NCBI GenBank assembly: GCA_040219255.1
Contig: JAVJSW010000056.1
Span: forward strand, 1-64,000
Source: Sumerlaeia bacterium
GTDB lineage: Bacteria > Sumerlaeota > Sumerlaeia > SLMS01 > JAHLLQ01
DNA length: 64,000 nt
Direction: 5' to 3'
In this document: piece by piece, positions 1-64,000 of the stretch
Position numbering within the stretch: the first letter of the stretch is position 1
Layout of the letters: every line of letters starts with the position of its first letter
Notes under the pieces: model-generated
Told to the model about the DNA's origin: nothing
The model's input: the letters and a program-made list of their open reading frames with translations, nothing else
Databases searched by the model: none
Program-made: the position numbers and the translations under genes

Positions 1-92
1 AGCGTCGCCAGCGCGCCCAGCGCCAGCGCCGCCGTCGCCGCCAGCAAAATCCTCCGCACGTCTCGCGTCGTCGTCGTCCGTTTCGCGCTCAT
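1..92 (-). CDS. 5' end of a secreted protein running off the window (MSAKRTTTTRDVRRILLAATAALALGALAT...)
   Basis: ATG at 92, 6 nt after the stop of the CBM48-TPR gene; basic N-terminus plus Ala/Leu hydrophobic stretch resembles a signal peptide. Confidence 0.6.
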   Translation of the reverse strand, partial: MSAKRTTTTRDVRRILLAATAALALGALAT

Positions 93-98
93 GGCTGC

Positions 99-1484
99 TT
101 ATTCCCCGCCCAACTGATCTTGGCAACGGGCAATCCAGCCGTGCGCGTACTGCGAGTTCTGATTCCGGGGCCAGGGCGTGATGGCCAGCGTGGTCTCGAA
201 GGCCGCGATGGCCCCGGCGAAATCGCCCAGGTGATACAGCGCTGTGCCCCGCGCGTTGTGCAGTTCGGTCAGGAAATGGAGCCACGCCTCGTCCGAGCCA
301 TCGCCCGCCGGAGCGGCGCCCGCGGCTTCGTCGAACAGCACGAGCGCCTCCTGCCACCGCTTCTCGACGCCGTAGGAATAGCCGATGTCGTAGAGGATCG
401 AGGCCACTTGGCGGTCGTCGCCGGCGGCCTGGAGGAGCTGATCGTAGAGCTGGCGCGCGGCGGCGCCGTCGTCTTCCGTAAAGAGGCGGTACTTCGCCAG
501 ATCGTGGACGATTTGCGAGACGTCGACCGAGCCCTCGCCCGCGTCGAAGCCGGTGCGGGCGGTGGTCTTCTCGGCGGGCAAAGCCAGGATCGCCTCCCAG
601 CATTTGGCCGCGCGGTTCGATTTGCCAAAGCGCATGTGGATCTGCGCCTCCAGGGTCAAGGCCTCGCGCTTCTGGGCCGTGGTGCCCTTTTTCGCGGACT
701 TGCGAAGGAGGCGCACGGCGCGGCCGTACTTGCCGTCCTCGGCCAATTCCTCGACGCGCTCGCGGATTTCCTCGGCCGTCAGGCCCGCCTTGGTGAATTC
801 GGCGAAGGCCGCGTCGGTTGCGTCCTCGTCGCCGGTCCAGTCGTCCGGGTCTCCCGCGGTGATCAAATCCGCCTCGCGGATCGAATTGAAACCCCCGAAT
901 CCATCGGGATAGCTGTCCGCCGAGGGGTCGTGTTTCCAGATGTCATCGACAAAGAATTTGTACGTCACGGGCCGCTCGATCGCGATGCGGGCGCGCCAGA
1001 CGCCGTCGGCTTCGGGCAGCATGGGGTATCCGCCGACTGTCCAGCCGTTGAAGTCGCCGATCACGCCGGCGAAGGTGTCCACGGCGCCGGACCATTCGAA
1101 GACCTCGACCCCCGCGGAGGGGATCGTCGTCGCGTCGTCGGCGGCGGCGAGCAGGCTGTCGTATCCGCCGAGGGGCGACGGAACGTAGGCGTTGTTGGCG
1201 GGATCGGGCATCCAGTAGGGTTCGCCCTCGGCGGGCACGACGACGAACCTGTAGGCGTACTGGCCGTCGGCGAGGGGCTGATGGACGAACCAATCGCCGT
1301 TCGCGCCGGAATGCAGGGGCAGGCTGTTCGAGGTCCAATCGTTGAAGCCGCCGACCAAGAAAACCGCTGAAGCGCCCGGCGCGGCGGACTCGGCGAGGCG
1401 GAACTCGACCGCCACGGCGGGCACGGCGAGCGCGGTTGCCAGCGCTAGACTCAAACTCTGTCGGAGAGTGGGGGTGGAACGCAT
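99..1484 (-). CDS. Secreted protein with two CBM48/AMPK-type glycogen-binding domains and C-terminal TPR repeats
   Basis: Signal peptide from MRSTPTL; VFLVGGFNDW..YAYRFVV..WMPDPAN and VIGDFNGW..YKFFVDDIWKHDP..DGFGGFNS; TPR helices such as NARGTALYHLGDFAGAIAAFETTLAITP. Confidence 0.75.
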   Translation of the reverse strand: MRSTPTLRQSLSLALATALAVPAVAVEFRLAESAAPGASAVFLVGGFNDWTSNSLPLHSGANGDWFVHQPLADGQYAYRFVVVPAEGEPYWMPDPANNAYVPSPLGGYDSLLAAADDATTIPSAGVEVFEWSGAVDTFAGVIGDFNGWTVGGYPMLPEADGVWRARIAIERPVTYKFFVDDIWKHDPSADSYPDGFGGFNSIREADLITAGDPDDWTGDEDATDAAFAEFTKAGLTAEEIRERVEELAEDGKYGRAVRLLRKSAKKGTTAQKREALTLEAQIHMRFGKSNRAAKCWEAILALPAEKTTARTGFDAGEGSVDVSQIVHDLAKYRLFTEDDGAAARQLYDQLLQAAGDDRQVASILYDIGYSYGVEKRWQEALVLFDEAAGAAPAGDGSDEAWLHFLTELHNARGTALYHLGDFAGAIAAFETTLAITPWPRNQNSQYAHGWIARCQDQLGGE

Positions 1485-1663
1485 GGCGGTTCGCTTCCTG
1501 GTCACGGCGGCTGCCCTTGGGTTGAAATGAGTGAGGCGAATACAAAACGAAGATGTGGCGAACTTCAAGCGAAATCTGAAGGCGGGGGAAATTTTCCTCA
1601 ACCTCCCGTCGGGCAGTCCCGTTCAGACGATTGTCTAAAATCCAGACAATGGAGCTGCGCGCA

Positions 1664-3952
1664 TCACGCCCCCTCCGGCGGCCAGGCCGTGCTCTCGCCC
1701 AGCCCCGCCCGCGCCTCACGCCAGAAACGATCGAACGGCGGGTAAAGGCGCGGGGTGTCAAAGTGCTCGCGCATCAGATCGCGGACGCGGGCGTGGTTGC
1801 CGGCGGTGGATTCGGCGCGCAACAGGTGCAGGAACGGCAGGTGCGTCTGGCGGGTGGCGAACAGCGCCCGCGCTTCCTCGAGCCCGCGGGCGCGGTCGGC
1901 GGCGCCGCCGGTTTGCAGGACCTCGACCCGCGAGAGAGCCCGGAGCCAATCGGGGGCCGCGACGGCGTCGATCCGCGGCAGCGCCTCCTCGATGGCGAGT
2001 TCGCCCCGCTTGACCTGTAAGATCAGCAACCGCAGTGTTGCACGCTGCATGTAATCGAGGGCCGATTCGGCGATGGCGCCTTCGTAGAGCGCCTCGGGCG
2101 CTTCCAGGTCCCCGGCCATCTCTATCAAATGCGCCAGCATATAGCCCGTTTCGGCCTTCTGCTGGGGGTTTGGGAACTTCGCATTGAAATACACATGGCG
2201 GGCGGTGTCCAGCAGGGCCGGTTCGATGCCGATTTCGCGGAATTCGTGGTACCACAGGCCCCAGTACAGTTGGCTGCTCTGCTCTGGGCCGGGTTCTTCG
2301 ATGCGCGTGGTGATCAGCAGCCAGCGCCCGAATTGCCACACGTCCCAGACATGGTCGGGTTCGTAGTCCTTCAGGATATCGCCAATGCGCGGCCGCATGC
2401 TGTCCAGCATGATCTGCATCAGGGGCCCGATGGCGGCGCGCGTGGTGTAGGGATCGGTGACGGTCTCGGCGTTGTCGCGGAAGATCTGCAGGCCCTGCTC
2501 GCGGCGGCCAGTATAGCCAGGGGCGCAGGCCCACAACATCCCAACGATGGGGTACTGATAATCGGGATCGAGGTCGCGGGACCGCTGATGGTGCAGCAAC
2601 GCCAGGTCAGTCCGGCCAACCGCATTGGCCGCCCAACCCAGCTCATCGTGAAGCCGGACGTGGTTGGGCAGCATGGCGCAGGCCGACGTCAGCAGGTCGA
2701 AGGCCCGGGTGCGGCACTGGCTCACAAGCTCGTGATCCTCGGGCGGGATTTCGGCCCAGACACGGCCGTCCTGAATCTTCGACGCCAACTCGCCGATGGC
2801 CTTGCCGGAGGCGCGAATCCGCAGGCCGTCGCTGCCGCTCATGGCGATGCGCCGGGCGTTCCATTCCAGGATCTTGTCGCGCTGATCCGTCCCGCCATAG
2901 GTGGCCGCCAAGCCGTCCACGGGCACTTTCCATCCCGGATAGAGCATGTTCAGCCGCCCCCAGATCATCGGCGTGAAGGCGTCCGTCCGAAAGCTGCTCG
3001 CCAATTGCGCCAGAACCGCCGCGTTGGGCGGATCGGCCGCCAGACTCTCGCGCAGAAGCGGCTCCACCGCGTCCGGCACCCAGGAGGCCTCCATCGCTTC
3101 ATTCACCAGGAGGTAGGGCTCGAAGTAAGGATTTCGCGGCGACCAGCGACGCCATTCGCGCAGGTACGACTTCGCGTCACCTTCCTCGCGGACGAGGTCC
3201 GCGTACCCCAACAGCGCCTCGATATGGTCGCGATCCAGCCGTTCGACAGGGAAAGCCGTCGCGGTCCACACCTCGTCAAAGGCGCTCGTCATGACCGGCG
3301 CCAGAGCCACTCCGTATTCCGCCGCGACGATCTCCCAGGGACCGGACAGGGCGGTTTGCGCCAACGCATCTCCGCCCCGGCCGAGCAGCGTCAGCTCCAG
3401 CTCCAGGCTTCCCGTCGTGGGCGACGACGCGGCCATCTTCAGGGAAGCCGGCGCCCCCGCGGCCCACGCCATTTCCGCCAGCTCCGCATCCGTTTGCTCC
3501 GTCAGGGGGCGGTACTCCTTCGACGCCTTGGCGGGCAGGAAAACCCATTCCACATCGTCGAGATACACCTCCAGCACCGGCTCGGGGTTGTACATCAACT
3601 GACTGCCGGTGTAGGCGCGCAGGAAAACCAGCCGTTGCCGGTCCTCGGGCGCCAGCGAGTTGTCGAAGGCCGGCCAGATCACCAGCCGGGGCACCGTGCG
3701 CAGATGGCCTTTGCCCCCCAGATCGATCCCCTCGGCGATGGCCACCCAATCGCGCTCGGGCGGGGGAGCGGAGGCGGCGGGGGCTCTCTGGACTTGTTCT
3801 TCTCCGGCCCCTTCTTCAGCACAACCACTCAGCGCGAACGTCAGCGCGAGCAGCCCCACCGTCGCGAACTGGACCCAAAGACTAATTATCGTCCTCATCG
3901 TTAGGCTTTCATCCTTTTGGAGAAGTTGTCTGATGTCCGTCTTAGGGTCCAT
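1664..3952 (-). CDS. TPR-rich lipoprotein with a DUF4034-like segment (paralog 1); true start may be 3898
   Basis: Lipobox LSGC after a hydrophobic stretch; TPR-like helices; collinear similarity to 3942..6224. Confidence 0.65.
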   Translation of the reverse strand: MDPKTDIRQLLQKDESLTMRTIISLWVQFATVGLLALTFALSGCAEEGAGEEQVQRAPAASAPPPERDWVAIAEGIDLGGKGHLRTVPRLVIWPAFDNSLAPEDRQRLVFLRAYTGSQLMYNPEPVLEVYLDDVEWVFLPAKASKEYRPLTEQTDAELAEMAWAAGAPASLKMAASSPTTGSLELELTLLGRGGDALAQTALSGPWEIVAAEYGVALAPVMTSAFDEVWTATAFPVERLDRDHIEALLGYADLVREEGDAKSYLREWRRWSPRNPYFEPYLLVNEAMEASWVPDAVEPLLRESLAADPPNAAVLAQLASSFRTDAFTPMIWGRLNMLYPGWKVPVDGLAATYGGTDQRDKILEWNARRIAMSGSDGLRIRASGKAIGELASKIQDGRVWAEIPPEDHELVSQCRTRAFDLLTSACAMLPNHVRLHDELGWAANAVGRTDLALLHHQRSRDLDPDYQYPIVGMLWACAPGYTGRREQGLQIFRDNAETVTDPYTTRAAIGPLMQIMLDSMRPRIGDILKDYEPDHVWDVWQFGRWLLITTRIEEPGPEQSSQLYWGLWYHEFREIGIEPALLDTARHVYFNAKFPNPQQKAETGYMLAHLIEMAGDLEAPEALYEGAIAESALDYMQRATLRLLILQVKRGELAIEEALPRIDAVAAPDWLRALSRVEVLQTGGAADRARGLEEARALFATRQTHLPFLHLLRAESTAGNHARVRDLMREHFDTPRLYPPFDRFWREARAGLGESTAWPPEGA

Positions 3953-6224
3953 GGTTCCCGGCCTTCACTGGCGGCCATTCTGGACTCTGACCCAATTGTC
4001 GAGCGACCTCCTCCCAATACCGGTCCGCGGGGGGGACCAGGCGCACCTGGAGGCGATACTCGGTGCGGATCGTGCTGCGCGCTTCCTCCCACTGGCCATT
4101 AGCGATCAGGGCCTTGATAAGGGCCTGAACGACGGCTGGCCGCTCGACATGCTTGTGGTATTCCCGGGCCCTCTTCAGAGCCTCCTGGCGGTCTTCCGAA
4201 GTCCCCAGGAGCAGGCACTCGATCTTGAATTCCTCCGTCACCCAATAGGGCGCCCGCATCGAGTCCAGACCCGCTAGGGCTCCACCCACATCGCCGCGTT
4301 TCGCCTGGACGAGGAAAAGGCCGCCCCCGGCGCGCTGCAGTGCATCGTCTCCCTCGCCGCGGTCCATGGCCATTCGAAAAATCCTTTCCGCTTCGTCCAG
4401 CATTCCGTGGCGCACCATTTGAGCCGCGATGGTTTGCCAAGTCGCGGTCCGGTTTGGAACGTCCGCTCCGAAATCCACCTTCTCCATGGCGGTGCGCATG
4501 ACATGCACTTCCGTCTCGCGAGCCTCGATGGCAAAAACTTCATAAAGCCACGCCGCCCAATTCAGGCTAAAAGCGTCCTGTTCCGTGGGACTCCGGTGCT
4601 CCAGGTCGGAAATCCCGATCAGATTCAGACGGGCCAGAAGCAGAATATCCCAATGATGCGCCGCTCCATGGGCCAGCAATTTACTGTGCGGAGAACCGGG
4701 ATCGTTGGTCAGGATTTGCAGGATCGCTTTGACGCTGTCGCGGGCCGCTTTCGGCTCCTTAAGGGGGGCTTCCTCGCGAAAAAGCTTCAACCCCTCCACC
4801 CGCCGGTTCGAATAGCTTGGCGTGTAAAGCCAGAACAGAAACGGGAGCGTGTCCTGAGAGCCCAGCATCAACTCGCGCGCCTTCAACAAATGCCGCTCGG
4901 CCAAATGAACGCTGCCCCCTCGCAACTCAGCCGCTCCCAGACGCGTTTGCTCGAAAGCGCCGAAAGGGTTCAACTCCGCCGCCCTTCGGAACGACTCAAT
5001 GGCCATCCGCCGATCTCGGGAATAATCGGTCATCTGTTCGGGCGGAACCGAGCCGGCGGCACTATCGCCTTGGATTTCATTCGCGCGCGTCTCGTGGAGA
5101 AGTCCCTGCGCCGCGAAAACCATCCAGTTCCCCGCGTGGATGCGAAGAGCCGGCTCCACCCATTGCAGTCCCTCATCCACCTCGCCTCGGTCCCGGTGAT
5201 AATTGATCAGTTTCTCCATCGGCGTTTGCCAGCCCGGGTACATCGCCGCCAGCCTCTCGTAGAGCGCCCTCGGGGCTTCCTGATCCTCATGTTCCGCCCA
5301 GGCCCAATTCGCCAGCGCCAGCGCCGTCGCCGCGTCGAAGGGCTCTTCTTCGCCCAATTCCTCCACAATACGGACGAGAGTTTGCTCCGGATTTTCCCCG
5401 AAATATAGCTCGTTCGCCACTGCCCAGCTCCTCAGGAAGGGAACGGTCGGATTGGCGTCCGCCCATTCGCGGAACGCCAGCGCCGAGGCAGCGAGATCCC
5501 GGGGCTCCCGCGTCGTTTGCCTTTGCAACTCCAGGAACATCTTCGAGTCGCCAAGTACACTCGCCCCGAAATAGGCCGCCATCTCGGGCGTCACATTCCC
5601 CTCGGTTGCCAGTTCGACGATTTCCAGAAGAACGGGCCCCATTCTCTGGTCGATCCGCTCCCATGTCCCCTCCACCTCCCGCGACAGAACGACTGACCGA
5701 GTCTCGGCGCCGATCGCTTCGAAGCGTAGACGTGGCGTCCCTTCAGCCGTTCTCTCGATCCGCATGAGCAGGCTGGTCCGCGCGCCAAAGGCCAAGGCGC
5801 GATCCGCCAGCTCTCCCGCCGTGTAGCTTTCGATGGGCCGATGGTGAATCGAATCCTCCCCTGGCAGGAGTGTGCCTTCGAAGCCGCGATCAAAAATCCG
5901 CAAGACGGGTTGGGGATCGGAGGCCATGGCGCTCATCAAAACGAGCCGCAGATAATTCCCCTCCGCCTTCATCTGCTCGTCTGAGGGATCAGCGATCAAA
6001 GGCCAGATCACGAAATGCGGGATCAGGCCCCGGTCCGCCGCCGGTTTGCTGGGCCAAGCGCTGAGAGCGGCTTGCCAAGGCGCTGGCTCGCCGCCCGGGT
6101 CAGCCTTTGAATCGTTGGGCGTCTCCGCGGAGGCCTGGGACCTGGTGCCTGCTGAAGCCTCACGCTCGGCCCCGCCGCCGGAGCACCCCACCAGCGCCAA
6201 CAGCAAAGCCCCCCAAACCGGCAA
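3942..6224 (-). CDS. TPR-rich lipoprotein with a DUF4034-like segment (paralog 2)
   Basis: Lipobox LVGC; shares blocks VIWP, PVL, YPGW, HxWD and terminal PPxDRxW..WPP with its neighbour. Confidence 0.65.
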   Translation of the reverse strand: MPVWGALLLALVGCSGGGAEREASAGTRSQASAETPNDSKADPGGEPAPWQAALSAWPSKPAADRGLIPHFVIWPLIADPSDEQMKAEGNYLRLVLMSAMASDPQPVLRIFDRGFEGTLLPGEDSIHHRPIESYTAGELADRALAFGARTSLLMRIERTAEGTPRLRFEAIGAETRSVVLSREVEGTWERIDQRMGPVLLEIVELATEGNVTPEMAAYFGASVLGDSKMFLELQRQTTREPRDLAASALAFREWADANPTVPFLRSWAVANELYFGENPEQTLVRIVEELGEEEPFDAATALALANWAWAEHEDQEAPRALYERLAAMYPGWQTPMEKLINYHRDRGEVDEGLQWVEPALRIHAGNWMVFAAQGLLHETRANEIQGDSAAGSVPPEQMTDYSRDRRMAIESFRRAAELNPFGAFEQTRLGAAELRGGSVHLAERHLLKARELMLGSQDTLPFLFWLYTPSYSNRRVEGLKLFREEAPLKEPKAARDSVKAILQILTNDPGSPHSKLLAHGAAHHWDILLLARLNLIGISDLEHRSPTEQDAFSLNWAAWLYEVFAIEARETEVHVMRTAMEKVDFGADVPNRTATWQTIAAQMVRHGMLDEAERIFRMAMDRGEGDDALQRAGGGLFLVQAKRGDVGGALAGLDSMRAPYWVTEEFKIECLLLGTSEDRQEALKRAREYHKHVERPAVVQALIKALIANGQWEEARSTIRTEYRLQVRLVPPADRYWEEVARQLGQSPEWPPVKAGNHGP

Positions 6225-6399
6225 CTTGGCTCAAAAGGAAACATCTCACCATCGGTTGGACTCAACTTTAGAAGCTGTCTTGTAGCTTTTCAAATGCCTC
6301 GGAGTGCGGGCCGGGGCAATGACAAAGCGGGTTGCCTGAACGGGAGCGATGGCTGGGCGGGCCGCTTTTTCCATAAACTTTCCGCTTTTCGAAATCCTT

Positions 6400-6415
6400 T
6401 GGCCCCGCTCTCGCA
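6400..6415 (+). promoter_or_regulatory. Possible sigma54 -24/-12 element (TGGCCC-N5-TCGCA)
   Basis: Correct GG/GC spacing about 90 nt upstream of the E2 ATG; non-consensus TCGC. Confidence 0.2.
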
Positions 6416-6507
6416 TTGACCTCGGCCCCCCTTATGTCCGGTCCTGGGGGTTCAGGGGGAGCGGCCGGCTGGGATCGGCCGCCGCCAGAGCAGGAGGCTC
6501 CTTCACT

Positions 6508-7938
6508 ATGCCCGCACAACGCACGATCGACATCCTGGTGCCCAAAATGGGCGAGTCCGACGCCGAAGCCACCATCGACCAATGGTTCGTCAAAACCGGC
6601 GACGAGGTCCTGGCGGACGCCATCCTCTGCGAGATTTCGACTCAGAAGGTGCAGGTGGAAATCACCGCTCCGGAAGCCGGTGTCGTCGCCGAACTTCTTC
6701 ATGCCGAGGGCGACGTCGTCCCCGTGGAGGAAGTGCTGGCGCGGCTGGCGCCTCCCGGCACCAAAATCGAAGCGGGCGAGTCCTCCGGCGCCTCGGCCGC
6801 GGACGAAGACGCGCCCCCCGCCAAACCCGCCGCCAACGGTAAGCACCGGCCCCCGGAGCAACCCGTCGCCCCCGCCGGCCCCGGCGCCGTCGAGCGTGAA
6901 CGGCAACGGCTGATGCGTCAGAAATCGACCCCTCTGGTGCGCAACATCGCCCAGGAACTCGGCATCGACATCGCCCAGGTTCCCGGCACCGGCACCCACG
7001 GCCGCGTGACCAAGAAAGACGTGGTCGATTTCCTCGAGCAGCAGCGCCGCATCGGATCGGCACAATCCCAGCATTCCCCGGTGCATAAGGAGCCTGTTGG
7101 CGATTCCGAGGGGATCAACCCGGGCGGATCGAATCAGCTGCCCGCCCTGCCGCCCCGGCCTCACAAATCCCTGCCGCCGGGCTCGGAAAAGCCCGAAGTC
7201 TCCGGCCGCCGCATTGTCTTTGGCGACGCCGACGAATACTCCGAACCCATGAATTTCATGCGCCGCGCCATCGCCGAACACATGAGCGAAAGCCAGCGCC
7301 GCGCACCCCACGCCTACACCGTCCACGAAATCGACATGACACCGGTGATGACCCTGCGCCGGCAAGTCCGCGAGGAATTCGAAGCGCGCTACGGTGTCAA
7401 GCTTACGCCCTTGGCCTTCATCCTCAAGGCCCTCACCGAAGCCCTCGGCCAGTTCCCCATCCTCAACGCCCGCGTCGATGGCGACAACATCGTCTATCAC
7501 CGCCACATCAACATCGGCGTGGCCGTCGCCATCGAAGACGGCCTCATCGTGCCCGTCGTGCGTCAGATGGAGGAAAAGTCCCTCATCGGCATCGCCCGCT
7601 CGCTCAGCGATCTCGCCCGCCGCGCCCGCGGCAAACGCCTCACGCCCCACGATGTCGAGGGCGGCACCTTTACCGTGACCAGCCCCGGCCAGAAGGGCGC
7701 CATCATGGGCACCCCGATCCTCAACCAGCCCCAGGTCGGCATCGTCCACGTCGGCGCCATCCGCAAAGTCCCCGCCGTCCTGACCGCTCCCGACGGCACC
7801 GACAGCCTGGCGATTCGTTCGCGCGTCATCTTCACCCTCGGTCTCGACCATCGCGCCATCGACGGCTGGGTCGCCGACAGCTTCCTCGAAGAAGTCCGCG
7901 TCCGTCTCGAACGATGCGAGTTCCAGGTGCTCGAGTGA
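6508..7938 (+). CDS. Dihydrolipoamide acyltransferase (E2 of a 2-oxoacid dehydrogenase complex)
   Basis: Lipoyl domain PKMGES..EISTQKV; E3-binding domain TPLVRNIA..GTGTHGRVTKKDV; catalytic DHRAIDG. Confidence 0.92.
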   Translation: MPAQRTIDILVPKMGESDAEATIDQWFVKTGDEVLADAILCEISTQKVQVEITAPEAGVVAELLHAEGDVVPVEEVLARLAPPGTKIEAGESSGASAADEDAPPAKPAANGKHRPPEQPVAPAGPGAVERERQRLMRQKSTPLVRNIAQELGIDIAQVPGTGTHGRVTKKDVVDFLEQQRRIGSAQSQHSPVHKEPVGDSEGINPGGSNQLPALPPRPHKSLPPGSEKPEVSGRRIVFGDADEYSEPMNFMRRAIAEHMSESQRRAPHAYTVHEIDMTPVMTLRRQVREEFEARYGVKLTPLAFILKALTEALGQFPILNARVDGDNIVYHRHINIGVAVAIEDGLIVPVVRQMEEKSLIGIARSLSDLARRARGKRLTPHDVEGGTFTVTSPGQKGAIMGTPILNQPQVGIVHVGAIRKVPAVLTAPDGTDSLAIRSRVIFTLGLDHRAIDGWVADSFLEEVRVRLERCEFQVLE

Positions 7939-8050
7939 AAGGCGAACGGCCATCTTGAGCGAATCGCGGAAAGATAAGAGTCCTTTCTCACAAAGGAAGC
8001 GGCGCCCGGCTCTTCGTTGACGAAATGGGGGGGCGGACTCGTCGCGCCGA

Positions 8051-10528
8051 TCAATCCCCCCGCTCCACCGCCGCTTCCAGCTCCATCACCATGCGCCCGA
8101 CCCGTTCGGCGAAGTCTTCGCTGCTGACGCTGGCTTCCCGCAGGCGTTGCGCCCAAAGCGGGAAGGCCAACGGCGAAAGGCGTTTGGGCTCCACGAGGAC
8201 AAACTCCATGTCCGCCATCGCCTCGAGCGTTTCGCGCATCCGGGCGATTTCCAGTTGGCCTTCCAGCACCTCGCGGCGGGCCTGTTCCAGCAGCAGGTTG
8301 CCGGGATCGAACCGCATGAAGACATCGAAGAGAAGCCCGGCGCTGACGTGGACTTGGCGGGTGGTTTTGCCGCGGCCGGGATAGCCCTGGAGCACGAGAC
8401 CGGCGACGGCGGCGATGTCGCGGAATTGGCGTTTGGCCAGCTCGGACGAGTTCAGGCACTCGAACAAGTCCTCGATCAGCGCGTCGGTCGAAAGCAGCGC
8501 CCGCCATTCGTCTTCGGCGAAATCGAAGGCCTTGGCCGACAGCATTTCGAACCCGTAGTCGTTGCTGGTGAAGGTGATGGATCGCGGGGCGATCTGGCTG
8601 ATGCGCCAGGCCACCACGGGCGCCAGAGCCTCGTGCACCAGCCGCCCGGCGAAGGGGAACAGGTACACGTGGTGGCCCTCGCGGGACTCGATGGATTCGA
8701 TCAGGAATTCCCCCGGAGACGGAATGCGCGAGGTGCGGCTTTGCAGGCGCAGAATCGGCGCCACAGCCCGCATTTCCGGCCCTTCGTAATCGCCCTGGCG
8801 CGCCAGATCCAGCCGCGCCCGCACCCCGCCGGAAAGGTGGCTCGTCAGCGGCATCCGCCCCCCGCCCCATCGCGGCGTGGTCTCGGTCCTCTTCGTGGCG
8901 GGGCGCACGAGGGCCGTCATGTCCTTGATGCGCACCAATTCGAGCGCCCGCCCGGCGAAGAGAAACGCGTTCCCGGGCCGCAGCCGGGCGATGAAGTATT
9001 CCTCGACATGGCCGATGTCGCCGCCGTTGGCGAGCTTGACCCGGATCGTGGCGTTGCTGGAAATCGTGCCGATGTTCAGGCGGTGAATCTTGGCGATGTC
9101 GTCGTTGCGGATTGTCATCCGCCCGTCGCGGTCCGGCGAGACCTTGCGGTATTGCGGGTACGCGCCGAGCGCCCGGCCCCCGATGGTGATGAAGTCCAGG
9201 CACCAGCGCCATTCATCGTCCGACAGGCCGCGATAGGCATGGGCGCCGCGCACCTCGGCCAGCAGTTCCCCGGGCAGGAACCCATCGCCCGCCGCGATGG
9301 TGACCATGTGCTGGACCAGCACATCCAGGGGCTTCTCGAACGGCGTGCGGTTCTCGATGCGCCCGGCCGCCACGGCGTCGCGGGCGGCGGCGTACTCCAC
9401 AAATTCCAGCACGTTGCTCGGCACGCACCGCACCAGACTCGGCTCGCCGGGGCGGTGGCCGCTGCGGCCCGCGCGCTGCACCAGGCGCCCCACGCCCTTG
9501 GGCGAACCGACCTGGATGACCTGATCTACGGGCGAAAAATCGACGCCCAGGTCGAGGCTGCTGGTCGCGACACAAACCTTGATGCGGCCGGACTTCAGGC
9601 CCTCCTCGTTGGCCTCGCGGGTCGCCCGGTCCAGCGACCCATGATGCAGCGCCACCCGGTCCGCCCAGGGCGGGTCGCGATCCAGGATGCTTTGGTGCCA
9701 GATTTCCGCCTGCGACCGCGTGTTCGTGAACAGCAGCGTCGTGCCCGCGCCCTCGATCAGCGTCATCACCTCGGGCAGGAGCTGGATGCCGATGTGGCCG
9801 CTCCAGGGAAAGCGCTCGATGTCCGGCGGCAGAACCGTTTCGATGCGGATGTCCTTGGCGGCGGCGCTGTGCACCATGCGCCCGCGTCCCGCGCCCGAGC
9901 CCAGCAGCACCGCCATCGCTTCCTCCAGATTGCCCAGCGTCGCGCTGACCCCCCAGGTCTGGACCCGCGGGTTCAGGCACCGCAAACGCGCCAGGCACAG
10001 CTCGGTCTGCACACCCCGCTTGCTGCCGATCAGTTCGTGCCATTCATCCACCACGATATGGCGCAGCGTGGCGAAGCGCTCGCGCGTCGCGGGGTAGCTG
10101 AGCAGCAGCGACAGGCTCTCCGGCGTCGTGATCAGGCCGGTCGGCAGGCGCTCTTTCTGGCGGGCGCGGACCGATTGCTTCGTGTCGCCCGTGCGGCCCT
10201 CGACCAGCCACGGGATCCCCAGCATTTCCAGCGGTGCGCGCAAACTGGCGGCGGTGTCGCTGGCCAGCGCCCGCAGCGGCGTGATCCACAGCACGGTCAG
10301 CGGCGGCGCGTCCTTTGGGCTCGCCGGGTGCGGCCAAGCGGAGGGCTCCGGGTGCTCCGCCATCCACTCGATCACCGGCCCCATCCACGCCGCCAACGTC
10401 TTGCCCGTCCCCGTCGGGGCGTGGATCAGACCGCTGTCGCCGTTCAGGTAAGCCTCCCAGGCCTCCAACTGAAACGGAAACGGCTCCCAACCGCGCTCGG
10501 AGAAAAACTGGCGAATGGCGTCTTGCAT
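8051..10528 (-). CDS. Ligase-associated DNA damage response DEXH-box helicase (Lhr-core family)
   Basis: APTGTGKT, ITPLRAL, DEWHEL, SATLGN, HHGSL, ATSSLDLGVD, QRAGRSGH, FPFAGR. Confidence 0.92.
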   Translation of the reverse strand: MQDAIRQFFSERGWEPFPFQLEAWEAYLNGDSGLIHAPTGTGKTLAAWMGPVIEWMAEHPEPSAWPHPASPKDAPPLTVLWITPLRALASDTAASLRAPLEMLGIPWLVEGRTGDTKQSVRARQKERLPTGLITTPESLSLLLSYPATRERFATLRHIVVDEWHELIGSKRGVQTELCLARLRCLNPRVQTWGVSATLGNLEEAMAVLLGSGAGRGRMVHSAAAKDIRIETVLPPDIERFPWSGHIGIQLLPEVMTLIEGAGTTLLFTNTRSQAEIWHQSILDRDPPWADRVALHHGSLDRATREANEEGLKSGRIKVCVATSSLDLGVDFSPVDQVIQVGSPKGVGRLVQRAGRSGHRPGEPSLVRCVPSNVLEFVEYAAARDAVAAGRIENRTPFEKPLDVLVQHMVTIAAGDGFLPGELLAEVRGAHAYRGLSDDEWRWCLDFITIGGRALGAYPQYRKVSPDRDGRMTIRNDDIAKIHRLNIGTISSNATIRVKLANGGDIGHVEEYFIARLRPGNAFLFAGRALELVRIKDMTALVRPATKRTETTPRWGGGRMPLTSHLSGGVRARLDLARQGDYEGPEMRAVAPILRLQSRTSRIPSPGEFLIESIESREGHHVYLFPFAGRLVHEALAPVVAWRISQIAPRSITFTSNDYGFEMLSAKAFDFAEDEWRALLSTDALIEDLFECLNSSELAKRQFRDIAAVAGLVLQGYPGRGKTTRQVHVSAGLLFDVFMRFDPGNLLLEQARREVLEGQLEIARMRETLEAMADMEFVLVEPKRLSPLAFPLWAQRLREASVSSEDFAERVGRMVMELEAAVERGD

Positions 10529-10545
10529 GATGAAGGAGTTTGGAA

Positions 10546-10604
10546 CCGCGGATGGACGCTGATGGACGCGGAGAAATATCTGTGTCCATCCGCGTCATCT
10601 GCGG
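10546..10604. repeat. Short inverted repeat built from ~10-bp units (CCGCG-GATGGACGCT-GATGGACGCG-GA / TCTGTGTCCATCCGCGTCATCTGCGG)
   Basis: Directly visible; fills most of the yaaA-helicase spacer. Confidence 0.75.
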
Positions 10605-10608
10605 CCAA

Positions 10609-11280
10609 TTATTCTTCCTTTAGGAATCGTGTTCCATCCCAGAAATACCCCTCGTCCCGAAACTCCACAAACTCATCCGGCGTCTTGATTTGGTTTTCGC
10701 AAAGCCACCGGACGAATTTGCCTTTCACCAGCTTTCCATGATGCGCGGCGGGTTTCCGTTTGCCCGCCGACTGAACATAGAAATCCACGGCGAGGCCGTT
10801 CTCACACGCAACCGCTTTGCGGTGGGCCTGGGGCAGCAGATCGAGGACGAACGTCGCTCCTAGTTCCTCGGCGATGACCGGTTTCCAGAGCTTCGCGGCA
10901 TCGAGCTTGTCCATCCGCAGTTTATAGTCCGGCAGGGGATCCCTCGGCGCGACAAGACCAAACAGCGGCGAGACTATGCGGACGTGCTTGTCGAAGTGCG
11001 TACGTGCTTTCTTGTCCAAACTCGCATAGTCGATGCCCTGATAAACCACGCCTTTATAGCGTTCGATGGCGGGCATGGTCGGGGAGGCGAGGACGTTTTC
11101 GTTCGCTTCCAGGGCCGCCGCCAAGGCTTTGCCCTTCACACCGTGGAGCTTCTCGGCGTCGCCGTCGAACGTGTTGAGCCGGGCGATCAGATCGCCCGTG
11201 GTGGGCGAAGGCGCCTCGCCCAGGGGCGGACCGGCGCCACCGGGGGTTTTGCCTTCGGAATGGGGGATCAATATCAGCAT
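10609..11280 (-). CDS. yaaA: YaaA/DUF328 family peroxide-stress DNA-binding protein
   Basis: MLILIPHSEGK, PAIERYKGVVYQG, SPLFGLV..DYKLRM, KLVKGKFVRW. Confidence 0.85.
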   Translation of the reverse strand: MLILIPHSEGKTPGGAGPPLGEAPSPTTGDLIARLNTFDGDAEKLHGVKGKALAAALEANENVLASPTMPAIERYKGVVYQGIDYASLDKKARTHFDKHVRIVSPLFGLVAPRDPLPDYKLRMDKLDAAKLWKPVIAEELGATFVLDLLPQAHRKAVACENGLAVDFYVQSAGKRKPAAHHGKLVKGKFVRWLCENQIKTPDEFVEFRDEGYFWDGTRFLKEE

Positions 11281-11291
11281 AGTGAACTTTC

Positions 11292-12929
11292 TTAGGAATC
11301 ACCTTTTTGCATGGCGAGAAGCGATTGCAGCGACGCGAGCGTATCCGCTTCCTCGGCTGTCTTATCGTCGCGCAAACGGACAATGCGCGGAAAGCGTGTG
11401 GCGATGCCGCTCTTGTGGCGCTTCGATTCTTGCAGCCCTTCAAAGGCCAATTCCATCACCCGCTCCGGTTTCACGATACGCACGGGACCGTGGCTTTCCA
11501 GGGTGTTTTGACGGATCCACCGATCCACTTCGCGGATTTCTTGATCGGTCAATCCGCTGTACGCTTTCATCACGGGCACCAGTTCCCCTTCGTCGGTCCA
11601 GACACCGAAGGTATAATCCGTGTAGAGGCTCGCCCGCCGGCCGTGCCCGCGTTGGGCATAGATCATCACGCAATCGGCGGTGTAGGGTTCGACCTTCCAT
11701 TTCCACCAATCGCCCTTGGCCCGGCCAACGCGATAGGGCGAGTCGCGGCGCTTGAGCATAAAGCCCTCGACGCGGCGTTCGCGGCTTTCTTCGCGCAACG
11801 CCCGCAGCGCCTCCCAGCTTTCCGCCTCCACCACCGGCGACGGGAAAATCGGCAACTCGGCGGTAAGCGGCGCCAGCACCGCCTCCAGCCGCCGCCGCCG
11901 CTCGGTCATGGGTTCGCCGCGCCGGTCCTCGCCCTCGCTCTCCATCAGGTCGTAGGCCATGAACGCCACGGGCACATCGCGGCGGATTTTGGGCCCGGCG
12001 GTCTTGCGCGTGATGCGTTTTTGCAGGTCGCCGAACGGCATCGGCATTCCCTCGCGCCAGCCCAGCACCTCCCCGTCCAGCACGGTACCATCGGGCAGCG
12101 CCCGCGCCGCCTCGGCGATTTCCGGAAAGCGCTCGGTGATCAGCTCCTCGCCTCGGCTCCAAAGGATCGTCTGGCCCGCGCGGCGGATCAATTGGGCGCG
12201 GATGCCGTCCCACTTCCATTCGACCTGCCACTCCGCCAGATCGCCGAGCGCCTCGCCCAGGGAACCCCGTTTCCGGACTTCGTCCTCCAGCGGATAAGCC
12301 AGATAGAACGGATAGGGTTGGGCCGGGTCGGCGGCGATGGCCACGTCGTCACAGGCCACGATGCGGCAGTAATCCTCGGCCGTCGGCTGCCATTTTCCCG
12401 CCACCCGGTGGGCCATGATGGCCGGTTCGAAGCCCGCGACATTGGCCAGCGCCCGCACCACCAGGGTCTTCGCCACGCCCACGCGGAAGCCGCCGAGGAT
12501 GAGTTTGTGCCAGACGAAGCGCTGGCGCGTGTTCATTTCCGCCCAGGTCCTGCGCAGAAGAGCGCGCCGGTCCGCTTCTTCCATGGTCTTCAGGGGCCGG
12601 ATGCGTTCCGTGGCCACGCGGTGCAGCGGCAGGTCCGAGCCCTCCGGGTGGGGCTCGGGAGTCAAGAGCGCGGCCGTTTCCGCCAAATCCCCCACAGCGC
12701 CGTAGCATTCCTCCATCAGCCAGAGCGGCAGGCCCGAGTCCTCGGCGACCCACTCGCGCAGGACGCGGCTGTTCACGCCTCGGGGCAGGCGGTTGCCCGT
12801 CAGAAACCACAGCGCCCAGGCCGCGTCTTCGGGCTCGGCGGCGCGAAAATACCGCTCCAGCGCCGCCACCTTCTCGGTGGTGCGGTTGGTTTCGTCCAAT
12901 TCGGTGTACAGCCGCGTGAAGAGTCGCAT
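11292..12929 (-). CDS. ATP-dependent DNA ligase, damage-response type
   Basis: [10 protein letters not shown] (adenylated Lys), [39 protein letters not shown]. Confidence 0.93.
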
Positions 12930-12972
12930 CGCCGGGCCCGGGAAACGAGGATCGTGCCGGGGAAATCCGCTT

Positions 12973-12988
12973 CGGCATCGCCCTTGCA
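12973..12988 (+). promoter_or_regulatory. Putative sigma54 promoter CGGCATCGCCCTTGCA
   Basis: GG at 12974-75 and GC at 12986-87 with GGCA and TTGCA cores, 57 nt upstream of the macrodomain ATG, in a divergent intergenic region. Confidence 0.45.
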
Positions 12989-13045
12989 ACTTGCCGTGAA
13001 AAACCCGCCGAGGCCATTCAAATCCTCGAAAAGCGAACCCACCCT

Positions 13046-13555
13046 ATGCCCGCCACCCTCAAAGCCATCCAGGCCGACATCACCACCCTCGACGTGGACG
13101 CCATCGTCAACGCGGCGAAGAACAGCCTCCTTGGCGGCGGGGGCGTCGATGGTGCGATCCATCGCGCCGCTGGGCCGGATTTGCTGGCGGAATGCCGGGG
13201 GCTGGGGGGCTGCGACACCGGCGGCGCGAAGCTGACGGCGGGCTATCGCCTGCCCGCCCGCCACGTGATTCACACCGTCGGCCCGGTTTGGCGCGGTGGA
13301 GGCAATGGCGAGCCTGAGCGTCTGGCGAGCTGCTACCGCCGCTGCCTGGAAATCGCCGGCGAGCAAAGCTTCACCTCCCTCGCCTTTCCCTGCATCAGCA
13401 CCGGCGTCTATGGCTATCCGGCGGACCAGGCAGCCTCCATCGCCGTGGCGACGGTTCGCGCCCATCTGGCGGAGGCACCGCGGCTCGAAGAGGTAATCTT
13501 CTGCTGCTTCTCCGATTCGGACCGGCTGCTCTACGAGCGGGTTCTGGCGGGCTAA
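13046..13555 (+). CDS. Macrodomain O-acetyl-ADP-ribose deacetylase (YmdB-like)
   Basis: [49 protein letters not shown]. Confidence 0.93.
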
Positions 13556-13599
13556 CCGGACCCTTCACCTCAGGCCGATTGTTTCAGGACATTGCCCCC

Positions 13600-15300
13600 A
13601 TGACCTCCCATTCTGAGAACGCCATCGCATCCGCCTCAAAACGCGCCCCCGAGGGCCGGACGTGGGTGCTGGTGTTCTACGATCAGCTCTCGGACGAAAT
13701 CGGCCCGCTGGCGCGTCTGGATCCCGAGGCCGCGGGCATTGTGCTGATCGAGAGCCGGGCCTATTTCCGGCGCCGGCCCTACCACAAGCAGCGCATCGCC
13801 CTTCTGATCGCCAACCAGCGCCAGTTCGCCCGCGAGCAGGCCGAGCGTGGCGTGGCCGTCCGCTACGTTCGCACGGACGAGAGTTTTCGCAAAGCCCTCG
13901 GGCCGATCACGGAAGACCTCGGCCCGCTCCTCTGCATGGTCCCGGCGGAACTGGAAACGCGCATCGAGCTGGAGCCGCTGATCGAAGACGGCCGCGTTCG
14001 GACGGAGCCGCATGGGGGCTGGATCACCACCCCGGAGGATTTCCGCCAGGGCGCCGGCGATCCGCCCTGGCTGATGGATTCGTTCTATCGCCATGTACGC
14101 AAGACGTACGGTTTCCTGATGGAGGGCCGGAAGTACGCCGGCGGGAAATTGAGTTTCGACCACGAGAACCGCGAACCGTGGTCCGGCGATCCCCCGGCTC
14201 CCGAGCCCCCGGCCTTCGAGCCTGACGCCATCACCCGCGAAGTCGCGGACCTGATCGCCCGCGATTACGCCGAATTCCCCGGCGAGGTCGATCTCGCCGC
14301 CCTGCCTGCCACCAGGGCGGACGCCGAGGCCTGCTGGGCCTGGGCCAAGGCCGAGTGCATGCGGCACTTCGGCGCCTACGAAGACGCCATGTCGACGAAG
14401 TCCTCGACGGTTTTCCACACGCGCCTGTCGGCGCTCATCAACCTGCACCGGCTGCTGCCGCTGCGCGTCGCGCGCGAGGCCGAGGGCCTCGACATCCCGC
14501 TCAACAGCAAGGAAGGCTTCATCCGGCAGATCGTCGGCTGGCGCGAGTACATGCGCCACGTCCACGAGCGAACCGATGGCTTCCGCGTCCTGGTCGACGG
14601 GACGGCGAACCCGTGCGTGGCCGTAAAACCCGGCGACGGGGGCTGGGGGCGCTGGACCGGCAAGGCCTGGCCCTATGAGGAAACTTGCGGCGGCGCCCTC
14701 GACGGCGGGGCGGAGCCCACGGCCCTCGAGCGCGAGACGCCCCTGCCGCCCGCCTATTGGGGCGTGCCGAGCGGGCTGAACTGCCTGGACTCGGTGGTGG
14801 CCGATGTTTGGCGCGAGGCTTACAGCCATCACATCACCCGGCTCATGGTGCTCAGCAACATCGCGACGCTGCTGGATGTGTCGCCCCGGGAACTGACCGA
14901 CTGGTTTTTGGTGGCTTACTGGGATTCCTATGACTGGGTCACGGAGCCGAATGTTCTCGGCATGGGGACCTATGGTATGGGACAAATGTTAACCACAAAG
15001 CCGTACGTCTCCGGTTCGAATTACCTCGACAACATGAGCGATTACTGCGGCTCCTGCGCGTTCGACCCGCAAAAGAGTTGCCCAATCCGATTTTTCTATT
15101 GGGCTTTTCTGGCGCGTCATGAAGGCTCCCTGCGCGGTGTCGGCCGGCTCAACCGGATGTACGCCTCGCTCGACCGGCGCGGCCCTGGGCAGCGCGCCGA
15201 GGACGGGCGGGTTTTCGAGCGGGCCCGCGACCTCTTAATCAAGGGTAATAGCTTGACGCCCGAAGCGATGGCCGGAGAATTGACCCTATGGACGCATTAA
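13600..15300 (+). CDS. Cryptochrome/photolyase, FeS-BCP ((6-4) photolyase PhrB/CryB-like) subfamily
   Basis: DQL, HKQRI, EGFIRQIVGWREY, HHITRLMV, TKPYVSGSNY, four Fe-S Cys (NCL; SDYCGSC..SCP). Confidence 0.9.
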   Translation: MTSHSENAIASASKRAPEGRTWVLVFYDQLSDEIGPLARLDPEAAGIVLIESRAYFRRRPYHKQRIALLIANQRQFAREQAERGVAVRYVRTDESFRKALGPITEDLGPLLCMVPAELETRIELEPLIEDGRVRTEPHGGWITTPEDFRQGAGDPPWLMDSFYRHVRKTYGFLMEGRKYAGGKLSFDHENREPWSGDPPAPEPPAFEPDAITREVADLIARDYAEFPGEVDLAALPATRADAEACWAWAKAECMRHFGAYEDAMSTKSSTVFHTRLSALINLHRLLPLRVAREAEGLDIPLNSKEGFIRQIVGWREYMRHVHERTDGFRVLVDGTANPCVAVKPGDGGWGRWTGKAWPYEETCGGALDGGAEPTALERETPLPPAYWGVPSGLNCLDSVVADVWREAYSHHITRLMVLSNIATLLDVSPRELTDWFLVAYWDSYDWVTEPNVLGMGTYGMGQMLTTKPYVSGSNYLDNMSDYCGSCAFDPQKSCPIRFFYWAFLARHEGSLRGVGRLNRMYASLDRRGPGQRAEDGRVFERARDLLIKGNSLTPEAMAGELTLWTH

Positions 15301-16295
15301 CGCCTCTCACACCCGGCCAGCGCTGCCTGATCGTCGGAGCCGGCATGGCCGGTCTGGCCGCCGCCCGCGTTCTGCACGATGCCGGAATCGAAGTCGTGAT
15401 TCTGGAAAAAAGCCGCGGCGTGGGTGGCCGCATGGCTACGCGGCGCCTCGGCGATCCCCCCGCCCGCGTCGATACCGGCGCCCAATACATCAGTGCCAAG
15501 TCGCCCGAATTCCAAGCCCTCATCGACGAATGCCTCGCGGCCGGCGCCGCCAAAGTCTGGACCATCGGCATCCCCGACGATCACGGTGGCCGCAAGAACA
15601 GCCACCCCCGCTACGTTGGCGCGGATGGCATGACGGCGATCCCGAAACACATGGCCCACGGTTTGGAAATCCATTACGAAGAACGTCTCGCCAAAGCCGC
15701 CGTCGATGGCGACCGGTGGGCCGTGAAAACCGAAACGGGGGCGCGCTTCACCGCCAACGCCATGATCCTGACCCCGCCGGTGCCCCAGGCCCTCGACATC
15801 GCCGCCCAGGGCACCGTGCCCCTCGACCCCGAGGCGCAGGCGATCCTGAGCCGCGTGACCTACGATCCCTGCATCGCCACGCTTCTGCTCCTCGATCAGC
15901 CCAGCGTCCTGCCCGACCCGGGCGGCATGACGATCCTGGAAACGGAACCCATCGTCTGGGTCGCCGACGCGTTCAAGAAGGGCATCAGCGAACGCCCTTG
16001 TCTCCTGGTTCACGCCGGGCCCCGATGGAGCCGCGACAACTTCGACGACAACGACGCCCACATCGTCCGCCTGATGACCGAGGTCTGCCGCCCCTACCTC
16101 GGTGAAGCCAACGTCACCGCCAGCCAAGTCCGCCGCTGGAAGTTCAGCGTCCCCCAGAACCGCCCCTCGGTGCCGATGCTGGTGGGCCACGCCGAACCGC
16201 CGCTGCTCTTCGCCGGCGATGCCTTTGGCGGGGCCAAGGTGGAAGGTGCCTTCCTCAGCGGCCTCGCTGCGGCGCGCGCCTTGCTCGGGCAATAA
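15288..16295 (+). CDS. Renalase-like FAD-dependent oxidoreductase
   Basis: GAGMAG, EKSRGVGGRMATRR, DTGAQY, AGD..VEGAFLSG. Confidence 0.88.
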   Translation: MDALTPLTPGQRCLIVGAGMAGLAAARVLHDAGIEVVILEKSRGVGGRMATRRLGDPPARVDTGAQYISAKSPEFQALIDECLAAGAAKVWTIGIPDDHGGRKNSHPRYVGADGMTAIPKHMAHGLEIHYEERLAKAAVDGDRWAVKTETGARFTANAMILTPPVPQALDIAAQGTVPLDPEAQAILSRVTYDPCIATLLLLDQPSVLPDPGGMTILETEPIVWVADAFKKGISERPCLLVHAGPRWSRDNFDDNDAHIVRLMTEVCRPYLGEANVTASQVRRWKFSVPQNRPSVPMLVGHAEPPLLFAGDAFGGAKVEGAFLSGLAAARALLGQ

Positions 16296-16327
16296 GCCCC
16301 CGCATACCGCTCGAAACCACCTCCCCC

Positions 16328-17359
16328 ATGCCCCTGCTCGAACACACAGACCAAGGCCTGTACTGCGCCGCCGGGGATTTCCACATCGATCCCTATCGCA
16401 AGGTCGAGCGCGCCATCATCACCCACGCCCACGCCGATCACGCGCGCTGGGGCATGGGGACTTATCTGTGCGCCGAGGAAGGCCGCGAGGTCCTGCGCCA
16501 GCGCGTTCACGAGGGCGCCCCGATCGAAGCCGAGCCCTATGGCAAGGCGCGTGATATCAACGGTGTGCGGATTAGCTTCCACCCCGCCGGTCATCTCCTC
16601 GGCAGCGCCCAGGTCCGCGTCGAGCACAAGGGCGAAGTCTGGGTCGTGACCGGTGACTACAAGACCGAGCCGGATCGCACCTGCGCGCCCTTCGAGCCGG
16701 TGCGCTGCCACACCTTCATCACCGAGTGCACCTTCGGCTTGCCGATCTATCGCTGGCCACCGCAGCAGCACGTCTTCGACGAGATCAACGCCTGGTGGCG
16801 GGGCAATCGCGAGCGCGGCTGGACCAGTTGCCTGTTCGGGTACAGCCTGGGCAAGGCGCAGCGGCTCATCTCCGGCCTCGATCCGGCCATCGGGCCGATC
16901 CTGGTGCATGGCGCCGTGGACCGCTTCGTCCAGGTCTATCGCCAAGCCGGGATCGATCTGCCGCCGACCCAACCCGCCACGGCCGAGGCGGCCAAGGAAC
17001 ACAAGGGGCGCTGCATCGTGGTGGCGCCGCCGAGCGCCGGAAACTCGCCCTGGATCCGCAAATTCGCCCCCTTCAGTCTGGCCTTCGCCAGCGGCTGGAT
17101 GATGATCCGCGGCACGCGGCGGCGGCGCTCGCTGGACCGGGGCTTTGTCCTCAGCGACCACGTCGATTGGCCCAGCCTGCTGGCCACCATCGACGCCACC
17201 GGAGCCGAAACCATCGTGGCGACCCACGGCTACAAGAGCGCCCTCGTGCGCTACCTGCGCGAACAGGGCCGCAACGCCTACGCCCTCGATACGCAGTTCA
17301 CCGGCGAAGACGGTGACGAAGAGCCCGCCGAAGCGCCGCCGCAGGGCTCTGTGTCCTAG
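16328..17359 (+). CDS. Ligase-associated DNA damage response exonuclease (MBL/beta-CASP fold)
   Basis: THAHADHAR, PAGHLLGSAQ, GDYK, ECTFGLP, YSLGKAQR, ASGWM, SDHVDW, THG. Confidence 0.92.
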   Translation: MPLLEHTDQGLYCAAGDFHIDPYRKVERAIITHAHADHARWGMGTYLCAEEGREVLRQRVHEGAPIEAEPYGKARDINGVRISFHPAGHLLGSAQVRVEHKGEVWVVTGDYKTEPDRTCAPFEPVRCHTFITECTFGLPIYRWPPQQHVFDEINAWWRGNRERGWTSCLFGYSLGKAQRLISGLDPAIGPILVHGAVDRFVQVYRQAGIDLPPTQPATAEAAKEHKGRCIVVAPPSAGNSPWIRKFAPFSLAFASGWMMIRGTRRRRSLDRGFVLSDHVDWPSLLATIDATGAETIVATHGYKSALVRYLREQGRNAYALDTQFTGEDGDEEPAEAPPQGSVS

Positions 17360-17396
17360 GGAGGGGCGTGGCGGTCAAAGTGACCTTTCAAGAAAG

Positions 17397-17704
17397 TTCG
17401 CCACGGAGACCCAGAGGTACGAAGAGGTTTGATTATGATGAGGTTGCGAAGAATCATGGCTAGAAGCATTTGCTTGTCCGGACGACTGAGGAAAGCCAAC
17501 CCCTTTCAAAAAAAGAAATCGAAAAAGATCGGTGAAATCTTGAGAATCCACCCTTCATTTCTTAGTGTCGGAGTGAAACAGTTTGGCGGTAGTCTCATGT
17601 GTCCAGCCGTAGGTTGCTGATTTGATGCAACATAAAGGAAAATGCTCCGCTGACTTTTGATTCTTCTTTGTGAAACCTCTGTCCTCTGTGCGCTCTGGGG
17701 TGAA
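17397..17704. repeat. 308-bp element: inverted CRCAGAG-repeat arms (17397-17426, 17666-17704) around an AT-rich interior
   Basis: Reverse complement of the right arm matches 20601-20639 at 33/39 nt; a sample interior line is about 43% GC. Confidence 0.7.
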
Positions 17705-17812
17705 GGATCGCGGGGCCGCCCGGCGGGCGGTGCGCCTGTCCTTGACCCCTCGCCCCGGCGGCGCCATGGATGGCATCGAGTTTCACCCTGCCGTCTTTGG
17801 AGGACGCCCCCG

Positions 17813-18295
17813 ATGGGATTGTTCGATAAGTTGTTTGGCCGCTCGAAGCCCGAGCCGGACGAGAAGTCCGGCGCCGACGCCTTCGACCCCGCGGAAGCCC
17901 CCACCATGTCCCGCGAGGAGCTGGAGAAGCACCTGAAGGATGCCCCGGAGAACGAAGACGAGGACTGGCAGAACCAGGGCACGCCCCAGGAAATGCAGCC
18001 CGCCGAAGTCCGCAAGGCTCTCGAAAGCGACAACCCCCCGGTCCTCCTCGATGTGCGCGAGGTCCCCGAACTCTCCGCCGACGGCTACATCCCCGGCAGC
18101 GTCCATATCCCCATGAGCGAAATCCAGGGCCGCGTCGGCGAACTCGATCCCGCCAAGCCCACCGTCGTTTACTGCCGCAGCGGTATGCGCAGCTTCGATG
18201 TCGGGTTCCTCCTGATCGAAAACGGCTTCAAAGACGTTTCGAACCTCAACGGCGGAATCCTCGAATGGGATGGCGAGAAAGCCTTCCCCCAATAA
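17813..18295 (+). CDS. Rhodanese-like domain protein
   Basis: LLDVRE..GYIPGSVHIP, VYCRSGMRS, LNGGILEW. Confidence 0.9.
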   Translation: MGLFDKLFGRSKPEPDEKSGADAFDPAEAPTMSREELEKHLKDAPENEDEDWQNQGTPQEMQPAEVRKALESDNPPVLLDVREVPELSADGYIPGSVHIPMSEIQGRVGELDPAKPTVVYCRSGMRSFDVGFLLIENGFKDVSNLNGGILEWDGEKAFPQ

Positions 18296-18319
18296 GTGCG
18301 CTCGACCGCGAACGACCCG

Positions 18320-20029
18320 ATGGATGGGACCACGAGTCCCTCCGAGCCAGAGAACGGCTCGCCCAGCGCGGCGGGCTGGGTTCTGACGCGCCGCCAGACC
18401 TATGGCGTACTTATCGCCCTGATGGCGTTCGGGTTTTTTCTCCGCGCCTGGGATATCAGTCTGACCCCCTACAACATTGACGAAGGCATCCTGTCGATCC
18501 TCGCCACCCAGGCGGCTTTTCTGCGCGCCGAGGAGGGCCCCGCGCTGCTGGGCCTGCCGCTCGTCGGCGTGCGCACCAGTTTCGGGTTCCACAACCCGCC
18601 CCTCTTGGTGTGGCTCTGCGCCATTCCCTTTCGCATCAGCGGCGACCCCCGCTTCGCCATGGTGCTCTTCGCCATGGCGGGCGCGGGAGCCATCGGCCTC
18701 GCCGGCGGAGCGGCCCGCCGCCTCTGGGGCAATTGGGCCGGCGTCGCGGCGGGGGCCTTGCTCGCCTTCTGCCCCAACGCGATCGAACACAGCCGCCGCC
18801 TCTGGGGCCACGACACCATTCTTTTCTGGAGCGCGCTCAGCCTCTACACCGCCGTCCGCAGCATCCAGACCGGCCGTAAGCGATGGATGTGGACCAGCCT
18901 CGGCTGCGCCGCCTGCGCCCAGGCCTGCCATCTGTCCGGAGTCTTCCTGTGGATCGTGCCGCTCGGCGCTATGTGGCTGTTCCGCGTGCCCCATTGGAGG
19001 AAAACCCTCGCCGTGGCCGCCGCGGTGCTCCTGGCGATCTATCTGCCCTGGCTTGCCCATCAGGCCACCCCCGGCGCCGGCTCCGGCCGCGCGCCCTTCG
19101 ACGAAGTCGCCCTGATCGCCAAGGTCGCCCTCGGCCAGACCGCCATCGAGTCACGCCCCACGCAGATACCGCCCGCCCTCACCCTGGCGACGATCCTGGT
19201 GGACGGCTTTCACAGCGACCTCTTCGGCCGCGAATACGGCGCCTTTCTCTTCAACAAGGGCTGGTTCGCCCTGCTCTACGCCGCCGCCCAGGGAGTTCTC
19301 GCGGCGCTTTTGGCGGCCGGGCTGGCTTCGCTCCTGTTCCTGGCGCGGCGCGGGTGGAAATCCCCCGGCGAGGCGCAATGGCGCGCCAGCCGCTGGTCCG
19401 TGCTCCTGCTGGCGGCGGTCCTGACGCCCGTCGCCGCCTTCACCATCCTGCCGGTCGAATCCGTCCCGCCCTATCAGCTACCCGCCCTCGTGCCCGCCGC
19501 CCTCGCCGTGGCCCGCGTCATGGCCCGCGGGCGGCGCGACGCCCCCGTGCCCTACAGCCTCCCGCGGCTCGCCGTGCTCCTGACCGCGCTCACCTGCTTC
19601 GCGATGTTCGGAACCCTCTACACCAAGCGCTCGCTCGCCTACATCGAAGACGCCCGCTTTCAATCCGAAGTCTCCAGCGTTCTGCACTTCAAGATGGACG
19701 CCCTCGTCTACATCGTCGGCGAAGCCGCCAACCGGCCCTACAGCATCGCGCAGGACGGCCGCACGGAAGCCGTCGGCGTCGATTACTGGGTCGTGTACCT
19801 GCACTATTACATCAGCGGCGACCGCCGCCTGCCGGTCGATCGCAACGCCCCGGTGCTCTACGTGCTGCTCGACAGCAAGAGCACCCTGCGCCCCGAGGTC
19901 TCGGAATTCCTGCGCCACAAGGAGCAGGTCAATTTCGGCACCATCGGCGTGTTCCGCTTCGAGGGACTCGAAGCCCAGGCCTGGCGGGCGCTCGTGAACC
20001 AATTCCCCTCGGCCCGGCCGGGCCCATAG
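18320..20029 (+). CDS. ArnT/GT39-like polytopic membrane glycosyltransferase
   Basis: Multiple TM helices; DE motif after TM1 (NIDEG), HNPPL, SRRLW. Confidence 0.7.
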   Translation: MDGTTSPSEPENGSPSAAGWVLTRRQTYGVLIALMAFGFFLRAWDISLTPYNIDEGILSILATQAAFLRAEEGPALLGLPLVGVRTSFGFHNPPLLVWLCAIPFRISGDPRFAMVLFAMAGAGAIGLAGGAARRLWGNWAGVAAGALLAFCPNAIEHSRRLWGHDTILFWSALSLYTAVRSIQTGRKRWMWTSLGCAACAQACHLSGVFLWIVPLGAMWLFRVPHWRKTLAVAAAVLLAIYLPWLAHQATPGAGSGRAPFDEVALIAKVALGQTAIESRPTQIPPALTLATILVDGFHSDLFGREYGAFLFNKGWFALLYAAAQGVLAALLAAGLASLLFLARRGWKSPGEAQWRASRWSVLLLAAVLTPVAAFTILPVESVPPYQLPALVPAALAVARVMARGRRDAPVPYSLPRLAVLLTALTCFAMFGTLYTKRSLAYIEDARFQSEVSSVLHFKMDALVYIVGEAANRPYSIAQDGRTEAVGVDYWVVYLHYYISGDRRLPVDRNAPVLYVLLDSKSTLRPEVSEFLRHKEQVNFGTIGVFRFEGLEAQAWRALVNQFPSARPGP

Positions 20030-20060
20030 ACGGCCTCGCCTTGGCGCCTGGGGGCCCCTC

Positions 20061-20459
20061 TCAGGCCGGTTTCGCGTTCAGCTTATTGGCCACCAGCTTC
20101 AGCGCCATATGGTTGATTTCTTCCGGTTTGCGGATCATGAAGCCCAATTCCGCATGGCCCGGTTCGGTGGGCTTGCCGGGAATGTAGCGCGCCCAGAAAA
20201 TGTCGCCCTTCAGAATCAACGGCTGCACCAGAAAGGAAGCCCGCAGCGTGATCTTCGACACGTGCTTGAATTCCAGCAGCGTCTCGCACTCTTCCTTGCC
20301 CACTTCGCTGCTCGTCAACCGCACCCGCTCCGCGGAAATGCTGACCAGTTCGGCCTCCACATGGCGGGGCGTGAAAGTCTCGTAGGGGTTGATGATCGTC
20401 AGAACAATCTCGGCGGAGATGTCGGCGCTGGGGGGCATAGTCAGTGAACTCAAAGGCAT
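20061..20459 (-). CDS. Small cytoplasmic protein, degenerate PilZ-like beta-barrel
   Basis: AELVSISAERVRL, LKGDIFWAR and ELGFMI follow the PilZ strand pattern; canonical RxxxR/DxSxxG absent. Confidence 0.45.
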   Translation of the reverse strand: MPLSSLTMPPSADISAEIVLTIINPYETFTPRHVEAELVSISAERVRLTSSEVGKEECETLLEFKHVSKITLRASFLVQPLILKGDIFWARYIPGKPTEPGHAELGFMIRKPEEINHMALKLVANKLNAKPA

Positions 20460-20600
20460 AGGTTTTCGCGCGGGGGGAGAGGGAAAAATTATCGAAGCAG
20501 GCCCCCGCAAGCGCTCTCGCGGGAACAATCCATCCTGTTAGGCCACGGGCCGCGCTCCACGCAATGGTTTTCCCCCCGCCCCCACCGCGCTCCGCCATCC

Positions 20601-20906
20601 TTCACCACAGAGGACACAGAGGACAGAGGTTCCATAGAGATCATTATGAAAGGTGTGGTTGGGAAAGTGGGTTGTACGCACCAAGTCAAATGAAATCAGA
20701 AGGATGCGAATGAATCCCAAATCAGAACACTTGTCAGACGCAAACAAAGTCGCGGCAGTTCTGGCAGTTTCCTGCATCGATCATATCTCTTCAAAAGTAT
20801 CGCCCGCCGTTTTCCAGTCATCCAGCCAGGAACCGAGGCCCGCCGGTTGGTTCGGCTAATTTCAAAAGCGCCAAGCATCTCTGCGTTCTCTGCGTCTCAG
20901 CGGTGA
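20601..20906. repeat. 306-bp element: inverted CRCAGAG-repeat arms (20601-20639, 20879-20906) around an AT-rich interior
   Basis: TTCACCACAGAGGACACAGAGGACAGAG... and CTCTGCGTTCTCTGCGTCTCAGCGGTGA; a sample interior line is about 42% GC. Confidence 0.75.
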
Positions 20907-20982
20907 TTTCTTGAAGGATTAGGGACCGGACCGCGCTTCCGCACTTGACATGGTAACCGCCCGCGCCGTCTGCCATACTGCC

Positions 20983-21321
20983 ATGAACCGTTCCTCCTCC
21001 TCCCGCTCTCGCCAATCCCAAGCCAATCCCCCCGCCACCCGCCGCGAATGGGGACCCATCGCCTTCGCCTTCCTCGTCGTCGCCGGCCTCGCCGCCGGCT
21101 TCGCCCTGCTCTTTCCCGATGCCGTGAAGCGCCGCGCCCACGCCATGCAGGAGTTCCAGCGCGCCCAGATGGAACTCGACACCCTCGCCGCCCGCCGCGC
21201 CGAACTCGAAGCCCGTGTCGAAGCCCTTCAGGAAAGCGTCGACGCCGTCGAATTGCAGGCCCGCGTCGAGTACCGCCTCATCCACCGCGGCGAGAGAATC
21301 GAACTCATCCAGCCCTACTGA
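20983..21321 (+). CDS. Septum formation initiator (FtsB/DivIC family)
   Basis: Single TM, coiled coil, VELQARVEYRLIHRGE motif. Confidence 0.75.
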   Translation: MNRSSSSRSRQSQANPPATRREWGPIAFAFLVVAGLAAGFALLFPDAVKRRAHAMQEFQRAQMELDTLAARRAELEARVEALQESVDAVELQARVEYRLIHRGERIELIQPY

Positions 21322-21413
21322 CCCGACTCTTGCGTTCCATCTCCGCAAGGCCCCCACCGCCGCCCAACCCGCGGCGCCGGGCCGCGATCCCATCGCAACC
21401 CCGGAGAAACCCT

Positions 21414-22013
21414 ATGGATACCCTGAACATCACCTATCGAGGCCTCGAAAAGAACGACACGCTGGACAGCCTGATCCGAGAAAAAGCCGCCAAGCTGGAG
21501 CAGGTCCATAATGGTCTCACCACCGTCATCGTGGCCTTGGAAAAACCCAACGACATCGCTCGTTCGGGCAACGGATACCGCATGCGTGTGGACATGCGCC
21601 TGGCGGGCCGCGACCCGATCGTCGTCAAGGAAACCGCCAGCGAAGGCGAAAAGGACGAGGCAGCCGAGACTGTCGTCCGCAAAATCTTCGACCGCGCCTG
21701 GCGCGTGCTGCGCGACGTCAAGGAGCAGCAGGACGGCAAACGCAAAGCCCACCCCCACCAGCAGGTCCAGGGCTTCGTCAGCAAAATCTTCCCCGACGAC
21801 GATTACGGCTTCATCATGACGCCCAACGAGGACGAAATCTACTTTCACCGTCACGCCGTGGCCAACGACCGCTTCGACGACCTCGACGTCGGCACCGGCG
21901 TTTCCTTCACCCTGGGCGGCGAACCCGAGGAGGAGCAAGGCGCCCACGCCTCCACCGTCCACGCCATCCAAACCCCCGGCGGCAGCCAGGGCAACGTGGC
22001 GCGGGATTTGTAG
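21414..22013 (+). CDS. HPF/RaiA ribosome-associated domain fused to a cold-shock domain
   Basis: ITYRGLE..IREKAAKLE N-terminal domain; GFVSKIFPDDDYGFI..EIYFHRHAV cold-shock domain. Confidence 0.85.
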   Translation: MDTLNITYRGLEKNDTLDSLIREKAAKLEQVHNGLTTVIVALEKPNDIARSGNGYRMRVDMRLAGRDPIVVKETASEGEKDEAAETVVRKIFDRAWRVLRDVKEQQDGKRKAHPHQQVQGFVSKIFPDDDYGFIMTPNEDEIYFHRHAVANDRFDDLDVGTGVSFTLGGEPEEEQGAHASTVHAIQTPGGSQGNVARDL

Positions 22014-22020
22014 TCTCTCC

Positions 22021-22686
22021 TCACGCCGATCGCAACGCCGCCAACGCTTCCTCCATGACACCCGCGTCGCGCGGGTGGGCGCTCGTCGCCAGCAACTCGG
22101 CGGGCCGGTACTCGGCGCCATAGACGGCCACGGTGGCCTCCGGATTGGCGCCTGCCTCCCGCAAGATCCGGATCAGCGCCGGCAGATTGTGCGGCACGAT
22201 TTGGCGGATCAACTCGCAGCCGTTCGACCCGGCGTAATGCAGCAGCGTGAACCGGTGGCCAAACGGGGAACGGGCCGTCGCCAGCTCCGGCACCTGCTCC
22301 AGCAGCTCCGCCAGCCGCCTCTCGTTTCCCGCCAGCAGAGTCTCCACCGCGTCCTCGAAAACTGCGTTGGGCATCACCGCGGCGTCTTCCTCCGCATCGG
22401 CCCCATCGCGATACCCCCAATTGCGCGCCACCACGTCCTCGATCTGGCCGCGGCTCAGCTCCGCCTCGAGAATGTGCCCCGCCCCGCTTTGCGCGAACAC
22501 CGGGGCGTGATTGCGGATCTCGATGGCCGACAACGGATTGCCCGCCCGATACGCCGCCCACAGACTCTCCGCGTGCCGCTTCAGCAAACCCCCGACTGGT
22601 TCCTCCCACCAATTCGCCAGGAACATCGGCCGATGCAAATCGTGCACGGCCCGCACATCCACGGGAATGTAGAGGCTGGGCGGCAT
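22021..22686 (-). CDS. Ankyrin-repeat-like hypothetical protein
   Basis: LAELLEQVPELATAR, TLLHYAGSNGCE, ILREAGANPEA. Confidence 0.6.
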   Translation of the reverse strand: MPPSLYIPVDVRAVHDLHRPMFLANWWEEPVGGLLKRHAESLWAAYRAGNPLSAIEIRNHAPVFAQSGAGHILEAELSRGQIEDVVARNWGYRDGADAEEDAAVMPNAVFEDAVETLLAGNERRLAELLEQVPELATARSPFGHRFTLLHYAGSNGCELIRQIVPHNLPALIRILREAGANPEATVAVYGAEYRPAELLATSAHPRDAGVMEEALAALRSA

Positions 22687-22781
22687 AGGACGGCCTCACG
22701 ATCAAAGTCGGAATAGCTTATCGTTCGCGGGAACGCCCCTCTTTGCAAGCTCATTTCCGGGGCAGAGCGTGCGCCCGCCGA

Positions 22782-22865
22782 TGTCTCACACGTGTATCTT
22801 GTCTTTTTTGTCTTTCTTGCTCCCGAAGCGCCACATGAGGGGACAAACGGCCACGCCTGTGAGAG
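22782..22865 (-). repeat. Dispersed ~80-bp intergenic repeat, copy 1
   Basis: Reverse complement contains CCGTTTGTCCCCTCATGTGGCGCTTCGGGAGCAAGAAAGACAAAA, one mismatch to the copy at 39.5 kb. Confidence 0.85.
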
Positions 22866-22979
22866 CGTCTTTCCCAGAACAGCGGAAACATCCACCCCCC
22901 CCCGCACGGAGGACCCCACCCCATGACCGCCCCCCAACCCGCCAAGGAGCTGGCGAATTCTCCACCGGCTCCTCCACCT

Positions 22980-23017
22980 CTCTGTGAAGCCTCTGACCTC
23001 TGTGAATGTCAGTGGTT
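22980..23017. repeat. Solitary CRCAGAG-type arm (reverse complement AACCACTGACATTCACAGAGGTCAGAGGCTTCACAGAG)
   Basis: Same four-unit pattern as 20601-20639. Confidence 0.6.
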
Positions 23018-23109
23018 CGTACACCCCGTTCAGTCTTGCACCGCCCGCCTTTCCCTGTCATCCTGCCCAGTCTCCACAACCCCCTTCGAAAAGGACGTTG
23101 CCCCAAGCC

Positions 23110-24723
23110 ATGCCCTCCCTCAGACCGGCCGCTCTATTCTTGGGAGCCGCCACTCTTGCCATGACTTATCCCATCTATGCCCAGGGCGACCGCTATTACG
23201 CCTCGATCCACGATCTGCAGCGCGAGCCCATTTTCGAAGCTCGCGAAGCCGACTGGCGCAACGGCGCCCTGATCTACCAGGTCATCGTCGATCGCTTCGG
23301 CCCGCCGACAGAGGAAGAACTCGCCGCCAAACGCGATCTCTATCCCGCGCCCAAGCGCCTCCTGTCTTGGGATCAGCCCCCCACACGCGGCACCTACAAC
23401 CGCGACGTGGAGGTCTGGAGCCACGAAATCGACTTCTGGGGCGGCGACCTCAACACCCTCAGCCGCCATCTCGACTACGTCCACGAACTCGGCGTCGATG
23501 TCCTCTACCTCAACCCGATCCATCAAGCCTACACCAACCACAAATACGACGCCCAGGATTACAAGGAAGTGAGCGCCGAATACGGCACCCGCCAGGACGT
23601 CTTCGACTTGGCCGCGGACGTCCACGAGCGCGACATGAAGCTCGTCCTCGATGGCGTCTTCAACCACATGGGCCGCACGTCGCCCTATTTCCAGGAAGCG
23701 ATGACCGATCCCCAATCCCCCTATCGCGATTGGTTTTACGTCGGCGATGATTACCGCATGGGCTATCGCGGATGGGTCAACGTGGCGAACCTGCCGGAGC
23801 TGAACCTCGAAAACCCCCTCGTGCAGGACTACGTCTTCGCCACCAGCGACAGCGTCGTGCAGGGATACCTGCGCGGCGGGGTGGATGGCTGGCGCCTCGA
23901 TGTGGCCTTCGACATCGGCCCGGCGATTCTCGACGATCTGACCCGCGCCGCCCACACCGCCAGGCCCGGCTCCGTGGTGATCGGCGAAATCTGGAACTAT
24001 CCCGAGGAATGGATCCCCGCCGTCGACGGCGTGATGAACATGCACCTGCGCCAGATCCTCCTGGAACTCGTGCAGGGCCACGTCTCCGGCCCCCGCGCCG
24101 GCCGCATGGTCCAGACCATGATCGACGACACCGGCCTCGAGGGCATTCTGAAGAGCTGGCTCATTCTCGACAACCACGACACCCAGCGCCTCAAAACCGC
24201 CCTGCCGGAAACCTGGCAGCAGCGCATGGCGCAAACGCTCCAGATGACCCTGCCGGGCGCCCCCTGCATCTACTACGGCGTCGAAGTCGGCATGACCGGC
24301 GGCGACGACCCGGAGCAGCGCGGCCCCATGCGCTGGGACCTGGTCAGCGATGACAACGAAGACTACGTCTTCGCCCGCCAGCTCCTCGATCTGCGGGCGC
24401 GCACAAACCCCCGTAGCCGCTCGCTCCGCGTCGGCGACTTCCGCCTTCTCGACAGCGACAAACTCCTCGCCTTCATGCGCCGCACCGACCGCGTCGCGGA
24501 AACCTGCATCGTCATCGCCAACCCCACCAACAAACGCGTCACCGAATTCCTGCAAATCCGTGAGAGCAAACTCCTCGGCTCCCTCGTGGACGTCTTCACC
24601 GGCAAGGAAATCGGCCAAATGGCCAACACCGTCCGCGTCACCATCCCGGCGCAGACCACCTACGTGCTCTTCCCGAAAATCGACGAGGGCATCGAGTATT
24701 CGCCGTATATGCGGGTGCGGTAG
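23110..24723 (+). CDS. Secreted GH13 alpha-amylase/cyclomaltodextrinase-like enzyme
   Basis: Signal peptide; YQVIVDRF, GGDL, LDGVFNH, GWRLDVA (Asp), GEIW (Glu), DNHD (Asp). Confidence 0.9.
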   Translation: MPSLRPAALFLGAATLAMTYPIYAQGDRYYASIHDLQREPIFEAREADWRNGALIYQVIVDRFGPPTEEELAAKRDLYPAPKRLLSWDQPPTRGTYNRDVEVWSHEIDFWGGDLNTLSRHLDYVHELGVDVLYLNPIHQAYTNHKYDAQDYKEVSAEYGTRQDVFDLAADVHERDMKLVLDGVFNHMGRTSPYFQEAMTDPQSPYRDWFYVGDDYRMGYRGWVNVANLPELNLENPLVQDYVFATSDSVVQGYLRGGVDGWRLDVAFDIGPAILDDLTRAAHTARPGSVVIGEIWNYPEEWIPAVDGVMNMHLRQILLELVQGHVSGPRAGRMVQTMIDDTGLEGILKSWLILDNHDTQRLKTALPETWQQRMAQTLQMTLPGAPCIYYGVEVGMTGGDDPEQRGPMRWDLVSDDNEDYVFARQLLDLRARTNPRSRSLRVGDFRLLDSDKLLAFMRRTDRVAETCIVIANPTNKRVTEFLQIRESKLLGSLVDVFTGKEIGQMANTVRVTIPAQTTYVLFPKIDEGIEYSPYMRVR

Positions 24724-24736
24724 GGGGATAAGCGGA

Positions 24737-24833
24737 CACGGAGGCCGGGGAGGTTGGAGATTCACGGAGGGAGAGACTGAGCCCAACCCCCCAAATCATG
24801 CATTCGCTCCGCGCCCTCCGTGCCTCTGCGGTT
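24737..24833. repeat. 97-bp element with inverted CRCRGAG-repeat arms (24737-24769, 24807-24833)
   Basis: CACGGAGGCCGGGGAGGTTGGAGATTCACGGAG / CTCCGCGCCCTCCGTGCCTCTGCGGTT. Confidence 0.6.
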
Positions 24834-24873
24834 ATATTCTTCTGAAAGCCCGCAACACCTCTCTATTGCAAAA

Positions 24874-24889
24874 TGGCCCACTCGTCGCT
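24874..24889 (+). promoter_or_regulatory. Possible sigma54 element TGGCCCACTCGTCGCT
   Basis: Correct GG/GC spacing upstream of the bEBP gene; non-consensus -12. Confidence 0.25.
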
Positions 24890-24933
24890 TAGAAGTGTTT
24901 CCATCCTCGGCATAGCAGGAGAAGTGTTTCGCC

Positions 24934-26343
24934 ATGAGCCATTCCATTCTGATCGTTGACGACGAAAAGAACACACGCGAGGGCCTCAAGTGGGCCCTGG
25001 AGAGTCAGGCCGGCGCGATCTCCCTGGCCGAAGACGGCGAAAAAGCCCTCCTTCTCCTTGGGGAAAAGCAGCCCGACCTCGTCCTCACGGACCTGAAAAT
25101 GCCCAAGATGGGCGGCATGGAACTGCTCCAGCACATCCGCGAAGAATTCCCGACCACCGACGTCATCATCCTGACCGGCCACGGGACCGTGGAAACCGCC
25201 GTGGAGGCCATGAAGCTCGGCGCCAGCGATTACCTGCTCAAGCCGGTCAATCTGGACGAACTGAACCTGATCGTGAAGCGCGTTTTCGAATCGCGCGAAC
25301 TGCGTCAGGAGAACGAGCGGCTGCGCGCCGAAGTGAACGAGCGCTACGGGTTCGAGAACATCGTCGGCAATTCGCCGCCCATGGAGCGCATTTTTACCAT
25401 GATCCGCCAAGTCGCCCCCACCAAGGCCAGTGTGCTGATCGACGGCGAAACCGGCACCGGCAAGGAACTCGTGGCCCGCGCCATCCACTACAACAGCCCC
25501 CGCCGCAACCGCCCCTTCGTGGCGGTCAACTGCGGCGCGCTGAGCCAGACCCTGCTCGAGAGCGAACTGTTCGGCCACGAGAAAGGCAGCTTCACCGGCG
25601 CCGTGCGCCAGCGCGCCGGGCGCTTCGAAGCCGCCGACAAGGGCACCATCTTCCTCGACGAAATTGGCGAAACGACCCCGGAATTCCAGGTCAAGCTGCT
25701 GCGCGTCCTGCAAGAGCAGGAATTCGAACGCGTCGGCGGCAGCAAACCCGTCAAGACCGACGTGCGCATCATCGCCGCCACGAACCGCGACCTGAAGGAC
25801 GAGGTGGAAAAGGGCAACTTCCGCGAGGACCTCTACTATCGCCTCAACGTGATCCGCATCGCCCTGCCCGCGGTGCGCGAACGCAACGACGACATTCCGC
25901 TCCTGGCGACGCAATTTCTCAAGGAATTCAACAAGGAACACGGCCGCGACCTGACCATTTCGCCGAAAGCCATGATGCTCCTGCGGGCCTACTCCTGGCC
26001 CGGCAACGTCCGCCAACTCCGCACCATGATGGAGAGCATCTGCATCCTGACCCCAGGCAAGGAAATCCTGCCCAAGCACCTGCCCGAAGAGCTGCGCGGC
26101 GAGGACGCGCAAGGCAACGAGCTGAAACTGCAAGTCGGCATGACGGTGCGCGAGGCCGAGCGGGAACTGATCCGCGCGACCCTGGCGGAATTCAACGGCA
26201 ACAAAGCCAAAGCCGCCCGCGTCCTCGGCCTCGGCCGCAAGACCCTCTACCGCAAGCGGGAAGAATACGCCTTGGAAGGCGGCCGGGGCGACGATGAGGG
26301 GATCGGCGAAGAAGAAGAGGAGCTGGCGGAGGCGGGAGCGTAA
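24934..26343 (+). CDS. Sigma54-dependent response regulator (NtrC/ZraR/AtoC family), no adjacent kinase
   Basis: Receiver (VDDE, TDLKMP, KP); GETGTGKE; [15 protein letters not shown]; FLDEIG; WPGNVRQL; Fis HTH. Confidence 0.93.
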
Positions 26344-26357
26344 GCACCGCGCCCCCG

Positions 26358-27011
26358 TCAGGCCTCGCTCCAGCCGTACCCCTGCATGTCTTCCTTGGGA
26401 TGATCGAGGGCGATGTCGCCCACGTCGATAAAGTGCCCCACAAAGACCTCGGTTCCCTCCTCGCCGTATTCGATGGTGACGGTGGTTTCGCCTTGGCTGG
26501 CGTCGACGTAGGGAAAGCGGCGGTTTTCCGAGACGAGGAAAGGCAGGCTGCCTTCGGCACCTTCGAAGTGGGCTTCGTCGCGTTCGTCCACAAAGACCGC
26601 CTGGCCGGCGATGGTTGCGCGCGAACCGGGGTTGAGGGACTGGAGCGGCGGCACGGCGCCGGGGTTTTCGATGGTGCGCTCCAGGCTGTACTCCTGCTCA
26701 TCCTCCACGATCCAGCCGAAACCGCCGTCGTCGTAACGCAGATACCATTCGTCCCAGAACCCGCGCGAGTAGCGGTAGCGCACGCGGCCGATGATATCAA
26801 AGGCTTTGCCTTTGATATGGCCGGTGGCGTGGACGTAGAGCGGCGTGGGGTATTCGACCAGGATGGCCATTTCGCCCATGGCCAGAATGGCCTCGTCCTT
26901 AAAGTAGAAGGCCGAGCCGCAGTAGTCGCAGACGGCCATCTGGGCGAAGCGGTCGATTTGGTCGGATTTGGCGCCGCAGGAGGGGCAGTTGGCTTTCTTG
27001 TAGGTTTGCAT
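26358..27011 (-). CDS. Zn-ribbon + DUF4178-like protein
   Basis: CPSCGA/CDYCGS; [20 protein letters not shown]; EGSLPF. Confidence 0.75.
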
Positions 27012-27329
27012 GGGGCGGGCTCCGTGGCGTGGCGTTGGGAAGAGGTACGGATGTGTTAGGGGGAAATTCTTGGAAAGAGCGAAGCGATTTCTCGGAAGCG
27101 AGGGATTTGGGGCGAGGTTATCAGGAATTTGTAGCGAAAGAAAAGCACTTCTGACGAATATGACGGTTAATTTTTCGCTAAGGACGCGACAACTCTTCGT
27201 GTGGCGGGCTTTTTTGCTTGCCTAGAGCGAAGGTTCTTCCCAACCCTGAGGCCTTGGTTTGCATCTCGAGTCTGGATCCCCGTTCGAAGATGCAGACAAA
27301 CCCTGTCCCCTTTACTTTGGAGGTCACTC

Positions 27330-29534
27330 ATGACGAAAAAGAATCTTTGGAGTGCCGCGCTCATTGCCGCGGCCACCGGGCTGGCGGCAAACGCTGGCGC
27401 TGCCGTTCTCATCACGGAAGTCGCCGATCCGAACAACGAATTCAATGACCGCTTCGTCGAGCTGTACAACACGGACGCTGTATCCGTGGACGTCACCGGC
27501 TGGGCGCTTCGCCTGTATTCCAACGGTGGCCTGACACCCGGCACCACATTCACCTTCCCCGCCACGACGACGATTCCCGCCCATGGCTTCCTCCTGATTG
27601 GCGGAAACAGCTTCGGCGTGAACTTCAGTTCTTCCCTGGCGGACCTGAACTCTGGCGTCATCAACTCCAACGGTGACGACGTTTATGAACTGATCGACGG
27701 CAGCCTGGCCGTTGTCGACGTGTTCGGCGAAGTCGGTGTCGATGGCACCGGAACCGTCTGGGAGTACGAGGATGGCCGCGCCGAGCGCAAAGACACCATC
27801 ACCAGCGGCAACGCCACCTTCGATCCCAATGAGTGGAACATCGACAGCGATGCTCCCACTGGCGATGGACCTCAAGACTCCCCTGGCGGCTTTGATCCGA
27901 AAGTCTGGATCGGTGAAGTCGTGGTGCCTTCCACCGGTGTGACCCTCGACGGTACCCTCGACGTGGGCGAAGGCTACATCACCATCGAGGAAGTGGACCC
28001 GACTCTGCGCGAGGGCTTCGGCTCCGCGATCGACGCCTCCGGCTCGTACTACACGTCCGACACGCTGAACCACTACTTCTTCATCCGTGGCAAGCTCGAC
28101 ACCGGCAACAGCAACGGCATCCTGACCTTCATCGATTTCGAGTCCACCAGCGGCCTGTCCGCCGGCACCGATGCCACGGTGGGCGGCGGCGGTCACGCCC
28201 TCGGCCAAACCGGCAACGCCTTCCAGATGGACGTCGAATACGACTTCGCCTTCGCCGCCAACCCCGGTGGCGGCGCGACCAACGTGTTCGTCGATTTCGT
28301 CGATTACGCGACGCCTCTGACCGAGTTCGCCGGCTCTGTGGCGCAGGACGGTTCGACCACGGCCTCGACCTCCAATGGTATCTCCTTCGCCTTCAACAAC
28401 GGCGGCGGTCTCGACCAGGGCTTTGAAATCTGCATCCCGGACTCGATCATCAGCTCGGCGCCCAGCGACCTCATCAAGGTCTTCGCGGTCGTCGCCAGCA
28501 ACACCGCCTTCTTCTCGAACGACTCCGTTCCCGCCAACATCGGCTCCGCCAACGTCGAGAACGCTCCGAACTTCCTGACTGGTATCTCCGGCGTTCAGGC
28601 CCGTGCCCTGGAAGTCAGCGGCGACTACCTGCCCCGCGTCCAGAGCGCCTACGCCTTCAATGGCCAGGTCATCGCGAACTACGACTCGAACCCGCTCTTC
28701 AACCTGGCTTTCGGATCTGATTTCGACATCTGGCTCAACGGCGCCACCGCCGCCGCCACGAACCCCGTCACCAGCGGCGCCACCGGCGGCGCCGTCGATG
28801 TGGCTGCTCTGCCCACCACCAGCGACACCACGGGGGACGTCTTCGGTGACTTCTTCTACGCCACCGACGTCGAGTTCTACGCCTACCCGAACATCAGCCT
28901 GATCCAGGACGGCACCATCGCCACCGGCACACCGGTCGGTGTTTTCGCTACCGTGACGGGCATCACGTCGCCCTCCGGCGGCAACGACGCGGACGGCGAC
29001 GGTGACGGCGACTACGCCATCGCCGACGCTTCCGGCGCCTACAATGGCATCATCGTCGATGACGGCGGCGTGACCACCCCGGTTCTGAACAACGACATCG
29101 AGATCAACGGCACCGTGGGCGACCGCTTCGGCATGACCTACCTCGACGTGAACAGCGCCGGTCAGTTCATCGACCTCGGCGCCGGCACCGCCATCGCCCC
29201 GGTCATTGTGGCCGCCGCCGATTTCGCCGCCACGAATACCACCAACAGCCTCCCGGCCGAGCAGTACGAAGGCGTCCTGATCGAAATCCAGGGCCTGAAC
29301 GCTCCGGCTGCGGAATCCTTCGGCGAGTACCGCTTCGCCGAGAACGTCAAGACCGACGATCACCTGTACAACCCGAACGCCCGCTACACCGCGGCCGGCG
29401 CGGGCGCGACCTGGAACATCACCGGGATCGGCACCTTCAGCTTCGGCGAGTACAAGATTTGGCCGCGTTCGAACGCCGACATCGTCGGCTTCGGCGGCGC
29501 CAACGTCTCCGACTGGATGTTGATCGAAGACTAA
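27330..29534 (+). CDS. Secreted lamin-tail-domain (LTD) protein with C-terminal OB-fold-like modules and an NVSDWMLIED tail
   Basis: GGAGG RBS, signal peptide; LITEVADP..FVELYN..VDVTGW; AEQYEGVLI..FGEY..SFGEYKIWPR. Confidence 0.8.
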   Translation: MTKKNLWSAALIAAATGLAANAGAAVLITEVADPNNEFNDRFVELYNTDAVSVDVTGWALRLYSNGGLTPGTTFTFPATTTIPAHGFLLIGGNSFGVNFSSSLADLNSGVINSNGDDVYELIDGSLAVVDVFGEVGVDGTGTVWEYEDGRAERKDTITSGNATFDPNEWNIDSDAPTGDGPQDSPGGFDPKVWIGEVVVPSTGVTLDGTLDVGEGYITIEEVDPTLREGFGSAIDASGSYYTSDTLNHYFFIRGKLDTGNSNGILTFIDFESTSGLSAGTDATVGGGGHALGQTGNAFQMDVEYDFAFAANPGGGATNVFVDFVDYATPLTEFAGSVAQDGSTTASTSNGISFAFNNGGGLDQGFEICIPDSIISSAPSDLIKVFAVVASNTAFFSNDSVPANIGSANVENAPNFLTGISGVQARALEVSGDYLPRVQSAYAFNGQVIANYDSNPLFNLAFGSDFDIWLNGATAAATNPVTSGATGGAVDVAALPTTSDTTGDVFGDFFYATDVEFYAYPNISLIQDGTIATGTPVGVFATVTGITSPSGGNDADGDGDGDYAIADASGAYNGIIVDDGGVTTPVLNNDIEINGTVGDRFGMTYLDVNSAGQFIDLGAGTAIAPVIVAAADFAATNTTNSLPAEQYEGVLIEIQGLNAPAAESFGEYRFAENVKTDDHLYNPNARYTAAGAGATWNITGIGTFSFGEYKIWPRSNADIVGFGGANVSDWMLIED

Positions 29535-29597
29535 CCCTTTCCCGCCAGACCCCGCTCGGCAGGCTCTTGGCTGACCGGACGGGAATCAAGGCACTCG

Positions 29598-29644
29598 ATC
29601 CCCTCCATCCGGCATCGCGCCAGTGGAGGGGATTCTTCGTTTTT
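29598..29644 (+). terminator. Rho-independent terminator after the LTD gene
   Basis: ATCCCCTCCA/TGGAGGGGAT stem followed by TCTTCGTTTTT. Confidence 0.6.
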
Positions 29645-29720
29645 ATAGGGCGCGGGGATCGCTTTGTCTCTCGTGGCGCCGTGGGTTTTGACGGCGGATT
29701 CTCGACGGATGGATTGACCG

Positions 29721-31187
29721 ATGCTTGGATTGAGACTTTTCCTGTTTGGCCTTTGCGGCTGTCTGATGGCCGTTCCCCGGCCGCTGGCGGCCGCCTCGCC
29801 GGGCTCGACTTACGAGGGCCTGATCGTGGTCCTGCCTCCGGCGGACAGCACGGCGCCGGTGGCCCGCCGATTCGCCAGCGACCACCTGCCGGGCATCGAA
29901 ACCACCGCCGCCGAGTTGGGCATGGACCTGCGCCAAATCGATCCAGCCGCCGCCGGGGTGCCCGCGGAGGTACACCTGGCGCCGGTGGTTCTGTACCAAA
30001 ACGCGCGGGGCCGGTCGATTTTCCAGGGCCGCTACGCCGACCCCGGCAAGATCGCCCACTTCGCCCGCACGGTGCGTTTCGTGCCGCAGGGCGCCGGCGA
30101 AATCGTGCGCCCGGACGCAGCCGTTCGCCAGCACGGGCGAGCCAAGGTGGCGGCTCTGTTGAAGATCACGCCGCTCACCGGCGCCCTTCCGGCGGGGCAT
30201 GACGAGGAAGACTTTCAAGAGGCGGCCCGCGCGGCGTTCTTCGCGGGGCTGGAGGGCTTCGCTCGCCAATCCGGGGCGCGCCTCTCGCGCAGCGACCGCA
30301 CCTTCTATTTCGACGTGCATCCCTATGTGGACGGCGAGGGGCGGCTGTTCCTGGGCGCGGAGATTTACTCGCAGTTCAACTGTCACGTGCCGGTCTATTC
30401 GGCGCTGAGCCAGCCCCACGCGGGCTCCTGGGCGGCGTGGCGGGAAGAACTGGGGGCCTTGGCGGGTAAGCTGGTTGTGGAACTCGATCGCATCATCGCG
30501 GAGTCGGAGTTGGGCGATGGCTTCGTAGCGCTGCCCGGCGGCCTCGCCGCGCCGGGCTGGGAGGCGTTGGGACTGGCGCTGCCAGAGAACTCGGCCGATA
30601 GCATGGCGAGTTTTCCCGCTGGCGGCGCCGTAAAGGCTCGCAAGTGGACCTCGGCCGGGGATTCGGCGAACGGCGTTCCTCCGATTCAGTTCCGCTTTCC
30701 GCCCCCGCTGGACAACTACGCGGGCGTCCTGCCGGAAGTGAAGGCAGAGCTTCGCCTGACCCGCGACCGCGGGCTCGGGGGAGCCTCCGGCTGGGTCGAG
30801 GCCGAGGCGAAGCGGGTGACGCTCGGCGAACCGGGACTCGACGACACCGTCCACAGTGAAGCGTTGATGGTGGGCGATTATCCCAAAGCCCGGTTTGATC
30901 TGGACCGTCTGGAGCCGGAAACGGACGAACCGTTGAAACTGGGCGAGGCCGCCCGGGCGGTCGGCTCGGGCCAACTGACCATGGCGGGTCAGAGCGCCCT
31001 CCTGAGCGGTATCCGGGCGGAAATCCTGCCGGTGCTGACGCAAGCGGGCGAGGAGCGGCTCGAGGTCACCGCTTCGTTCCAGGTGCGCCTACTCGAGCCC
31101 TACGGCATCTATGGGCCGGACGGTCCGGACCCGGCCAACGACACGCTGGAGTTCCTGGTGACGCTGACGATGGAACCGCAGGGGTGA
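29721..31187 (+). CDS. Secreted protein with a C-terminal YceI-like domain
   Basis: Signal peptide; VTLGEPGLDDTVHSEALMVGDYPKARF..GQLTMAG..YGIYGP. Confidence 0.65.
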   Translation: MLGLRLFLFGLCGCLMAVPRPLAAASPGSTYEGLIVVLPPADSTAPVARRFASDHLPGIETTAAELGMDLRQIDPAAAGVPAEVHLAPVVLYQNARGRSIFQGRYADPGKIAHFARTVRFVPQGAGEIVRPDAAVRQHGRAKVAALLKITPLTGALPAGHDEEDFQEAARAAFFAGLEGFARQSGARLSRSDRTFYFDVHPYVDGEGRLFLGAEIYSQFNCHVPVYSALSQPHAGSWAAWREELGALAGKLVVELDRIIAESELGDGFVALPGGLAAPGWEALGLALPENSADSMASFPAGGAVKARKWTSAGDSANGVPPIQFRFPPPLDNYAGVLPEVKAELRLTRDRGLGGASGWVEAEAKRVTLGEPGLDDTVHSEALMVGDYPKARFDLDRLEPETDEPLKLGEAARAVGSGQLTMAGQSALLSGIRAEILPVLTQAGEERLEVTASFQVRLLEPYGIYGPDGPDPANDTLEFLVTLTMEPQG

Positions 31188-31191
31188 GGCG

Positions 31192-32091
31192 TTACTCGGC
31201 GGGCTGGGTCGCGGGTTTTTCTTCCTCGGCGTCTCCGTCCGGTCCGACGGGAACGGCCTGCTGGCCGGGCTCCTTGAGCTGGATGCGCACGCCCTCGGTC
31301 TGATTGCGGCGCCATCCCATCGGTTGTTCGCCCTGCTCGGCGTTCTCGCCCATCTGGGCGCGGCGGTTGATCATGCGGATCATGCGGGGATTCAGGGTGG
31401 ATTCGAAGGTCACCGTGACCGGCTCGGCGATGGAACGCGGATCGTCGGGGTTGTAGGGATGGTACATTTCGTAGTCGGCACGGCGCAGCTCGCTCTTGCC
31501 CTTGATAGTCATCTGGTTGTTTTCGCGGGTGACGTCAAAGCTGACCGGCGCCGGCTTCTCCAGGCCGAGGAGCGACACGGTGGCGGTGCCGACGTACTTT
31601 TCCTGGCCCTCCATCGCTTCCGGGTCGGCTTTCACGTCGTGGATTTTGACGGTCGCTTTGGGGAACTTCTCAACGTCGAAGAAGTCGGCGCTCTGCAGGT
31701 GGCCAGTCAGCTTGTCGTTGTCGCTGGTCAGGCTGGTCAGATCGACCTCGAGGGTGGCGGAGCCGCCTTCGAAGGTGTCGCCGGGCATTTCGATGGCCTT
31801 GAAGGTCCAGCGCTCGAAGCCGCCGGTGTGGCCGCTGCCGTTGACCTTGGCGGCGGACCATTCGAGTTTGCCGGGGTTGAGCATCTGGGCGCGCTGCATG
31901 CGCGGCGAGCGCTGTTCGCCGGGAACGATCTGGGCTTCGCCGGGGGCGGACGGGGCGCGGTCGCGGACGCGCTCGCGCTGGAACTGCACCGGTTGGGATT
32001 CCGCGTCCTGGGCGAAGGCGGGTTGCGCCACAACGGCGCAGGCGAAAAGGGCGGGCGCCGCGGCGGCGGCGAGAAGGGAACGTCGAATCAT
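31192..32091 (-). CDS. YceI family periplasmic protein
   Basis: Signal peptide; WSAAKV..HTGGF, LTGHLQSADFFDVEKFPKAT. Confidence 0.88.
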   Translation of the reverse strand: MIRRSLLAAAAAPALFACAVVAQPAFAQDAESQPVQFQRERVRDRAPSAPGEAQIVPGEQRSPRMQRAQMLNPGKLEWSAAKVNGSGHTGGFERWTFKAIEMPGDTFEGGSATLEVDLTSLTSDNDKLTGHLQSADFFDVEKFPKATVKIHDVKADPEAMEGQEKYVGTATVSLLGLEKPAPVSFDVTRENNQMTIKGKSELRRADYEMYHPYNPDDPRSIAEPVTVTFESTLNPRMIRMINRRAQMGENAEQGEQPMGWRRNQTEGVRIQLKEPGQQAVPVGPDGDAEEEKPATQPAE

Positions 32092-32177
32092 AGGGGGTGA
32101 CTCCTGTATTCTAAAGTCAGTGAGGGTGATGTCTCGTTTGGGATCGGATGAGTTGGAGCAAAGGTCGAGCCGTAGCG

Positions 32178-32897
32178 TCAGCCCCGAACCAACAGAGCCC
32201 AAAGCGCCCCCGCCAGCACACCGCCAGCGAGACCCCCCACCACCGGAATCCAGGCGTAACTCCAATCGCTGTCGCGTTTGCCGCCGGGCAGGGGTAGCAG
32301 CGCGTGCATGACGCGGGGGCCCAGATCGCGCGCCGGGTTGATCGCGTATCCCGTGGTGCCGCCGAGCGCCACGCCGATCACCAGCACCGTCAGGCCCACC
32401 GGCAGCGCGTCCAGCGCCCCCAGCCCATCGGACGGATTGTCGACCATGTTGAACACCGCGAAGACCAGCACGAAGGTGCCGAGGATCTCGGATACGAGAT
32501 TGTGCCTCGGACACCGGATCGCCGGGCTGGTGCAGAAAGTCGCCAGCTTCAGGTTGGTGTCTTCCGTGGGCCCGTAGTGTTGCCAGTAAAAGATCGAGGC
32601 CAGCGTGGTGCCAAAGGCCGCGCCCAGGAACTGGAAGGCCATGTAGGGCAGCACCTGAGCCCAATCGAAATGGCCGCCGAAGGCCAGCCCCACCGTGACC
32701 GCCGGGTTCAGGTGGGCGCCGCTGAAGCGCCCGACGCAGAAGACCGCCAGAAACACCGCCAGACCCCAGCCGACGTTGATGCCGAGGAAGCCCACGCCGT
32801 GGCCCTTGGTCTTGCTCAGGAGCATGTTGCAGTTCGTGCCGTTGCCGACAAACAGGAGGATCGCGGTGCCGATGAACTCGGCCAGGTACGGGGTCAT
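32178..32897 (-). CDS. glpF: MIP family channel, glycerol uptake facilitator type
   Basis: AEFIGT, SGAHLNPAVT, GYAINPARDLGPR. Confidence 0.88.
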   Translation of the reverse strand: MTPYLAEFIGTAILLFVGNGTNCNMLLSKTKGHGVGFLGINVGWGLAVFLAVFCVGRFSGAHLNPAVTVGLAFGGHFDWAQVLPYMAFQFLGAAFGTTLASIFYWQHYGPTEDTNLKLATFCTSPAIRCPRHNLVSEILGTFVLVFAVFNMVDNPSDGLGALDALPVGLTVLVIGVALGGTTGYAINPARDLGPRVMHALLPLPGGKRDSDWSYAWIPVVGGLAGGVLAGALWALLVRG

Positions 32898-33122
32898 AGC
32901 GGGTCGGTTCTCGATCGAAGCAATGGGGAGCGACAAAGTCGGAATTCCATCGGCGAGCGAACCAGCAGGCCATGAGGCGTGCAAAGCGGGAAAGTGTGGA
33001 CCTGGGTATTCTTTCAGCGCTTTCGTTTCGCAAACCATTCCAGGCAAAAGGAAATCATTGATCCCGAAAGTCAGGCCGGGCATGCCTTTTCAATCTATGG
33101 CAAGCCCCCAGGAGTTGCCCCC

Positions 33123-34502
33123 ATGCCCGTTTCACTTTCCGCCGCCGCTCGCGCGGCGATGCTCGGTCTCTGCACGATGACCGCTGTGCCCGCCGTCTCC
33201 GCGCCGCTGCCGGAAGAACGCATCGCCGACGACCCGGAATTGACCCGCATGGTGGAGGAAACGCGCGCCGAATTTCTCGCCCGGCGCCCCTTCGACCGGC
33301 TCAATGCCACGGTTCTCATTCCCTCTCCCGAGGGCGGCGGCACCTGGCTGCGGGGTTCCTACGGAGCGGACGAACTTCAGTACCCCGCCAGTTGCGTCAA
33401 GCTCCCGTTCCTGGCCGCCGCCATGCACTGGAGCCGCGAAAACGGCCTGCCCTACGATCACCTCGACGAGCACCTGCGCCCCATGATCGAGGTGTCGGAC
33501 AATGTAGCCACCGGCCACGTGATGGACGCGATTTCCGGCACCACCAATTTCCAGGAGGGCGAAACCGGCGCACCGCCCTATGGCGAATGGCTCGAAATGC
33601 GCCGCTACGCCGAGCGCGCCCTGGCTTCTCGCGGCTTGCTGGGCAATCAGTCGATGGTCACCAAGACCTACCCGACCAACACCGGCGACACGCCCAATGG
33701 CTACGAGGGCAGGGCGCGCGAGGAACTGGGCGCGAACATGCTGCAGGCGGGGCTGTCGGCGTCGTTGATGCTCGACATCGTCACTGGCGGCTGGGAGCAG
33801 GAAGCGACCGAGTACATGGGCTCGCTGCTGGAGCACCCGCGCTACTCGCCGCACAGCGCCTTCGGCCCCGCCATTCCGCCCGGCTCCGTGTACCTGAACA
33901 AGTACGGCGTGGCCTACGACACGCTCGAGGAAATCGCCTACGTCAAATTCCCCAACGGCCGCGAAGCCATCCTGTCGGTCTTCACCAACGGCCGCGATCG
34001 CACGGAAGACGAAGACTATTACGTCACCATGCTGTCGGCCTACGCCGAGCTGGTTTTCGAGCGCCTGGGCATGTACGAGGGCACCGGGCGGATCGTGCTG
34101 GACAACGAGGACGAACAGTTCTCGGCCAGCGGCCCGTTCTCACAGCGCGAGAACAAGGGCGACGGCTACGGCCCCTCCTTCCTCACCGCGCCGGCCAACA
34201 CGGAAGCCTCCGCGGTGGCCCTCTTCGAAGTGCCCGCACCCGGGAAATACGAAGTCTGCGTGTGGTGGAGCGATGGCCCCGACCGCTCCGATGACGCCCG
34301 GTTCACCATCCACCACGACCGCGGCCCGGCGATTTTACCGGTCGATCAGCAGAAGCGGGGCGGAGTCTGGGTCCGGTTGGGCGAATACTCCTTCACCGAA
34401 GGCGGCATGGTCTCAATCGCCCCCGGCGCAAGTTCGCCGGCCGCACTGACCGTCGCCGACGCCATCCGGCTCTTTCCCGCAGCGGAGCCCGACGGGGACT
34501 AG
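33123..34502 (+). CDS. Class A beta-lactamase-like serine hydrolase + C-terminal golvesin/CBM-like domain
   Basis: Signal peptide; PASCVKL (SxxK), SDN, NKYG; IVLDNED..GKYEVCVWW..VDQQKRGGVWVRLG..VADAIR. Confidence 0.8.
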   Translation: MPVSLSAAARAAMLGLCTMTAVPAVSAPLPEERIADDPELTRMVEETRAEFLARRPFDRLNATVLIPSPEGGGTWLRGSYGADELQYPASCVKLPFLAAAMHWSRENGLPYDHLDEHLRPMIEVSDNVATGHVMDAISGTTNFQEGETGAPPYGEWLEMRRYAERALASRGLLGNQSMVTKTYPTNTGDTPNGYEGRAREELGANMLQAGLSASLMLDIVTGGWEQEATEYMGSLLEHPRYSPHSAFGPAIPPGSVYLNKYGVAYDTLEEIAYVKFPNGREAILSVFTNGRDRTEDEDYYVTMLSAYAELVFERLGMYEGTGRIVLDNEDEQFSASGPFSQRENKGDGYGPSFLTAPANTEASAVALFEVPAPGKYEVCVWWSDGPDRSDDARFTIHHDRGPAILPVDQQKRGGVWVRLGEYSFTEGGMVSIAPGASSPAALTVADAIRLFPAAEPDGD

Positions 34503-34519
34503 GACGGACGCGCCGGCCC

Positions 34520-34891
34520 CTACTCCCCCCGCCGGTGATCCTTCAACACCGCCAGCAGCCCCGGAATGCCCGCCATAAAGGTGCTGTTGGGCAGCACCTG
34601 ATCCGCACCGGCACGGCGCGCGTCGCGGATCAGATCGGTCATCACATGGCTGCAAAACCCCACCACGCGCGCCTGCGGAGCCGCCGCCTTCGCCGCCTCG
34701 ATCACCGCGACGGCGTCCGTGCCCTCGCGGTCCAGATCGATCAGGATCAGCTCCAGCCGAGGTCCCACCTCCGCCACGCGCGCGGCGAATTGCTCGTCGG
34801 AGGCCACATGCGCGGTCTCCACCGCATAGTGGGTCGCGGCAAGATCGATGCGGCTGCGGACGAGGAGGTCGGGGGTGTAGGCGAGGAGCAT
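34520..34891 (-). CDS. Stand-alone atypical receiver-domain protein
   Basis: ILIDLD, GFCSH, ARRAGADQV; conserved Lys absent. Confidence 0.65.
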   Translation of the reverse strand: MLLAYTPDLLVRSRIDLAATHYAVETAHVASDEQFAARVAEVGPRLELILIDLDREGTDAVAVIEAAKAAAPQARVVGFCSHVMTDLIRDARRAGADQVLPNSTFMAGIPGLLAVLKDHRRGE

Positions 34892-35172
34892 CAGGAGGAG
34901 GAGGCCGTACTTCTCCGCGCGTGGAATTCAGACAGGGAGCCTGTGGACGACTTGCGAAGTTCTTCCAGCTTTTTTGCCAGACGATCGGGCCAGTCCGACT
35001 GAGGGGCGCCACTGATGATCGGTTCCGCCACGGGAATTCCAGGATTGGCGAGAGCCAGAATTTCGAGCGCGAGTTCTTCCCAGAGACCGTAGGTCAGCCG
35101 GTTCTCGTCCTCAGCCCGATGAATCCGAGCGAAGAGCCGTTGAATCGCTTGCAGGCGTTGATCGAAGGTCAT
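34891..35172 (-). CDS. Small helical hypothetical protein (MTFDQRLQAI..., 93 aa)
   Basis: ATGA overlap with the upstream HEXXH gene and TGATG overlap with the downstream receiver gene. Confidence 0.55.
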   Translation of the reverse strand: MTFDQRLQAIQRLFARIHRAEDENRLTYGLWEELALEILALANPGIPVAEPIISGAPQSDWPDRLAKKLEELRKSSTGSLSEFHARRSTASSS

Positions 35173-35735
35173 GGTTTCCAACTCCTGAGGATGCTCAAGG
35201 TGCGCTCTATCAAGATGAACCCACCGGAGTCGCCACCCCGCAGGATCTCGGGATTGATCGCATAGAGTGACAGACATTCGCAATCGTATTCGGATTCGTT
35301 GACTCGGCCGTAGATCGTCATGCAATTCGTCGAGTGGGTTTCGAATGCCCTGGAGATGATGCGGCGAAGCGGGTGGAATTGCGAGGTCAAGTGGTGCCCC
35401 AGCTCGTGGAAGAAGGCGGCGCGAATCGCCTCGCCACGGCTCTGTGCAGCCCAAGGCGCCGCAAAAAACAGTCCCGCCTGCCAATTTCGGCCATAATCCG
35501 GATTGGAGTTCAGTCGAATGGTCTTCTGGGTGCGGTCATACAGCCCGTCGATCCTTTCCCCAAACCGGTCGGCCAGATCAGCGACGATCTCCACGGATTG
35601 TACAGGATGCCGGGACAACGCGGGAATCAGCCCAAGAGCCTCACACTGAAGCGCGCAGTCGCGGAAAACCTGATCGTCGTGCGAGCCGCGACGACACACG
35701 AAATTTATCCAGGGCGATTGGCTCTCGCTGCTCAT
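35169..35735 (-). CDS. Zincin-like HEXXH metallopeptidase-domain protein
   Basis: GLYD..TIRLN, FFHELGHHL, TIYGRVNESEYDCE (resembles the SxYAxxNxxExFAE third-ligand motif). Confidence 0.6.
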   Translation of the reverse strand: MSSESQSPWINFVCRRGSHDDQVFRDCALQCEALGLIPALSRHPVQSVEIVADLADRFGERIDGLYDRTQKTIRLNSNPDYGRNWQAGLFFAAPWAAQSRGEAIRAAFFHELGHHLTSQFHPLRRIISRAFETHSTNCMTIYGRVNESEYDCECLSLYAINPEILRGGDSGGFILIERTLSILRSWKP

Positions 35736-35883
35736 CTTTCTCCCAAGCGAAGGATTTCATGCTTTGCCACGACGTTTCATTTCCCAAGCAAGTCGCGGAA
35801 GCAACAGTTGCCTTTGACCTTGCCGGGTCTTCGTCCGAATCTCTCAAGCCCAGTCACCTGACAGAAGGCTCGCCAGTTACTTC

Positions 35884-37650
35884 GTGTCCCCCCGCCCCCC
35901 CTACACCCTCGGCCTTTCCGCCCTCTACCACGACTCCGCCGCCGCCCTCGTTGGGCCGGGGGGAGAGGTGTTGGCGGCGGCTCATGAGGAGCGCTTCACG
36001 CGCCGGCGCCACGATGCGGCGTTTCCCCGCGAGGCCATCGCCTACTGCCTCGCCGAGGCCGGCATCGGGCCCACCGATCTCTCGGCCATCGTGTTTTACG
36101 AGAAGCCGTTCACGAAATTTCTCGACCGCTTTCTGATCAATCACATCGCCGAGTGGCCGCGCAGTCTGGCGCCGTTTCTCGAGGCCGTGCCGTCGTGGAT
36201 GGGCGAGAAGTTTTGGCTGCCATATGAGCTGGCCAAGGCCGGGCTGTTCCGCGTGCCCGTGCGTTATGTGACGCATCACGAGAGCCACGCCGCCAGCGCC
36301 TTCCTGCCCAGCCCCTTCGAGCAGGCCGCCATCGTGACCTGCGACGGCGTGGGCGAATGGAGCACGACGACGGTGGGCTTTGGCGAGGGCGACGATTTCG
36401 TCCTGACGCAGGAGGTGCGCTTTCCCCACTCGCTCGGGCTGCTCTATTCCACCATGACGGCTTACCTGGGTTTTCGCGTGAACAGCGCGGAATACAAGGT
36501 GATGGGGCTGGCGCCCTATGGCGAACCGACGATGGTGGATAAGTTCCGCAAACTGTGCCATCTGCATGCCGATGGTTCGTTTCATCTGGATATGCGGTAC
36601 TTCCGGTTCCATCGCAGTCTGCGCATGCCGACGCGGGCGTTGGAGGAGCTGTTCGGCGCGCCCTGCCGCCGGGGCGAGGACGAGCCCCTGACGCAGTTCC
36701 ACAAGGACTGCGCCCGCAGCCTGCAGGAATTCACCAACGAGGCGATGCTGGGCCTGGCGCGGCGGGCGCACGCGTCGTTCCCGGGGACGAAGAATCTGGT
36801 GATGGCGGGCGGCGTGGCGCTCAATTGCGTATCGAACAGCTACATCCTCGAGCACGGCCCCTTCGACAACATCTGGGTCCAGCCCGCCGCCGGCGACGCC
36901 GGAGGGGCCGTGGGCGGGGCGTTGATGGTGGCGCGGGAAATCGACCCGGATTTCCGCCGCCACGAAATGGCCCATGTGGCTCTCGGTCCGGCTTTCGGCG
37001 ACGCGGCGATCCGCGAGGCGATGGAGGAGCAGGGCCTGCCCTATCGCGAAATGGCGAGCGACGAGGAATTGATCGAATACCTGGCGGATCGCCTCGTCGA
37101 GCAGGCCATCGTCGGTTGGTTCCAGGGCCGCATGGAATACGGCCCCCGGGCGCTCGGCAACCGGTCGATTCTGGCCGATCCGCGGGCGCCGGAAAACCGC
37201 GACCGGGTCAATCTGGCGATCAAATTCCGCGAGAGCTTCCGCCCCTTCGCCCCCGCCGTGCCCGAGGACGCCGTCGGGGATTGGTTCGATTGGCGCGGGC
37301 CATCGCGCTTCATGCTCTTCACCGCCACCACGCGTGAGCCCGAGCGCCTGCCCGCCATCGCCCATGTGGATGCGTCGGCGCGGCTGCAGACCGTGACGCG
37401 CGAGCACACGCCGCTGTACTACGACCTGCATCGCGCCTTCGAACGGCGCACCGGCGTTCCGGTCCTCATTAACACCAGCTTCAACGTGCGGGGCGAACCG
37501 ATCGTCTGCACGCCGCGCGACGCCGTGGCGACGTTCCTGGGCACGCACATCGACGTGCTGGCGATGGGGCGGTTCGTGGCGGAGAAGCGCGAGGTCCCCC
37601 GCGAGGCGCTGCGCGTCGAGGCGCACCGCACGGCGTTCAAGCCGGACTGA
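35884..37650 (+). CDS. O-carbamoyltransferase (NodU/CmcH/TobZ family)
   Basis: HDSAAA, EERFTR, HHESHAASAF, EYKVMGLAPYG, GGVALNC, GPRALGNRS, FRPFAP, NTSFNVRGEP. Confidence 0.93.
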   Translation: MSPRPPYTLGLSALYHDSAAALVGPGGEVLAAAHEERFTRRRHDAAFPREAIAYCLAEAGIGPTDLSAIVFYEKPFTKFLDRFLINHIAEWPRSLAPFLEAVPSWMGEKFWLPYELAKAGLFRVPVRYVTHHESHAASAFLPSPFEQAAIVTCDGVGEWSTTTVGFGEGDDFVLTQEVRFPHSLGLLYSTMTAYLGFRVNSAEYKVMGLAPYGEPTMVDKFRKLCHLHADGSFHLDMRYFRFHRSLRMPTRALEELFGAPCRRGEDEPLTQFHKDCARSLQEFTNEAMLGLARRAHASFPGTKNLVMAGGVALNCVSNSYILEHGPFDNIWVQPAAGDAGGAVGGALMVAREIDPDFRRHEMAHVALGPAFGDAAIREAMEEQGLPYREMASDEELIEYLADRLVEQAIVGWFQGRMEYGPRALGNRSILADPRAPENRDRVNLAIKFRESFRPFAPAVPEDAVGDWFDWRGPSRFMLFTATTREPERLPAIAHVDASARLQTVTREHTPLYYDLHRAFERRTGVPVLINTSFNVRGEPIVCTPRDAVATFLGTHIDVLAMGRFVAEKREVPREALRVEAHRTAFKPD

Positions 37651-37935
37651 AGCGCGTTTGCCACGCGAAGGGCGGCAAGGCGCGGAGGCGCAACGGCTTG
37701 TGGGCATGAAGGCTCCCGCCCTTGTTTGGGCCATTCTCGCCATCTTGAATCGCGGGAACGGCCCTTGGCGGACCCGCCGCGTTCTCTGGTTGGATTCCAT
37801 ACGCGCAGCCGCCCTTTCGGTGACGCATCGAGCCACCGGAAGCCGCAAGGCTGTCCTTGCTTCGCGGCCGCCGGGGGCGGAACACTGCGCCGCTGATTTC
37901 ATCAGCTCGATTCCCCCGGAGGTCCCGCCCCAATC

Positions 37936-38481
37936 ATGCCCGTCATTCCCTTTGAAGGCCGTGTTCCGCGCATTCATCCGAGCGCCTTTATCGCTCCCAC
38001 GGCGGTGATTATCGGCGACGTCGAAATCGGCGAGGGCGCCTCGATCTGGTACGGTTGCGTGCTGCGCGGCGACCTGGACCCGATTCGCGTCGGCGACCGC
38101 AGCAACGTCCAGGACAACAGCGTTCTGCACACGAGCCGCGGGGCGCCATGCATCGTGAAGAACGATGTCACCATCGGCCACATGGCGATGCTGCATGGCT
38201 GCACGATCGAGCACGGCTGCCTGATCGGCATGAGCGCCATCGTGCTGGACTACGCGGTCGTCGGGCCCGATTGTCTGGTGGGCGCGGGGTCGCTGGTGAC
38301 GAAGGGCAAGATCTTCCCGCCGCGCCAGATGATCCTGGGCTCGCCGGCGAAGGCCATCCGCGACTTGACGGAGGAAGAAATCGCCCAGGACATGGACAAC
38401 CACGCCCGCTATGTGACGAACGGCCAGCGCCACACGCGCATGCTGGAGGAATGGACCGCCAAGACGGGCTGGCGATGGTAG
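37936..38481 (+). CDS. Gamma carbonic anhydrase family protein (YrdA/PaaY-like)
   Basis: IGDVEIG, LRGD, SNVQDNSVLH, TIGHMAMLHGC, GSPAK. Confidence 0.9.
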   Translation: MPVIPFEGRVPRIHPSAFIAPTAVIIGDVEIGEGASIWYGCVLRGDLDPIRVGDRSNVQDNSVLHTSRGAPCIVKNDVTIGHMAMLHGCTIEHGCLIGMSAIVLDYAVVGPDCLVGAGSLVTKGKIFPPRQMILGSPAKAIRDLTEEEIAQDMDNHARYVTNGQRHTRMLEEWTAKTGWRW

Positions 38482-38556
38482 GAACGGCGCCGGGGGCGGT
38501 GGGCGCGGGGCGCGGGAACCGATTCGGACAAGGCCTGAATGTGAGGCTCGGCAATC

Positions 38557-39357
38557 ATGGCGGATAAGAAACTGGCGCTGATCACGGGGGCGTCGAGCGG
38601 CATCGGGGCCGATCTGGCCCGCGAGCACGCCCGCCGCGGCGGGGACTTGATTCTGGTGGCGCGCCGGGCCGAGAAGCTGGAGGCGCTGAAGGCCGCCCTG
38701 GAGGCGGACCATGGCGTCACGGTGCACGTGATGGCGCGGGACCTGGCGGTGGCGAACGCGGGCGAAGACCTGCACGCGGCGGTGCGCGAGGCCGGCCTGG
38801 AGGTCGATTACCTGATCAACAACGCCGGCTTCGGCGGCCACGGCGCGTTCCATGAGCGGCCGTGGACGGAGGACAAGGCGATGGTGCAGCTCAATATCGA
38901 AACGCTGACGGCGCTGACGCGGGCGTTTCTGCCGGGGATGGTCGAGCGCGGCAGGGGCAGGGTGCTGAACGTGGCGTCCACGGCGGCGTTCCTGCCGGGG
39001 CCGCTGATGGCGGTGTATTACGCCACGAAGGCCTACGTGCTCTCGCTGAGCGAGGCGCTGGCCAGCGAACTGCGGGGCACCGGGGTCACGGTCACGGCGC
39101 TCTGCCCCGGCGTCACCCGCACAGAGTTCGGGGCGCGGGCCAACGTCGGCGACTCCAAGCTCTTCCGTGGCCCCTGGGTCGCCGGGTCGGCGGCCGTCGC
39201 GGCTTTCGGGTACCGGGCGATGCTGGCCGGCCGAGTCGTCGCCGTGCACGGGTTCTGGAACAAGGTCGCGGCGCACGTGGCCCTGCCGCTCCTGCCCAAG
39301 CCGGTCGTTCGGCGGGTCTCCCTCCTTCTGACGGAGAAGGTCAAAAAACGCTCGTAG
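38557..39357 (+). CDS. Short-chain dehydrogenase/reductase
   Basis: TGASSGIG, NNAG, YYATK. Confidence 0.92.
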   Translation: MADKKLALITGASSGIGADLAREHARRGGDLILVARRAEKLEALKAALEADHGVTVHVMARDLAVANAGEDLHAAVREAGLEVDYLINNAGFGGHGAFHERPWTEDKAMVQLNIETLTALTRAFLPGMVERGRGRVLNVASTAAFLPGPLMAVYYATKAYVLSLSEALASELRGTGVTVTALCPGVTRTEFGARANVGDSKLFRGPWVAGSAAVAAFGYRAMLAGRVVAVHGFWNKVAAHVALPLLPKPVVRRVSLLLTEKVKKRS

Positions 39358-39410
39358 CTTGGCGAGGCGTTGCGCTTCCCGTTCGGTGGCGTCATCCGCC
39401 GCCTGGACGC

Positions 39411-39470
39411 TGCTCTTATCGGGGGTGCTCTTGTCGGGGGTGCTCATGGTGCGGGTGCTCCTGTGGTTGC
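39411..39470. repeat. Four tandem 15-bp units, each starting TGCTC
   Basis: TGCTCTTATCGGGGG TGCTCTTGTCGGGGG TGCTCATGGTGCGGG TGCTCCTGTGGTTGC. Confidence 0.7.
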
Positions 39471-39489
39471 GAGTCAGACAGGCGGGAGC

Positions 39490-39564
39490 CTCGCACAGGT
39501 GCCGCCGTTTGTCCCCTCATGTGGAGCTTCGGGAGCAAGAAAGACAAAATACACTTATCAGACA
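39490..39564 (+). repeat. Dispersed ~80-bp intergenic repeat, copy 2
   Basis: Inverted near-identical partner of 22782-22865. Confidence 0.85.
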
Positions 39565-39585
39565 ACGGAGGTGGAGGCGGGGGAA

Positions 39586-39752
39586 TTCACCGCAGAGGCG
39601 CGGAGAGCGCAGAGAAGTTTGGGATGATCAGAGTTATGAGGAGAAGTCTTGAGGGGCGATCCTTTTTGCGGGTGACTCATGAAGCTATGGCTCCTTGTGC
39701 CGGGAGGGGCGGGGGGGGTGGGATCTCGGTGTGCTCGGTGGCTCTGTGGTGA
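39586..39752. repeat. 167-bp element with inverted CRCAGAG-repeat arms (39586-39614, 39725-39752)
   Basis: TTCACCGCAGAGGCGCGGAGAGCGCAGAG / CTCGGTGTGCTCGGTGGCTCTGTGGTGA. Confidence 0.75.
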
Positions 39753-40013
39753 TTGGATTTCGTCCTTCGCGGCGTTTGGGAAAACCGCTTGACCGGGCGG
39801 CGGGGGTTGGCGTGCGGTTTGGCGCCTTTAGCGCTTGCGCCGAGGGCGTGGGTGCCGGTTCATGGGCCGCTGTTACGGAGCCGTGTCTCTTGGAGCGGGT
39901 TGGCCCGGAGTTTGCCACCGGTAGCCGCCTCACCGAGAGGGCGTGGCGCGTACGCAAGTCCGCGGACTTGCGCATTTTCGTCAAGATTACTAAAGAGAGG
40001 CAGGGATTGCCCA

Positions 40014-40253
40014 ATGGCTTCTGTGGAAGAAAGCGTCAAGGAAGTGATCGTCAAGCAACTGGGAGTCAATGAGGAGGAGGTTTCTCGCGAAGCCTCGTTC
40101 ATCGACGACCTGGGTGCGGATTCGCTGGATATCGTGGAACTCGTGATGGCGTTCGAAGAGCGCTTCGAGATCGAGATTCCGGATGAGGACGCGGAGAACA
40201 TTCGCACCGTGGGTGACGCGGTGGATTATATCTCCAACAAGAAAGAGGGATAA
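40014..40253 (+). CDS. acpP: Acyl carrier protein
   Basis: [21 protein letters not shown]. Confidence 0.96.
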
Positions 40254-40399
40254 GGCAGGCCGGGCGGAGAGCCCGGTGTGTCCGATCCGGCCGCCAGGGG
40301 ACCGAAGGCGCCAGTTGGTGTCTGTCTGTTTCCTAATGACTCAATCGTGCCAGGGCGGCCGCCGTCCTGGCCATTCCCTGGAAAGCCTGATTACGCGCT

Positions 40400-41644
40400 A
40401 TGTCTGAACGCCGTCGCGTCGTGGTGACCGGTCTCGGCGCCGTCACTCCCATCGGCCACACCGTTGCCGAGTTCTGGAAAAACCTCCTGGCGGGGGTATC
40501 CGGGGCTGCTGCGATCACGCAGATCGATGTGGAAGAGCATAAAACGAAATTCGCCTGCGAGGTGAAGAACTGGGATCCGTCGGAGCACTTCGATAAGAAG
40601 GACGCTCGAAAGACGGAACGGTTCGTTCAGTTCGCGCAGGTAGCCGCCCGCGAGGCGATGAAGGATTCCGGGCTGGACCTGGAGAAGGTGGATCGCGACC
40701 GGTTCGGGACCTATGTGGGTTCGGGCATCGGCGGCATCCGCGAGATGGAGGAGCAAGCCCGAGTCCTCTTTGAGAAGGGGCCGGCGCGCATTTCTCCGTT
40801 TCTGATCACGAAACTGATCTGTAACATGGCGCCCGGTCTGATCAGCATGGAGCATGGTTTGCGGGGTCCGAATTCGTGCGTGGTGACGGCTTGCGCCACG
40901 GGCACGAACGCGATCGGCGATGCGATGAAGATCATCGCCCGCGGCGACGCGGATTTGATGGTGGCTGGCGGTTCGGAAGCGGCCATCACGCACCTGGGCC
41001 TGGGCGGGTTCGAAAACATGAGGGCCCTCTCGGGCCGCAACGACTCGCCGCAGACGGCCAGCCGGCCCTTTGACAAGGACCGCGACGGGTTTGTGATGGG
41101 CGAGGGCGCGGGGATTCTGGTTCTGGAAGAGTACGAGCACGCGAAAGCCCGCGGCGCTCGCATCTATGGCGAAGTGGCGGGGTACGGCATGAGCGCCGAC
41201 GCCCATCACATCACGGCTCCGGCCCCCGGCGGCGAAGGCGCGGCGCGGGCCATGGCGGCGGCGGTGAAGGATTCGGGACTGGCGCCGGGCGAAATCGCCT
41301 ACGTCAACGCCCACGGCACCTCGACGAACCTGAACGACAAGAGCGAAACGGCGGCGCTGAAGACAGTCTTCGGCGAGCACGCTTCGAAACTGGCGATCAG
41401 TTCGAACAAGTCGATGATCGGGCACTTGCTCGGCGCGGCCGGCGGCGTGGAAGCGGTCGCCAGCTTTATGACGATGGCGGAGAGCATGGTGCCTCCGACG
41501 ATCAACTACACGACGCCGGATCCGGAATGTGATCTGGATTACGTGCCGAACGAGAAGCGAGCGATGGATGTGCCGGCGGTGATCTCGAACTCCTTCGGTT
41601 TCGGCGGTCATAACGCGAGTCTGGTTTTCCGCCGTGTCGAGTGA
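40400..41644 (+). CDS. fabF: 3-oxoacyl-ACP synthase II
   Basis: [36 protein letters not shown]. Confidence 0.96.
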
Positions 41645-42443
41645 GGGTGATCCCTCCTCCGCCTCGACCCTCGACCCGCAACGCCGCGAGGCGCTGCAAA
41701 CGCTTGTGTCCCGCTTCGGAGTTCCGGAGCGGGATGCCGTTTTAACGCTGGTGGATCAGGCGCTGACACATCGCTCCTGGGCGGCGGAGCACGGGGGCGC
41801 GCCGGATAACGAGCGGCTGGAGTTCCTGGGCGACGCGATCATCAGCCACGCGACGGCGGATTACCTGTACGAGACGCGGCCGGAGAAGGACGAGGGGCAC
41901 CTGTCGAAGATGCGGGGCGCGATCGTGAGCCGCAAGACGCTGGGCGAGGTGGCGCTGGCGCTTGGGCTGGGTGAGTTGATGCGGCTGGGGGCGGGCGAGC
42001 TGAACACGGGGGGCCGTTCGCGTCCGTCGGTGACGGGTTCGGCGCTGGAGGCGATCGTGGGGGCGCTGAGCCGGGTTTACAGCTATGAAGAATTGCGGGG
42101 CGGATTGCGGGAAGTGGTGGTGGAACCGGCACAGGAATTGGTGCGCGGGAACCTGACGGAGGACTTCAAATCGCGGCTGCAAGAGATGGTGCAGGCGGCG
42201 TGCCAGGACGTTCCACGGTACGAGGTGGTGGGCTCGAGCGGGCCGGATCACGAAAAAGTGTTCGTTGTGGAGGCCCGGCTGGGCGACTTGCACTTGTCTC
42301 GCGGGCAGGGACAGCGCAAGAAGTATGCGGAGAACGATGCGGCCCGGGTTGCCCTGGAGCGCATCGCGCGGGGCGAGTTGACGATTCCCATATCGCCCGG
42401 CGGTCCCCCGCCCGCCGACGACACGTCAAAGGAAGTGCTGTGA
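41634..42443 (+). CDS. rnc: Ribonuclease III
   Basis: [16 protein letters not shown], ds[19 protein letters not shown]. Confidence 0.93.
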
Positions 42444-43360
42444 AAGTCGTTCTGGTCACTGGTTCGGAAGGTATGCTCGGCAGCGAAGTCGTGCGGCATC
42501 TCAAACGCGCGTCGGACACGCGCGTGGTAGGGACGACGGCGAAGACGCTGGACATCACGGACCTGAGCGCGGTGAAGACGGCCCTGGAAGAGCATCGGCC
42601 GACGCACATCATCCACTGCGCCGCGTTTACCCTGGTGGATACGGCGGAGAAGGATCGCCTCGCGGCGTTCCGCGTGAACGCCGAAGGCACGAAGAACCTG
42701 GCCTTCTTCGCCCGCGAAGTCGGTGCCGAAATGATCCTGATCAGCACCGATTACGTCTTCGATGGCGAAAAGGGCTCGCCCTACCTGGAGAGCGATCCGA
42801 CCTGTCCGATCAACGCCTATGGCGAGAGCAAAGTGGCCGCGGAGCATCATCTGCGAACGCTGCTGGAAAAGCACAAGATCGTGCGGACGTCCTGGCTGTC
42901 GGGCCTGGGCGGGGCGCACAACCGCAATTTCATCGAGACGATGCTGCGCCTGTCGGAGACGCGCAATCAGCTCTCGATCGTGAACGACCAGACGGGCCGG
43001 CCGACCTTCACCTTCGATCTGGCTCCGGCGTTGGTGACGCTACTGGACGTGCACGACTATGGCGTGTTCCACGTGACGGGCGACGGCCAGGCGACGTGGT
43101 TCGATTTCGCGCTGAAAATTTTCGAGATGTCCCATAAGAAGATCGAGTTGAAGCCGATCACCTCGGACCAGTTCCGCAGCCTGGCACGGCGCCCACGCTT
43201 TTCCGTGCTGGCGAACACGCGGTTCGAGGGGCTGGGGCTGCCGCTGCTGCCGAAGTGGGACGATTCGTTGGCTGAGTATTTCCGCCGGCGCAAGTTGGCG
43301 ACATCGATCAGCGAACCGAAGGACCGGGGCCCAAGCCCCTTCGCCCGGCGTCAGGATTGA
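42440..43360 (+). CDS. rfbD: dTDP-4-dehydrorhamnose reductase
   Basis: GTGA overlap with rnc; VTGSEGMLG, STDYVFDG, YGESK, DQTGRPT. Confidence 0.92.
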   Translation: MKVVLVTGSEGMLGSEVVRHLKRASDTRVVGTTAKTLDITDLSAVKTALEEHRPTHIIHCAAFTLVDTAEKDRLAAFRVNAEGTKNLAFFAREVGAEMILISTDYVFDGEKGSPYLESDPTCPINAYGESKVAAEHHLRTLLEKHKIVRTSWLSGLGGAHNRNFIETMLRLSETRNQLSIVNDQTGRPTFTFDLAPALVTLLDVHDYGVFHVTGDGQATWFDFALKIFEMSHKKIELKPITSDQFRSLARRPRFSVLANTRFEGLGLPLLPKWDDSLAEYFRRRKLATSISEPKDRGPSPFARRQD

Positions 43361-43364
43361 ACGG

Positions 43365-45956
43365 TTACTCGGCGGCGCTCGTTTTCAGCGCCAAGGCGCC
43401 AAACGTTTCCAATTGAGGCAAGCGCACCCAGAGGACGTCGTCCTTCTGCTCGAAATCGACGCGCACCGGGATGAGAAGCTCGGGGCGGTCGGGCGAGCCA
43501 TAGAAGGCGGATTCGACTCGGGTTGCATCGGGCAGGCGGAGCGCGACGGTGAAATCGGCGAGGGGTTCGGCGGGGACGACGCTCTCGTTCCAGAAAATGT
43601 TCGGCCCCAGGTTCAGCATCGTGACGGTGCGGGTGCCGGTCCGCTGGTTTGCGAAACCGCGCGTCTGGACGCCGGAGACGATCTGAACCGGGGCGTCCCA
43701 GTTGGCGACATCCGGACCATGATGATAGCCATAGAGCATCGCGTCGAACTGATTGTAGCGGGCGATGGCGGCGGCGTTTTCAGCGGGCATGGGAACGTTG
43801 TCGGGGTAGTAGAGCGTGTTGAGGGCGTGCATCTGGCCAGTGGATTCGTCGGGTTCGCCGGCGATCATCAGCGACCCGCCGCCCAACTGGCAGGCTCCCA
43901 GCATGAGCTTGAGCGCGTCGAGGGGCCAGACCGGCGGATCGAGATAGCCGGCGTCGGCGGGATAGATTTTCAGGATGACGCGCTGATGCCGGGGCGCGCG
44001 ATGGCGATAGGCGATGTCGGCGACTTCGGAGAAGGCGGGTTTGTGTCCGGCCCAGTTTTCGATAAAGATAAAGTCCGTCTTGTCGTACATGAGGTCGATG
44101 CCGAACTCGGAAACGCAATTGAAGGAAATGGCGATATCGTCTTTCCAGGTGTGGGCTTCCCGATGCACCAGGCGGATGAACTCGGCGATGACTTCGGTGA
44201 GGAGCCGGCCGCTCCATTCGCTGTTCTCTGAATAATAGCGCGCGTCGGAGGAATGGCCGTAACTGTCGATTTCGAGGCCATCGAACGCGACGTGGTCTTC
44301 GGGGTTCTGGATGAGGGTCTTGCGGAATTCCTCCATGATCAGGGGAAACCAGGGCGTGTCGGGCGCGATGGCCATCAGCCAGAACCATTTCGGCAGATCC
44401 TGGGCTTCGGCCTGCTTTTCGGACATGACCGCGCCGTTGAAGACCAGAGGCACACCATCGTCCGTCGTCATGGGATAAGGATGTTTCTTGTAGATGGATT
44501 CGGAGGCGGCGTAAGCGGCGACGTAGGCGATGGCTTTGATGTTACGCTCGTGGCCCGACGCGATCTTGCGGCGGATGTCTTCGACGAGGATCGTATTGCC
44601 GTAGAAGGGTTCGAATTCGTATTCCTCTTGCGACGGCGCGTAATCGCCATGGGCGGGGAAATAGTCGTAGTATTCGACCGCGTTGATGCCGAGTTCGGCG
44701 AGCATGGCGGACTTCTTTGCATAGTCCTGGCCGAGATTGTTCCAATTGGCGTAGAAGCCGTAGCGAAGGTCGTCGGCGAAATCGTCGAGGCGGCTCCAGA
44801 CGGCGACGCGGCGGTCGAGGAGATCGCCGCCGTGCATCAGGTCGAGGCGCAGGACGACGGGGCCTTCACGGTCGGCCGAGGGCGATCGCAGCGCGACGGT
44901 CAAACTGGTCTCGGTGGTCGAGATTTGCTGGGTCGCGAGTTCTTCGAAATCGACGATTTGGGTCAAGTGCAGGGTTGGACCGGCGTCGGCGGCGCTGGGC
45001 TCGGTGGCGCCGGCGATTTCCACGGCGAGGTCTTGCGAGGCAGAGGGCTTGGTCCAGGTCTTGGCGGGCAGGGCGCGGACGATGCGAGGGCCGTCCGCGG
45101 GCTTGGGAAGGGAGGCGATACTGGGCAGGGCGAGTTCGCGCGGCGAAGGGGGAAAGGCGATCGCGCTGTGCCGGAGGCGGCTGATTTCGAGAACGGTGTT
45201 ATCGTCCTTGTCGCGGGTGGTGACGTTCGAATCGGGAAGCCATTCGAAATTTCCCTCGGCGTCTCTCCGGACGAACTTATAGCGCAACATGCCGGTGTCT
45301 ATCGGGACGACGGCGTAAAAAAAACCGCTCGGGGCGCGCTTCATTCGAAAGCGCCGATCCGTGATTCGCCCATCGCTGTTGTTGGCCCAATTGTTGAAGT
45401 TTCCCGCGAGATAAACGACATCGCCGGCACCGCCTTTGGCGGTCAGCAGGACCGACTTGCCATCGTTCGAAATCCGGGGTTTGCCGGCTTGCTCCAGAGA
45501 CGCGCCGAAGGCTTTCGCGACGGACGCGAAATCCTGGGCGGACTGCTCTCCGGTGGGGTGGACGGCGGCGCTGAGGGGCTGGGCCGAGCGCACCCAGAGC
45601 GGCGGGGCGGTCTGGAGCCAGCCGTTCCCGGAGGCGGAGTCGGCGTCGACGGCCCATTCGTACCCGTGATCGCTCTGGACTTCGAGTGCGACCTGAAGTC
45701 CCCAGACCCGATCGTTGGCTTCGCCGTCGCCGTGCTGGCCATCGTCATACATCGGATAGCGCCGAAAATCATTCCAGTCTTCCGCGTATCGACCCGTGTC
45801 TGGATCGAAGTTTCCCGAGAGAAACAGCGATTCGTACGGATCCGGATTGGCGCGGTCGTCATAGAGAAAGGTGACTTGGGCCTTCTGAGGAGGCGAGGCG
45901 CCTTGGGCGGCGAACGCCATGAGGGCCAGCAGGAGGGAAGCGGAAGAACGAAACAT
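43365..45956 (-). CDS. Secreted multi-domain GH66-family (dextranase/CITase-like) protein with N-terminal DDGxxGD module and CBM48
   Basis: Signal peptide; PMYDDGQHGDGEANDRVWG; VYLAGNFNNW..YKFV; LRYGFY, INAVEYYDY..H, FDGLEIDSYG. Confidence 0.7.
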   Translation of the reverse strand: MFRSSASLLLALMAFAAQGASPPQKAQVTFLYDDRANPDPYESLFLSGNFDPDTGRYAEDWNDFRRYPMYDDGQHGDGEANDRVWGLQVALEVQSDHGYEWAVDADSASGNGWLQTAPPLWVRSAQPLSAAVHPTGEQSAQDFASVAKAFGASLEQAGKPRISNDGKSVLLTAKGGAGDVVYLAGNFNNWANNSDGRITDRRFRMKRAPSGFFYAVVPIDTGMLRYKFVRRDAEGNFEWLPDSNVTTRDKDDNTVLEISRLRHSAIAFPPSPRELALPSIASLPKPADGPRIVRALPAKTWTKPSASQDLAVEIAGATEPSAADAGPTLHLTQIVDFEELATQQISTTETSLTVALRSPSADREGPVVLRLDLMHGGDLLDRRVAVWSRLDDFADDLRYGFYANWNNLGQDYAKKSAMLAELGINAVEYYDYFPAHGDYAPSQEEYEFEPFYGNTILVEDIRRKIASGHERNIKAIAYVAAYAASESIYKKHPYPMTTDDGVPLVFNGAVMSEKQAEAQDLPKWFWLMAIAPDTPWFPLIMEEFRKTLIQNPEDHVAFDGLEIDSYGHSSDARYYSENSEWSGRLLTEVIAEFIRLVHREAHTWKDDIAISFNCVSEFGIDLMYDKTDFIFIENWAGHKPAFSEVADIAYRHRAPRHQRVILKIYPADAGYLDPPVWPLDALKLMLGACQLGGGSLMIAGEPDESTGQMHALNTLYYPDNVPMPAENAAAIARYNQFDAMLYGYHHGPDVANWDAPVQIVSGVQTRGFANQRTGTRTVTMLNLGPNIFWNESVVPAEPLADFTVALRLPDATRVESAFYGSPDRPELLIPVRVDFEQKDDVLWVRLPQLETFGALALKTSAAE

Positions 45957-46018
45957 AAGGAATGTCCAATCGGAAAACGTGTCTGGCGAGCGGCGCGGAT
46001 CGGGCCTTTGTCCGATTC

Positions 46019-46936
46019 TTAACCCTTCGATCCAGACATCGCAATGCCTTCGATAAAGGTCTTTTGCGTGAAGAAGAACAGAATGATGACGGGCAGGACC
46101 ACGAGCGTCGAGGCGGCCATCAGGAGGTTCATGTCGGTGCCGCCGTGCTTGCTTTGGAAGTGCTGGAGACCGAGGGCGAGGGTGAACTGCTCGCGGTCGG
46201 TGAGGTAAATCAGCGGCCCCATGAAGTCGTTCCAGATCGCCATAAAGGTAAACAATCCAACGACCATCAGCGCCGGCCGGGTCAGCGGCAGGGCGATTTG
46301 CCAGTAGATGCGCCAATGGCTGCACCCGTCGATCATGGCGGCTTCCGTCAGGTCCCTCGGCAGGGTCATGAAAAATTGGCGCAGAAGGAAAATGCTGTAC
46401 GCCGATCCAAACCACATGGGGACCCAGAGGGGTTTGAAGGAGCCGATCCATCCGAGATCGCGAAAAATCCCATAGAGCGGCACCATCAGCACCGGAAAGG
46501 GGATCATCATCGTGCCTAAGCTGAAGAAAAACAGGGTGTCGCGCCCTTTCCAATCGATGCGCGAAAACCCGTAGGCGACCAGCGAGCAACTGAACACCGT
46601 GCCGGAAACGCCGAGGATGCACAGCCAGACGGTGTTCCACGTGTAACGCCAGAAGGGAATGGCGCGGGTGGCTTCGGCGTAGTTGCGCCAGCGGATGGGC
46701 TCGGGGATCCACTGGGGCGGCAGGCGCATGACCTGATCGAGTTCTTTGAGCGATGTGCTGATCATCCACAGAAAGGGGAAAAGAAAGATCGCCGCGAAGA
46801 ACAACAAGATCGCGTATCGCACCGCCAGCCCGGCCACCGATTGAGTCTGATGCCAATCGAGAATGGCTCTCAGCGGTCTCGAGCGCTTGACCGGTTTGTA
46901 TGGTGTGGTGAAGGGGGCCAGCTCAGCTTCCTGCAT
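46019..46936 (-). CDS. Carbohydrate ABC transporter permease (MalG-like)
   Basis: FLLRQFF..EAAMIDG, WNDFMGPLIY. Confidence 0.93.
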   Translation of the reverse strand: MQEAELAPFTTPYKPVKRSRPLRAILDWHQTQSVAGLAVRYAILLFFAAIFLFPFLWMISTSLKELDQVMRLPPQWIPEPIRWRNYAEATRAIPFWRYTWNTVWLCILGVSGTVFSCSLVAYGFSRIDWKGRDTLFFFSLGTMMIPFPVLMVPLYGIFRDLGWIGSFKPLWVPMWFGSAYSIFLLRQFFMTLPRDLTEAAMIDGCSHWRIYWQIALPLTRPALMVVGLFTFMAIWNDFMGPLIYLTDREQFTLALGLQHFQSKHGGTDMNLLMAASTLVVLPVIILFFFTQKTFIEGIAMSGSKG

Positions 46937-47804
46937 AGTAAATGTGCTTTCTGGAAAGAAAGTGCGCCGAAGCCGTCAGCAAGGCAATCAGAACAAACAA
47001 CACCACCGCCATCGCGCAGGCGTATCCCATATTCAAATACTGGAACGCCTGATCGAACAGATACATGGTGTAGAAAAGGGTCGATCGGGCCGGGCCTCCA
47101 CCCGTCATGATATAGGGCACGGCAAAGACCTGGAGGATGACGATGCATCCCATGATCAGGTTGAAATAGATGACCGGAGTCAGCATGGGCAGGGTGACGT
47201 TCAGGGTCTTCTGCCACCATCCGGCGCCATCGATGGTGGCGGCTTCGTAGAGGGAGCGAGGCACGTCCTGCAAACCAGCCAGATAAATCACCATGGCATG
47301 GCCTGCGCCCCAGAGCCCGGTCACCACCAGGGCCGGTTTCGACCAGGTCGTGCTGCCCAGCCAGTCCGGTCCGTCGATTCCGACGAGACCGAGCAGGTGA
47401 TTGAGAACGCCGAAGTTGCCATTGAAGATCCATTGCCACAGGATCGCCAGGGCGACCAGCGGCACCAGCGACGGCAGAAAGAAGATCGTCCGAAAGAACG
47501 GCCGCGCGAAGATCGGTGTGTTCAGCAGCAAAGCCAGCCCGATCGACAGAAAGGTGCCCAGCGGCAGCGCCAGCGCCGCGAAGAAAACCGTGTTCCAGAG
47601 CGACTTCCAGAACGTTGCGTCGGTCGCCAGATCGACGTAATTGCCGGGCCCGATAAAGACCGGGTCCTTCAGAACGGAGTAATCGCACAGGCTGTAATAG
47701 AAAGCCATGAAGGCCGGCAGCAGAATAAAGACCGTGAGGCCAATCAGCCAGGGCGAGATAAAGAGCAGCCCTTCGCCCAGTGAATGCCGTTCTTTCCTGG
47801 TCAT
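46923..47804 (-). CDS. Carbohydrate ABC transporter permease (MalF-like)
   Basis: YLAGLQDVP..YEAATIDGA, TGGGP, MGYACA. Confidence 0.93.
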   Translation of the reverse strand: MTRKERHSLGEGLLFISPWLIGLTVFILLPAFMAFYYSLCDYSVLKDPVFIGPGNYVDLATDATFWKSLWNTVFFAALALPLGTFLSIGLALLLNTPIFARPFFRTIFFLPSLVPLVALAILWQWIFNGNFGVLNHLLGLVGIDGPDWLGSTTWSKPALVVTGLWGAGHAMVIYLAGLQDVPRSLYEAATIDGAGWWQKTLNVTLPMLTPVIYFNLIMGCIVILQVFAVPYIMTGGGPARSTLFYTMYLFDQAFQYLNMGYACAMAVVLFVLIALLTASAHFLSRKHIYYAGS

Positions 47805-49138
47805 TGCGCGGCCCATTCTTTCTTGCGTTCTTCGGCGATGCGTTCCCATTGGCGGTTGGCCTTGTCCAACTTCGGTTGGATTTTGCCGGCCACATCGCCC
47901 AGCCCGGACGAGGGTTCCACCAACTGGCGCCAGATGCGGTCATAGGTGAAATTGATCTCGTCGCGGTATTCGCTGTAAATCGATGTCTTGGGCGTGTAAC
48001 TCGCGTTGGACGATTCGGCCAACTGGCGAAACACCCGGATATAGGGATTGGGATGTTCTTCGTAGAAGGATTCGCTCACTTCGGCCAGGGGCGAGAACTT
48101 GCGCTGGCCCAGGCAAAGGGCCTCCATGTTCTTTTGCCGCTGCACGAACTTGATGAAGTCCCAGGCCTCTTCCCGATGCTTGGCGCCCTTGGGGATAACC
48201 AGGACGTCGCACTCGCAGACGGTCACCGGGGCCATGTCGGCCGAGACGGCGGGAAAGGGCGCCACGGCCCATTCCAGCTCGGGGTTGTATTTGTTGATGA
48301 AGTTGGCCATCCAAACGCCCTGCAACACCATGGCCACTTGGCCGCTGATGAAGAGGTTCTGGGCCGAGGCGAATTGGCCGCCGACGGCTTGAAAGCGTTG
48401 CAGTTCCGTCTGACCGTACTCGGCGGGAAAGCTCTGCACCCAATCGTAGGCGGCCTGGTTTTCCGGCGAGGCGATGGCGATCCGGTCGCCGTCGAGCAGC
48501 TGGCCGCCAAACCACAGGCCCCATCGGTCGTTCCACCATCCGGGTTCGGAGGGTGAAAAGCCGAGTTGGGTGATGGCGCCGCTTTCGTCGGTGCGGGTCA
48601 ATTTCTTGGCGTATTCGTTCAATTCGGCGATGGTGCGGGGCGGACGGTCGGGGTCCAGGCCCGCCTCGCGGAACATCTCGCGGTTGTAATGCAGCGCCAG
48701 CGTGGCGGGCGTGGTGGGCAGAGCCCAGGTGAAACCCTTGTACTGGCATTGCTCCATGATGATCGGCAGGTAGTGACTGGGGCTGAGGCCGTCGCGCTGC
48801 ATGAGGCCATCGAGCGGTTCGAGGGCGCCCATTTCCGCAAAGGTGTACAGACGCCACGACCACAGCCCCGCCACATCTGGCGGATTCCCCCCCGCCGTTG
48901 CCAGGATCAGCTTTCGATCGATTTCGCCGGTGGACAGATACTCCACGTAAACCTTGTCCTGAGAGGCATTGTAGGCGTCCACAAGGTCGCCCATCGCCTC
49001 CTTTTCGAAATCCTCCCACTTTTCCCAATAGGTGATGACCACCCGGCCATCCCGGGTCGTGTCGGCGCTTTCGGCGCCGCACCCGGTCATGCCGATGGAA
49101 AGAAGCAGCAGGGCCGCCAGGCCAAGAATCACGCGCAT
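47801..49138 (-). CDS. Sugar ABC transporter substrate-binding lipoprotein
   Basis: Lipobox MTGC; AGGNPPDV, YNREMFREAGLDP, GQVAM..GVW. Confidence 0.92.
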   Translation of the reverse strand: MRVILGLAALLLLSIGMTGCGAESADTTRDGRVVITYWEKWEDFEKEAMGDLVDAYNASQDKVYVEYLSTGEIDRKLILATAGGNPPDVAGLWSWRLYTFAEMGALEPLDGLMQRDGLSPSHYLPIIMEQCQYKGFTWALPTTPATLALHYNREMFREAGLDPDRPPRTIAELNEYAKKLTRTDESGAITQLGFSPSEPGWWNDRWGLWFGGQLLDGDRIAIASPENQAAYDWVQSFPAEYGQTELQRFQAVGGQFASAQNLFISGQVAMVLQGVWMANFINKYNPELEWAVAPFPAVSADMAPVTVCECDVLVIPKGAKHREEAWDFIKFVQRQKNMEALCLGQRKFSPLAEVSESFYEEHPNPYIRVFRQLAESSNASYTPKTSIYSEYRDEINFTYDRIWRQLVEPSSGLGDVAGKIQPKLDKANRQWERIAEERKKEWAAQ

Positions 49139-49190
49139 GGTATCCGCCTCCCGTGAAATCGAAGATCGCCCATCCTAAGTTATGGATTCC

Positions 49191-49994
49191 TTACTCGTAG
49201 GTTTCCCAGGACTCGACACGCGTCGATCCGGGGCCGTCGATCAGGATCGAGTTGAAGTACGCGTCGTTCGTCGCGCCGGAGCCGGCGTTGTTGTTGAAGA
49301 AGCGGACTTCCGTGATCGCCTGGCCGCCGGACGGAGCGGCCAACAGACCCGATGTCGTGTAGGTGTCGCCGCTGCTGACCACTTCCAGGCTGAAATCGTA
49401 GGAGTTGGAAGACGTCAGCGAGAACGACACGTTGAGGCCGTCGCTGGTGAAACCGATCGTCGTGTCTTTGAAACCCTCGGCGTCGAAGTACTGGTAGGCG
49501 GGTGCGCCACCGGCGTAGAGGGCCTCGAAGACGTTCTCGTCGCTGGCGTTGCGCAGGCTGAAGCCGACGGCGCTGCCGCCGTCGATGAAGCCGTTGTCCA
49601 TACCGAAGGTCAGCGTATCGCCGACGGAGAGCGGGGTCGAGAAGGGGCGGATCGCTTCCGAGCTGTCGCCCGAGTTGGCCCACAGGCCCCAGGCCACGCC
49701 CATGCTCATGGTGTCGGTCGTGTTGATGTCGCCGTCGCCGTTCGAGTCGCCAAAGCCGTTGCTGCTCGAGTCGCCCTTGAAGCGGCCGGCGTTGGCGCCG
49801 GAGGAATTGATTTCCCAGGCCTCGAGGCCGAAGCCGCCATTCATGCCCGGGTCGAACCCGCTGTCGTAAGTCGAGGTCGAGGCGTCGTCGGCGGCCAGCG
49901 TAACCGCTGACGCATTGGCGGGTAGAAAGGAGGCGGCGAGAGCGAGGCCACCGGCCGCCAGAAGGGTGGGAAGAACGAATCGTTTGTTGGACAT
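49191..49994 (-). CDS. Secreted acidic beta-rich protein with an RVESWETYE tail
   Basis: Signal peptide ending ANASA; ADDAS..Y..G..GMNGGFGLEAW; G/S/D/N-rich. Confidence 0.75.
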   Translation of the reverse strand: MSNKRFVLPTLLAAGGLALAASFLPANASAVTLAADDASTSTYDSGFDPGMNGGFGLEAWEINSSGANAGRFKGDSSSNGFGDSNGDGDINTTDTMSMGVAWGLWANSGDSSEAIRPFSTPLSVGDTLTFGMDNGFIDGGSAVGFSLRNASDENVFEALYAGGAPAYQYFDAEGFKDTTIGFTSDGLNVSFSLTSSNSYDFSLEVVSSGDTYTTSGLLAAPSGGQAITEVRFFNNNAGSGATNDAYFNSILIDGPGSTRVESWETYE

Positions 49995-50076
49995 GAGAAC
50001 TGTCTCCAGTCGAAGTAGTGCAATCAGGTGGTTTCAATCAAACCACACCCAAGTTTGATTCCGGGAGCGGGGTTTG

Positions 50077-51966
50077 TCACGTGGTGGCTACGCTTCCATC
50101 GCTGTCTTTCGCGCGGGGAAAACCGTTGAAGGAAGATTGATTGTGGGCGCCGGGGCGCTTTTCGCTGGCACCCAGGCCGGTGGCGATGGCGTGAGCCACA
50201 AAACCGGCGCAGGTGGCGAAGTGCATCCCTGTTTCCGGCAGGCCCGTTTCCGCGTTCACGGACTCGCAGGCGATGCCGTTGTCCATCCGGGCGCGGCGCA
50301 GGAAGGACAGGCCCTCTTCGCGGCGGACGCCGGACAAAACGCTATTACAGGCGCTCAGGATCCACGGATGTGGGGCGTCGGTGGTATGCCGGTTGCCGAG
50401 TTCACTGAAGGCCCCCGGCATCCAGTACGGATAGGCGTCGGAATACAGGTGCTGGACCGTGCGGCGGTAGGCCGGATCGTCGGGCGAGCAAAGGCCGTAG
50501 TAGCTGAGCAGGAGTAGACTGCCGGCCGCTTCGTCGTACATCTCGAAGTTGCCTTCCAGATCCGTGGCCCATTGATACATGCCATCGCGGACCAGGTGCG
50601 CCTTGATGGCGGCGGGAATGCGGGCCGCTTCCTCGCGGGCCCAGGCCGCGTCCAGGGGGGAAATCTCGTCGAGAATCGGCGCCAGCAGCCGCAGCCCCGC
50701 CAGCACCAGGGCGTTGTTGTAGGTCAGCACATCGCGGCCGCCGACGATCAGGTCGTCCGTGGGCATCAGTTCCGTGCGGTACAGCGCCACATCCGCCACG
50801 CGCCAACGGCGTAACCGGTTCAGCAGGTCCAGAATGCCGGCCCGGATCGGCTCCTCGCGCCAGAGACAGCGCTCGGGGTGGAGCTGGCGCCATTGGCCCA
50901 TGGCCAGCAGCGGCGCCATCAGTTCGTCCAGCTCGAAGCCGTACTCGAGGACCTGGCCGCCGATCTGGCGGCTGTGGATTCCGGCGTGGAGCAGCTGTGG
51001 CCCGAAGGCGTAGCGCAGAAGCGCTTCCGCATGATCCGCGTCGTTGCGCAGCAGGAACGGATAAAGCCACAGCAGCGAGTCCCGGTCCCAATAGGCCGAC
51101 GACACGTAGTAGCGATGGCTGCGGGATGTCATGGAAACGACGCGGCTCGTGTCGAGAGCGTGCGACATGGCGTAGAAGCGTGCGAAGTGGCCGTTGCGGG
51201 TGGCCAGAGCGGCGAGCTGGGGCTCGTAGCCAGTCTCCGGCAAGGCGCGGTCGTTGAGCCACTGGCGCGTGCGGCGCAACCACTCGTCGAGGCCGAGGCG
51301 GGACGCCTCCAGGTCGGCGCTGCGAGCCCCCACGCGCGAGAGGCCCACACCGATCAGCAGGTTCGGTTCGCCGTGGGTCGTCAACTCCAGCGTAAAGGGC
51401 CCGCGCACGTTCACATCCGGCGAACCGGACTCGATATCCGTGACCTGGCCATCGTGCAGGCATCGCGTCACCATGCCGTCCTCGATGCGGAAGGACAGGC
51501 AGAGCATCAGCGTCCCCGCCCACAATTCGACAACGACGCCGGGGGTGTAGGACCACTCGAAGGCGGCGATGCGGGCGGACCACTGGGGCAATTCGTGGCG
51601 CACGTTAATGGTCTGGAACAGACGGGCCAGATCGAAGCGGAACGTCACCGCTTCGCCCTCGGCCTGGGCGGGGGCCTGATAGGCCACGAAACGCTCGAAC
51701 GGCGGCGCCAGGATGCGGCCCTGCACACTGCGGTTCTTGCGGTGGTGCATGGTCGGGATCCACTGCTCGTCCGAGTCCCAGGCCCACTGGCCCCGCTGCC
51801 CGGCGATGGTGTTGCAGGAAAGAAGGGCGCCGCCGCGAGGCCCTTCGAGTTCCAGCAGACCGTCGAGTTTTTCGAGGACCACATTCAAACATTCGACCGC
51901 ACCGTCTTCCTGGCGGATGGTGGGGAGGGCGATGTAGTGATTTCCCGTGGGGAGGTAAAGTTGCAT
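50077..51966 (-). CDS. Cytoplasmic (alpha/alpha)6 glycoside hydrolase, GH125-like
   Basis: YWDRDSLLW, FELDEL, TELMPTDD, YDEAAGSLLLL, HPW, MDNGIACESV..HFATCAG. Confidence 0.7.
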   Translation of the reverse strand: MQLYLPTGNHYIALPTIRQEDGAVECLNVVLEKLDGLLELEGPRGGALLSCNTIAGQRGQWAWDSDEQWIPTMHHRKNRSVQGRILAPPFERFVAYQAPAQAEGEAVTFRFDLARLFQTINVRHELPQWSARIAAFEWSYTPGVVVELWAGTLMLCLSFRIEDGMVTRCLHDGQVTDIESGSPDVNVRGPFTLELTTHGEPNLLIGVGLSRVGARSADLEASRLGLDEWLRRTRQWLNDRALPETGYEPQLAALATRNGHFARFYAMSHALDTSRVVSMTSRSHRYYVSSAYWDRDSLLWLYPFLLRNDADHAEALLRYAFGPQLLHAGIHSRQIGGQVLEYGFELDELMAPLLAMGQWRQLHPERCLWREEPIRAGILDLLNRLRRWRVADVALYRTELMPTDDLIVGGRDVLTYNNALVLAGLRLLAPILDEISPLDAAWAREEAARIPAAIKAHLVRDGMYQWATDLEGNFEMYDEAAGSLLLLSYYGLCSPDDPAYRRTVQHLYSDAYPYWMPGAFSELGNRHTTDAPHPWILSACNSVLSGVRREEGLSFLRRARMDNGIACESVNAETGLPETGMHFATCAGFVAHAIATGLGASEKRPGAHNQSSFNGFPRAKDSDGSVATT

Positions 51967-52034
51967 GGGATCGGGATTCCTGAGATGGATGAGGGAAGAA
52001 TTGGGGACGAGGGACTGGGTCCGGGGGGCTATCA

Positions 52035-52042
52035 AAGCGCTT
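52035..52042. promoter_or_regulatory. Candidate LacI-family operator core AAGCGCTT
   Basis: CG-centred palindrome upstream of the GH125-like operon. Confidence 0.3.
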
Positions 52043-52148
52043 ACGCATTCGGTGTGCGGAAGGGCGGTTCGAGAGTGGGCTCGGGACGGACCTAGACACT
52101 TGGGCGAAGCGTTGCGTTGTTAAAGGGCTTTTACCACCCTCCGTCAAG

Positions 52149-52172
52149 GAGAATCGGACCGGTTCGAATCTC
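52149..52172. promoter_or_regulatory. Candidate LacI-family operator GAGAATCGGACCGGTTCGAATCTC
   Basis: Imperfect 24-bp CG-centred palindrome between the divergent operon and the LacI gene. Confidence 0.4.
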
Positions 52173-52309
52173 TTCCCTTGAAACCCCCGGCCGCCACCGC
52201 CAGGCTTTCCCCTTGACCGGCCCGCTTTCTCCTTTTTCTCTCTCTGCGTGACCCGTTACGCAGGTATTTGACGGCCGATCGTTTCATTCACCTCGAAGGG
52301 GAGTCCCCG

Positions 52310-53320
52310 GTGGCCTCGACAATACACGACATCGCGCGCATGGCCGGGGTTTCCATTGGAACGGTTTCGCGCGTGATCAACGGCAAGGACCGGGTGGCGC
52401 CCGACACGCGGGCGCGGGTTCTTTCTCTCATCGAGCAGTACAACTTCCGCCCCCGCGCCTCGGCCCGCGGCCTGGCCATGAACAAGACCCGCTCCATCAT
52501 GCTGCTGGTGTCCGACATCGGCAACATCTACTTCGCCGAACTGGCCAAGGAAATCAGCCGCCACTGCCGCGTGCGCGGCTACAAGGTCCTCCTCGGCGAC
52601 AGCGACGAAACCATCAGTGTCGAGTCCGAGCACCTGAAGGCCATGACCGACGGCAGCGTGGACGGCCTGATTATCGCCCCGCTCTCCACCGACGCCAACA
52701 TCGCCCATTACGGCGATCTGATCGAGCGCGGCTTTCCCCTCGTCATGCTCGACACCAATCTGCCCGGCGTGAAGGCGAGTTGCGTTCGCGTCGACAACCG
52801 CCTCGGCGGCGAAATGGCCGTCGACTACCTGGTCGAAAAAGGCCACCGGCGCATCGCCTTCGTCAGCGGCGACACCACCTTCCAGACAAACCGCCTGCGC
52901 TACGAGGGCTACTGCCAGGGGCTGCAGAAGCACGGCCTGCCGCTGCGCGAGCCCTACCTGGTGCCGAACCAGGAGTTCCTCGAAGAGCAGGGCTTCTGCG
53001 GCGTCGAGCGGTTGATGGCGCTGGCCGAGCCGCCGACGGCGATTTTCGCCACGTCCGACCTGACGGCGATGGGGTGCATCCGCGCCGCCACGGCCCAGGG
53101 TTGCCGCGTGCCCGAAGATGTCGCGGTGCTGGGCTTCGATAACCTGAAAATCAGCGCCCACCTCGGCATTCCGCTCACCACCGTGGGCCAGCCCCGCGAG
53201 GAAATCGGCCGCCAGGCGGTGGACCTGCTGCTCGCCAAAATCGACGCCGACAAGTCGAAGAAACTGCCGATCGAAGAACGCCTCGTCCCGCCCCAGATCG
53301 TCGTGCGCGCCTCGGCCTGA
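52310..53320 (+). CDS. LacI-family transcriptional regulator
   Basis: TIHDIARMAGVSIGTVSRVIN, GHRRIA, VPEDVAVLGFDN, LTTV. Confidence 0.95.
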   Translation: MASTIHDIARMAGVSIGTVSRVINGKDRVAPDTRARVLSLIEQYNFRPRASARGLAMNKTRSIMLLVSDIGNIYFAELAKEISRHCRVRGYKVLLGDSDETISVESEHLKAMTDGSVDGLIIAPLSTDANIAHYGDLIERGFPLVMLDTNLPGVKASCVRVDNRLGGEMAVDYLVEKGHRRIAFVSGDTTFQTNRLRYEGYCQGLQKHGLPLREPYLVPNQEFLEEQGFCGVERLMALAEPPTAIFATSDLTAMGCIRAATAQGCRVPEDVAVLGFDNLKISAHLGIPLTTVGQPREEIGRQAVDLLLAKIDADKSKKLPIEERLVPPQIVVRASA

Positions 53321-53429
53321 CGAATTGGCGCGTGTGGTTGACGCCCCCCGCGATTCATCCGATAAAGAGACCCGGCGCGGCCGTCACCCCACATGGTCCG
53401 CGGCGCATTCTTCTCCCGGCGGCTTTCCC

Positions 53430-54113
53430 ATGAGCCCAACCCTGCCCGACACGATCACCGTCCAGATTTCCCGCAAGCGAGAGGTGGACGCCCAGTGCGC
53501 GGACCTGGAAGTGCAGGTCGACTCCTCAGCCGTTTTCTCCGGCAACGCGGCTCTCCAGAAGGCTAAGGAACTGCGCGCGTTGATCGAGGAAATGAAGCGC
53601 CTCGGCATCGAAGAAAAGCAGGTCAAGTTGCGGCGCGTGGCGCTCAATTCCAACACTTTCTCACTGATCCGCACGTCGTCGGCGATGTACCACGTTTCCA
53701 TCAAGAAGGTTCCGATGGACCTGCTCTCCGAGGCGCTCGGTACGATCGCGGCTCAGAAGGGCGTGGAGTTGACGCACCTGGAGTGGCGTTATGGCGATCT
53801 GGAAGCCATCGAGCGGGAGTTGCGCCGCGACGGCTTGACCGCCGCGCTGGCCCAGGCGCGCGAGGACGCGGCGGCCCTGGGCGTGGCGCTGCTGGGGGTG
53901 CATACGCTGCGGGCCGACAAACTGGGCGGCGACGCGAGCTACCACCGCGAATACCTGTCCGCCGCGCCCGCCGGGGCCATGCGCGCGCGCTCCGCTTCCC
54001 CGGTGGACATCGGCGTCGAACTCAGCAATTCTACCACGGTTCGGATCGACCTGACCGTGCAATTCCGAGTGGGTCCCTTCGAGGCCAACTCCGATGGAAA
54101 GCCCCCCTCATGA
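53430..54113 (+). CDS. SIMPL/DUF541-like protein
   Basis: TITVQ..EVDA..ADL, ALAQAREDAAALGVALLGV, terminal VRIDLTVQF. Confidence 0.6.
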   Translation: MSPTLPDTITVQISRKREVDAQCADLEVQVDSSAVFSGNAALQKAKELRALIEEMKRLGIEEKQVKLRRVALNSNTFSLIRTSSAMYHVSIKKVPMDLLSEALGTIAAQKGVELTHLEWRYGDLEAIERELRRDGLTAALAQAREDAAALGVALLGVHTLRADKLGGDASYHREYLSAAPAGAMRARSASPVDIGVELSNSTTVRIDLTVQFRVGPFEANSDGKPPS

Positions 54114-55645
54114 TGACCCTCGAAGTCGAACACGAATACTCCCGCGAGGACCAGGAGCGGCGCGACGAAGCCGAGGCCTATCTCGGCACGCCGCGCCTCG
54201 GCGCGCGCCACTGGGCCCAGGTCGAGGGCTGGGGCATGGCGGTCTCGGCGATGAGCTACCTGTTCCGCCCCACCGACACGGAGGGCGTGCGCGAGGTTTT
54301 CGAACTGGCCCGCCGCCAGGGCGTCACCGTCGCGCTGCGCGGCGGCGGGCGCTCCTATGGCGACGCGTCGATCAACCGCGCCGGCATCGTGCTCGACCTG
54401 ACGGCGATGGACCGCATCCTGGACTGGAACCCGGAAACGGGCATCGTCGAGGTCGAACCCGGTGTCAACATCCGCAAACTCTGGCAGCACATCATCGCCG
54501 ACGGCTGGTGGCCCCCGGTGGTCAGCGGCACCATGTACACCACCATGGCCGGCTGTGCCGCGATGAACGTCCACGGCAAGAACAACTACCGCCTCGGCAC
54601 CTTCGGCGAGCATATCCTCGAATTCGACCTGCTGACGCCGAAGGGCGAACTGCTGACTTGCTCGCCCCGGGAAAACAGCGACCTCTATCATGGCGCCATC
54701 AGCGGCTTCGGCATGCTCGGCTGCATGATCCGGCTGCGCATTCAAATGAAAAAAGTCCACAGCGGACTGCTCTGGGTGGAAGCCTTCAACACGAAATCCA
54801 TCGGCGAAATGATCGACGAAATCGACAAGCGCGCCGGCGATGCCGATTATCTGGTCGGGTGGATCGATTGCACGGCGCGGGGCAAGGCCCTGGGGCGCGG
54901 CATCATCCACGCCGCGTGGTACCGGCCCGAAGGCGAAGACCGCCGCCCAGCCGATCACTTCAATGTCAAAGCCCAGGAACTGCCAGACCGCATCCTCGGC
55001 GTGTTCCCCAAGAGCCTGATGTGGATTTTCCTCAAACCGTTCATCAGCAATTGGGGCATGCGCTGCGTCAATTTGGCGAAGTATTACGCCGGTTTTCTGC
55101 AACCCCAGCACGCACGCTACCTGCAAAGCCACGCGGGCTTTCACTTCCTGCTCGATTACGTGCCCAACTGGAAACTCGCCTATCGTCCCGGCGGCCTGAT
55201 CCAATACCAGTCCTTTGTGCCCAAGGACAAAGCCGAGGAAACCTTCACGCGCCTGATCCAGATGGCCCAGGAGGCGGGCATCCCGCCCTACCTCGGCGTC
55301 TTCAAGAAACACCGCCCCGACCCCTTCCTGCTGACCCACGCGGTCGATGGGTACTCGCTGGCGCTCGATTTCCCCGTCACCAAACGCAACCGCAAAGCGC
55401 TCTGGAAACTCTGCGCCCGGATGGACGACGTGGTGCTCGAGGGCGGCGGCCGCTTCTACTTCGCCAAAGACGCCACCCTGCGGCCCGAAGTCGTGCAGCG
55501 GTTTTTCCCCGACGACAACGTGCAGAAGTTCCTCAAGCTCAAGCACCAGTGCGACCCGGACAATGTCCTCCAGACGAACCTCTCGCGGCGCCTTTTCGGC
55601 GAGGCCTTTGAGGACGCGTTCGGCGGCGCCGGCCCATCCGAATAG
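54110..55645 (+). CDS. DprE1-like FAD-linked oxidase (VAO family)
   Basis: ATGA overlap; GGGRSYGDA, VSGT, NVHGKN, QYQ, GYSLALDF, GGRFYFAKD. Confidence 0.85.
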   Translation: MMTLEVEHEYSREDQERRDEAEAYLGTPRLGARHWAQVEGWGMAVSAMSYLFRPTDTEGVREVFELARRQGVTVALRGGGRSYGDASINRAGIVLDLTAMDRILDWNPETGIVEVEPGVNIRKLWQHIIADGWWPPVVSGTMYTTMAGCAAMNVHGKNNYRLGTFGEHILEFDLLTPKGELLTCSPRENSDLYHGAISGFGMLGCMIRLRIQMKKVHSGLLWVEAFNTKSIGEMIDEIDKRAGDADYLVGWIDCTARGKALGRGIIHAAWYRPEGEDRRPADHFNVKAQELPDRILGVFPKSLMWIFLKPFISNWGMRCVNLAKYYAGFLQPQHARYLQSHAGFHFLLDYVPNWKLAYRPGGLIQYQSFVPKDKAEETFTRLIQMAQEAGIPPYLGVFKKHRPDPFLLTHAVDGYSLALDFPVTKRNRKALWKLCARMDDVVLEGGGRFYFAKDATLRPEVVQRFFPDDNVQKFLKLKHQCDPDNVLQTNLSRRLFGEAFEDAFGGAGPSE

Positions 55646-55681
55646 TGGCGGCTTCGCCCCCCCTCAGAAAGGCCAACGACC

Positions 55682-58024
55682 ATGATTGCCCTCCACCGCT
55701 TACTGGCCAGCCTCTTTATCCTTAACTTTTTCGCGACCCCGAAAAGCCCTGCGGCGGAATTCCACCTGCCCGACCCGGCCGTGGACAACGACGCCGCCAT
55801 CGCGGCCCTGCGGTCGGCCATCGAGGTCGCCAACACCAATGGCGAAGCGGACACGATTCATTTCTTTCCGGGAGGGGAGTATGTTTTTCGGGAGCCGTTG
55901 TTCTCTGATTACAATGGCACGCTCTATCCGAGATCTGATGCGCTTCCCGCGTTTGTAGAACCCACCACGGTTACTTTGAATGGGAATGGAGCGCGGCTGA
56001 TTCGGAATGAAGAGTCGGAGTACGCTTTTCGATTCGCGCAGTTAGTACCCGACTGCATCGTTCACATTCAGAATCTCTCCTTTGAGAATGGACTAATACT
56101 CAATAGCTCTATCAGTACTGGAGGAGCATTAGTCTTGCATGATGCGACAGCCTTGCTTGAAGACTGTCGATTCCTTAATAACAAGAGTTCTCATGTGGAC
56201 GTGGGAGGTTATGCGGCAGGAGGGGCGATTTTTATTTACGGAAGCGATGTTGTGTTAAGGGATTCTGTGTTCAGTCGCAACGTGACGGGAAGTCTTGAGA
56301 GAAGGAGCAGGAAAGCACAGGGAGGCGCTGTCTTCGTCGCCTCGGGAAGGCTTTTGGAGTATGGTTGGCCTGTCCGAGATCGCAAAATGAACAGTGTGCT
56401 CAGTGTCGAAGAATGCTCTTTCGAAGAGAATCGCGCGTCAGGCAAAACTGTAGTCAGTGGAGGCGCGATCCATATAGAATCTGCTGTCAGCAGTGTTAAT
56501 GGCATCCAGTCGCATTCCACCATCGATTTGAACATCAGCGACTCATTCTTTGAGGGTAACATCGCAGAAGGGAGTACCCAAACGGCCGGCGGAGCCTTCT
56601 CTATGAGGTACAACACATCTCGTCAATCCTTAGGGGCCCAATCGACACTCGCTCGCTGTCGCGTCACACGCTCTGTCTTTTCGAACAATAGAAGTGTTTG
56701 CTCAGAGCGCCGTGCGTTATCATCTGCTATGGAAGTTGTGCTGAGTTCTTATCCTGATATCGGCGACTATGTCGTCGATCTGCTGCTCAGTGAGTCACTC
56801 TTTGTCAACAATCGAAATATCGGTACGTACGAATCGACGAAGGACTCCGCGTTGTCTTTCGTAGATTTGAAAAATTATACGCCGGAGCCGAAGGTGGCGC
56901 AGGTTCGGATCTCGAATTCCACTCTTTTGCAAGCAGGGCACGAGAAGATTTTCTTGGCAGCACCGAACATCGATATGCGCCTTTCCAATTCCCTCCTGTT
57001 GAGCGACTCTTCCTCGACCGAACCCCTCATCAGCGCCGCCTTCCACTCCCTTGGCCACAACATCATCACCTCCTACGACTCCACCGCCACCACCCTGACC
57101 GCGACGGACCGGGTCGGTTTGACGGCGAGCGAGGTCGTCGAAACGACGGTGACTTTGGCGGGCGGCACGACGCCCACGCTGCGCCTCTTGCCCTTCAGCC
57201 CGGCGGTGAACGCGGGCGATCCGGCCTGGGTGGGAACCATCGGCGCAACCGATCAGCGCGGGGCGCCCCGCGTGGCGGGCGGACGGATCGACATCGGCGC
57301 CTATGAATTGCAGGCGCCCACCGGCGCTCCCGCTTTCTGGCTCGGGGATCTGGACGGCGCCAACGATCCTCTGCCCGGGTATAGTAACGACCCGGCGATC
57401 CTGCTGACCTTTCCGCTGCAGGGCGACGAGGAGGAACCGGCCTGGCTGGATGTCTGGTCGAGCGACCTGCCCGGAACCCCCACCCTCCTGGCCTCGCATC
57501 CCGATGGCGAAGCGACCGCCGTCCTGACCGTTTCCGGGCCCGATGGCGAGAAGCATCTGGCCGGCCGGTTGGTCAACGCCGTGGGGGCTTCGGACGCTGT
57601 GGCGACGGCCGTGGTGGTGCTCGACCGGGTCCCGCCGCGGGGCCAGCTGGCCTATCCGCAAACGCCCGCGCCGAGGCCTGGCGTGGGAGCGACCGTCATC
57701 GAAATCGCCGCCGACGGCCCAGCCGACGGCACCGGCAGCCCAGTGGCGCGCCACGAAGTCGCGGCCCGTTGGCTCGGCTCGCCGGGCGGCGAATTCGCCG
57801 CCGTGGGCGACCTGCTGACTTCGCCTTCGCTCCCGCTCTGGCCGGACCGGGCTGGTACGTACGTCCTGCGCTCGGAATTGACTGATGGAGCGGGGAATCG
57901 AGTGCAAACTCTGCACGACGACCGCCCCGTCACATTCGACGGAGACATCCAAAGGCCCTATAAAAAGGGAGTCGCCACCCCACATCGGCGCGGAGTGGCG
58001 ACTCCAGTCCATCAGAACAAGTGA
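55682..58024 (+). CDS. Secreted beta-helix/PMP-like repeat protein with a choice-of-anchor-Q-like domain
   Basis: Signal peptide; LRSAIEVAN..ADTI; repeated FxxN..GGA; SLGHNII, SPAVNAG, TDQRGAPR..IDIGAYE. Confidence 0.75.
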   Translation: MIALHRLLASLFILNFFATPKSPAAEFHLPDPAVDNDAAIAALRSAIEVANTNGEADTIHFFPGGEYVFREPLFSDYNGTLYPRSDALPAFVEPTTVTLNGNGARLIRNEESEYAFRFAQLVPDCIVHIQNLSFENGLILNSSISTGGALVLHDATALLEDCRFLNNKSSHVDVGGYAAGGAIFIYGSDVVLRDSVFSRNVTGSLERRSRKAQGGAVFVASGRLLEYGWPVRDRKMNSVLSVEECSFEENRASGKTVVSGGAIHIESAVSSVNGIQSHSTIDLNISDSFFEGNIAEGSTQTAGGAFSMRYNTSRQSLGAQSTLARCRVTRSVFSNNRSVCSERRALSSAMEVVLSSYPDIGDYVVDLLLSESLFVNNRNIGTYESTKDSALSFVDLKNYTPEPKVAQVRISNSTLLQAGHEKIFLAAPNIDMRLSNSLLLSDSSSTEPLISAAFHSLGHNIITSYDSTATTLTATDRVGLTASEVVETTVTLAGGTTPTLRLLPFSPAVNAGDPAWVGTIGATDQRGAPRVAGGRIDIGAYELQAPTGAPAFWLGDLDGANDPLPGYSNDPAILLTFPLQGDEEEPAWLDVWSSDLPGTPTLLASHPDGEATAVLTVSGPDGEKHLAGRLVNAVGASDAVATAVVVLDRVPPRGQLAYPQTPAPRPGVGATVIEIAADGPADGTGSPVARHEVAARWLGSPGGEFAAVGDLLTSPSLPLWPDRAGTYVLRSELTDGAGNRVQTLHDDRPVTFDGDIQRPYKKGVATPHRRGVATPVHQNK
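57962..58005 (-). terminator. Rho-independent terminator for 58053..58625, inside the 3' end of the opposite gene
   Basis: GGAGTCGCCAC/GTGGCGACTCC 11-bp stem preceded by AAAAA on the + strand. Confidence 0.7.
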
Positions 58025-58052
58025 CGCTGTTGGTACTTACTAGCGGGGGAGA

Positions 58053-58625
58053 TTAGTCCGAAGGATCCACGCGCTGCTCGACGCGTTCTTCGGCGCGGTC
58101 TTCGAGGCGCTCTTCGCGAATTTCCTGTTGGATTTCGCCTTCCACATTCTGGAGGCCTTGTTCCACGTTGCGTTCGGCGCGTTCGACACCTTGCTCGATG
58201 TTCTGGCCCATCTGTTCCAGTTCCCGGGCGGCTTCGCGCCGTTCTTCCTTCAGAGCCGCCAGCTTCTGGCGGTACTCCTGCTTGGCGTTGGCGGCGGCTT
58301 GCTCCAGCTCGACCTCCAGCTCTTCGATTTCGGCGTCCAGGTCGCTCATCTCCTGGCGGAGCTGGCGGGCTTTCTGATCGATTTCCTGATCCACTTCCTG
58401 GAGGGCGTCCTGGGTCTGGCGGCCGAGGCTTTCCATGCCTTCGCCGATTTCCTCGCCGGCCACCTTGGCGGCGGCGGCGGTGTCTTCGGCGGCGCTGGCG
58501 ATCGTGTCGCCCGCCGCGTCGCCCGTGCGGGCCGCGTTATCCTGGGTTTCTTGCGAGCAACCGGTCATCGCCATCAGGGCGAGACCAAAGGCGGGGAGGG
58601 TGATCCATTTGAATGTGCGGTTCAT
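58053..58625 (-). CDS. Coiled-coil/LEA-like lipoprotein
   Basis: Lipobox MTGC; E/Q/A-rich helical repeats. Confidence 0.75.
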   Translation of the reverse strand: MNRTFKWITLPAFGLALMAMTGCSQETQDNAARTGDAAGDTIASAAEDTAAAAKVAGEEIGEGMESLGRQTQDALQEVDQEIDQKARQLRQEMSDLDAEIEELEVELEQAAANAKQEYRQKLAALKEERREAARELEQMGQNIEQGVERAERNVEQGLQNVEGEIQQEIREERLEDRAEERVEQRVDPSD

Positions 58626-58751
58626 AGTCGGTATTCCTTAGTCGAGATGATCGGGTTGAAGACCAATTTATCGTCATCCCGGTAAAGAAAGAACCGGGCC
58701 AGGATTTGGCGCCGATTCCTCGGCGCCGGGGCGGGCCGGGGCCGGGGCACG

Positions 58752-58777
58752 AAAAAAGGCCGCCGTGAAGGCGGCCT
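58752..58777 (-). terminator. Rho-independent terminator for 58818..59291
   Basis: AAAAAAGGCCGCC-GTGAA-GGCGGCCT. Confidence 0.75.
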
Positions 58778-58817
58778 CGGGGAATTCCAATGTGAAAAAC
58801 GGGGGCCGGAGCGCCGA

Positions 58818-59291
58818 TTACTCGCCGGTGCTGCCTTGCAACTTCTTCAGCCCATCGCTGAAGGCCTTCCGGCCCTCCTCGATATTTTCCTCGGCGCTGG
58901 CCTTGGCGTCTTCCAGACCCGCTTCCGCTTCTTGCTGAGCGTCAGCGGCGGATTCTTTGGCCTCTTCCATCATCTCATTGACTTCGGTCTTGGCGTCCTC
59001 GGCCTTGGCCTTCATGTCGTCCATCGCCTCAGTGGCGTTGGCCTTGGCGTCTTCGATGGCGGCTTCGGCTTCTTCCGCCGCTTCCTTCACGGACGCTTCC
59101 GCTTCGGCGATGGCTTCTTTGGCCTTGTCGGTCGCCTTTTCAACTTCGGCGGAGACCTTGTCGGCGGTTTCGTTCGATTTCGTCGTCGTCGCCGTCGTGG
59201 TCGTGGCGGCGGGCTCGGAGTCCTTCGAGCAGCCCGCGAAGGCGAAAACCGCGCATGTCAGGGCGAGGAGGGGGAGCAGGGTCTTTTTCAT
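58818..59291 (-). CDS. LEA-like A/E/K-rich lipoprotein
   Basis: MKKTLL..FAGC lipobox; Thr linker; ~11-residue AKE/AEE periodicity. Confidence 0.75.
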   Translation of the reverse strand: MKKTLLPLLALTCAVFAFAGCSKDSEPAATTTTATTTKSNETADKVSAEVEKATDKAKEAIAEAEASVKEAAEEAEAAIEDAKANATEAMDDMKAKAEDAKTEVNEMMEEAKESAADAQQEAEAGLEDAKASAEENIEEGRKAFSDGLKKLQGSTGE

Positions 59292-59563
59292 CGGTGTTGG
59301 GAACCTTGTATGTTGGGATGCGGGGGCGTTGGGCCCCGGCACAGAAAATCACGCTTACAACCATGTGAGGCGCCGAGTGGCTCCGTTGGCAATCCGGAAA
59401 GTGCGATCCGCCCGGCATATGACGCTGCCCCGGAGCGCGATGCTCATAAAAATTTCACTGGCTGGCGGGGCGCTCATTTCCATTGGGGTTGCCACCGCCG
59501 GGGGCGCGGCGTCACCGTCCTTGCCCATACACGGCATCTCCCACTGGACACCTTGTTTCTTCC

Positions 59564-60301
59564 ATGGCGGCACGGACTCCTCAGCAGACCTACTACATCG
59601 TTCTCCCGCCCCAGGCGGAGGAATTCACCGGTCCGATGCGCCCCCTGTCCCGCCTGATCGAGAAGGACGAGGCCGAACTGGCCGCCATCCTCGCCTCGCG
59701 CACTTACCACGTCATTCGCCGCTTCGCCAAGAAACCCAACGCCGAAGGCCTGCACAGCCAGCTTCACGCCCTCGGCGTTGAGAGCTTCATCGTCTCCGAC
59801 ACGGAACTCAACGGCGCCCTGATTATCTGGGCGGAAAGCGCCAACTACGGCGCTGGAGGCATGGCGGTGAAAGACTTCGGTGGCCAGCCCCTCTACTGCC
59901 CCTTCGAAGACCTGATCTGCGTCACCGTCGGCACCGTCGGGCGAGAGGACGGCACCACCACCCAACTCCTCGACTTCCATCGCCGCTCCACCCCTATCAC
60001 CCCCCGCATCGATGTGGCCCTCTTCGATTTCGCCTCTTTCCTGAGCACCGACGAAGCCACCGCCGACGACCTCTGCGAGGAGCTGGAGGCCGTCTCCGGC
60101 GCCACCATCGACCGCACCTTCGACGCTTTGCCGGAAGACACCGCCCATTGCGCCCAGGCCGTGGCCACCTACCCCAGCAATTACCCGCCGCCGGACGAAC
60201 GCCTGCCCGCCCCCTACGACCACAAGGACGCGCGCGCCTTCGACGTGTACGGCTTCATCAAGCGCGCCCACCTGTTGACGCAGGCCGCCAAGGAAGACTG
60301 A
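59564..60301 (+). CDS. Hypothetical protein
   Basis: Host-like codon usage; 6-nt gap to the exonuclease gene. Confidence 0.6.
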   Translation: MAARTPQQTYYIVLPPQAEEFTGPMRPLSRLIEKDEAELAAILASRTYHVIRRFAKKPNAEGLHSQLHALGVESFIVSDTELNGALIIWAESANYGAGGMAVKDFGGQPLYCPFEDLICVTVGTVGREDGTTTQLLDFHRRSTPITPRIDVALFDFASFLSTDEATADDLCEELEAVSGATIDRTFDALPEDTAHCAQAVATYPSNYPPPDERLPAPYDHKDARAFDVYGFIKRAHLLTQAAKED

Positions 60302-60307
60302 TTTTTC

Positions 60308-60877
60308 ATGAAGCCGCTGCTCATCGTGGACCTGGAAGCGACCTGCCACGAAGGCAAAGCCCCCGCCGGATTCTTCAGCGAAGTCATCGAAATCGGCGCC
60401 CTGGTTCTCGACCCCCGCACGCGCGAAGTCCGGGCGGAATTCCAGCGCTTCGTGCGGCCCGAGTTCTCACCCCACCTCACCCCCTTCTGCACCGAACTGA
60501 CCACCATCACCCAGGATCAGGTCGATGGCGGTTGCCCCTTCGCCGAGGCCCTCGCGGCCCTCGTCGCCTTCGGCGAAGCCCACGGCAGCGCGGTATTCAG
60601 TTCCTGGGGCTTCTATGACCGCAAACAGCTCGAGGCCGAGTGCGAGCGCAAAGGCGTGGTCTATCCTTTCGGCGACCGCCACATCAGCCTCAAACACAAC
60701 CACGCCAAGTTCCTCGGCCTCGCCCGTCCCATGGGCATGGCGGGAGCGCTGAGGAACTACGGCCTGGAACTCGAAGGCATCCACCACCGGGGCATCGACG
60801 ACGTCCGCAACATCGCCCGCATCGTGTCGCGGATGCTGGACGATGGGTGGACGCACCGATTGCTGGGCGGGGAGTAG
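60308..60877 (+). CDS. 3'-5' exonuclease, DEDDh (ERI-1/KapD-like)
   Basis: VDLEATC, EVIEIGA, FCTELTTITQ, SWGFYD, HHRGIDD. Confidence 0.9.
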   Translation: MKPLLIVDLEATCHEGKAPAGFFSEVIEIGALVLDPRTREVRAEFQRFVRPEFSPHLTPFCTELTTITQDQVDGGCPFAEALAALVAFGEAHGSAVFSSWGFYDRKQLEAECERKGVVYPFGDRHISLKHNHAKFLGLARPMGMAGALRNYGLELEGIHHRGIDDVRNIARIVSRMLDDGWTHRLLGGE

Positions 60878-60880
60878 GGG

Positions 60881-62950
60881 CTACTTCTCCTGAAAGGCCG
60901 ATTCCTGGGCCTGGAGCCGCCGGCGTTTCAGGTGATCCTGGCTGGGGGCCATTTTCACCTCGTCCTTGGGCACGCTCGCCGCGCCCAGAATCCGGGCCAA
61001 CGTCGCCGAGACAGCGCCGTCCTTGTCGTCGTCGAAGGCTCCATGGCTCGTCGCCTGCGAGGCGTCGCGGCTTCGCTTCGGCTCCTTGTTCGGCGACGTG
61101 ATGACGCTGACTTTGCCACTGCGGATGAACGCCTTGAGGCCGGAGTCTTTCTCAACGTAACGCATCATGCCCAAGAGCGGGGTGCGGCGGCTCTTCTCGC
61201 AGGCGTTCGAGACGAGATAGAGAAGCGACTTGTTGTAGATTCTCGAACAATGATCGTCCTGTTCCGCGTCGTCGGTCAGGTTGAACAGCGTCAGGTGCTC
61301 GATCTGGCCGCTTCGCAGCAGAGGCGCGTAGGTTTCGTGGAAAAGCTCGATCGTGCAGGCGGCGGCCCACAGAGTCACGCTCTTGACGGGGATGCCGAGT
61401 CCGGTCTTCCCGCGCAGCGGTCCCTTGCCGATACGGCCCTCGGTCGCCAGGTATGAGACGAACGGCCCCATGAAGACCGAACCGGCGCTGTGGCCGGCGA
61501 TGTGAACTTCATAGGACGCGTCCTGATTCACCAACTTGGCGAACTCGTCGAGGAAGAAGCGGGCACCGCCGCTCTCCAGGCTCGTGGCGCGAATGGCGTT
61601 TTCCTTCATCTCGCCCCAGACTTGCTCGCCCCCCAGGTTTTTCGCCACCGGTTCGAGGAAATCGTCGAACCGGTCGATCATGAAGTCCCAGGCTCCGCTC
61701 AGGAACCCTTCCGGCCGGCGCCGGCTAAAGGCGTCTTGCAAGATGTTTGTAATGGTGGTCCAGAAATCCGACTTCCAGATGAAACTGAGCGGATAGACTT
61801 CGTTCTTCAGCAGCGCCTGGCGGTACTCCGCGACACGCTCGATGGCTGATTTCTCGGAAACGAGGCCTCCGTGCGCGTAGAAGAGGAGGCGCTTCTTCGT
61901 CCAGTTGCCGGTGGCCTGCGGCAGCGACTGGCTCACCAGGTTGCGCACTTCCGCCTCCCCGGTGCCGAACTGGCCGCCTTGGCGCAACCTTCCGTCGTTG
62001 CCGATGCTGACGATGTGAGGCGCCAACTCGGCGGTCGAGTACCCCTCCGTCGTTCCGCCTGCGGTCGTCATCAGCCGAGCCACCGACAGCGGCCGTTCCA
62101 GCTTCACGAAAACACCCATGCGAGCGACCCATGCGTCCATCGCGTTCGCCAGCCAATCGTCGTACGTCAGCAGCGCGTAACCGCCCCCGCCCCAGGCCTT
62201 GCCCCAAGAGTTCTGAATCCAGAAGCCTTCGCTGGTATAGCCGACGATCACATAGGCGTGGGCGCCGATGATCTGCTCATGAGGTTGGATCTTCGAGTTG
62301 TCTGCGCTGACTTGGTTCCAGCCGCGATGCACCGAACTGGTGGCGTAGATGGAGCCGGTTTCCGCGATGGCGCAGTGCATCGCTACCAGGTCCTGATGCG
62401 GCACACGGAAGTACGCGCCGAGCGGTCGCCGGGCGGCGTCCTGCGCCCTCGCGGCGCTCAGCGTATTGTCCGCGGCGTCGGCTTCCCAGAGGTCTTTGCG
62501 GCAGACCCCGTGCTTCTGCCACCCCTTCATGGCGCCTCTGGCGCTCGATCCTTCGTAGTCCTCGCCCTGCCATTCGTCGTAGCGACGGGCCATTTCGTAA
62601 AGCATCCTGGGACTGACGTGCTCAGCGTCGGGGCGCGGCAACCGGGTCCGCATTTGCTGATGAACCACCGTTGCCAGGGCGAATCCGGTGCAGGCGCCCT
62701 CCGTTCCCTGGTCCAGGATCGGGACATTGTGCGCTTTCCACAGGGGCAGGTCGATTTCCGACGGCACATGCACGAGCGAGCGCTCAAAAAGCCGGTCGCG
62801 GAAATCGAGCGTATCCGGCACGACGTTCATCATACGCTCGACCGGCGGGGCGGAGGGCGAATCGCCCGCCGAATTCTTGCCGCGAGAGGCCGCCGGTTTG
62901 GCGTCCTTTCCGCCGCGGGACTTCTTAACGGAGGGCTTCTTCGCCGCCAT
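60881..62950 (-). CDS. Papain-like C1 peptidase fused to an alpha/beta-hydrolase domain
   Basis: DQGTEGACTGF (Q,C), GAHAY (H), QNSWG (N); YAHGGL, GHSAG, terminal HGAFDDD. Confidence 0.85.
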   Translation of the reverse strand: MAAKKPSVKKSRGGKDAKPAASRGKNSAGDSPSAPPVERMMNVVPDTLDFRDRLFERSLVHVPSEIDLPLWKAHNVPILDQGTEGACTGFALATVVHQQMRTRLPRPDAEHVSPRMLYEMARRYDEWQGEDYEGSSARGAMKGWQKHGVCRKDLWEADAADNTLSAARAQDAARRPLGAYFRVPHQDLVAMHCAIAETGSIYATSSVHRGWNQVSADNSKIQPHEQIIGAHAYVIVGYTSEGFWIQNSWGKAWGGGGYALLTYDDWLANAMDAWVARMGVFVKLERPLSVARLMTTAGGTTEGYSTAELAPHIVSIGNDGRLRQGGQFGTGEAEVRNLVSQSLPQATGNWTKKRLLFYAHGGLVSEKSAIERVAEYRQALLKNEVYPLSFIWKSDFWTTITNILQDAFSRRRPEGFLSGAWDFMIDRFDDFLEPVAKNLGGEQVWGEMKENAIRATSLESGGARFFLDEFAKLVNQDASYEVHIAGHSAGSVFMGPFVSYLATEGRIGKGPLRGKTGLGIPVKSVTLWAAACTIELFHETYAPLLRSGQIEHLTLFNLTDDAEQDDHCSRIYNKSLLYLVSNACEKSRRTPLLGMMRYVEKDSGLKAFIRSGKVSVITSPNKEPKRSRDASQATSHGAFDDDKDGAVSATLARILGAASVPKDEVKMAPSQDHLKRRRLQAQESAFQEK

Positions 62951-63140
62951 AGGGGGACTCCTGGGAAGACTTCGGTCCACCCGGATTCATTCCCCCCGTC
63001 AGGAGGTCACAGGAACGGCTGGACGCGAGACTCGATTGACTGAAAAAACTTGGATCAGTCTTGCTTTGTCCGCATGGCTCGGGCAACAGAAATTCTTCGC
63101 GAATGAAGGCGATTCTTCGGATTGTGAGACTGTTAGCGAA

Positions 63141-64000
63141 CTATGGCTGTCCAGAAGCCAGTCGTCTCGCCGCTTCTTCGGCCTTGAGCCTTGGAATGTG
63201 GCTATCGGCCACCTCGCGGACGAACTCGAAGGCCACCAGTTCCTCCGTCTCGATCAACAGCCGCGTGGCTCGTTCGTAGTCATCGACTTCATCGCGGCGG
63301 CTTTCCTTGGTGATATAGATGCCGCGCAACCCCGATCGGGCCAGTTCGTGATCGAAGAGCATCACTTCGTCGCCGCTGAAATCGTCGCCATCGCCTTCCT
63401 TCAGCGCCGGGATCGCGCGCCCGGCATAGAATTGGACGGTGGTGCGGGCGTCGCCAAAGGTGAAATAGGGCCGCACACTAGGGTCGGCGAGCAGGCCCGA
63501 CGCGGCCAACCGCTCGCCAAAGTCCTTGTAAGTCCGGTTGTAGAGCCGGGCGGCCGGATCCGCGGTCATCAGGACGAGGCCAAGCACCCAGACCGCCCCC
63601 GCGCCGAGGAGCAACCGGCGCCGGCCCGGGCTCTGGCGTTGGAACCAGGGCCAGCGCTCGTCCACCGCGATTTTTCCCATGGCCAGGCAGAGCGGCACGA
63701 ACAGCGGCGCCACGTAGAGCGGCAGGCGGCTCTTCGACAGCAGAAAGACCGTGAGCGGCAGCACGAACCAGAATAGCGAAAAGACCTGCCAGGGGGCCAG
63801 ACCCCGTAGCCGCGTGCCGAGGCCGGTGCCGGATTTGTGGCTCCAGATCTTTCGCGCCAGCCGGGGCCACAGCACGGACCACGGCCCCAGCCCCAGCGCC
63901 AGTACCGCCAGGTAAATCCACGGCGGGTTGTTGCGGTCGTGCTCGTCGGTCAGCACGCGGTCGCGCAACTCATCGCCCAGGAAATAGCCGAGGGTCGCGT
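63141..64000 (-). CDS. ArnT-like (GT83/39) glycosyltransferase, 3' part
   Basis: HDRNNPPWIY..LGPW, FLLSKSRLPLYVAP. Confidence 0.75.
   Translation of the reverse strand, partial: ATLGYFLGDELRDRVLTDEHDRNNPPWIYLAVLALGLGPWSVLWPRLARKIWSHKSGTGLGTRLRGLAPWQVFSLFWFVLPLTVFLLSKSRLPLYVAPLFVPLCLAMGKIAVDERWPWFQRQSPGRRRLLLGAGAVWVLGLVLMTADPAARLYNRTYKDFGERLAASGLLADPSVRPYFTFGDARTTVQFYAGRAIPALKEGDGDDFSGDEVMLFDHELARSGLRGIYITKESRRDEVDDYERATRLLIETEELVAFEFVREVADSHIPRLKAEEAARRLASGQP

What the first reader, a model, noticed from the sequence alone, without database searches (positions are those of the whole stretch)
17397..39752. Family of inverted CRCAGAG-repeat arms bracketing unrelated AT-rich intergenic inserts
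Seen: pairs at 17397-17704, 20601-20906, 24737-24833 and 39586-39752, a lone arm at 22980-23017 and a 10-bp-unit variant at 10546-10604. All are intergenic and all pairs have the same inward polarity. Two arm types recur: three units (CCRCAGAG, then spacing 8 and 9) and four units (spacing about 9, 7, 11); three of the four pairs have one of each. The two largest are nearly the same length (308 and 306 bp) with ~42-43% GC sample lines and interiors that do not resemble each other in either orientation. Inference: non-autonomous mobile or capture elements whose iterated units are binding sites for an enzyme acting in trans. I recall similar periodic arms beside GxxExxY (PD-(D/E)xK-like) genes but cannot verify this here.
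Basis: partly seen in the sequence, partly recalled or inferred. Interest (0 to 1): 0.75.

Follow-up and report, generated by a model that had tools for sequence, protein, structure and literature searches.

The report
GxxExxY-nuclease-linked inverted repeat doublets
These short paired DNA repeats between genes belong to a family found in many bacterial phyla that is copied, inserted and flipped, and that often brackets the gene for a small nuclease of unknown function, which may be the enzyme that moves them.

Summary
The arms are real. The arm at 24737 is weak. Only the two large inserts are AT-rich (43% and 49% GC). Those two share sequence beyond the arms and look like old copies of one ~320-bp element. 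The host is probably Ca. Sumerlaeota.

The same arms occur in Bacteroidota, Gemmatimonadota, Proteobacteria, Acidobacteriota and Cyanobacteria, mostly as intergenic inward doublets. In Bacteroides and Sphingomonas such arms bracket a GxxExxY gene (PF13366, PD-(D/E)XK fold, nearest Cas4) at sites that are empty in relatives. In Bacteroides, whole doublets recur at unrelated loci, one is inverted between two species, and one sits in a homing-like tract of near identity.

Best reading: non-autonomous miniature mobile elements that work like REPIN/RAYT pairs, with GxxExxY as the inferred trans-acting enzyme. No GxxExxY gene or remnant lies in the window, and enzyme action was not shown. Ten literature searches found no description of the family.

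The parts
10547..10573 (+). Left arm of element E0, 10-bp-period variant (three CGCGGAT/CGCTGAT/CGCGGAG units)
   Evidence: 14.9 bits; E0 folds into one hairpin, z -9.5
10578..10603 (-). Right arm of E0 (spacing 9/10); only 4 bp lie between the arms; E0 sits between yaaA and an Lhr-like helicase gene
   Evidence: 22.9 bits; flanking genes
17387..17426 (+). E1 three-unit (B-type) arm 17397-17426 plus outer TTCAAGAAA (17387-17395) shared with E2
   Evidence: 15.5 bits; shared outer sequence
17427..17665 (.). E1 interior, non-coding, 43% GC; no Pfam family, GxxExxY remnant, protein homologue, or significant plasmid or phage match
17666..17708 (-). E1 four-unit (A-type) arm, spacing 9/7/11, plus outer ATCC shared with E2
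   Evidence: 26.7 bits; 52 nt at 85% to the E2 arm
20597..20639 (+). E2 four-unit (A-type) arm 20601-20639 plus outer ATCC
   Evidence: 33.6 bits
20640..20878 (.). E2 interior, non-coding, 49% GC; borderline similarity to the E1 interior
20879..20915 (-). E2 three-unit (B-type) arm 20879-20906 plus outer TTCAAGAAA
   Evidence: 25.1 bits
22980..23017 (-). Lone four-unit (A-type) arm, spacing 10/7/11, no partner found
   Evidence: 12.0 bits, equal to the null maximum; likeness to the A arms
24737..24769 (+). Doubtful, degenerate left arm of E4 (spacing about 9/7/10)
   Evidence: not detected by the matrix; score reached by 5 of 2869 random windows
24807..24833 (-). E4 three-unit (B-type) arm
   Evidence: 30.8 bits
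39586..39614 (+). E5 left three-unit arm (spacing 8/9)
   Evidence: 32.3 bits; E5 folds end to end, z -5.6
39725..39752 (-). E5 right three-unit arm (spacing 8/9), upstream of acpP-fabF-rnc
   Evidence: 24.5 bits; genes
22801..22865 (-). Second dispersed 65-bp repeat, copy 1, 114 bp from the lone arm; link to the arms not established
   Evidence: 89% complementary to 39490-39554
39490..39554 (+). Second dispersed 65-bp repeat, copy 2, 31 bp outside the E5 left arm

Best explanation
The window holds 4 clear and 1 doubtful arm-spacer-arm doublets plus one orphan arm. [quoted passage not shown] Each end is a T-rich leader (TTCAC, TGAAC or TAAC) followed by three or four CRCRGAK units at 7-11 bp spacing, and two ends normally face inward across a spacer of free sequence. 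SHOWN (in other genomes): the doublet is copied whole to unrelated sites, is present or absent at orthologous sites, has flipped between its outer ends in one case, and at some sites encloses a GxxExxY gene, the configuration expected of the autonomous member. INFERRED: the iterated units are recognised by the GxxExxY protein, a 125-aa PD-(D/E)XK nuclease, supplied in trans. It cuts at or near the outer ends, on duplex DNA or on the stem the two arms can form, and host repair or recombination completes the event as inversion, copying into a new or orthologous site, or exchange of spacers. E1 and E2 are old copies of one ~320-bp member whose ends are kept while the interior drifts.
For: Family and spread: the arm query hits Bacteroides, Gemmatirosa, Sphingopyxis, Pseudoalteromonas and cyanobacterial records, and a GTDB scan gave 4 loci in Acidobacteria and Methylophilaceae. 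In 34 loci (572 kb) there are 93 strict arms, with adjacent arms 32 inward, 3 outward and 13 same-way; 23 of 25 arms checked against annotation are intergenic. GxxExxY link: inward arms bracket the gene in B. finegoldii, Bernardetia and Sphingomonas parapaucimobilis (unit CGCGAAG), and whole doublets flank it in Gemmatirosa. Among 150 diverse GxxExxY proteins, peptides encodable by a forward arm occur in 15 of 72 N-terminal extensions (reverse 2, shuffled 1.85), and by a reverse arm in 13 of 73 C-terminal extensions (forward 3, shuffled 1.95) (Fisher p 0.001 and 0.015). Empty sites: radA and the FAD-protein gene are 13 bp apart without arms in Parabacteroides distasonis; fabD-fabG are 31 bp apart in S. 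paeninsulae; no CRCRGAK arms in 4 of 4 outgroup loci. Whole-unit copies: an 83-bp doublet at two unrelated B. finegoldii loci and in a third record. Inversion: at gmd-fcl, B. finegoldii and B. ovatus match at 60 of 76 bases as is and 72 of 76 if the segment is flipped at any point 1-18 bases inside the ends. Homing-like tract: 3 differences in 226 bp over one doublet against 306 in 2074 bp of flank. Enzyme: PF13366/TIGR04256; model pLDDT 96; top fold match Cas4 SSO0001 (Foldseek E 3e-4; Z 7.9, rmsd 3.5, 99 aligned); E29, D69, E79 and K81 invariant in 95 sequences; D..ExK motif in 131 of 150.
Against: No GxxExxY gene or remnant lies in the window, and the rest of the host genome was not available, so the enzyme is not shown for this organism. 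Mobility was shown only in other genomes; no empty site was found for any window element. Only 3 of 8 GxxExxY loci have multi-unit inward arms and 1 has flanking doublets; 1 has single inward units and 3 have other or no evident repeats. A PD-(D/E)XK nuclease cuts but has no known strand-joining step (general knowledge), and an inversion bounded at the outer ends fits a site-specific recombinase at least as well. The outer 18 bp are also the longest identical stretch, so homologous recombination would give the same crossover window. Outward pairs exist. In S. parapaucimobilis the unit around the gene differs from that of the doublets elsewhere. In the window, partner arms are no more alike than arms of different elements (permutation p 0.38), unlike B. 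finegoldii (0 of 20000 permutations). The homing-like tract rests on one unverified metagenomic scaffold that could be chimeric. The fold Z of 7.9 is within the range the tool calls common.
Confidence: 0.55

Rival explanations
1. The arms are recombination sites of a gene-cassette system served by a separate site-specific recombinase or integrase encoded elsewhere. GxxExxY is only a frequent passenger, perhaps a defence or toxin nuclease, and the window's doublets are empty or decayed cassettes.
For: Inversion with a crossover in the outer 18 bp; no constant target duplication; nested inward pairs in Sphingopyxis and Gemmatirosa; head-to-head outward junctions 27-29 bp apart in Acidobacteria; cassette limits fall next to the stop and start codons of host genes; 3 of 8 GxxExxY genes lack these arms. 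Recalled, from no call: four-helix-bundle and other small genes also sit among short tandem repeats.
Against: The only gene seen wholly between inward arms in the fetched loci is GxxExxY, though 8 of those loci were fetched because of that gene. No recombinase or transposase family among the 80 window ORFs scanned, of 252 listed. GxxExxY matches no PADLOC model better than E 0.002.
Confidence: 0.25
2. The doublets are host regulatory or structural elements (mRNA stem-loops, or sites for a host DNA- or RNA-binding protein). Inversion and spread are passive by-products of hairpin-driven template switching and homologous recombination.
For: E0 and E5 fold strongly (z -9.5 and -5.6); arms sit within a few bases of stop or start codons; partner arms match within pairs in B. 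finegoldii; a regulatory role was proposed for TAACTGA heptamer repeats in Beggiatoaceae (PMC4679880, abstract and passages).
Against: E1, E2 and E4 fold weakly (z -0.9 to -2.8); no compensatory change among three copies, which are too alike to test well; no Rfam family over the arms; the position relative to gene direction varies in the window; it does not explain the oriented link to GxxExxY genes or the sporadic spread across phyla.
Confidence: 0.12
3. The window's doublets never moved as non-coding units. Each is the eroded footprint of an independent GxxExxY (or other small gene) cassette whose ORF decayed.
For: AT-rich interiors in E1 and E2, as for arm-bracketed GxxExxY genes (30% against 43% GC in B. 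finegoldii); near-equal lengths and weak colinear similarity.
Against: No GxxExxY profile hit in the window or in any other doublet interior of the 24 loci then held; no Pfam match above chance in 24 read-through frames; ORF-free doublets are copied whole in B. finegoldii and Gemmatirosa; E0 has only 4 bp between its arms.
Confidence: 0.08

Closest known systems
REPIN doublets with RAYT transposases (Bertels and Rainey 2011, PMC3116915; Nunvar et al. 2010, PMC2817692)
   Same: Intergenic inverted doublets with a variable spacer that can fold into a hairpin; doublets outnumber singlets; higher-order clusters occur; a small enzyme gene is flanked by the same repeats in inverted orientation.
   Different: Each arm is a run of direct 7-bp units, not a palindrome; no GT(A/G)G head; the linked protein is a PD-(D/E)XK nuclease, not an HUH tyrosine transposase; different hosts.
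Bacterial MITEs (Delihas 2011, PMC3184786)
   Same: Under about 400 bp, inverted ends, no transposase inside, dispersed copies, long stem-loops.
   Different: Ends are imperfect unit arrays, and in E1 and E2 the two ends differ; no constant target duplication seen; no cognate IS identified; shared sequence runs 4-25 bp beyond the arms.
Invertons / invertible DNA (Chanin et al., 10.1101/2023.03.11.532203)
   Same: Inverted repeats around a segment found in two orientations, in Bacteroides.
   Different: Seen here between species, not within a culture; no invertase or invertible promoter identified; the elements are also dispersed as copies.
GxxExxY protein family (TIGR04256, PF13366 PDDEXK_3)
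   Same: The arm-bracketed gene in other genomes is a full member; its function is listed as unknown in PMC3424549 (passage).
   Different: Absent from the window; its link to these repeats was not found in the papers searched.
TAACTGA heptamer repeats of Beggiatoaceae (MacGregor 2015, PMC4679880)
   Same: Short intergenic runs of 7-bp units with patchy cross-phylum spread.
   Different: Contiguous direct repeats upstream of start codons, almost never inverted pairs; a different unit.

Membership tests
REP/REPIN-RAYT | Extragenic inverted doublets able to form a hairpin | tested here: met
   4 clear inward pairs in the window; 32 inward of 48 adjacent arm pairs elsewhere; folds
REP/REPIN-RAYT | Each repeat is an imperfect palindrome with a GT(A/G)G head | tested here: not met
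   Arms are tandem direct units behind a TTCAC/TGAAC/TAAC leader, read from the sequences
REP/REPIN-RAYT | Cognate HUH tyrosine transposase gene flanked by the repeats | tested here: not met
   The gene flanked by arms is GxxExxY, a PD-(D/E)XK protein; no such transposase among 80 window ORFs scanned; rest of the host genome unseen
MITE | Terminal inverted repeats around a core without transposase, under about 400 bp | tested here: met
   57-330 bp, no coding match; ends imperfect
MITE | Multiple dispersed copies of the whole unit | tested here: met
   B. finegoldii and Gemmatirosa copies; in the window E1 and E2 are alike at the ends only
MITE | Target-site duplication | tested here: inconclusive
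   21 of 25 pairs had some 3-5-nt direct repeat within 12 nt of the ends, of varying length and often part of the conserved leader; none constant; no chance control; true ends uncertain
MITE | Ends match a known IS whose transposase acts in trans | not testable with these tools
Inverton | Segment between inverted repeats found in both orientations | tested here: met
   One orthologous Bacteroides doublet flipped; one other orthologous doublet and one arm locus were not flipped; not testable for window elements
Inverton | Reversible switching by a site-specific invertase within a population | not testable with these tools
   Needs reads or experiments
Integron cassette (attC) | Cassette array next to an integron integrase, bounded by attC sites | tested here: inconclusive
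   No integrase among 80 window ORFs scanned; attC models were not run; definition from general knowledge
Known structured RNA (Rfam) | Match to a covariance model at gathering score | tested here: not met
   0 matches in the window; only 2 tRNAs in 9 external loci
GxxExxY / PDDEXK_3 (linked gene, not in window) | Family profile match and intact PD-(D/E)XK residues | tested here: met
   E 1.9e-43 Pfam, E 3e-46 TIGR04256, D69/E79/K81 invariant

The most novel reading that the evidence does not exclude
GxxExxY is the catalytic protein of an undescribed class of mobile DNA. A minimal Cas4-like PD-(D/E)XK nuclease of 125 aa recognises arrays of 7-bp units, comes in unit-sequence specificity groups, and with host repair inverts, copies and homes the DNA between two inward arms, its own gene included. 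The window's doublets are its non-autonomous members. This would give a function to a family of about 21,000 clusters at 50% identity and add a new chemistry of bacterial mobility beside DDE, HUH, tyrosine and serine enzymes.
Probability: 0.3. Interest if true: 0.88.

Novelty: new variant of a known kind. Interest (0 to 1): 0.68.

Why it matters
The GxxExxY family is very large (20,988 clusters at 50% identity with E up to 0.001). It has no sequence match in the PDB and is listed as of unknown function. The arms supply a concrete candidate substrate, so its function becomes directly testable. The doublets sit inside conserved operons in many phyla and change by insertion, inversion and possibly homing, so they may be an overlooked source of genome variation. 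They also explain spurious peptide tails on predicted proteins. If a 125-aa nuclease drives this, it would be one of the smallest mobility enzymes and a possible genome-engineering part.

Tried and rejected
Coding remnant in the window inserts: 24 read-through frames gave only chance Pfam hits (E 0.07 or worse). The GxxExxY profile had no window hit and tblastn of 150 relatives gave 4 weak hits, none in an element. The 78-aa open frame of E1 has no homologue.

Captured phage or plasmid DNA: the E1 and E2 interiors gave no match better than E 0.09; E5 and the lone-arm region were searched in plasmids only, with the same outcome. The E0 query found only chance-level matches.

Known RNA or tRNA: none. 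Sigma-70 promoters: 0 in 17300-25000, and terminator-like sites at chance level (9 against 6.6 +/- 2.4). Further arms in the window: none by the matrix; an any-unit scan gave 6 clusters, 4 of them known arms and 2 in GC-rich coding DNA. GxxExxY in phages: no match in 50,697 records; in plasmid records only 8 of 72,556, and the annotation of several shows chromosome-type genes.

The single GTDB scan used a pattern for the four-unit arm and returned only 4 loci, none from the host lineage. Empty sites for the window's own elements and a genome-wide count therefore stayed unchecked. No dimer prediction for GxxExxY was obtained. No paper supplements were read.
Full report
SETTING. The window is 64% GC. 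Named best hits of its FabF protein are mostly Candidatus Sumerlaeota at 63-68% identity, so the host is probably of that phylum (inference). The elements lie between ordinary genes: a helicase and yaaA; a metallo-beta-lactamase-fold exonuclease and a rhodanese; an unknown gene and a DivIC-like gene; an amylase and a sigma-54 regulator; an SDR and acpP-fabF-rnc. No transposase, integrase or recombinase family was found among the 80 ORFs scanned, of 252 listed at 80 aa or more.

THE OBSERVATION. Four pairs are strong and all face inward. The arm at 24737 is doubtful and the lone arm borderline. Only E1 (17397-17704) and E2 (20601-20906) have AT-rich interiors, 43% and 49% GC; E4 and E5 (57%, 56%) are like other intergenic DNA. 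E1 and E2 lie in opposite orientations and share sequence beyond the arms: ATCC outside the four-unit arm and TTCAAGAAA outside the three-unit arm. A first test of interior similarity gave 2 of 500 shuffles. A stricter one gave z 1.6-2.4 in 5 of 6 settings and 0.1 in the sixth. I read them as probably old copies of one element, but interior homology is not established. The inserts match no Pfam family, GxxExxY remnant, or plasmid or phage sequence.

THE FAMILY ELSEWHERE. The one GTDB scan, with a four-unit-arm pattern, returned 4 loci: an inward pair around a 96-bp, 45% GC spacer in a Methylophilaceae genome, an arm with an apparent partner cut by a contig end, and two outward pairs 27-29 bp apart in Acidobacteria. 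BLAST with E2 found the arms in Bacteroides, Gemmatirosa, Sphingopyxis, Pseudoalteromonas and cyanobacterial records. Over all 34 fetched loci (572 kb) there are 93 strict arms. Clusters are 20 simple inward pairs, 12 singlets, 11 clusters of three or four arms holding an inward pair, and 2 outward pairs; adjacent arms are 32 inward, 3 outward and 13 same-way. Most of these loci were chosen because they hold an arm or a GxxExxY gene, and a few are orthologues counted twice, so the figures describe polarity, not abundance. Of 25 arms checked against annotated genes, 23 are intergenic (for five of six loci only the neighbouring genes were entered). The 10-bp-period variant also occurs in B. finegoldii, where it pairs with its own kind. 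Nested pairs occur in Sphingopyxis and Gemmatirosa.

LINK TO GxxExxY. In B. finegoldii, inward arms with the same TTCACCACAGAGGAC start as E2 bracket a 375-bp GxxExxY gene. tblastn found 8 such records: 3 have multi-unit inward arms around the gene (one with a CGCGAAG unit), 1 has a whole doublet on each side, 1 has single inward units, and 3 have other or no evident repeats. A wider test used 150 diverse family members. Forward-arm peptides occur in 15 of 72 N-terminal extensions (reverse 2, shuffled 1.85) and reverse-arm peptides in 13 of 73 C-terminal extensions (forward 3, shuffled 1.95), the orientation that inward arms predict. This is a lower bound, as it sees only arms that overlap the called ORF and only one unit type. 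The protein is PF13366/TIGR04256, with 20,988 clusters at 50% identity, no PDB sequence match and no phage match. Its model (pLDDT 96) is a minimal PD-(D/E)XK fold, closest to Cas4 SSO0001 and lambda exonuclease by Foldseek and tied between Cas4, BpuSI and CinB at Z 7.8-7.9 by VIA-align. D69, E79 and K81 are invariant in 95 sequences. About 21 of the 150 relatives are two-domain fusions, in none of which my pattern found two catalytic motifs.

EVIDENCE OF MOVEMENT (other genomes only). (1) Empty sites: the arm-bracketed gene lies between radA and an FAD-protein gene in B. finegoldii, where P. distasonis has 13 bp and Phocaeicola an unrelated gene without arms. It lies between fabD and fabG in S. 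parapaucimobilis, where S. paeninsulae has 31 bp. The gmd-fcl doublet is absent from Phocaeicola. These outgroups are other species or genera, so timing and exact ends are loose. (2) Copies: an 83-bp doublet recurs, spacer included, at two unrelated B. finegoldii loci and in a third record, with likeness extending 6-25 bp beyond the arms, as for E1 and E2. (3) Inversion: at gmd-fcl the doublet is flipped between B. finegoldii and B. ovatus, 60 of 76 bases as is and 72 of 76 flipped, with the crossover in the outer 18 bp. Two other orthologous comparisons showed no flip. (4) Homing-like tract: at another site a 226-bp stretch over the doublet differs at 3 positions from an orthologous scaffold whose flanks differ at 306 of 2074; the scaffold is unverified and may be chimeric. 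No constant target duplication was seen in 25 pairs.

MECHANISM. Shown: paired, mostly inward, intergenic ends; whole-unit copying; presence or absence; inversion; oriented link to a nuclease gene with intact catalytic residues. Inferred: the units are recognition sites, the protein cuts near the outer leader, and host repair completes inversion, copying or homing. Fuzzy ends, no constant duplication and a co-conversion-like tract suit cut-and-repair better than a DDE transposase. I give 0.55 to this reading, 0.25 to a cassette system run by another recombinase with GxxExxY as cargo, 0.12 to a host regulatory role and 0.08 to mere gene footprints. The main gap is that neither the enzyme nor an empty site could be seen for the window's own organism.

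COMPARISON AND NOVELTY. It works like REPIN doublets with RAYT, or like MITEs, but fails REP membership (no palindrome, no GTAG head, other enzyme class) and cannot be filed as a MITE (duplication inconclusive, no cognate IS). Papers seen: PMC3116915, abstract, section 13 and part 1 of section 10; PMC2817692, passages; PMC3184786, passages; PMC4679880, abstract and passages; 10.1101/2023.03.11.532203, passages; PMC3424549, one passage; 10.1101/2021.01.26.428298, one passage, where GxxExxY appears only as the neighbour of a reverse transcriptase; PMC10907252 and PMC12477599, one passage each, not relevant. Ten searches listed no paper describing these repeats or their link to GxxExxY; the word GxxExxY occurs in 3 library entries. 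The library lacks most subscription papers and no supplements were read. I have an unverified recollection, from no call, that gene-flanking tandem inverted repeats tied to a small recombinase may have been reported; if so, novelty would fall and the cassette rival would rise. Verdict: a real feature and a new variant of a known kind on present evidence, categorically new if GxxExxY proves to be the enzyme. Interest 0.68.

Noticed in passing
window 22801-22865 and 39490-39554: A second dispersed 65-bp repeat (89%, opposite orientations) with a 9-bp-period CAAGAAAGA/CAAAAAAGA run; both copies lie in arm-bearing intergenic regions, in different geometry. No significant plasmid match.
   Followed up: partly
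window 8051-17359: Helicase, ATP-dependent ligase and metallo-beta-lactamase-fold exonuclease genes (recalled as a ligase-associated DNA damage cluster) are split, with yaaA and element E0 between ligase and helicase.
   Followed up: no
window 20597-20604 and 20912-20919: E2 has a perfect 8-bp inverted repeat ATCCTTCA/TGAAGGAT at its extreme ends, imperfect in E1; possibly the true termini.
   Followed up: partly
L003 3155-3225: An inward pair with a different unit (CACAARA) lies next to an outward CACAGAG pair, suggesting sister arm families.
   Followed up: no
L030 2670-3400 (Pseudoalteromonas): Arms are embedded in a larger tandem repeat of about 220 bp.
   Followed up: no
Proteins P0241-P0253 and others: About 21 of 150 GxxExxY relatives are tandem two-domain fusions; none had two matches to my catalytic-motif pattern.
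   Followed up: partly
L013 4850-5530, L014, L015: GxxExxY genes of Prevotella, Persicobacter and Fusobacteria are flanked by other short repeats rather than CRCAGAG arms.
   Followed up: no
window 56000-56950: Low-GC stretch (43-49% in 100-bp windows) inside the 55682-58024 ORF, which has a weak Chlamydia PMP repeat match; no arms there.
   Followed up: no
L005, L006, L016, L017, L025-L028: The B. finegoldii 'plasmid' records carry chromosomal housekeeping genes and are probably mislabelled contigs.
   Followed up: no
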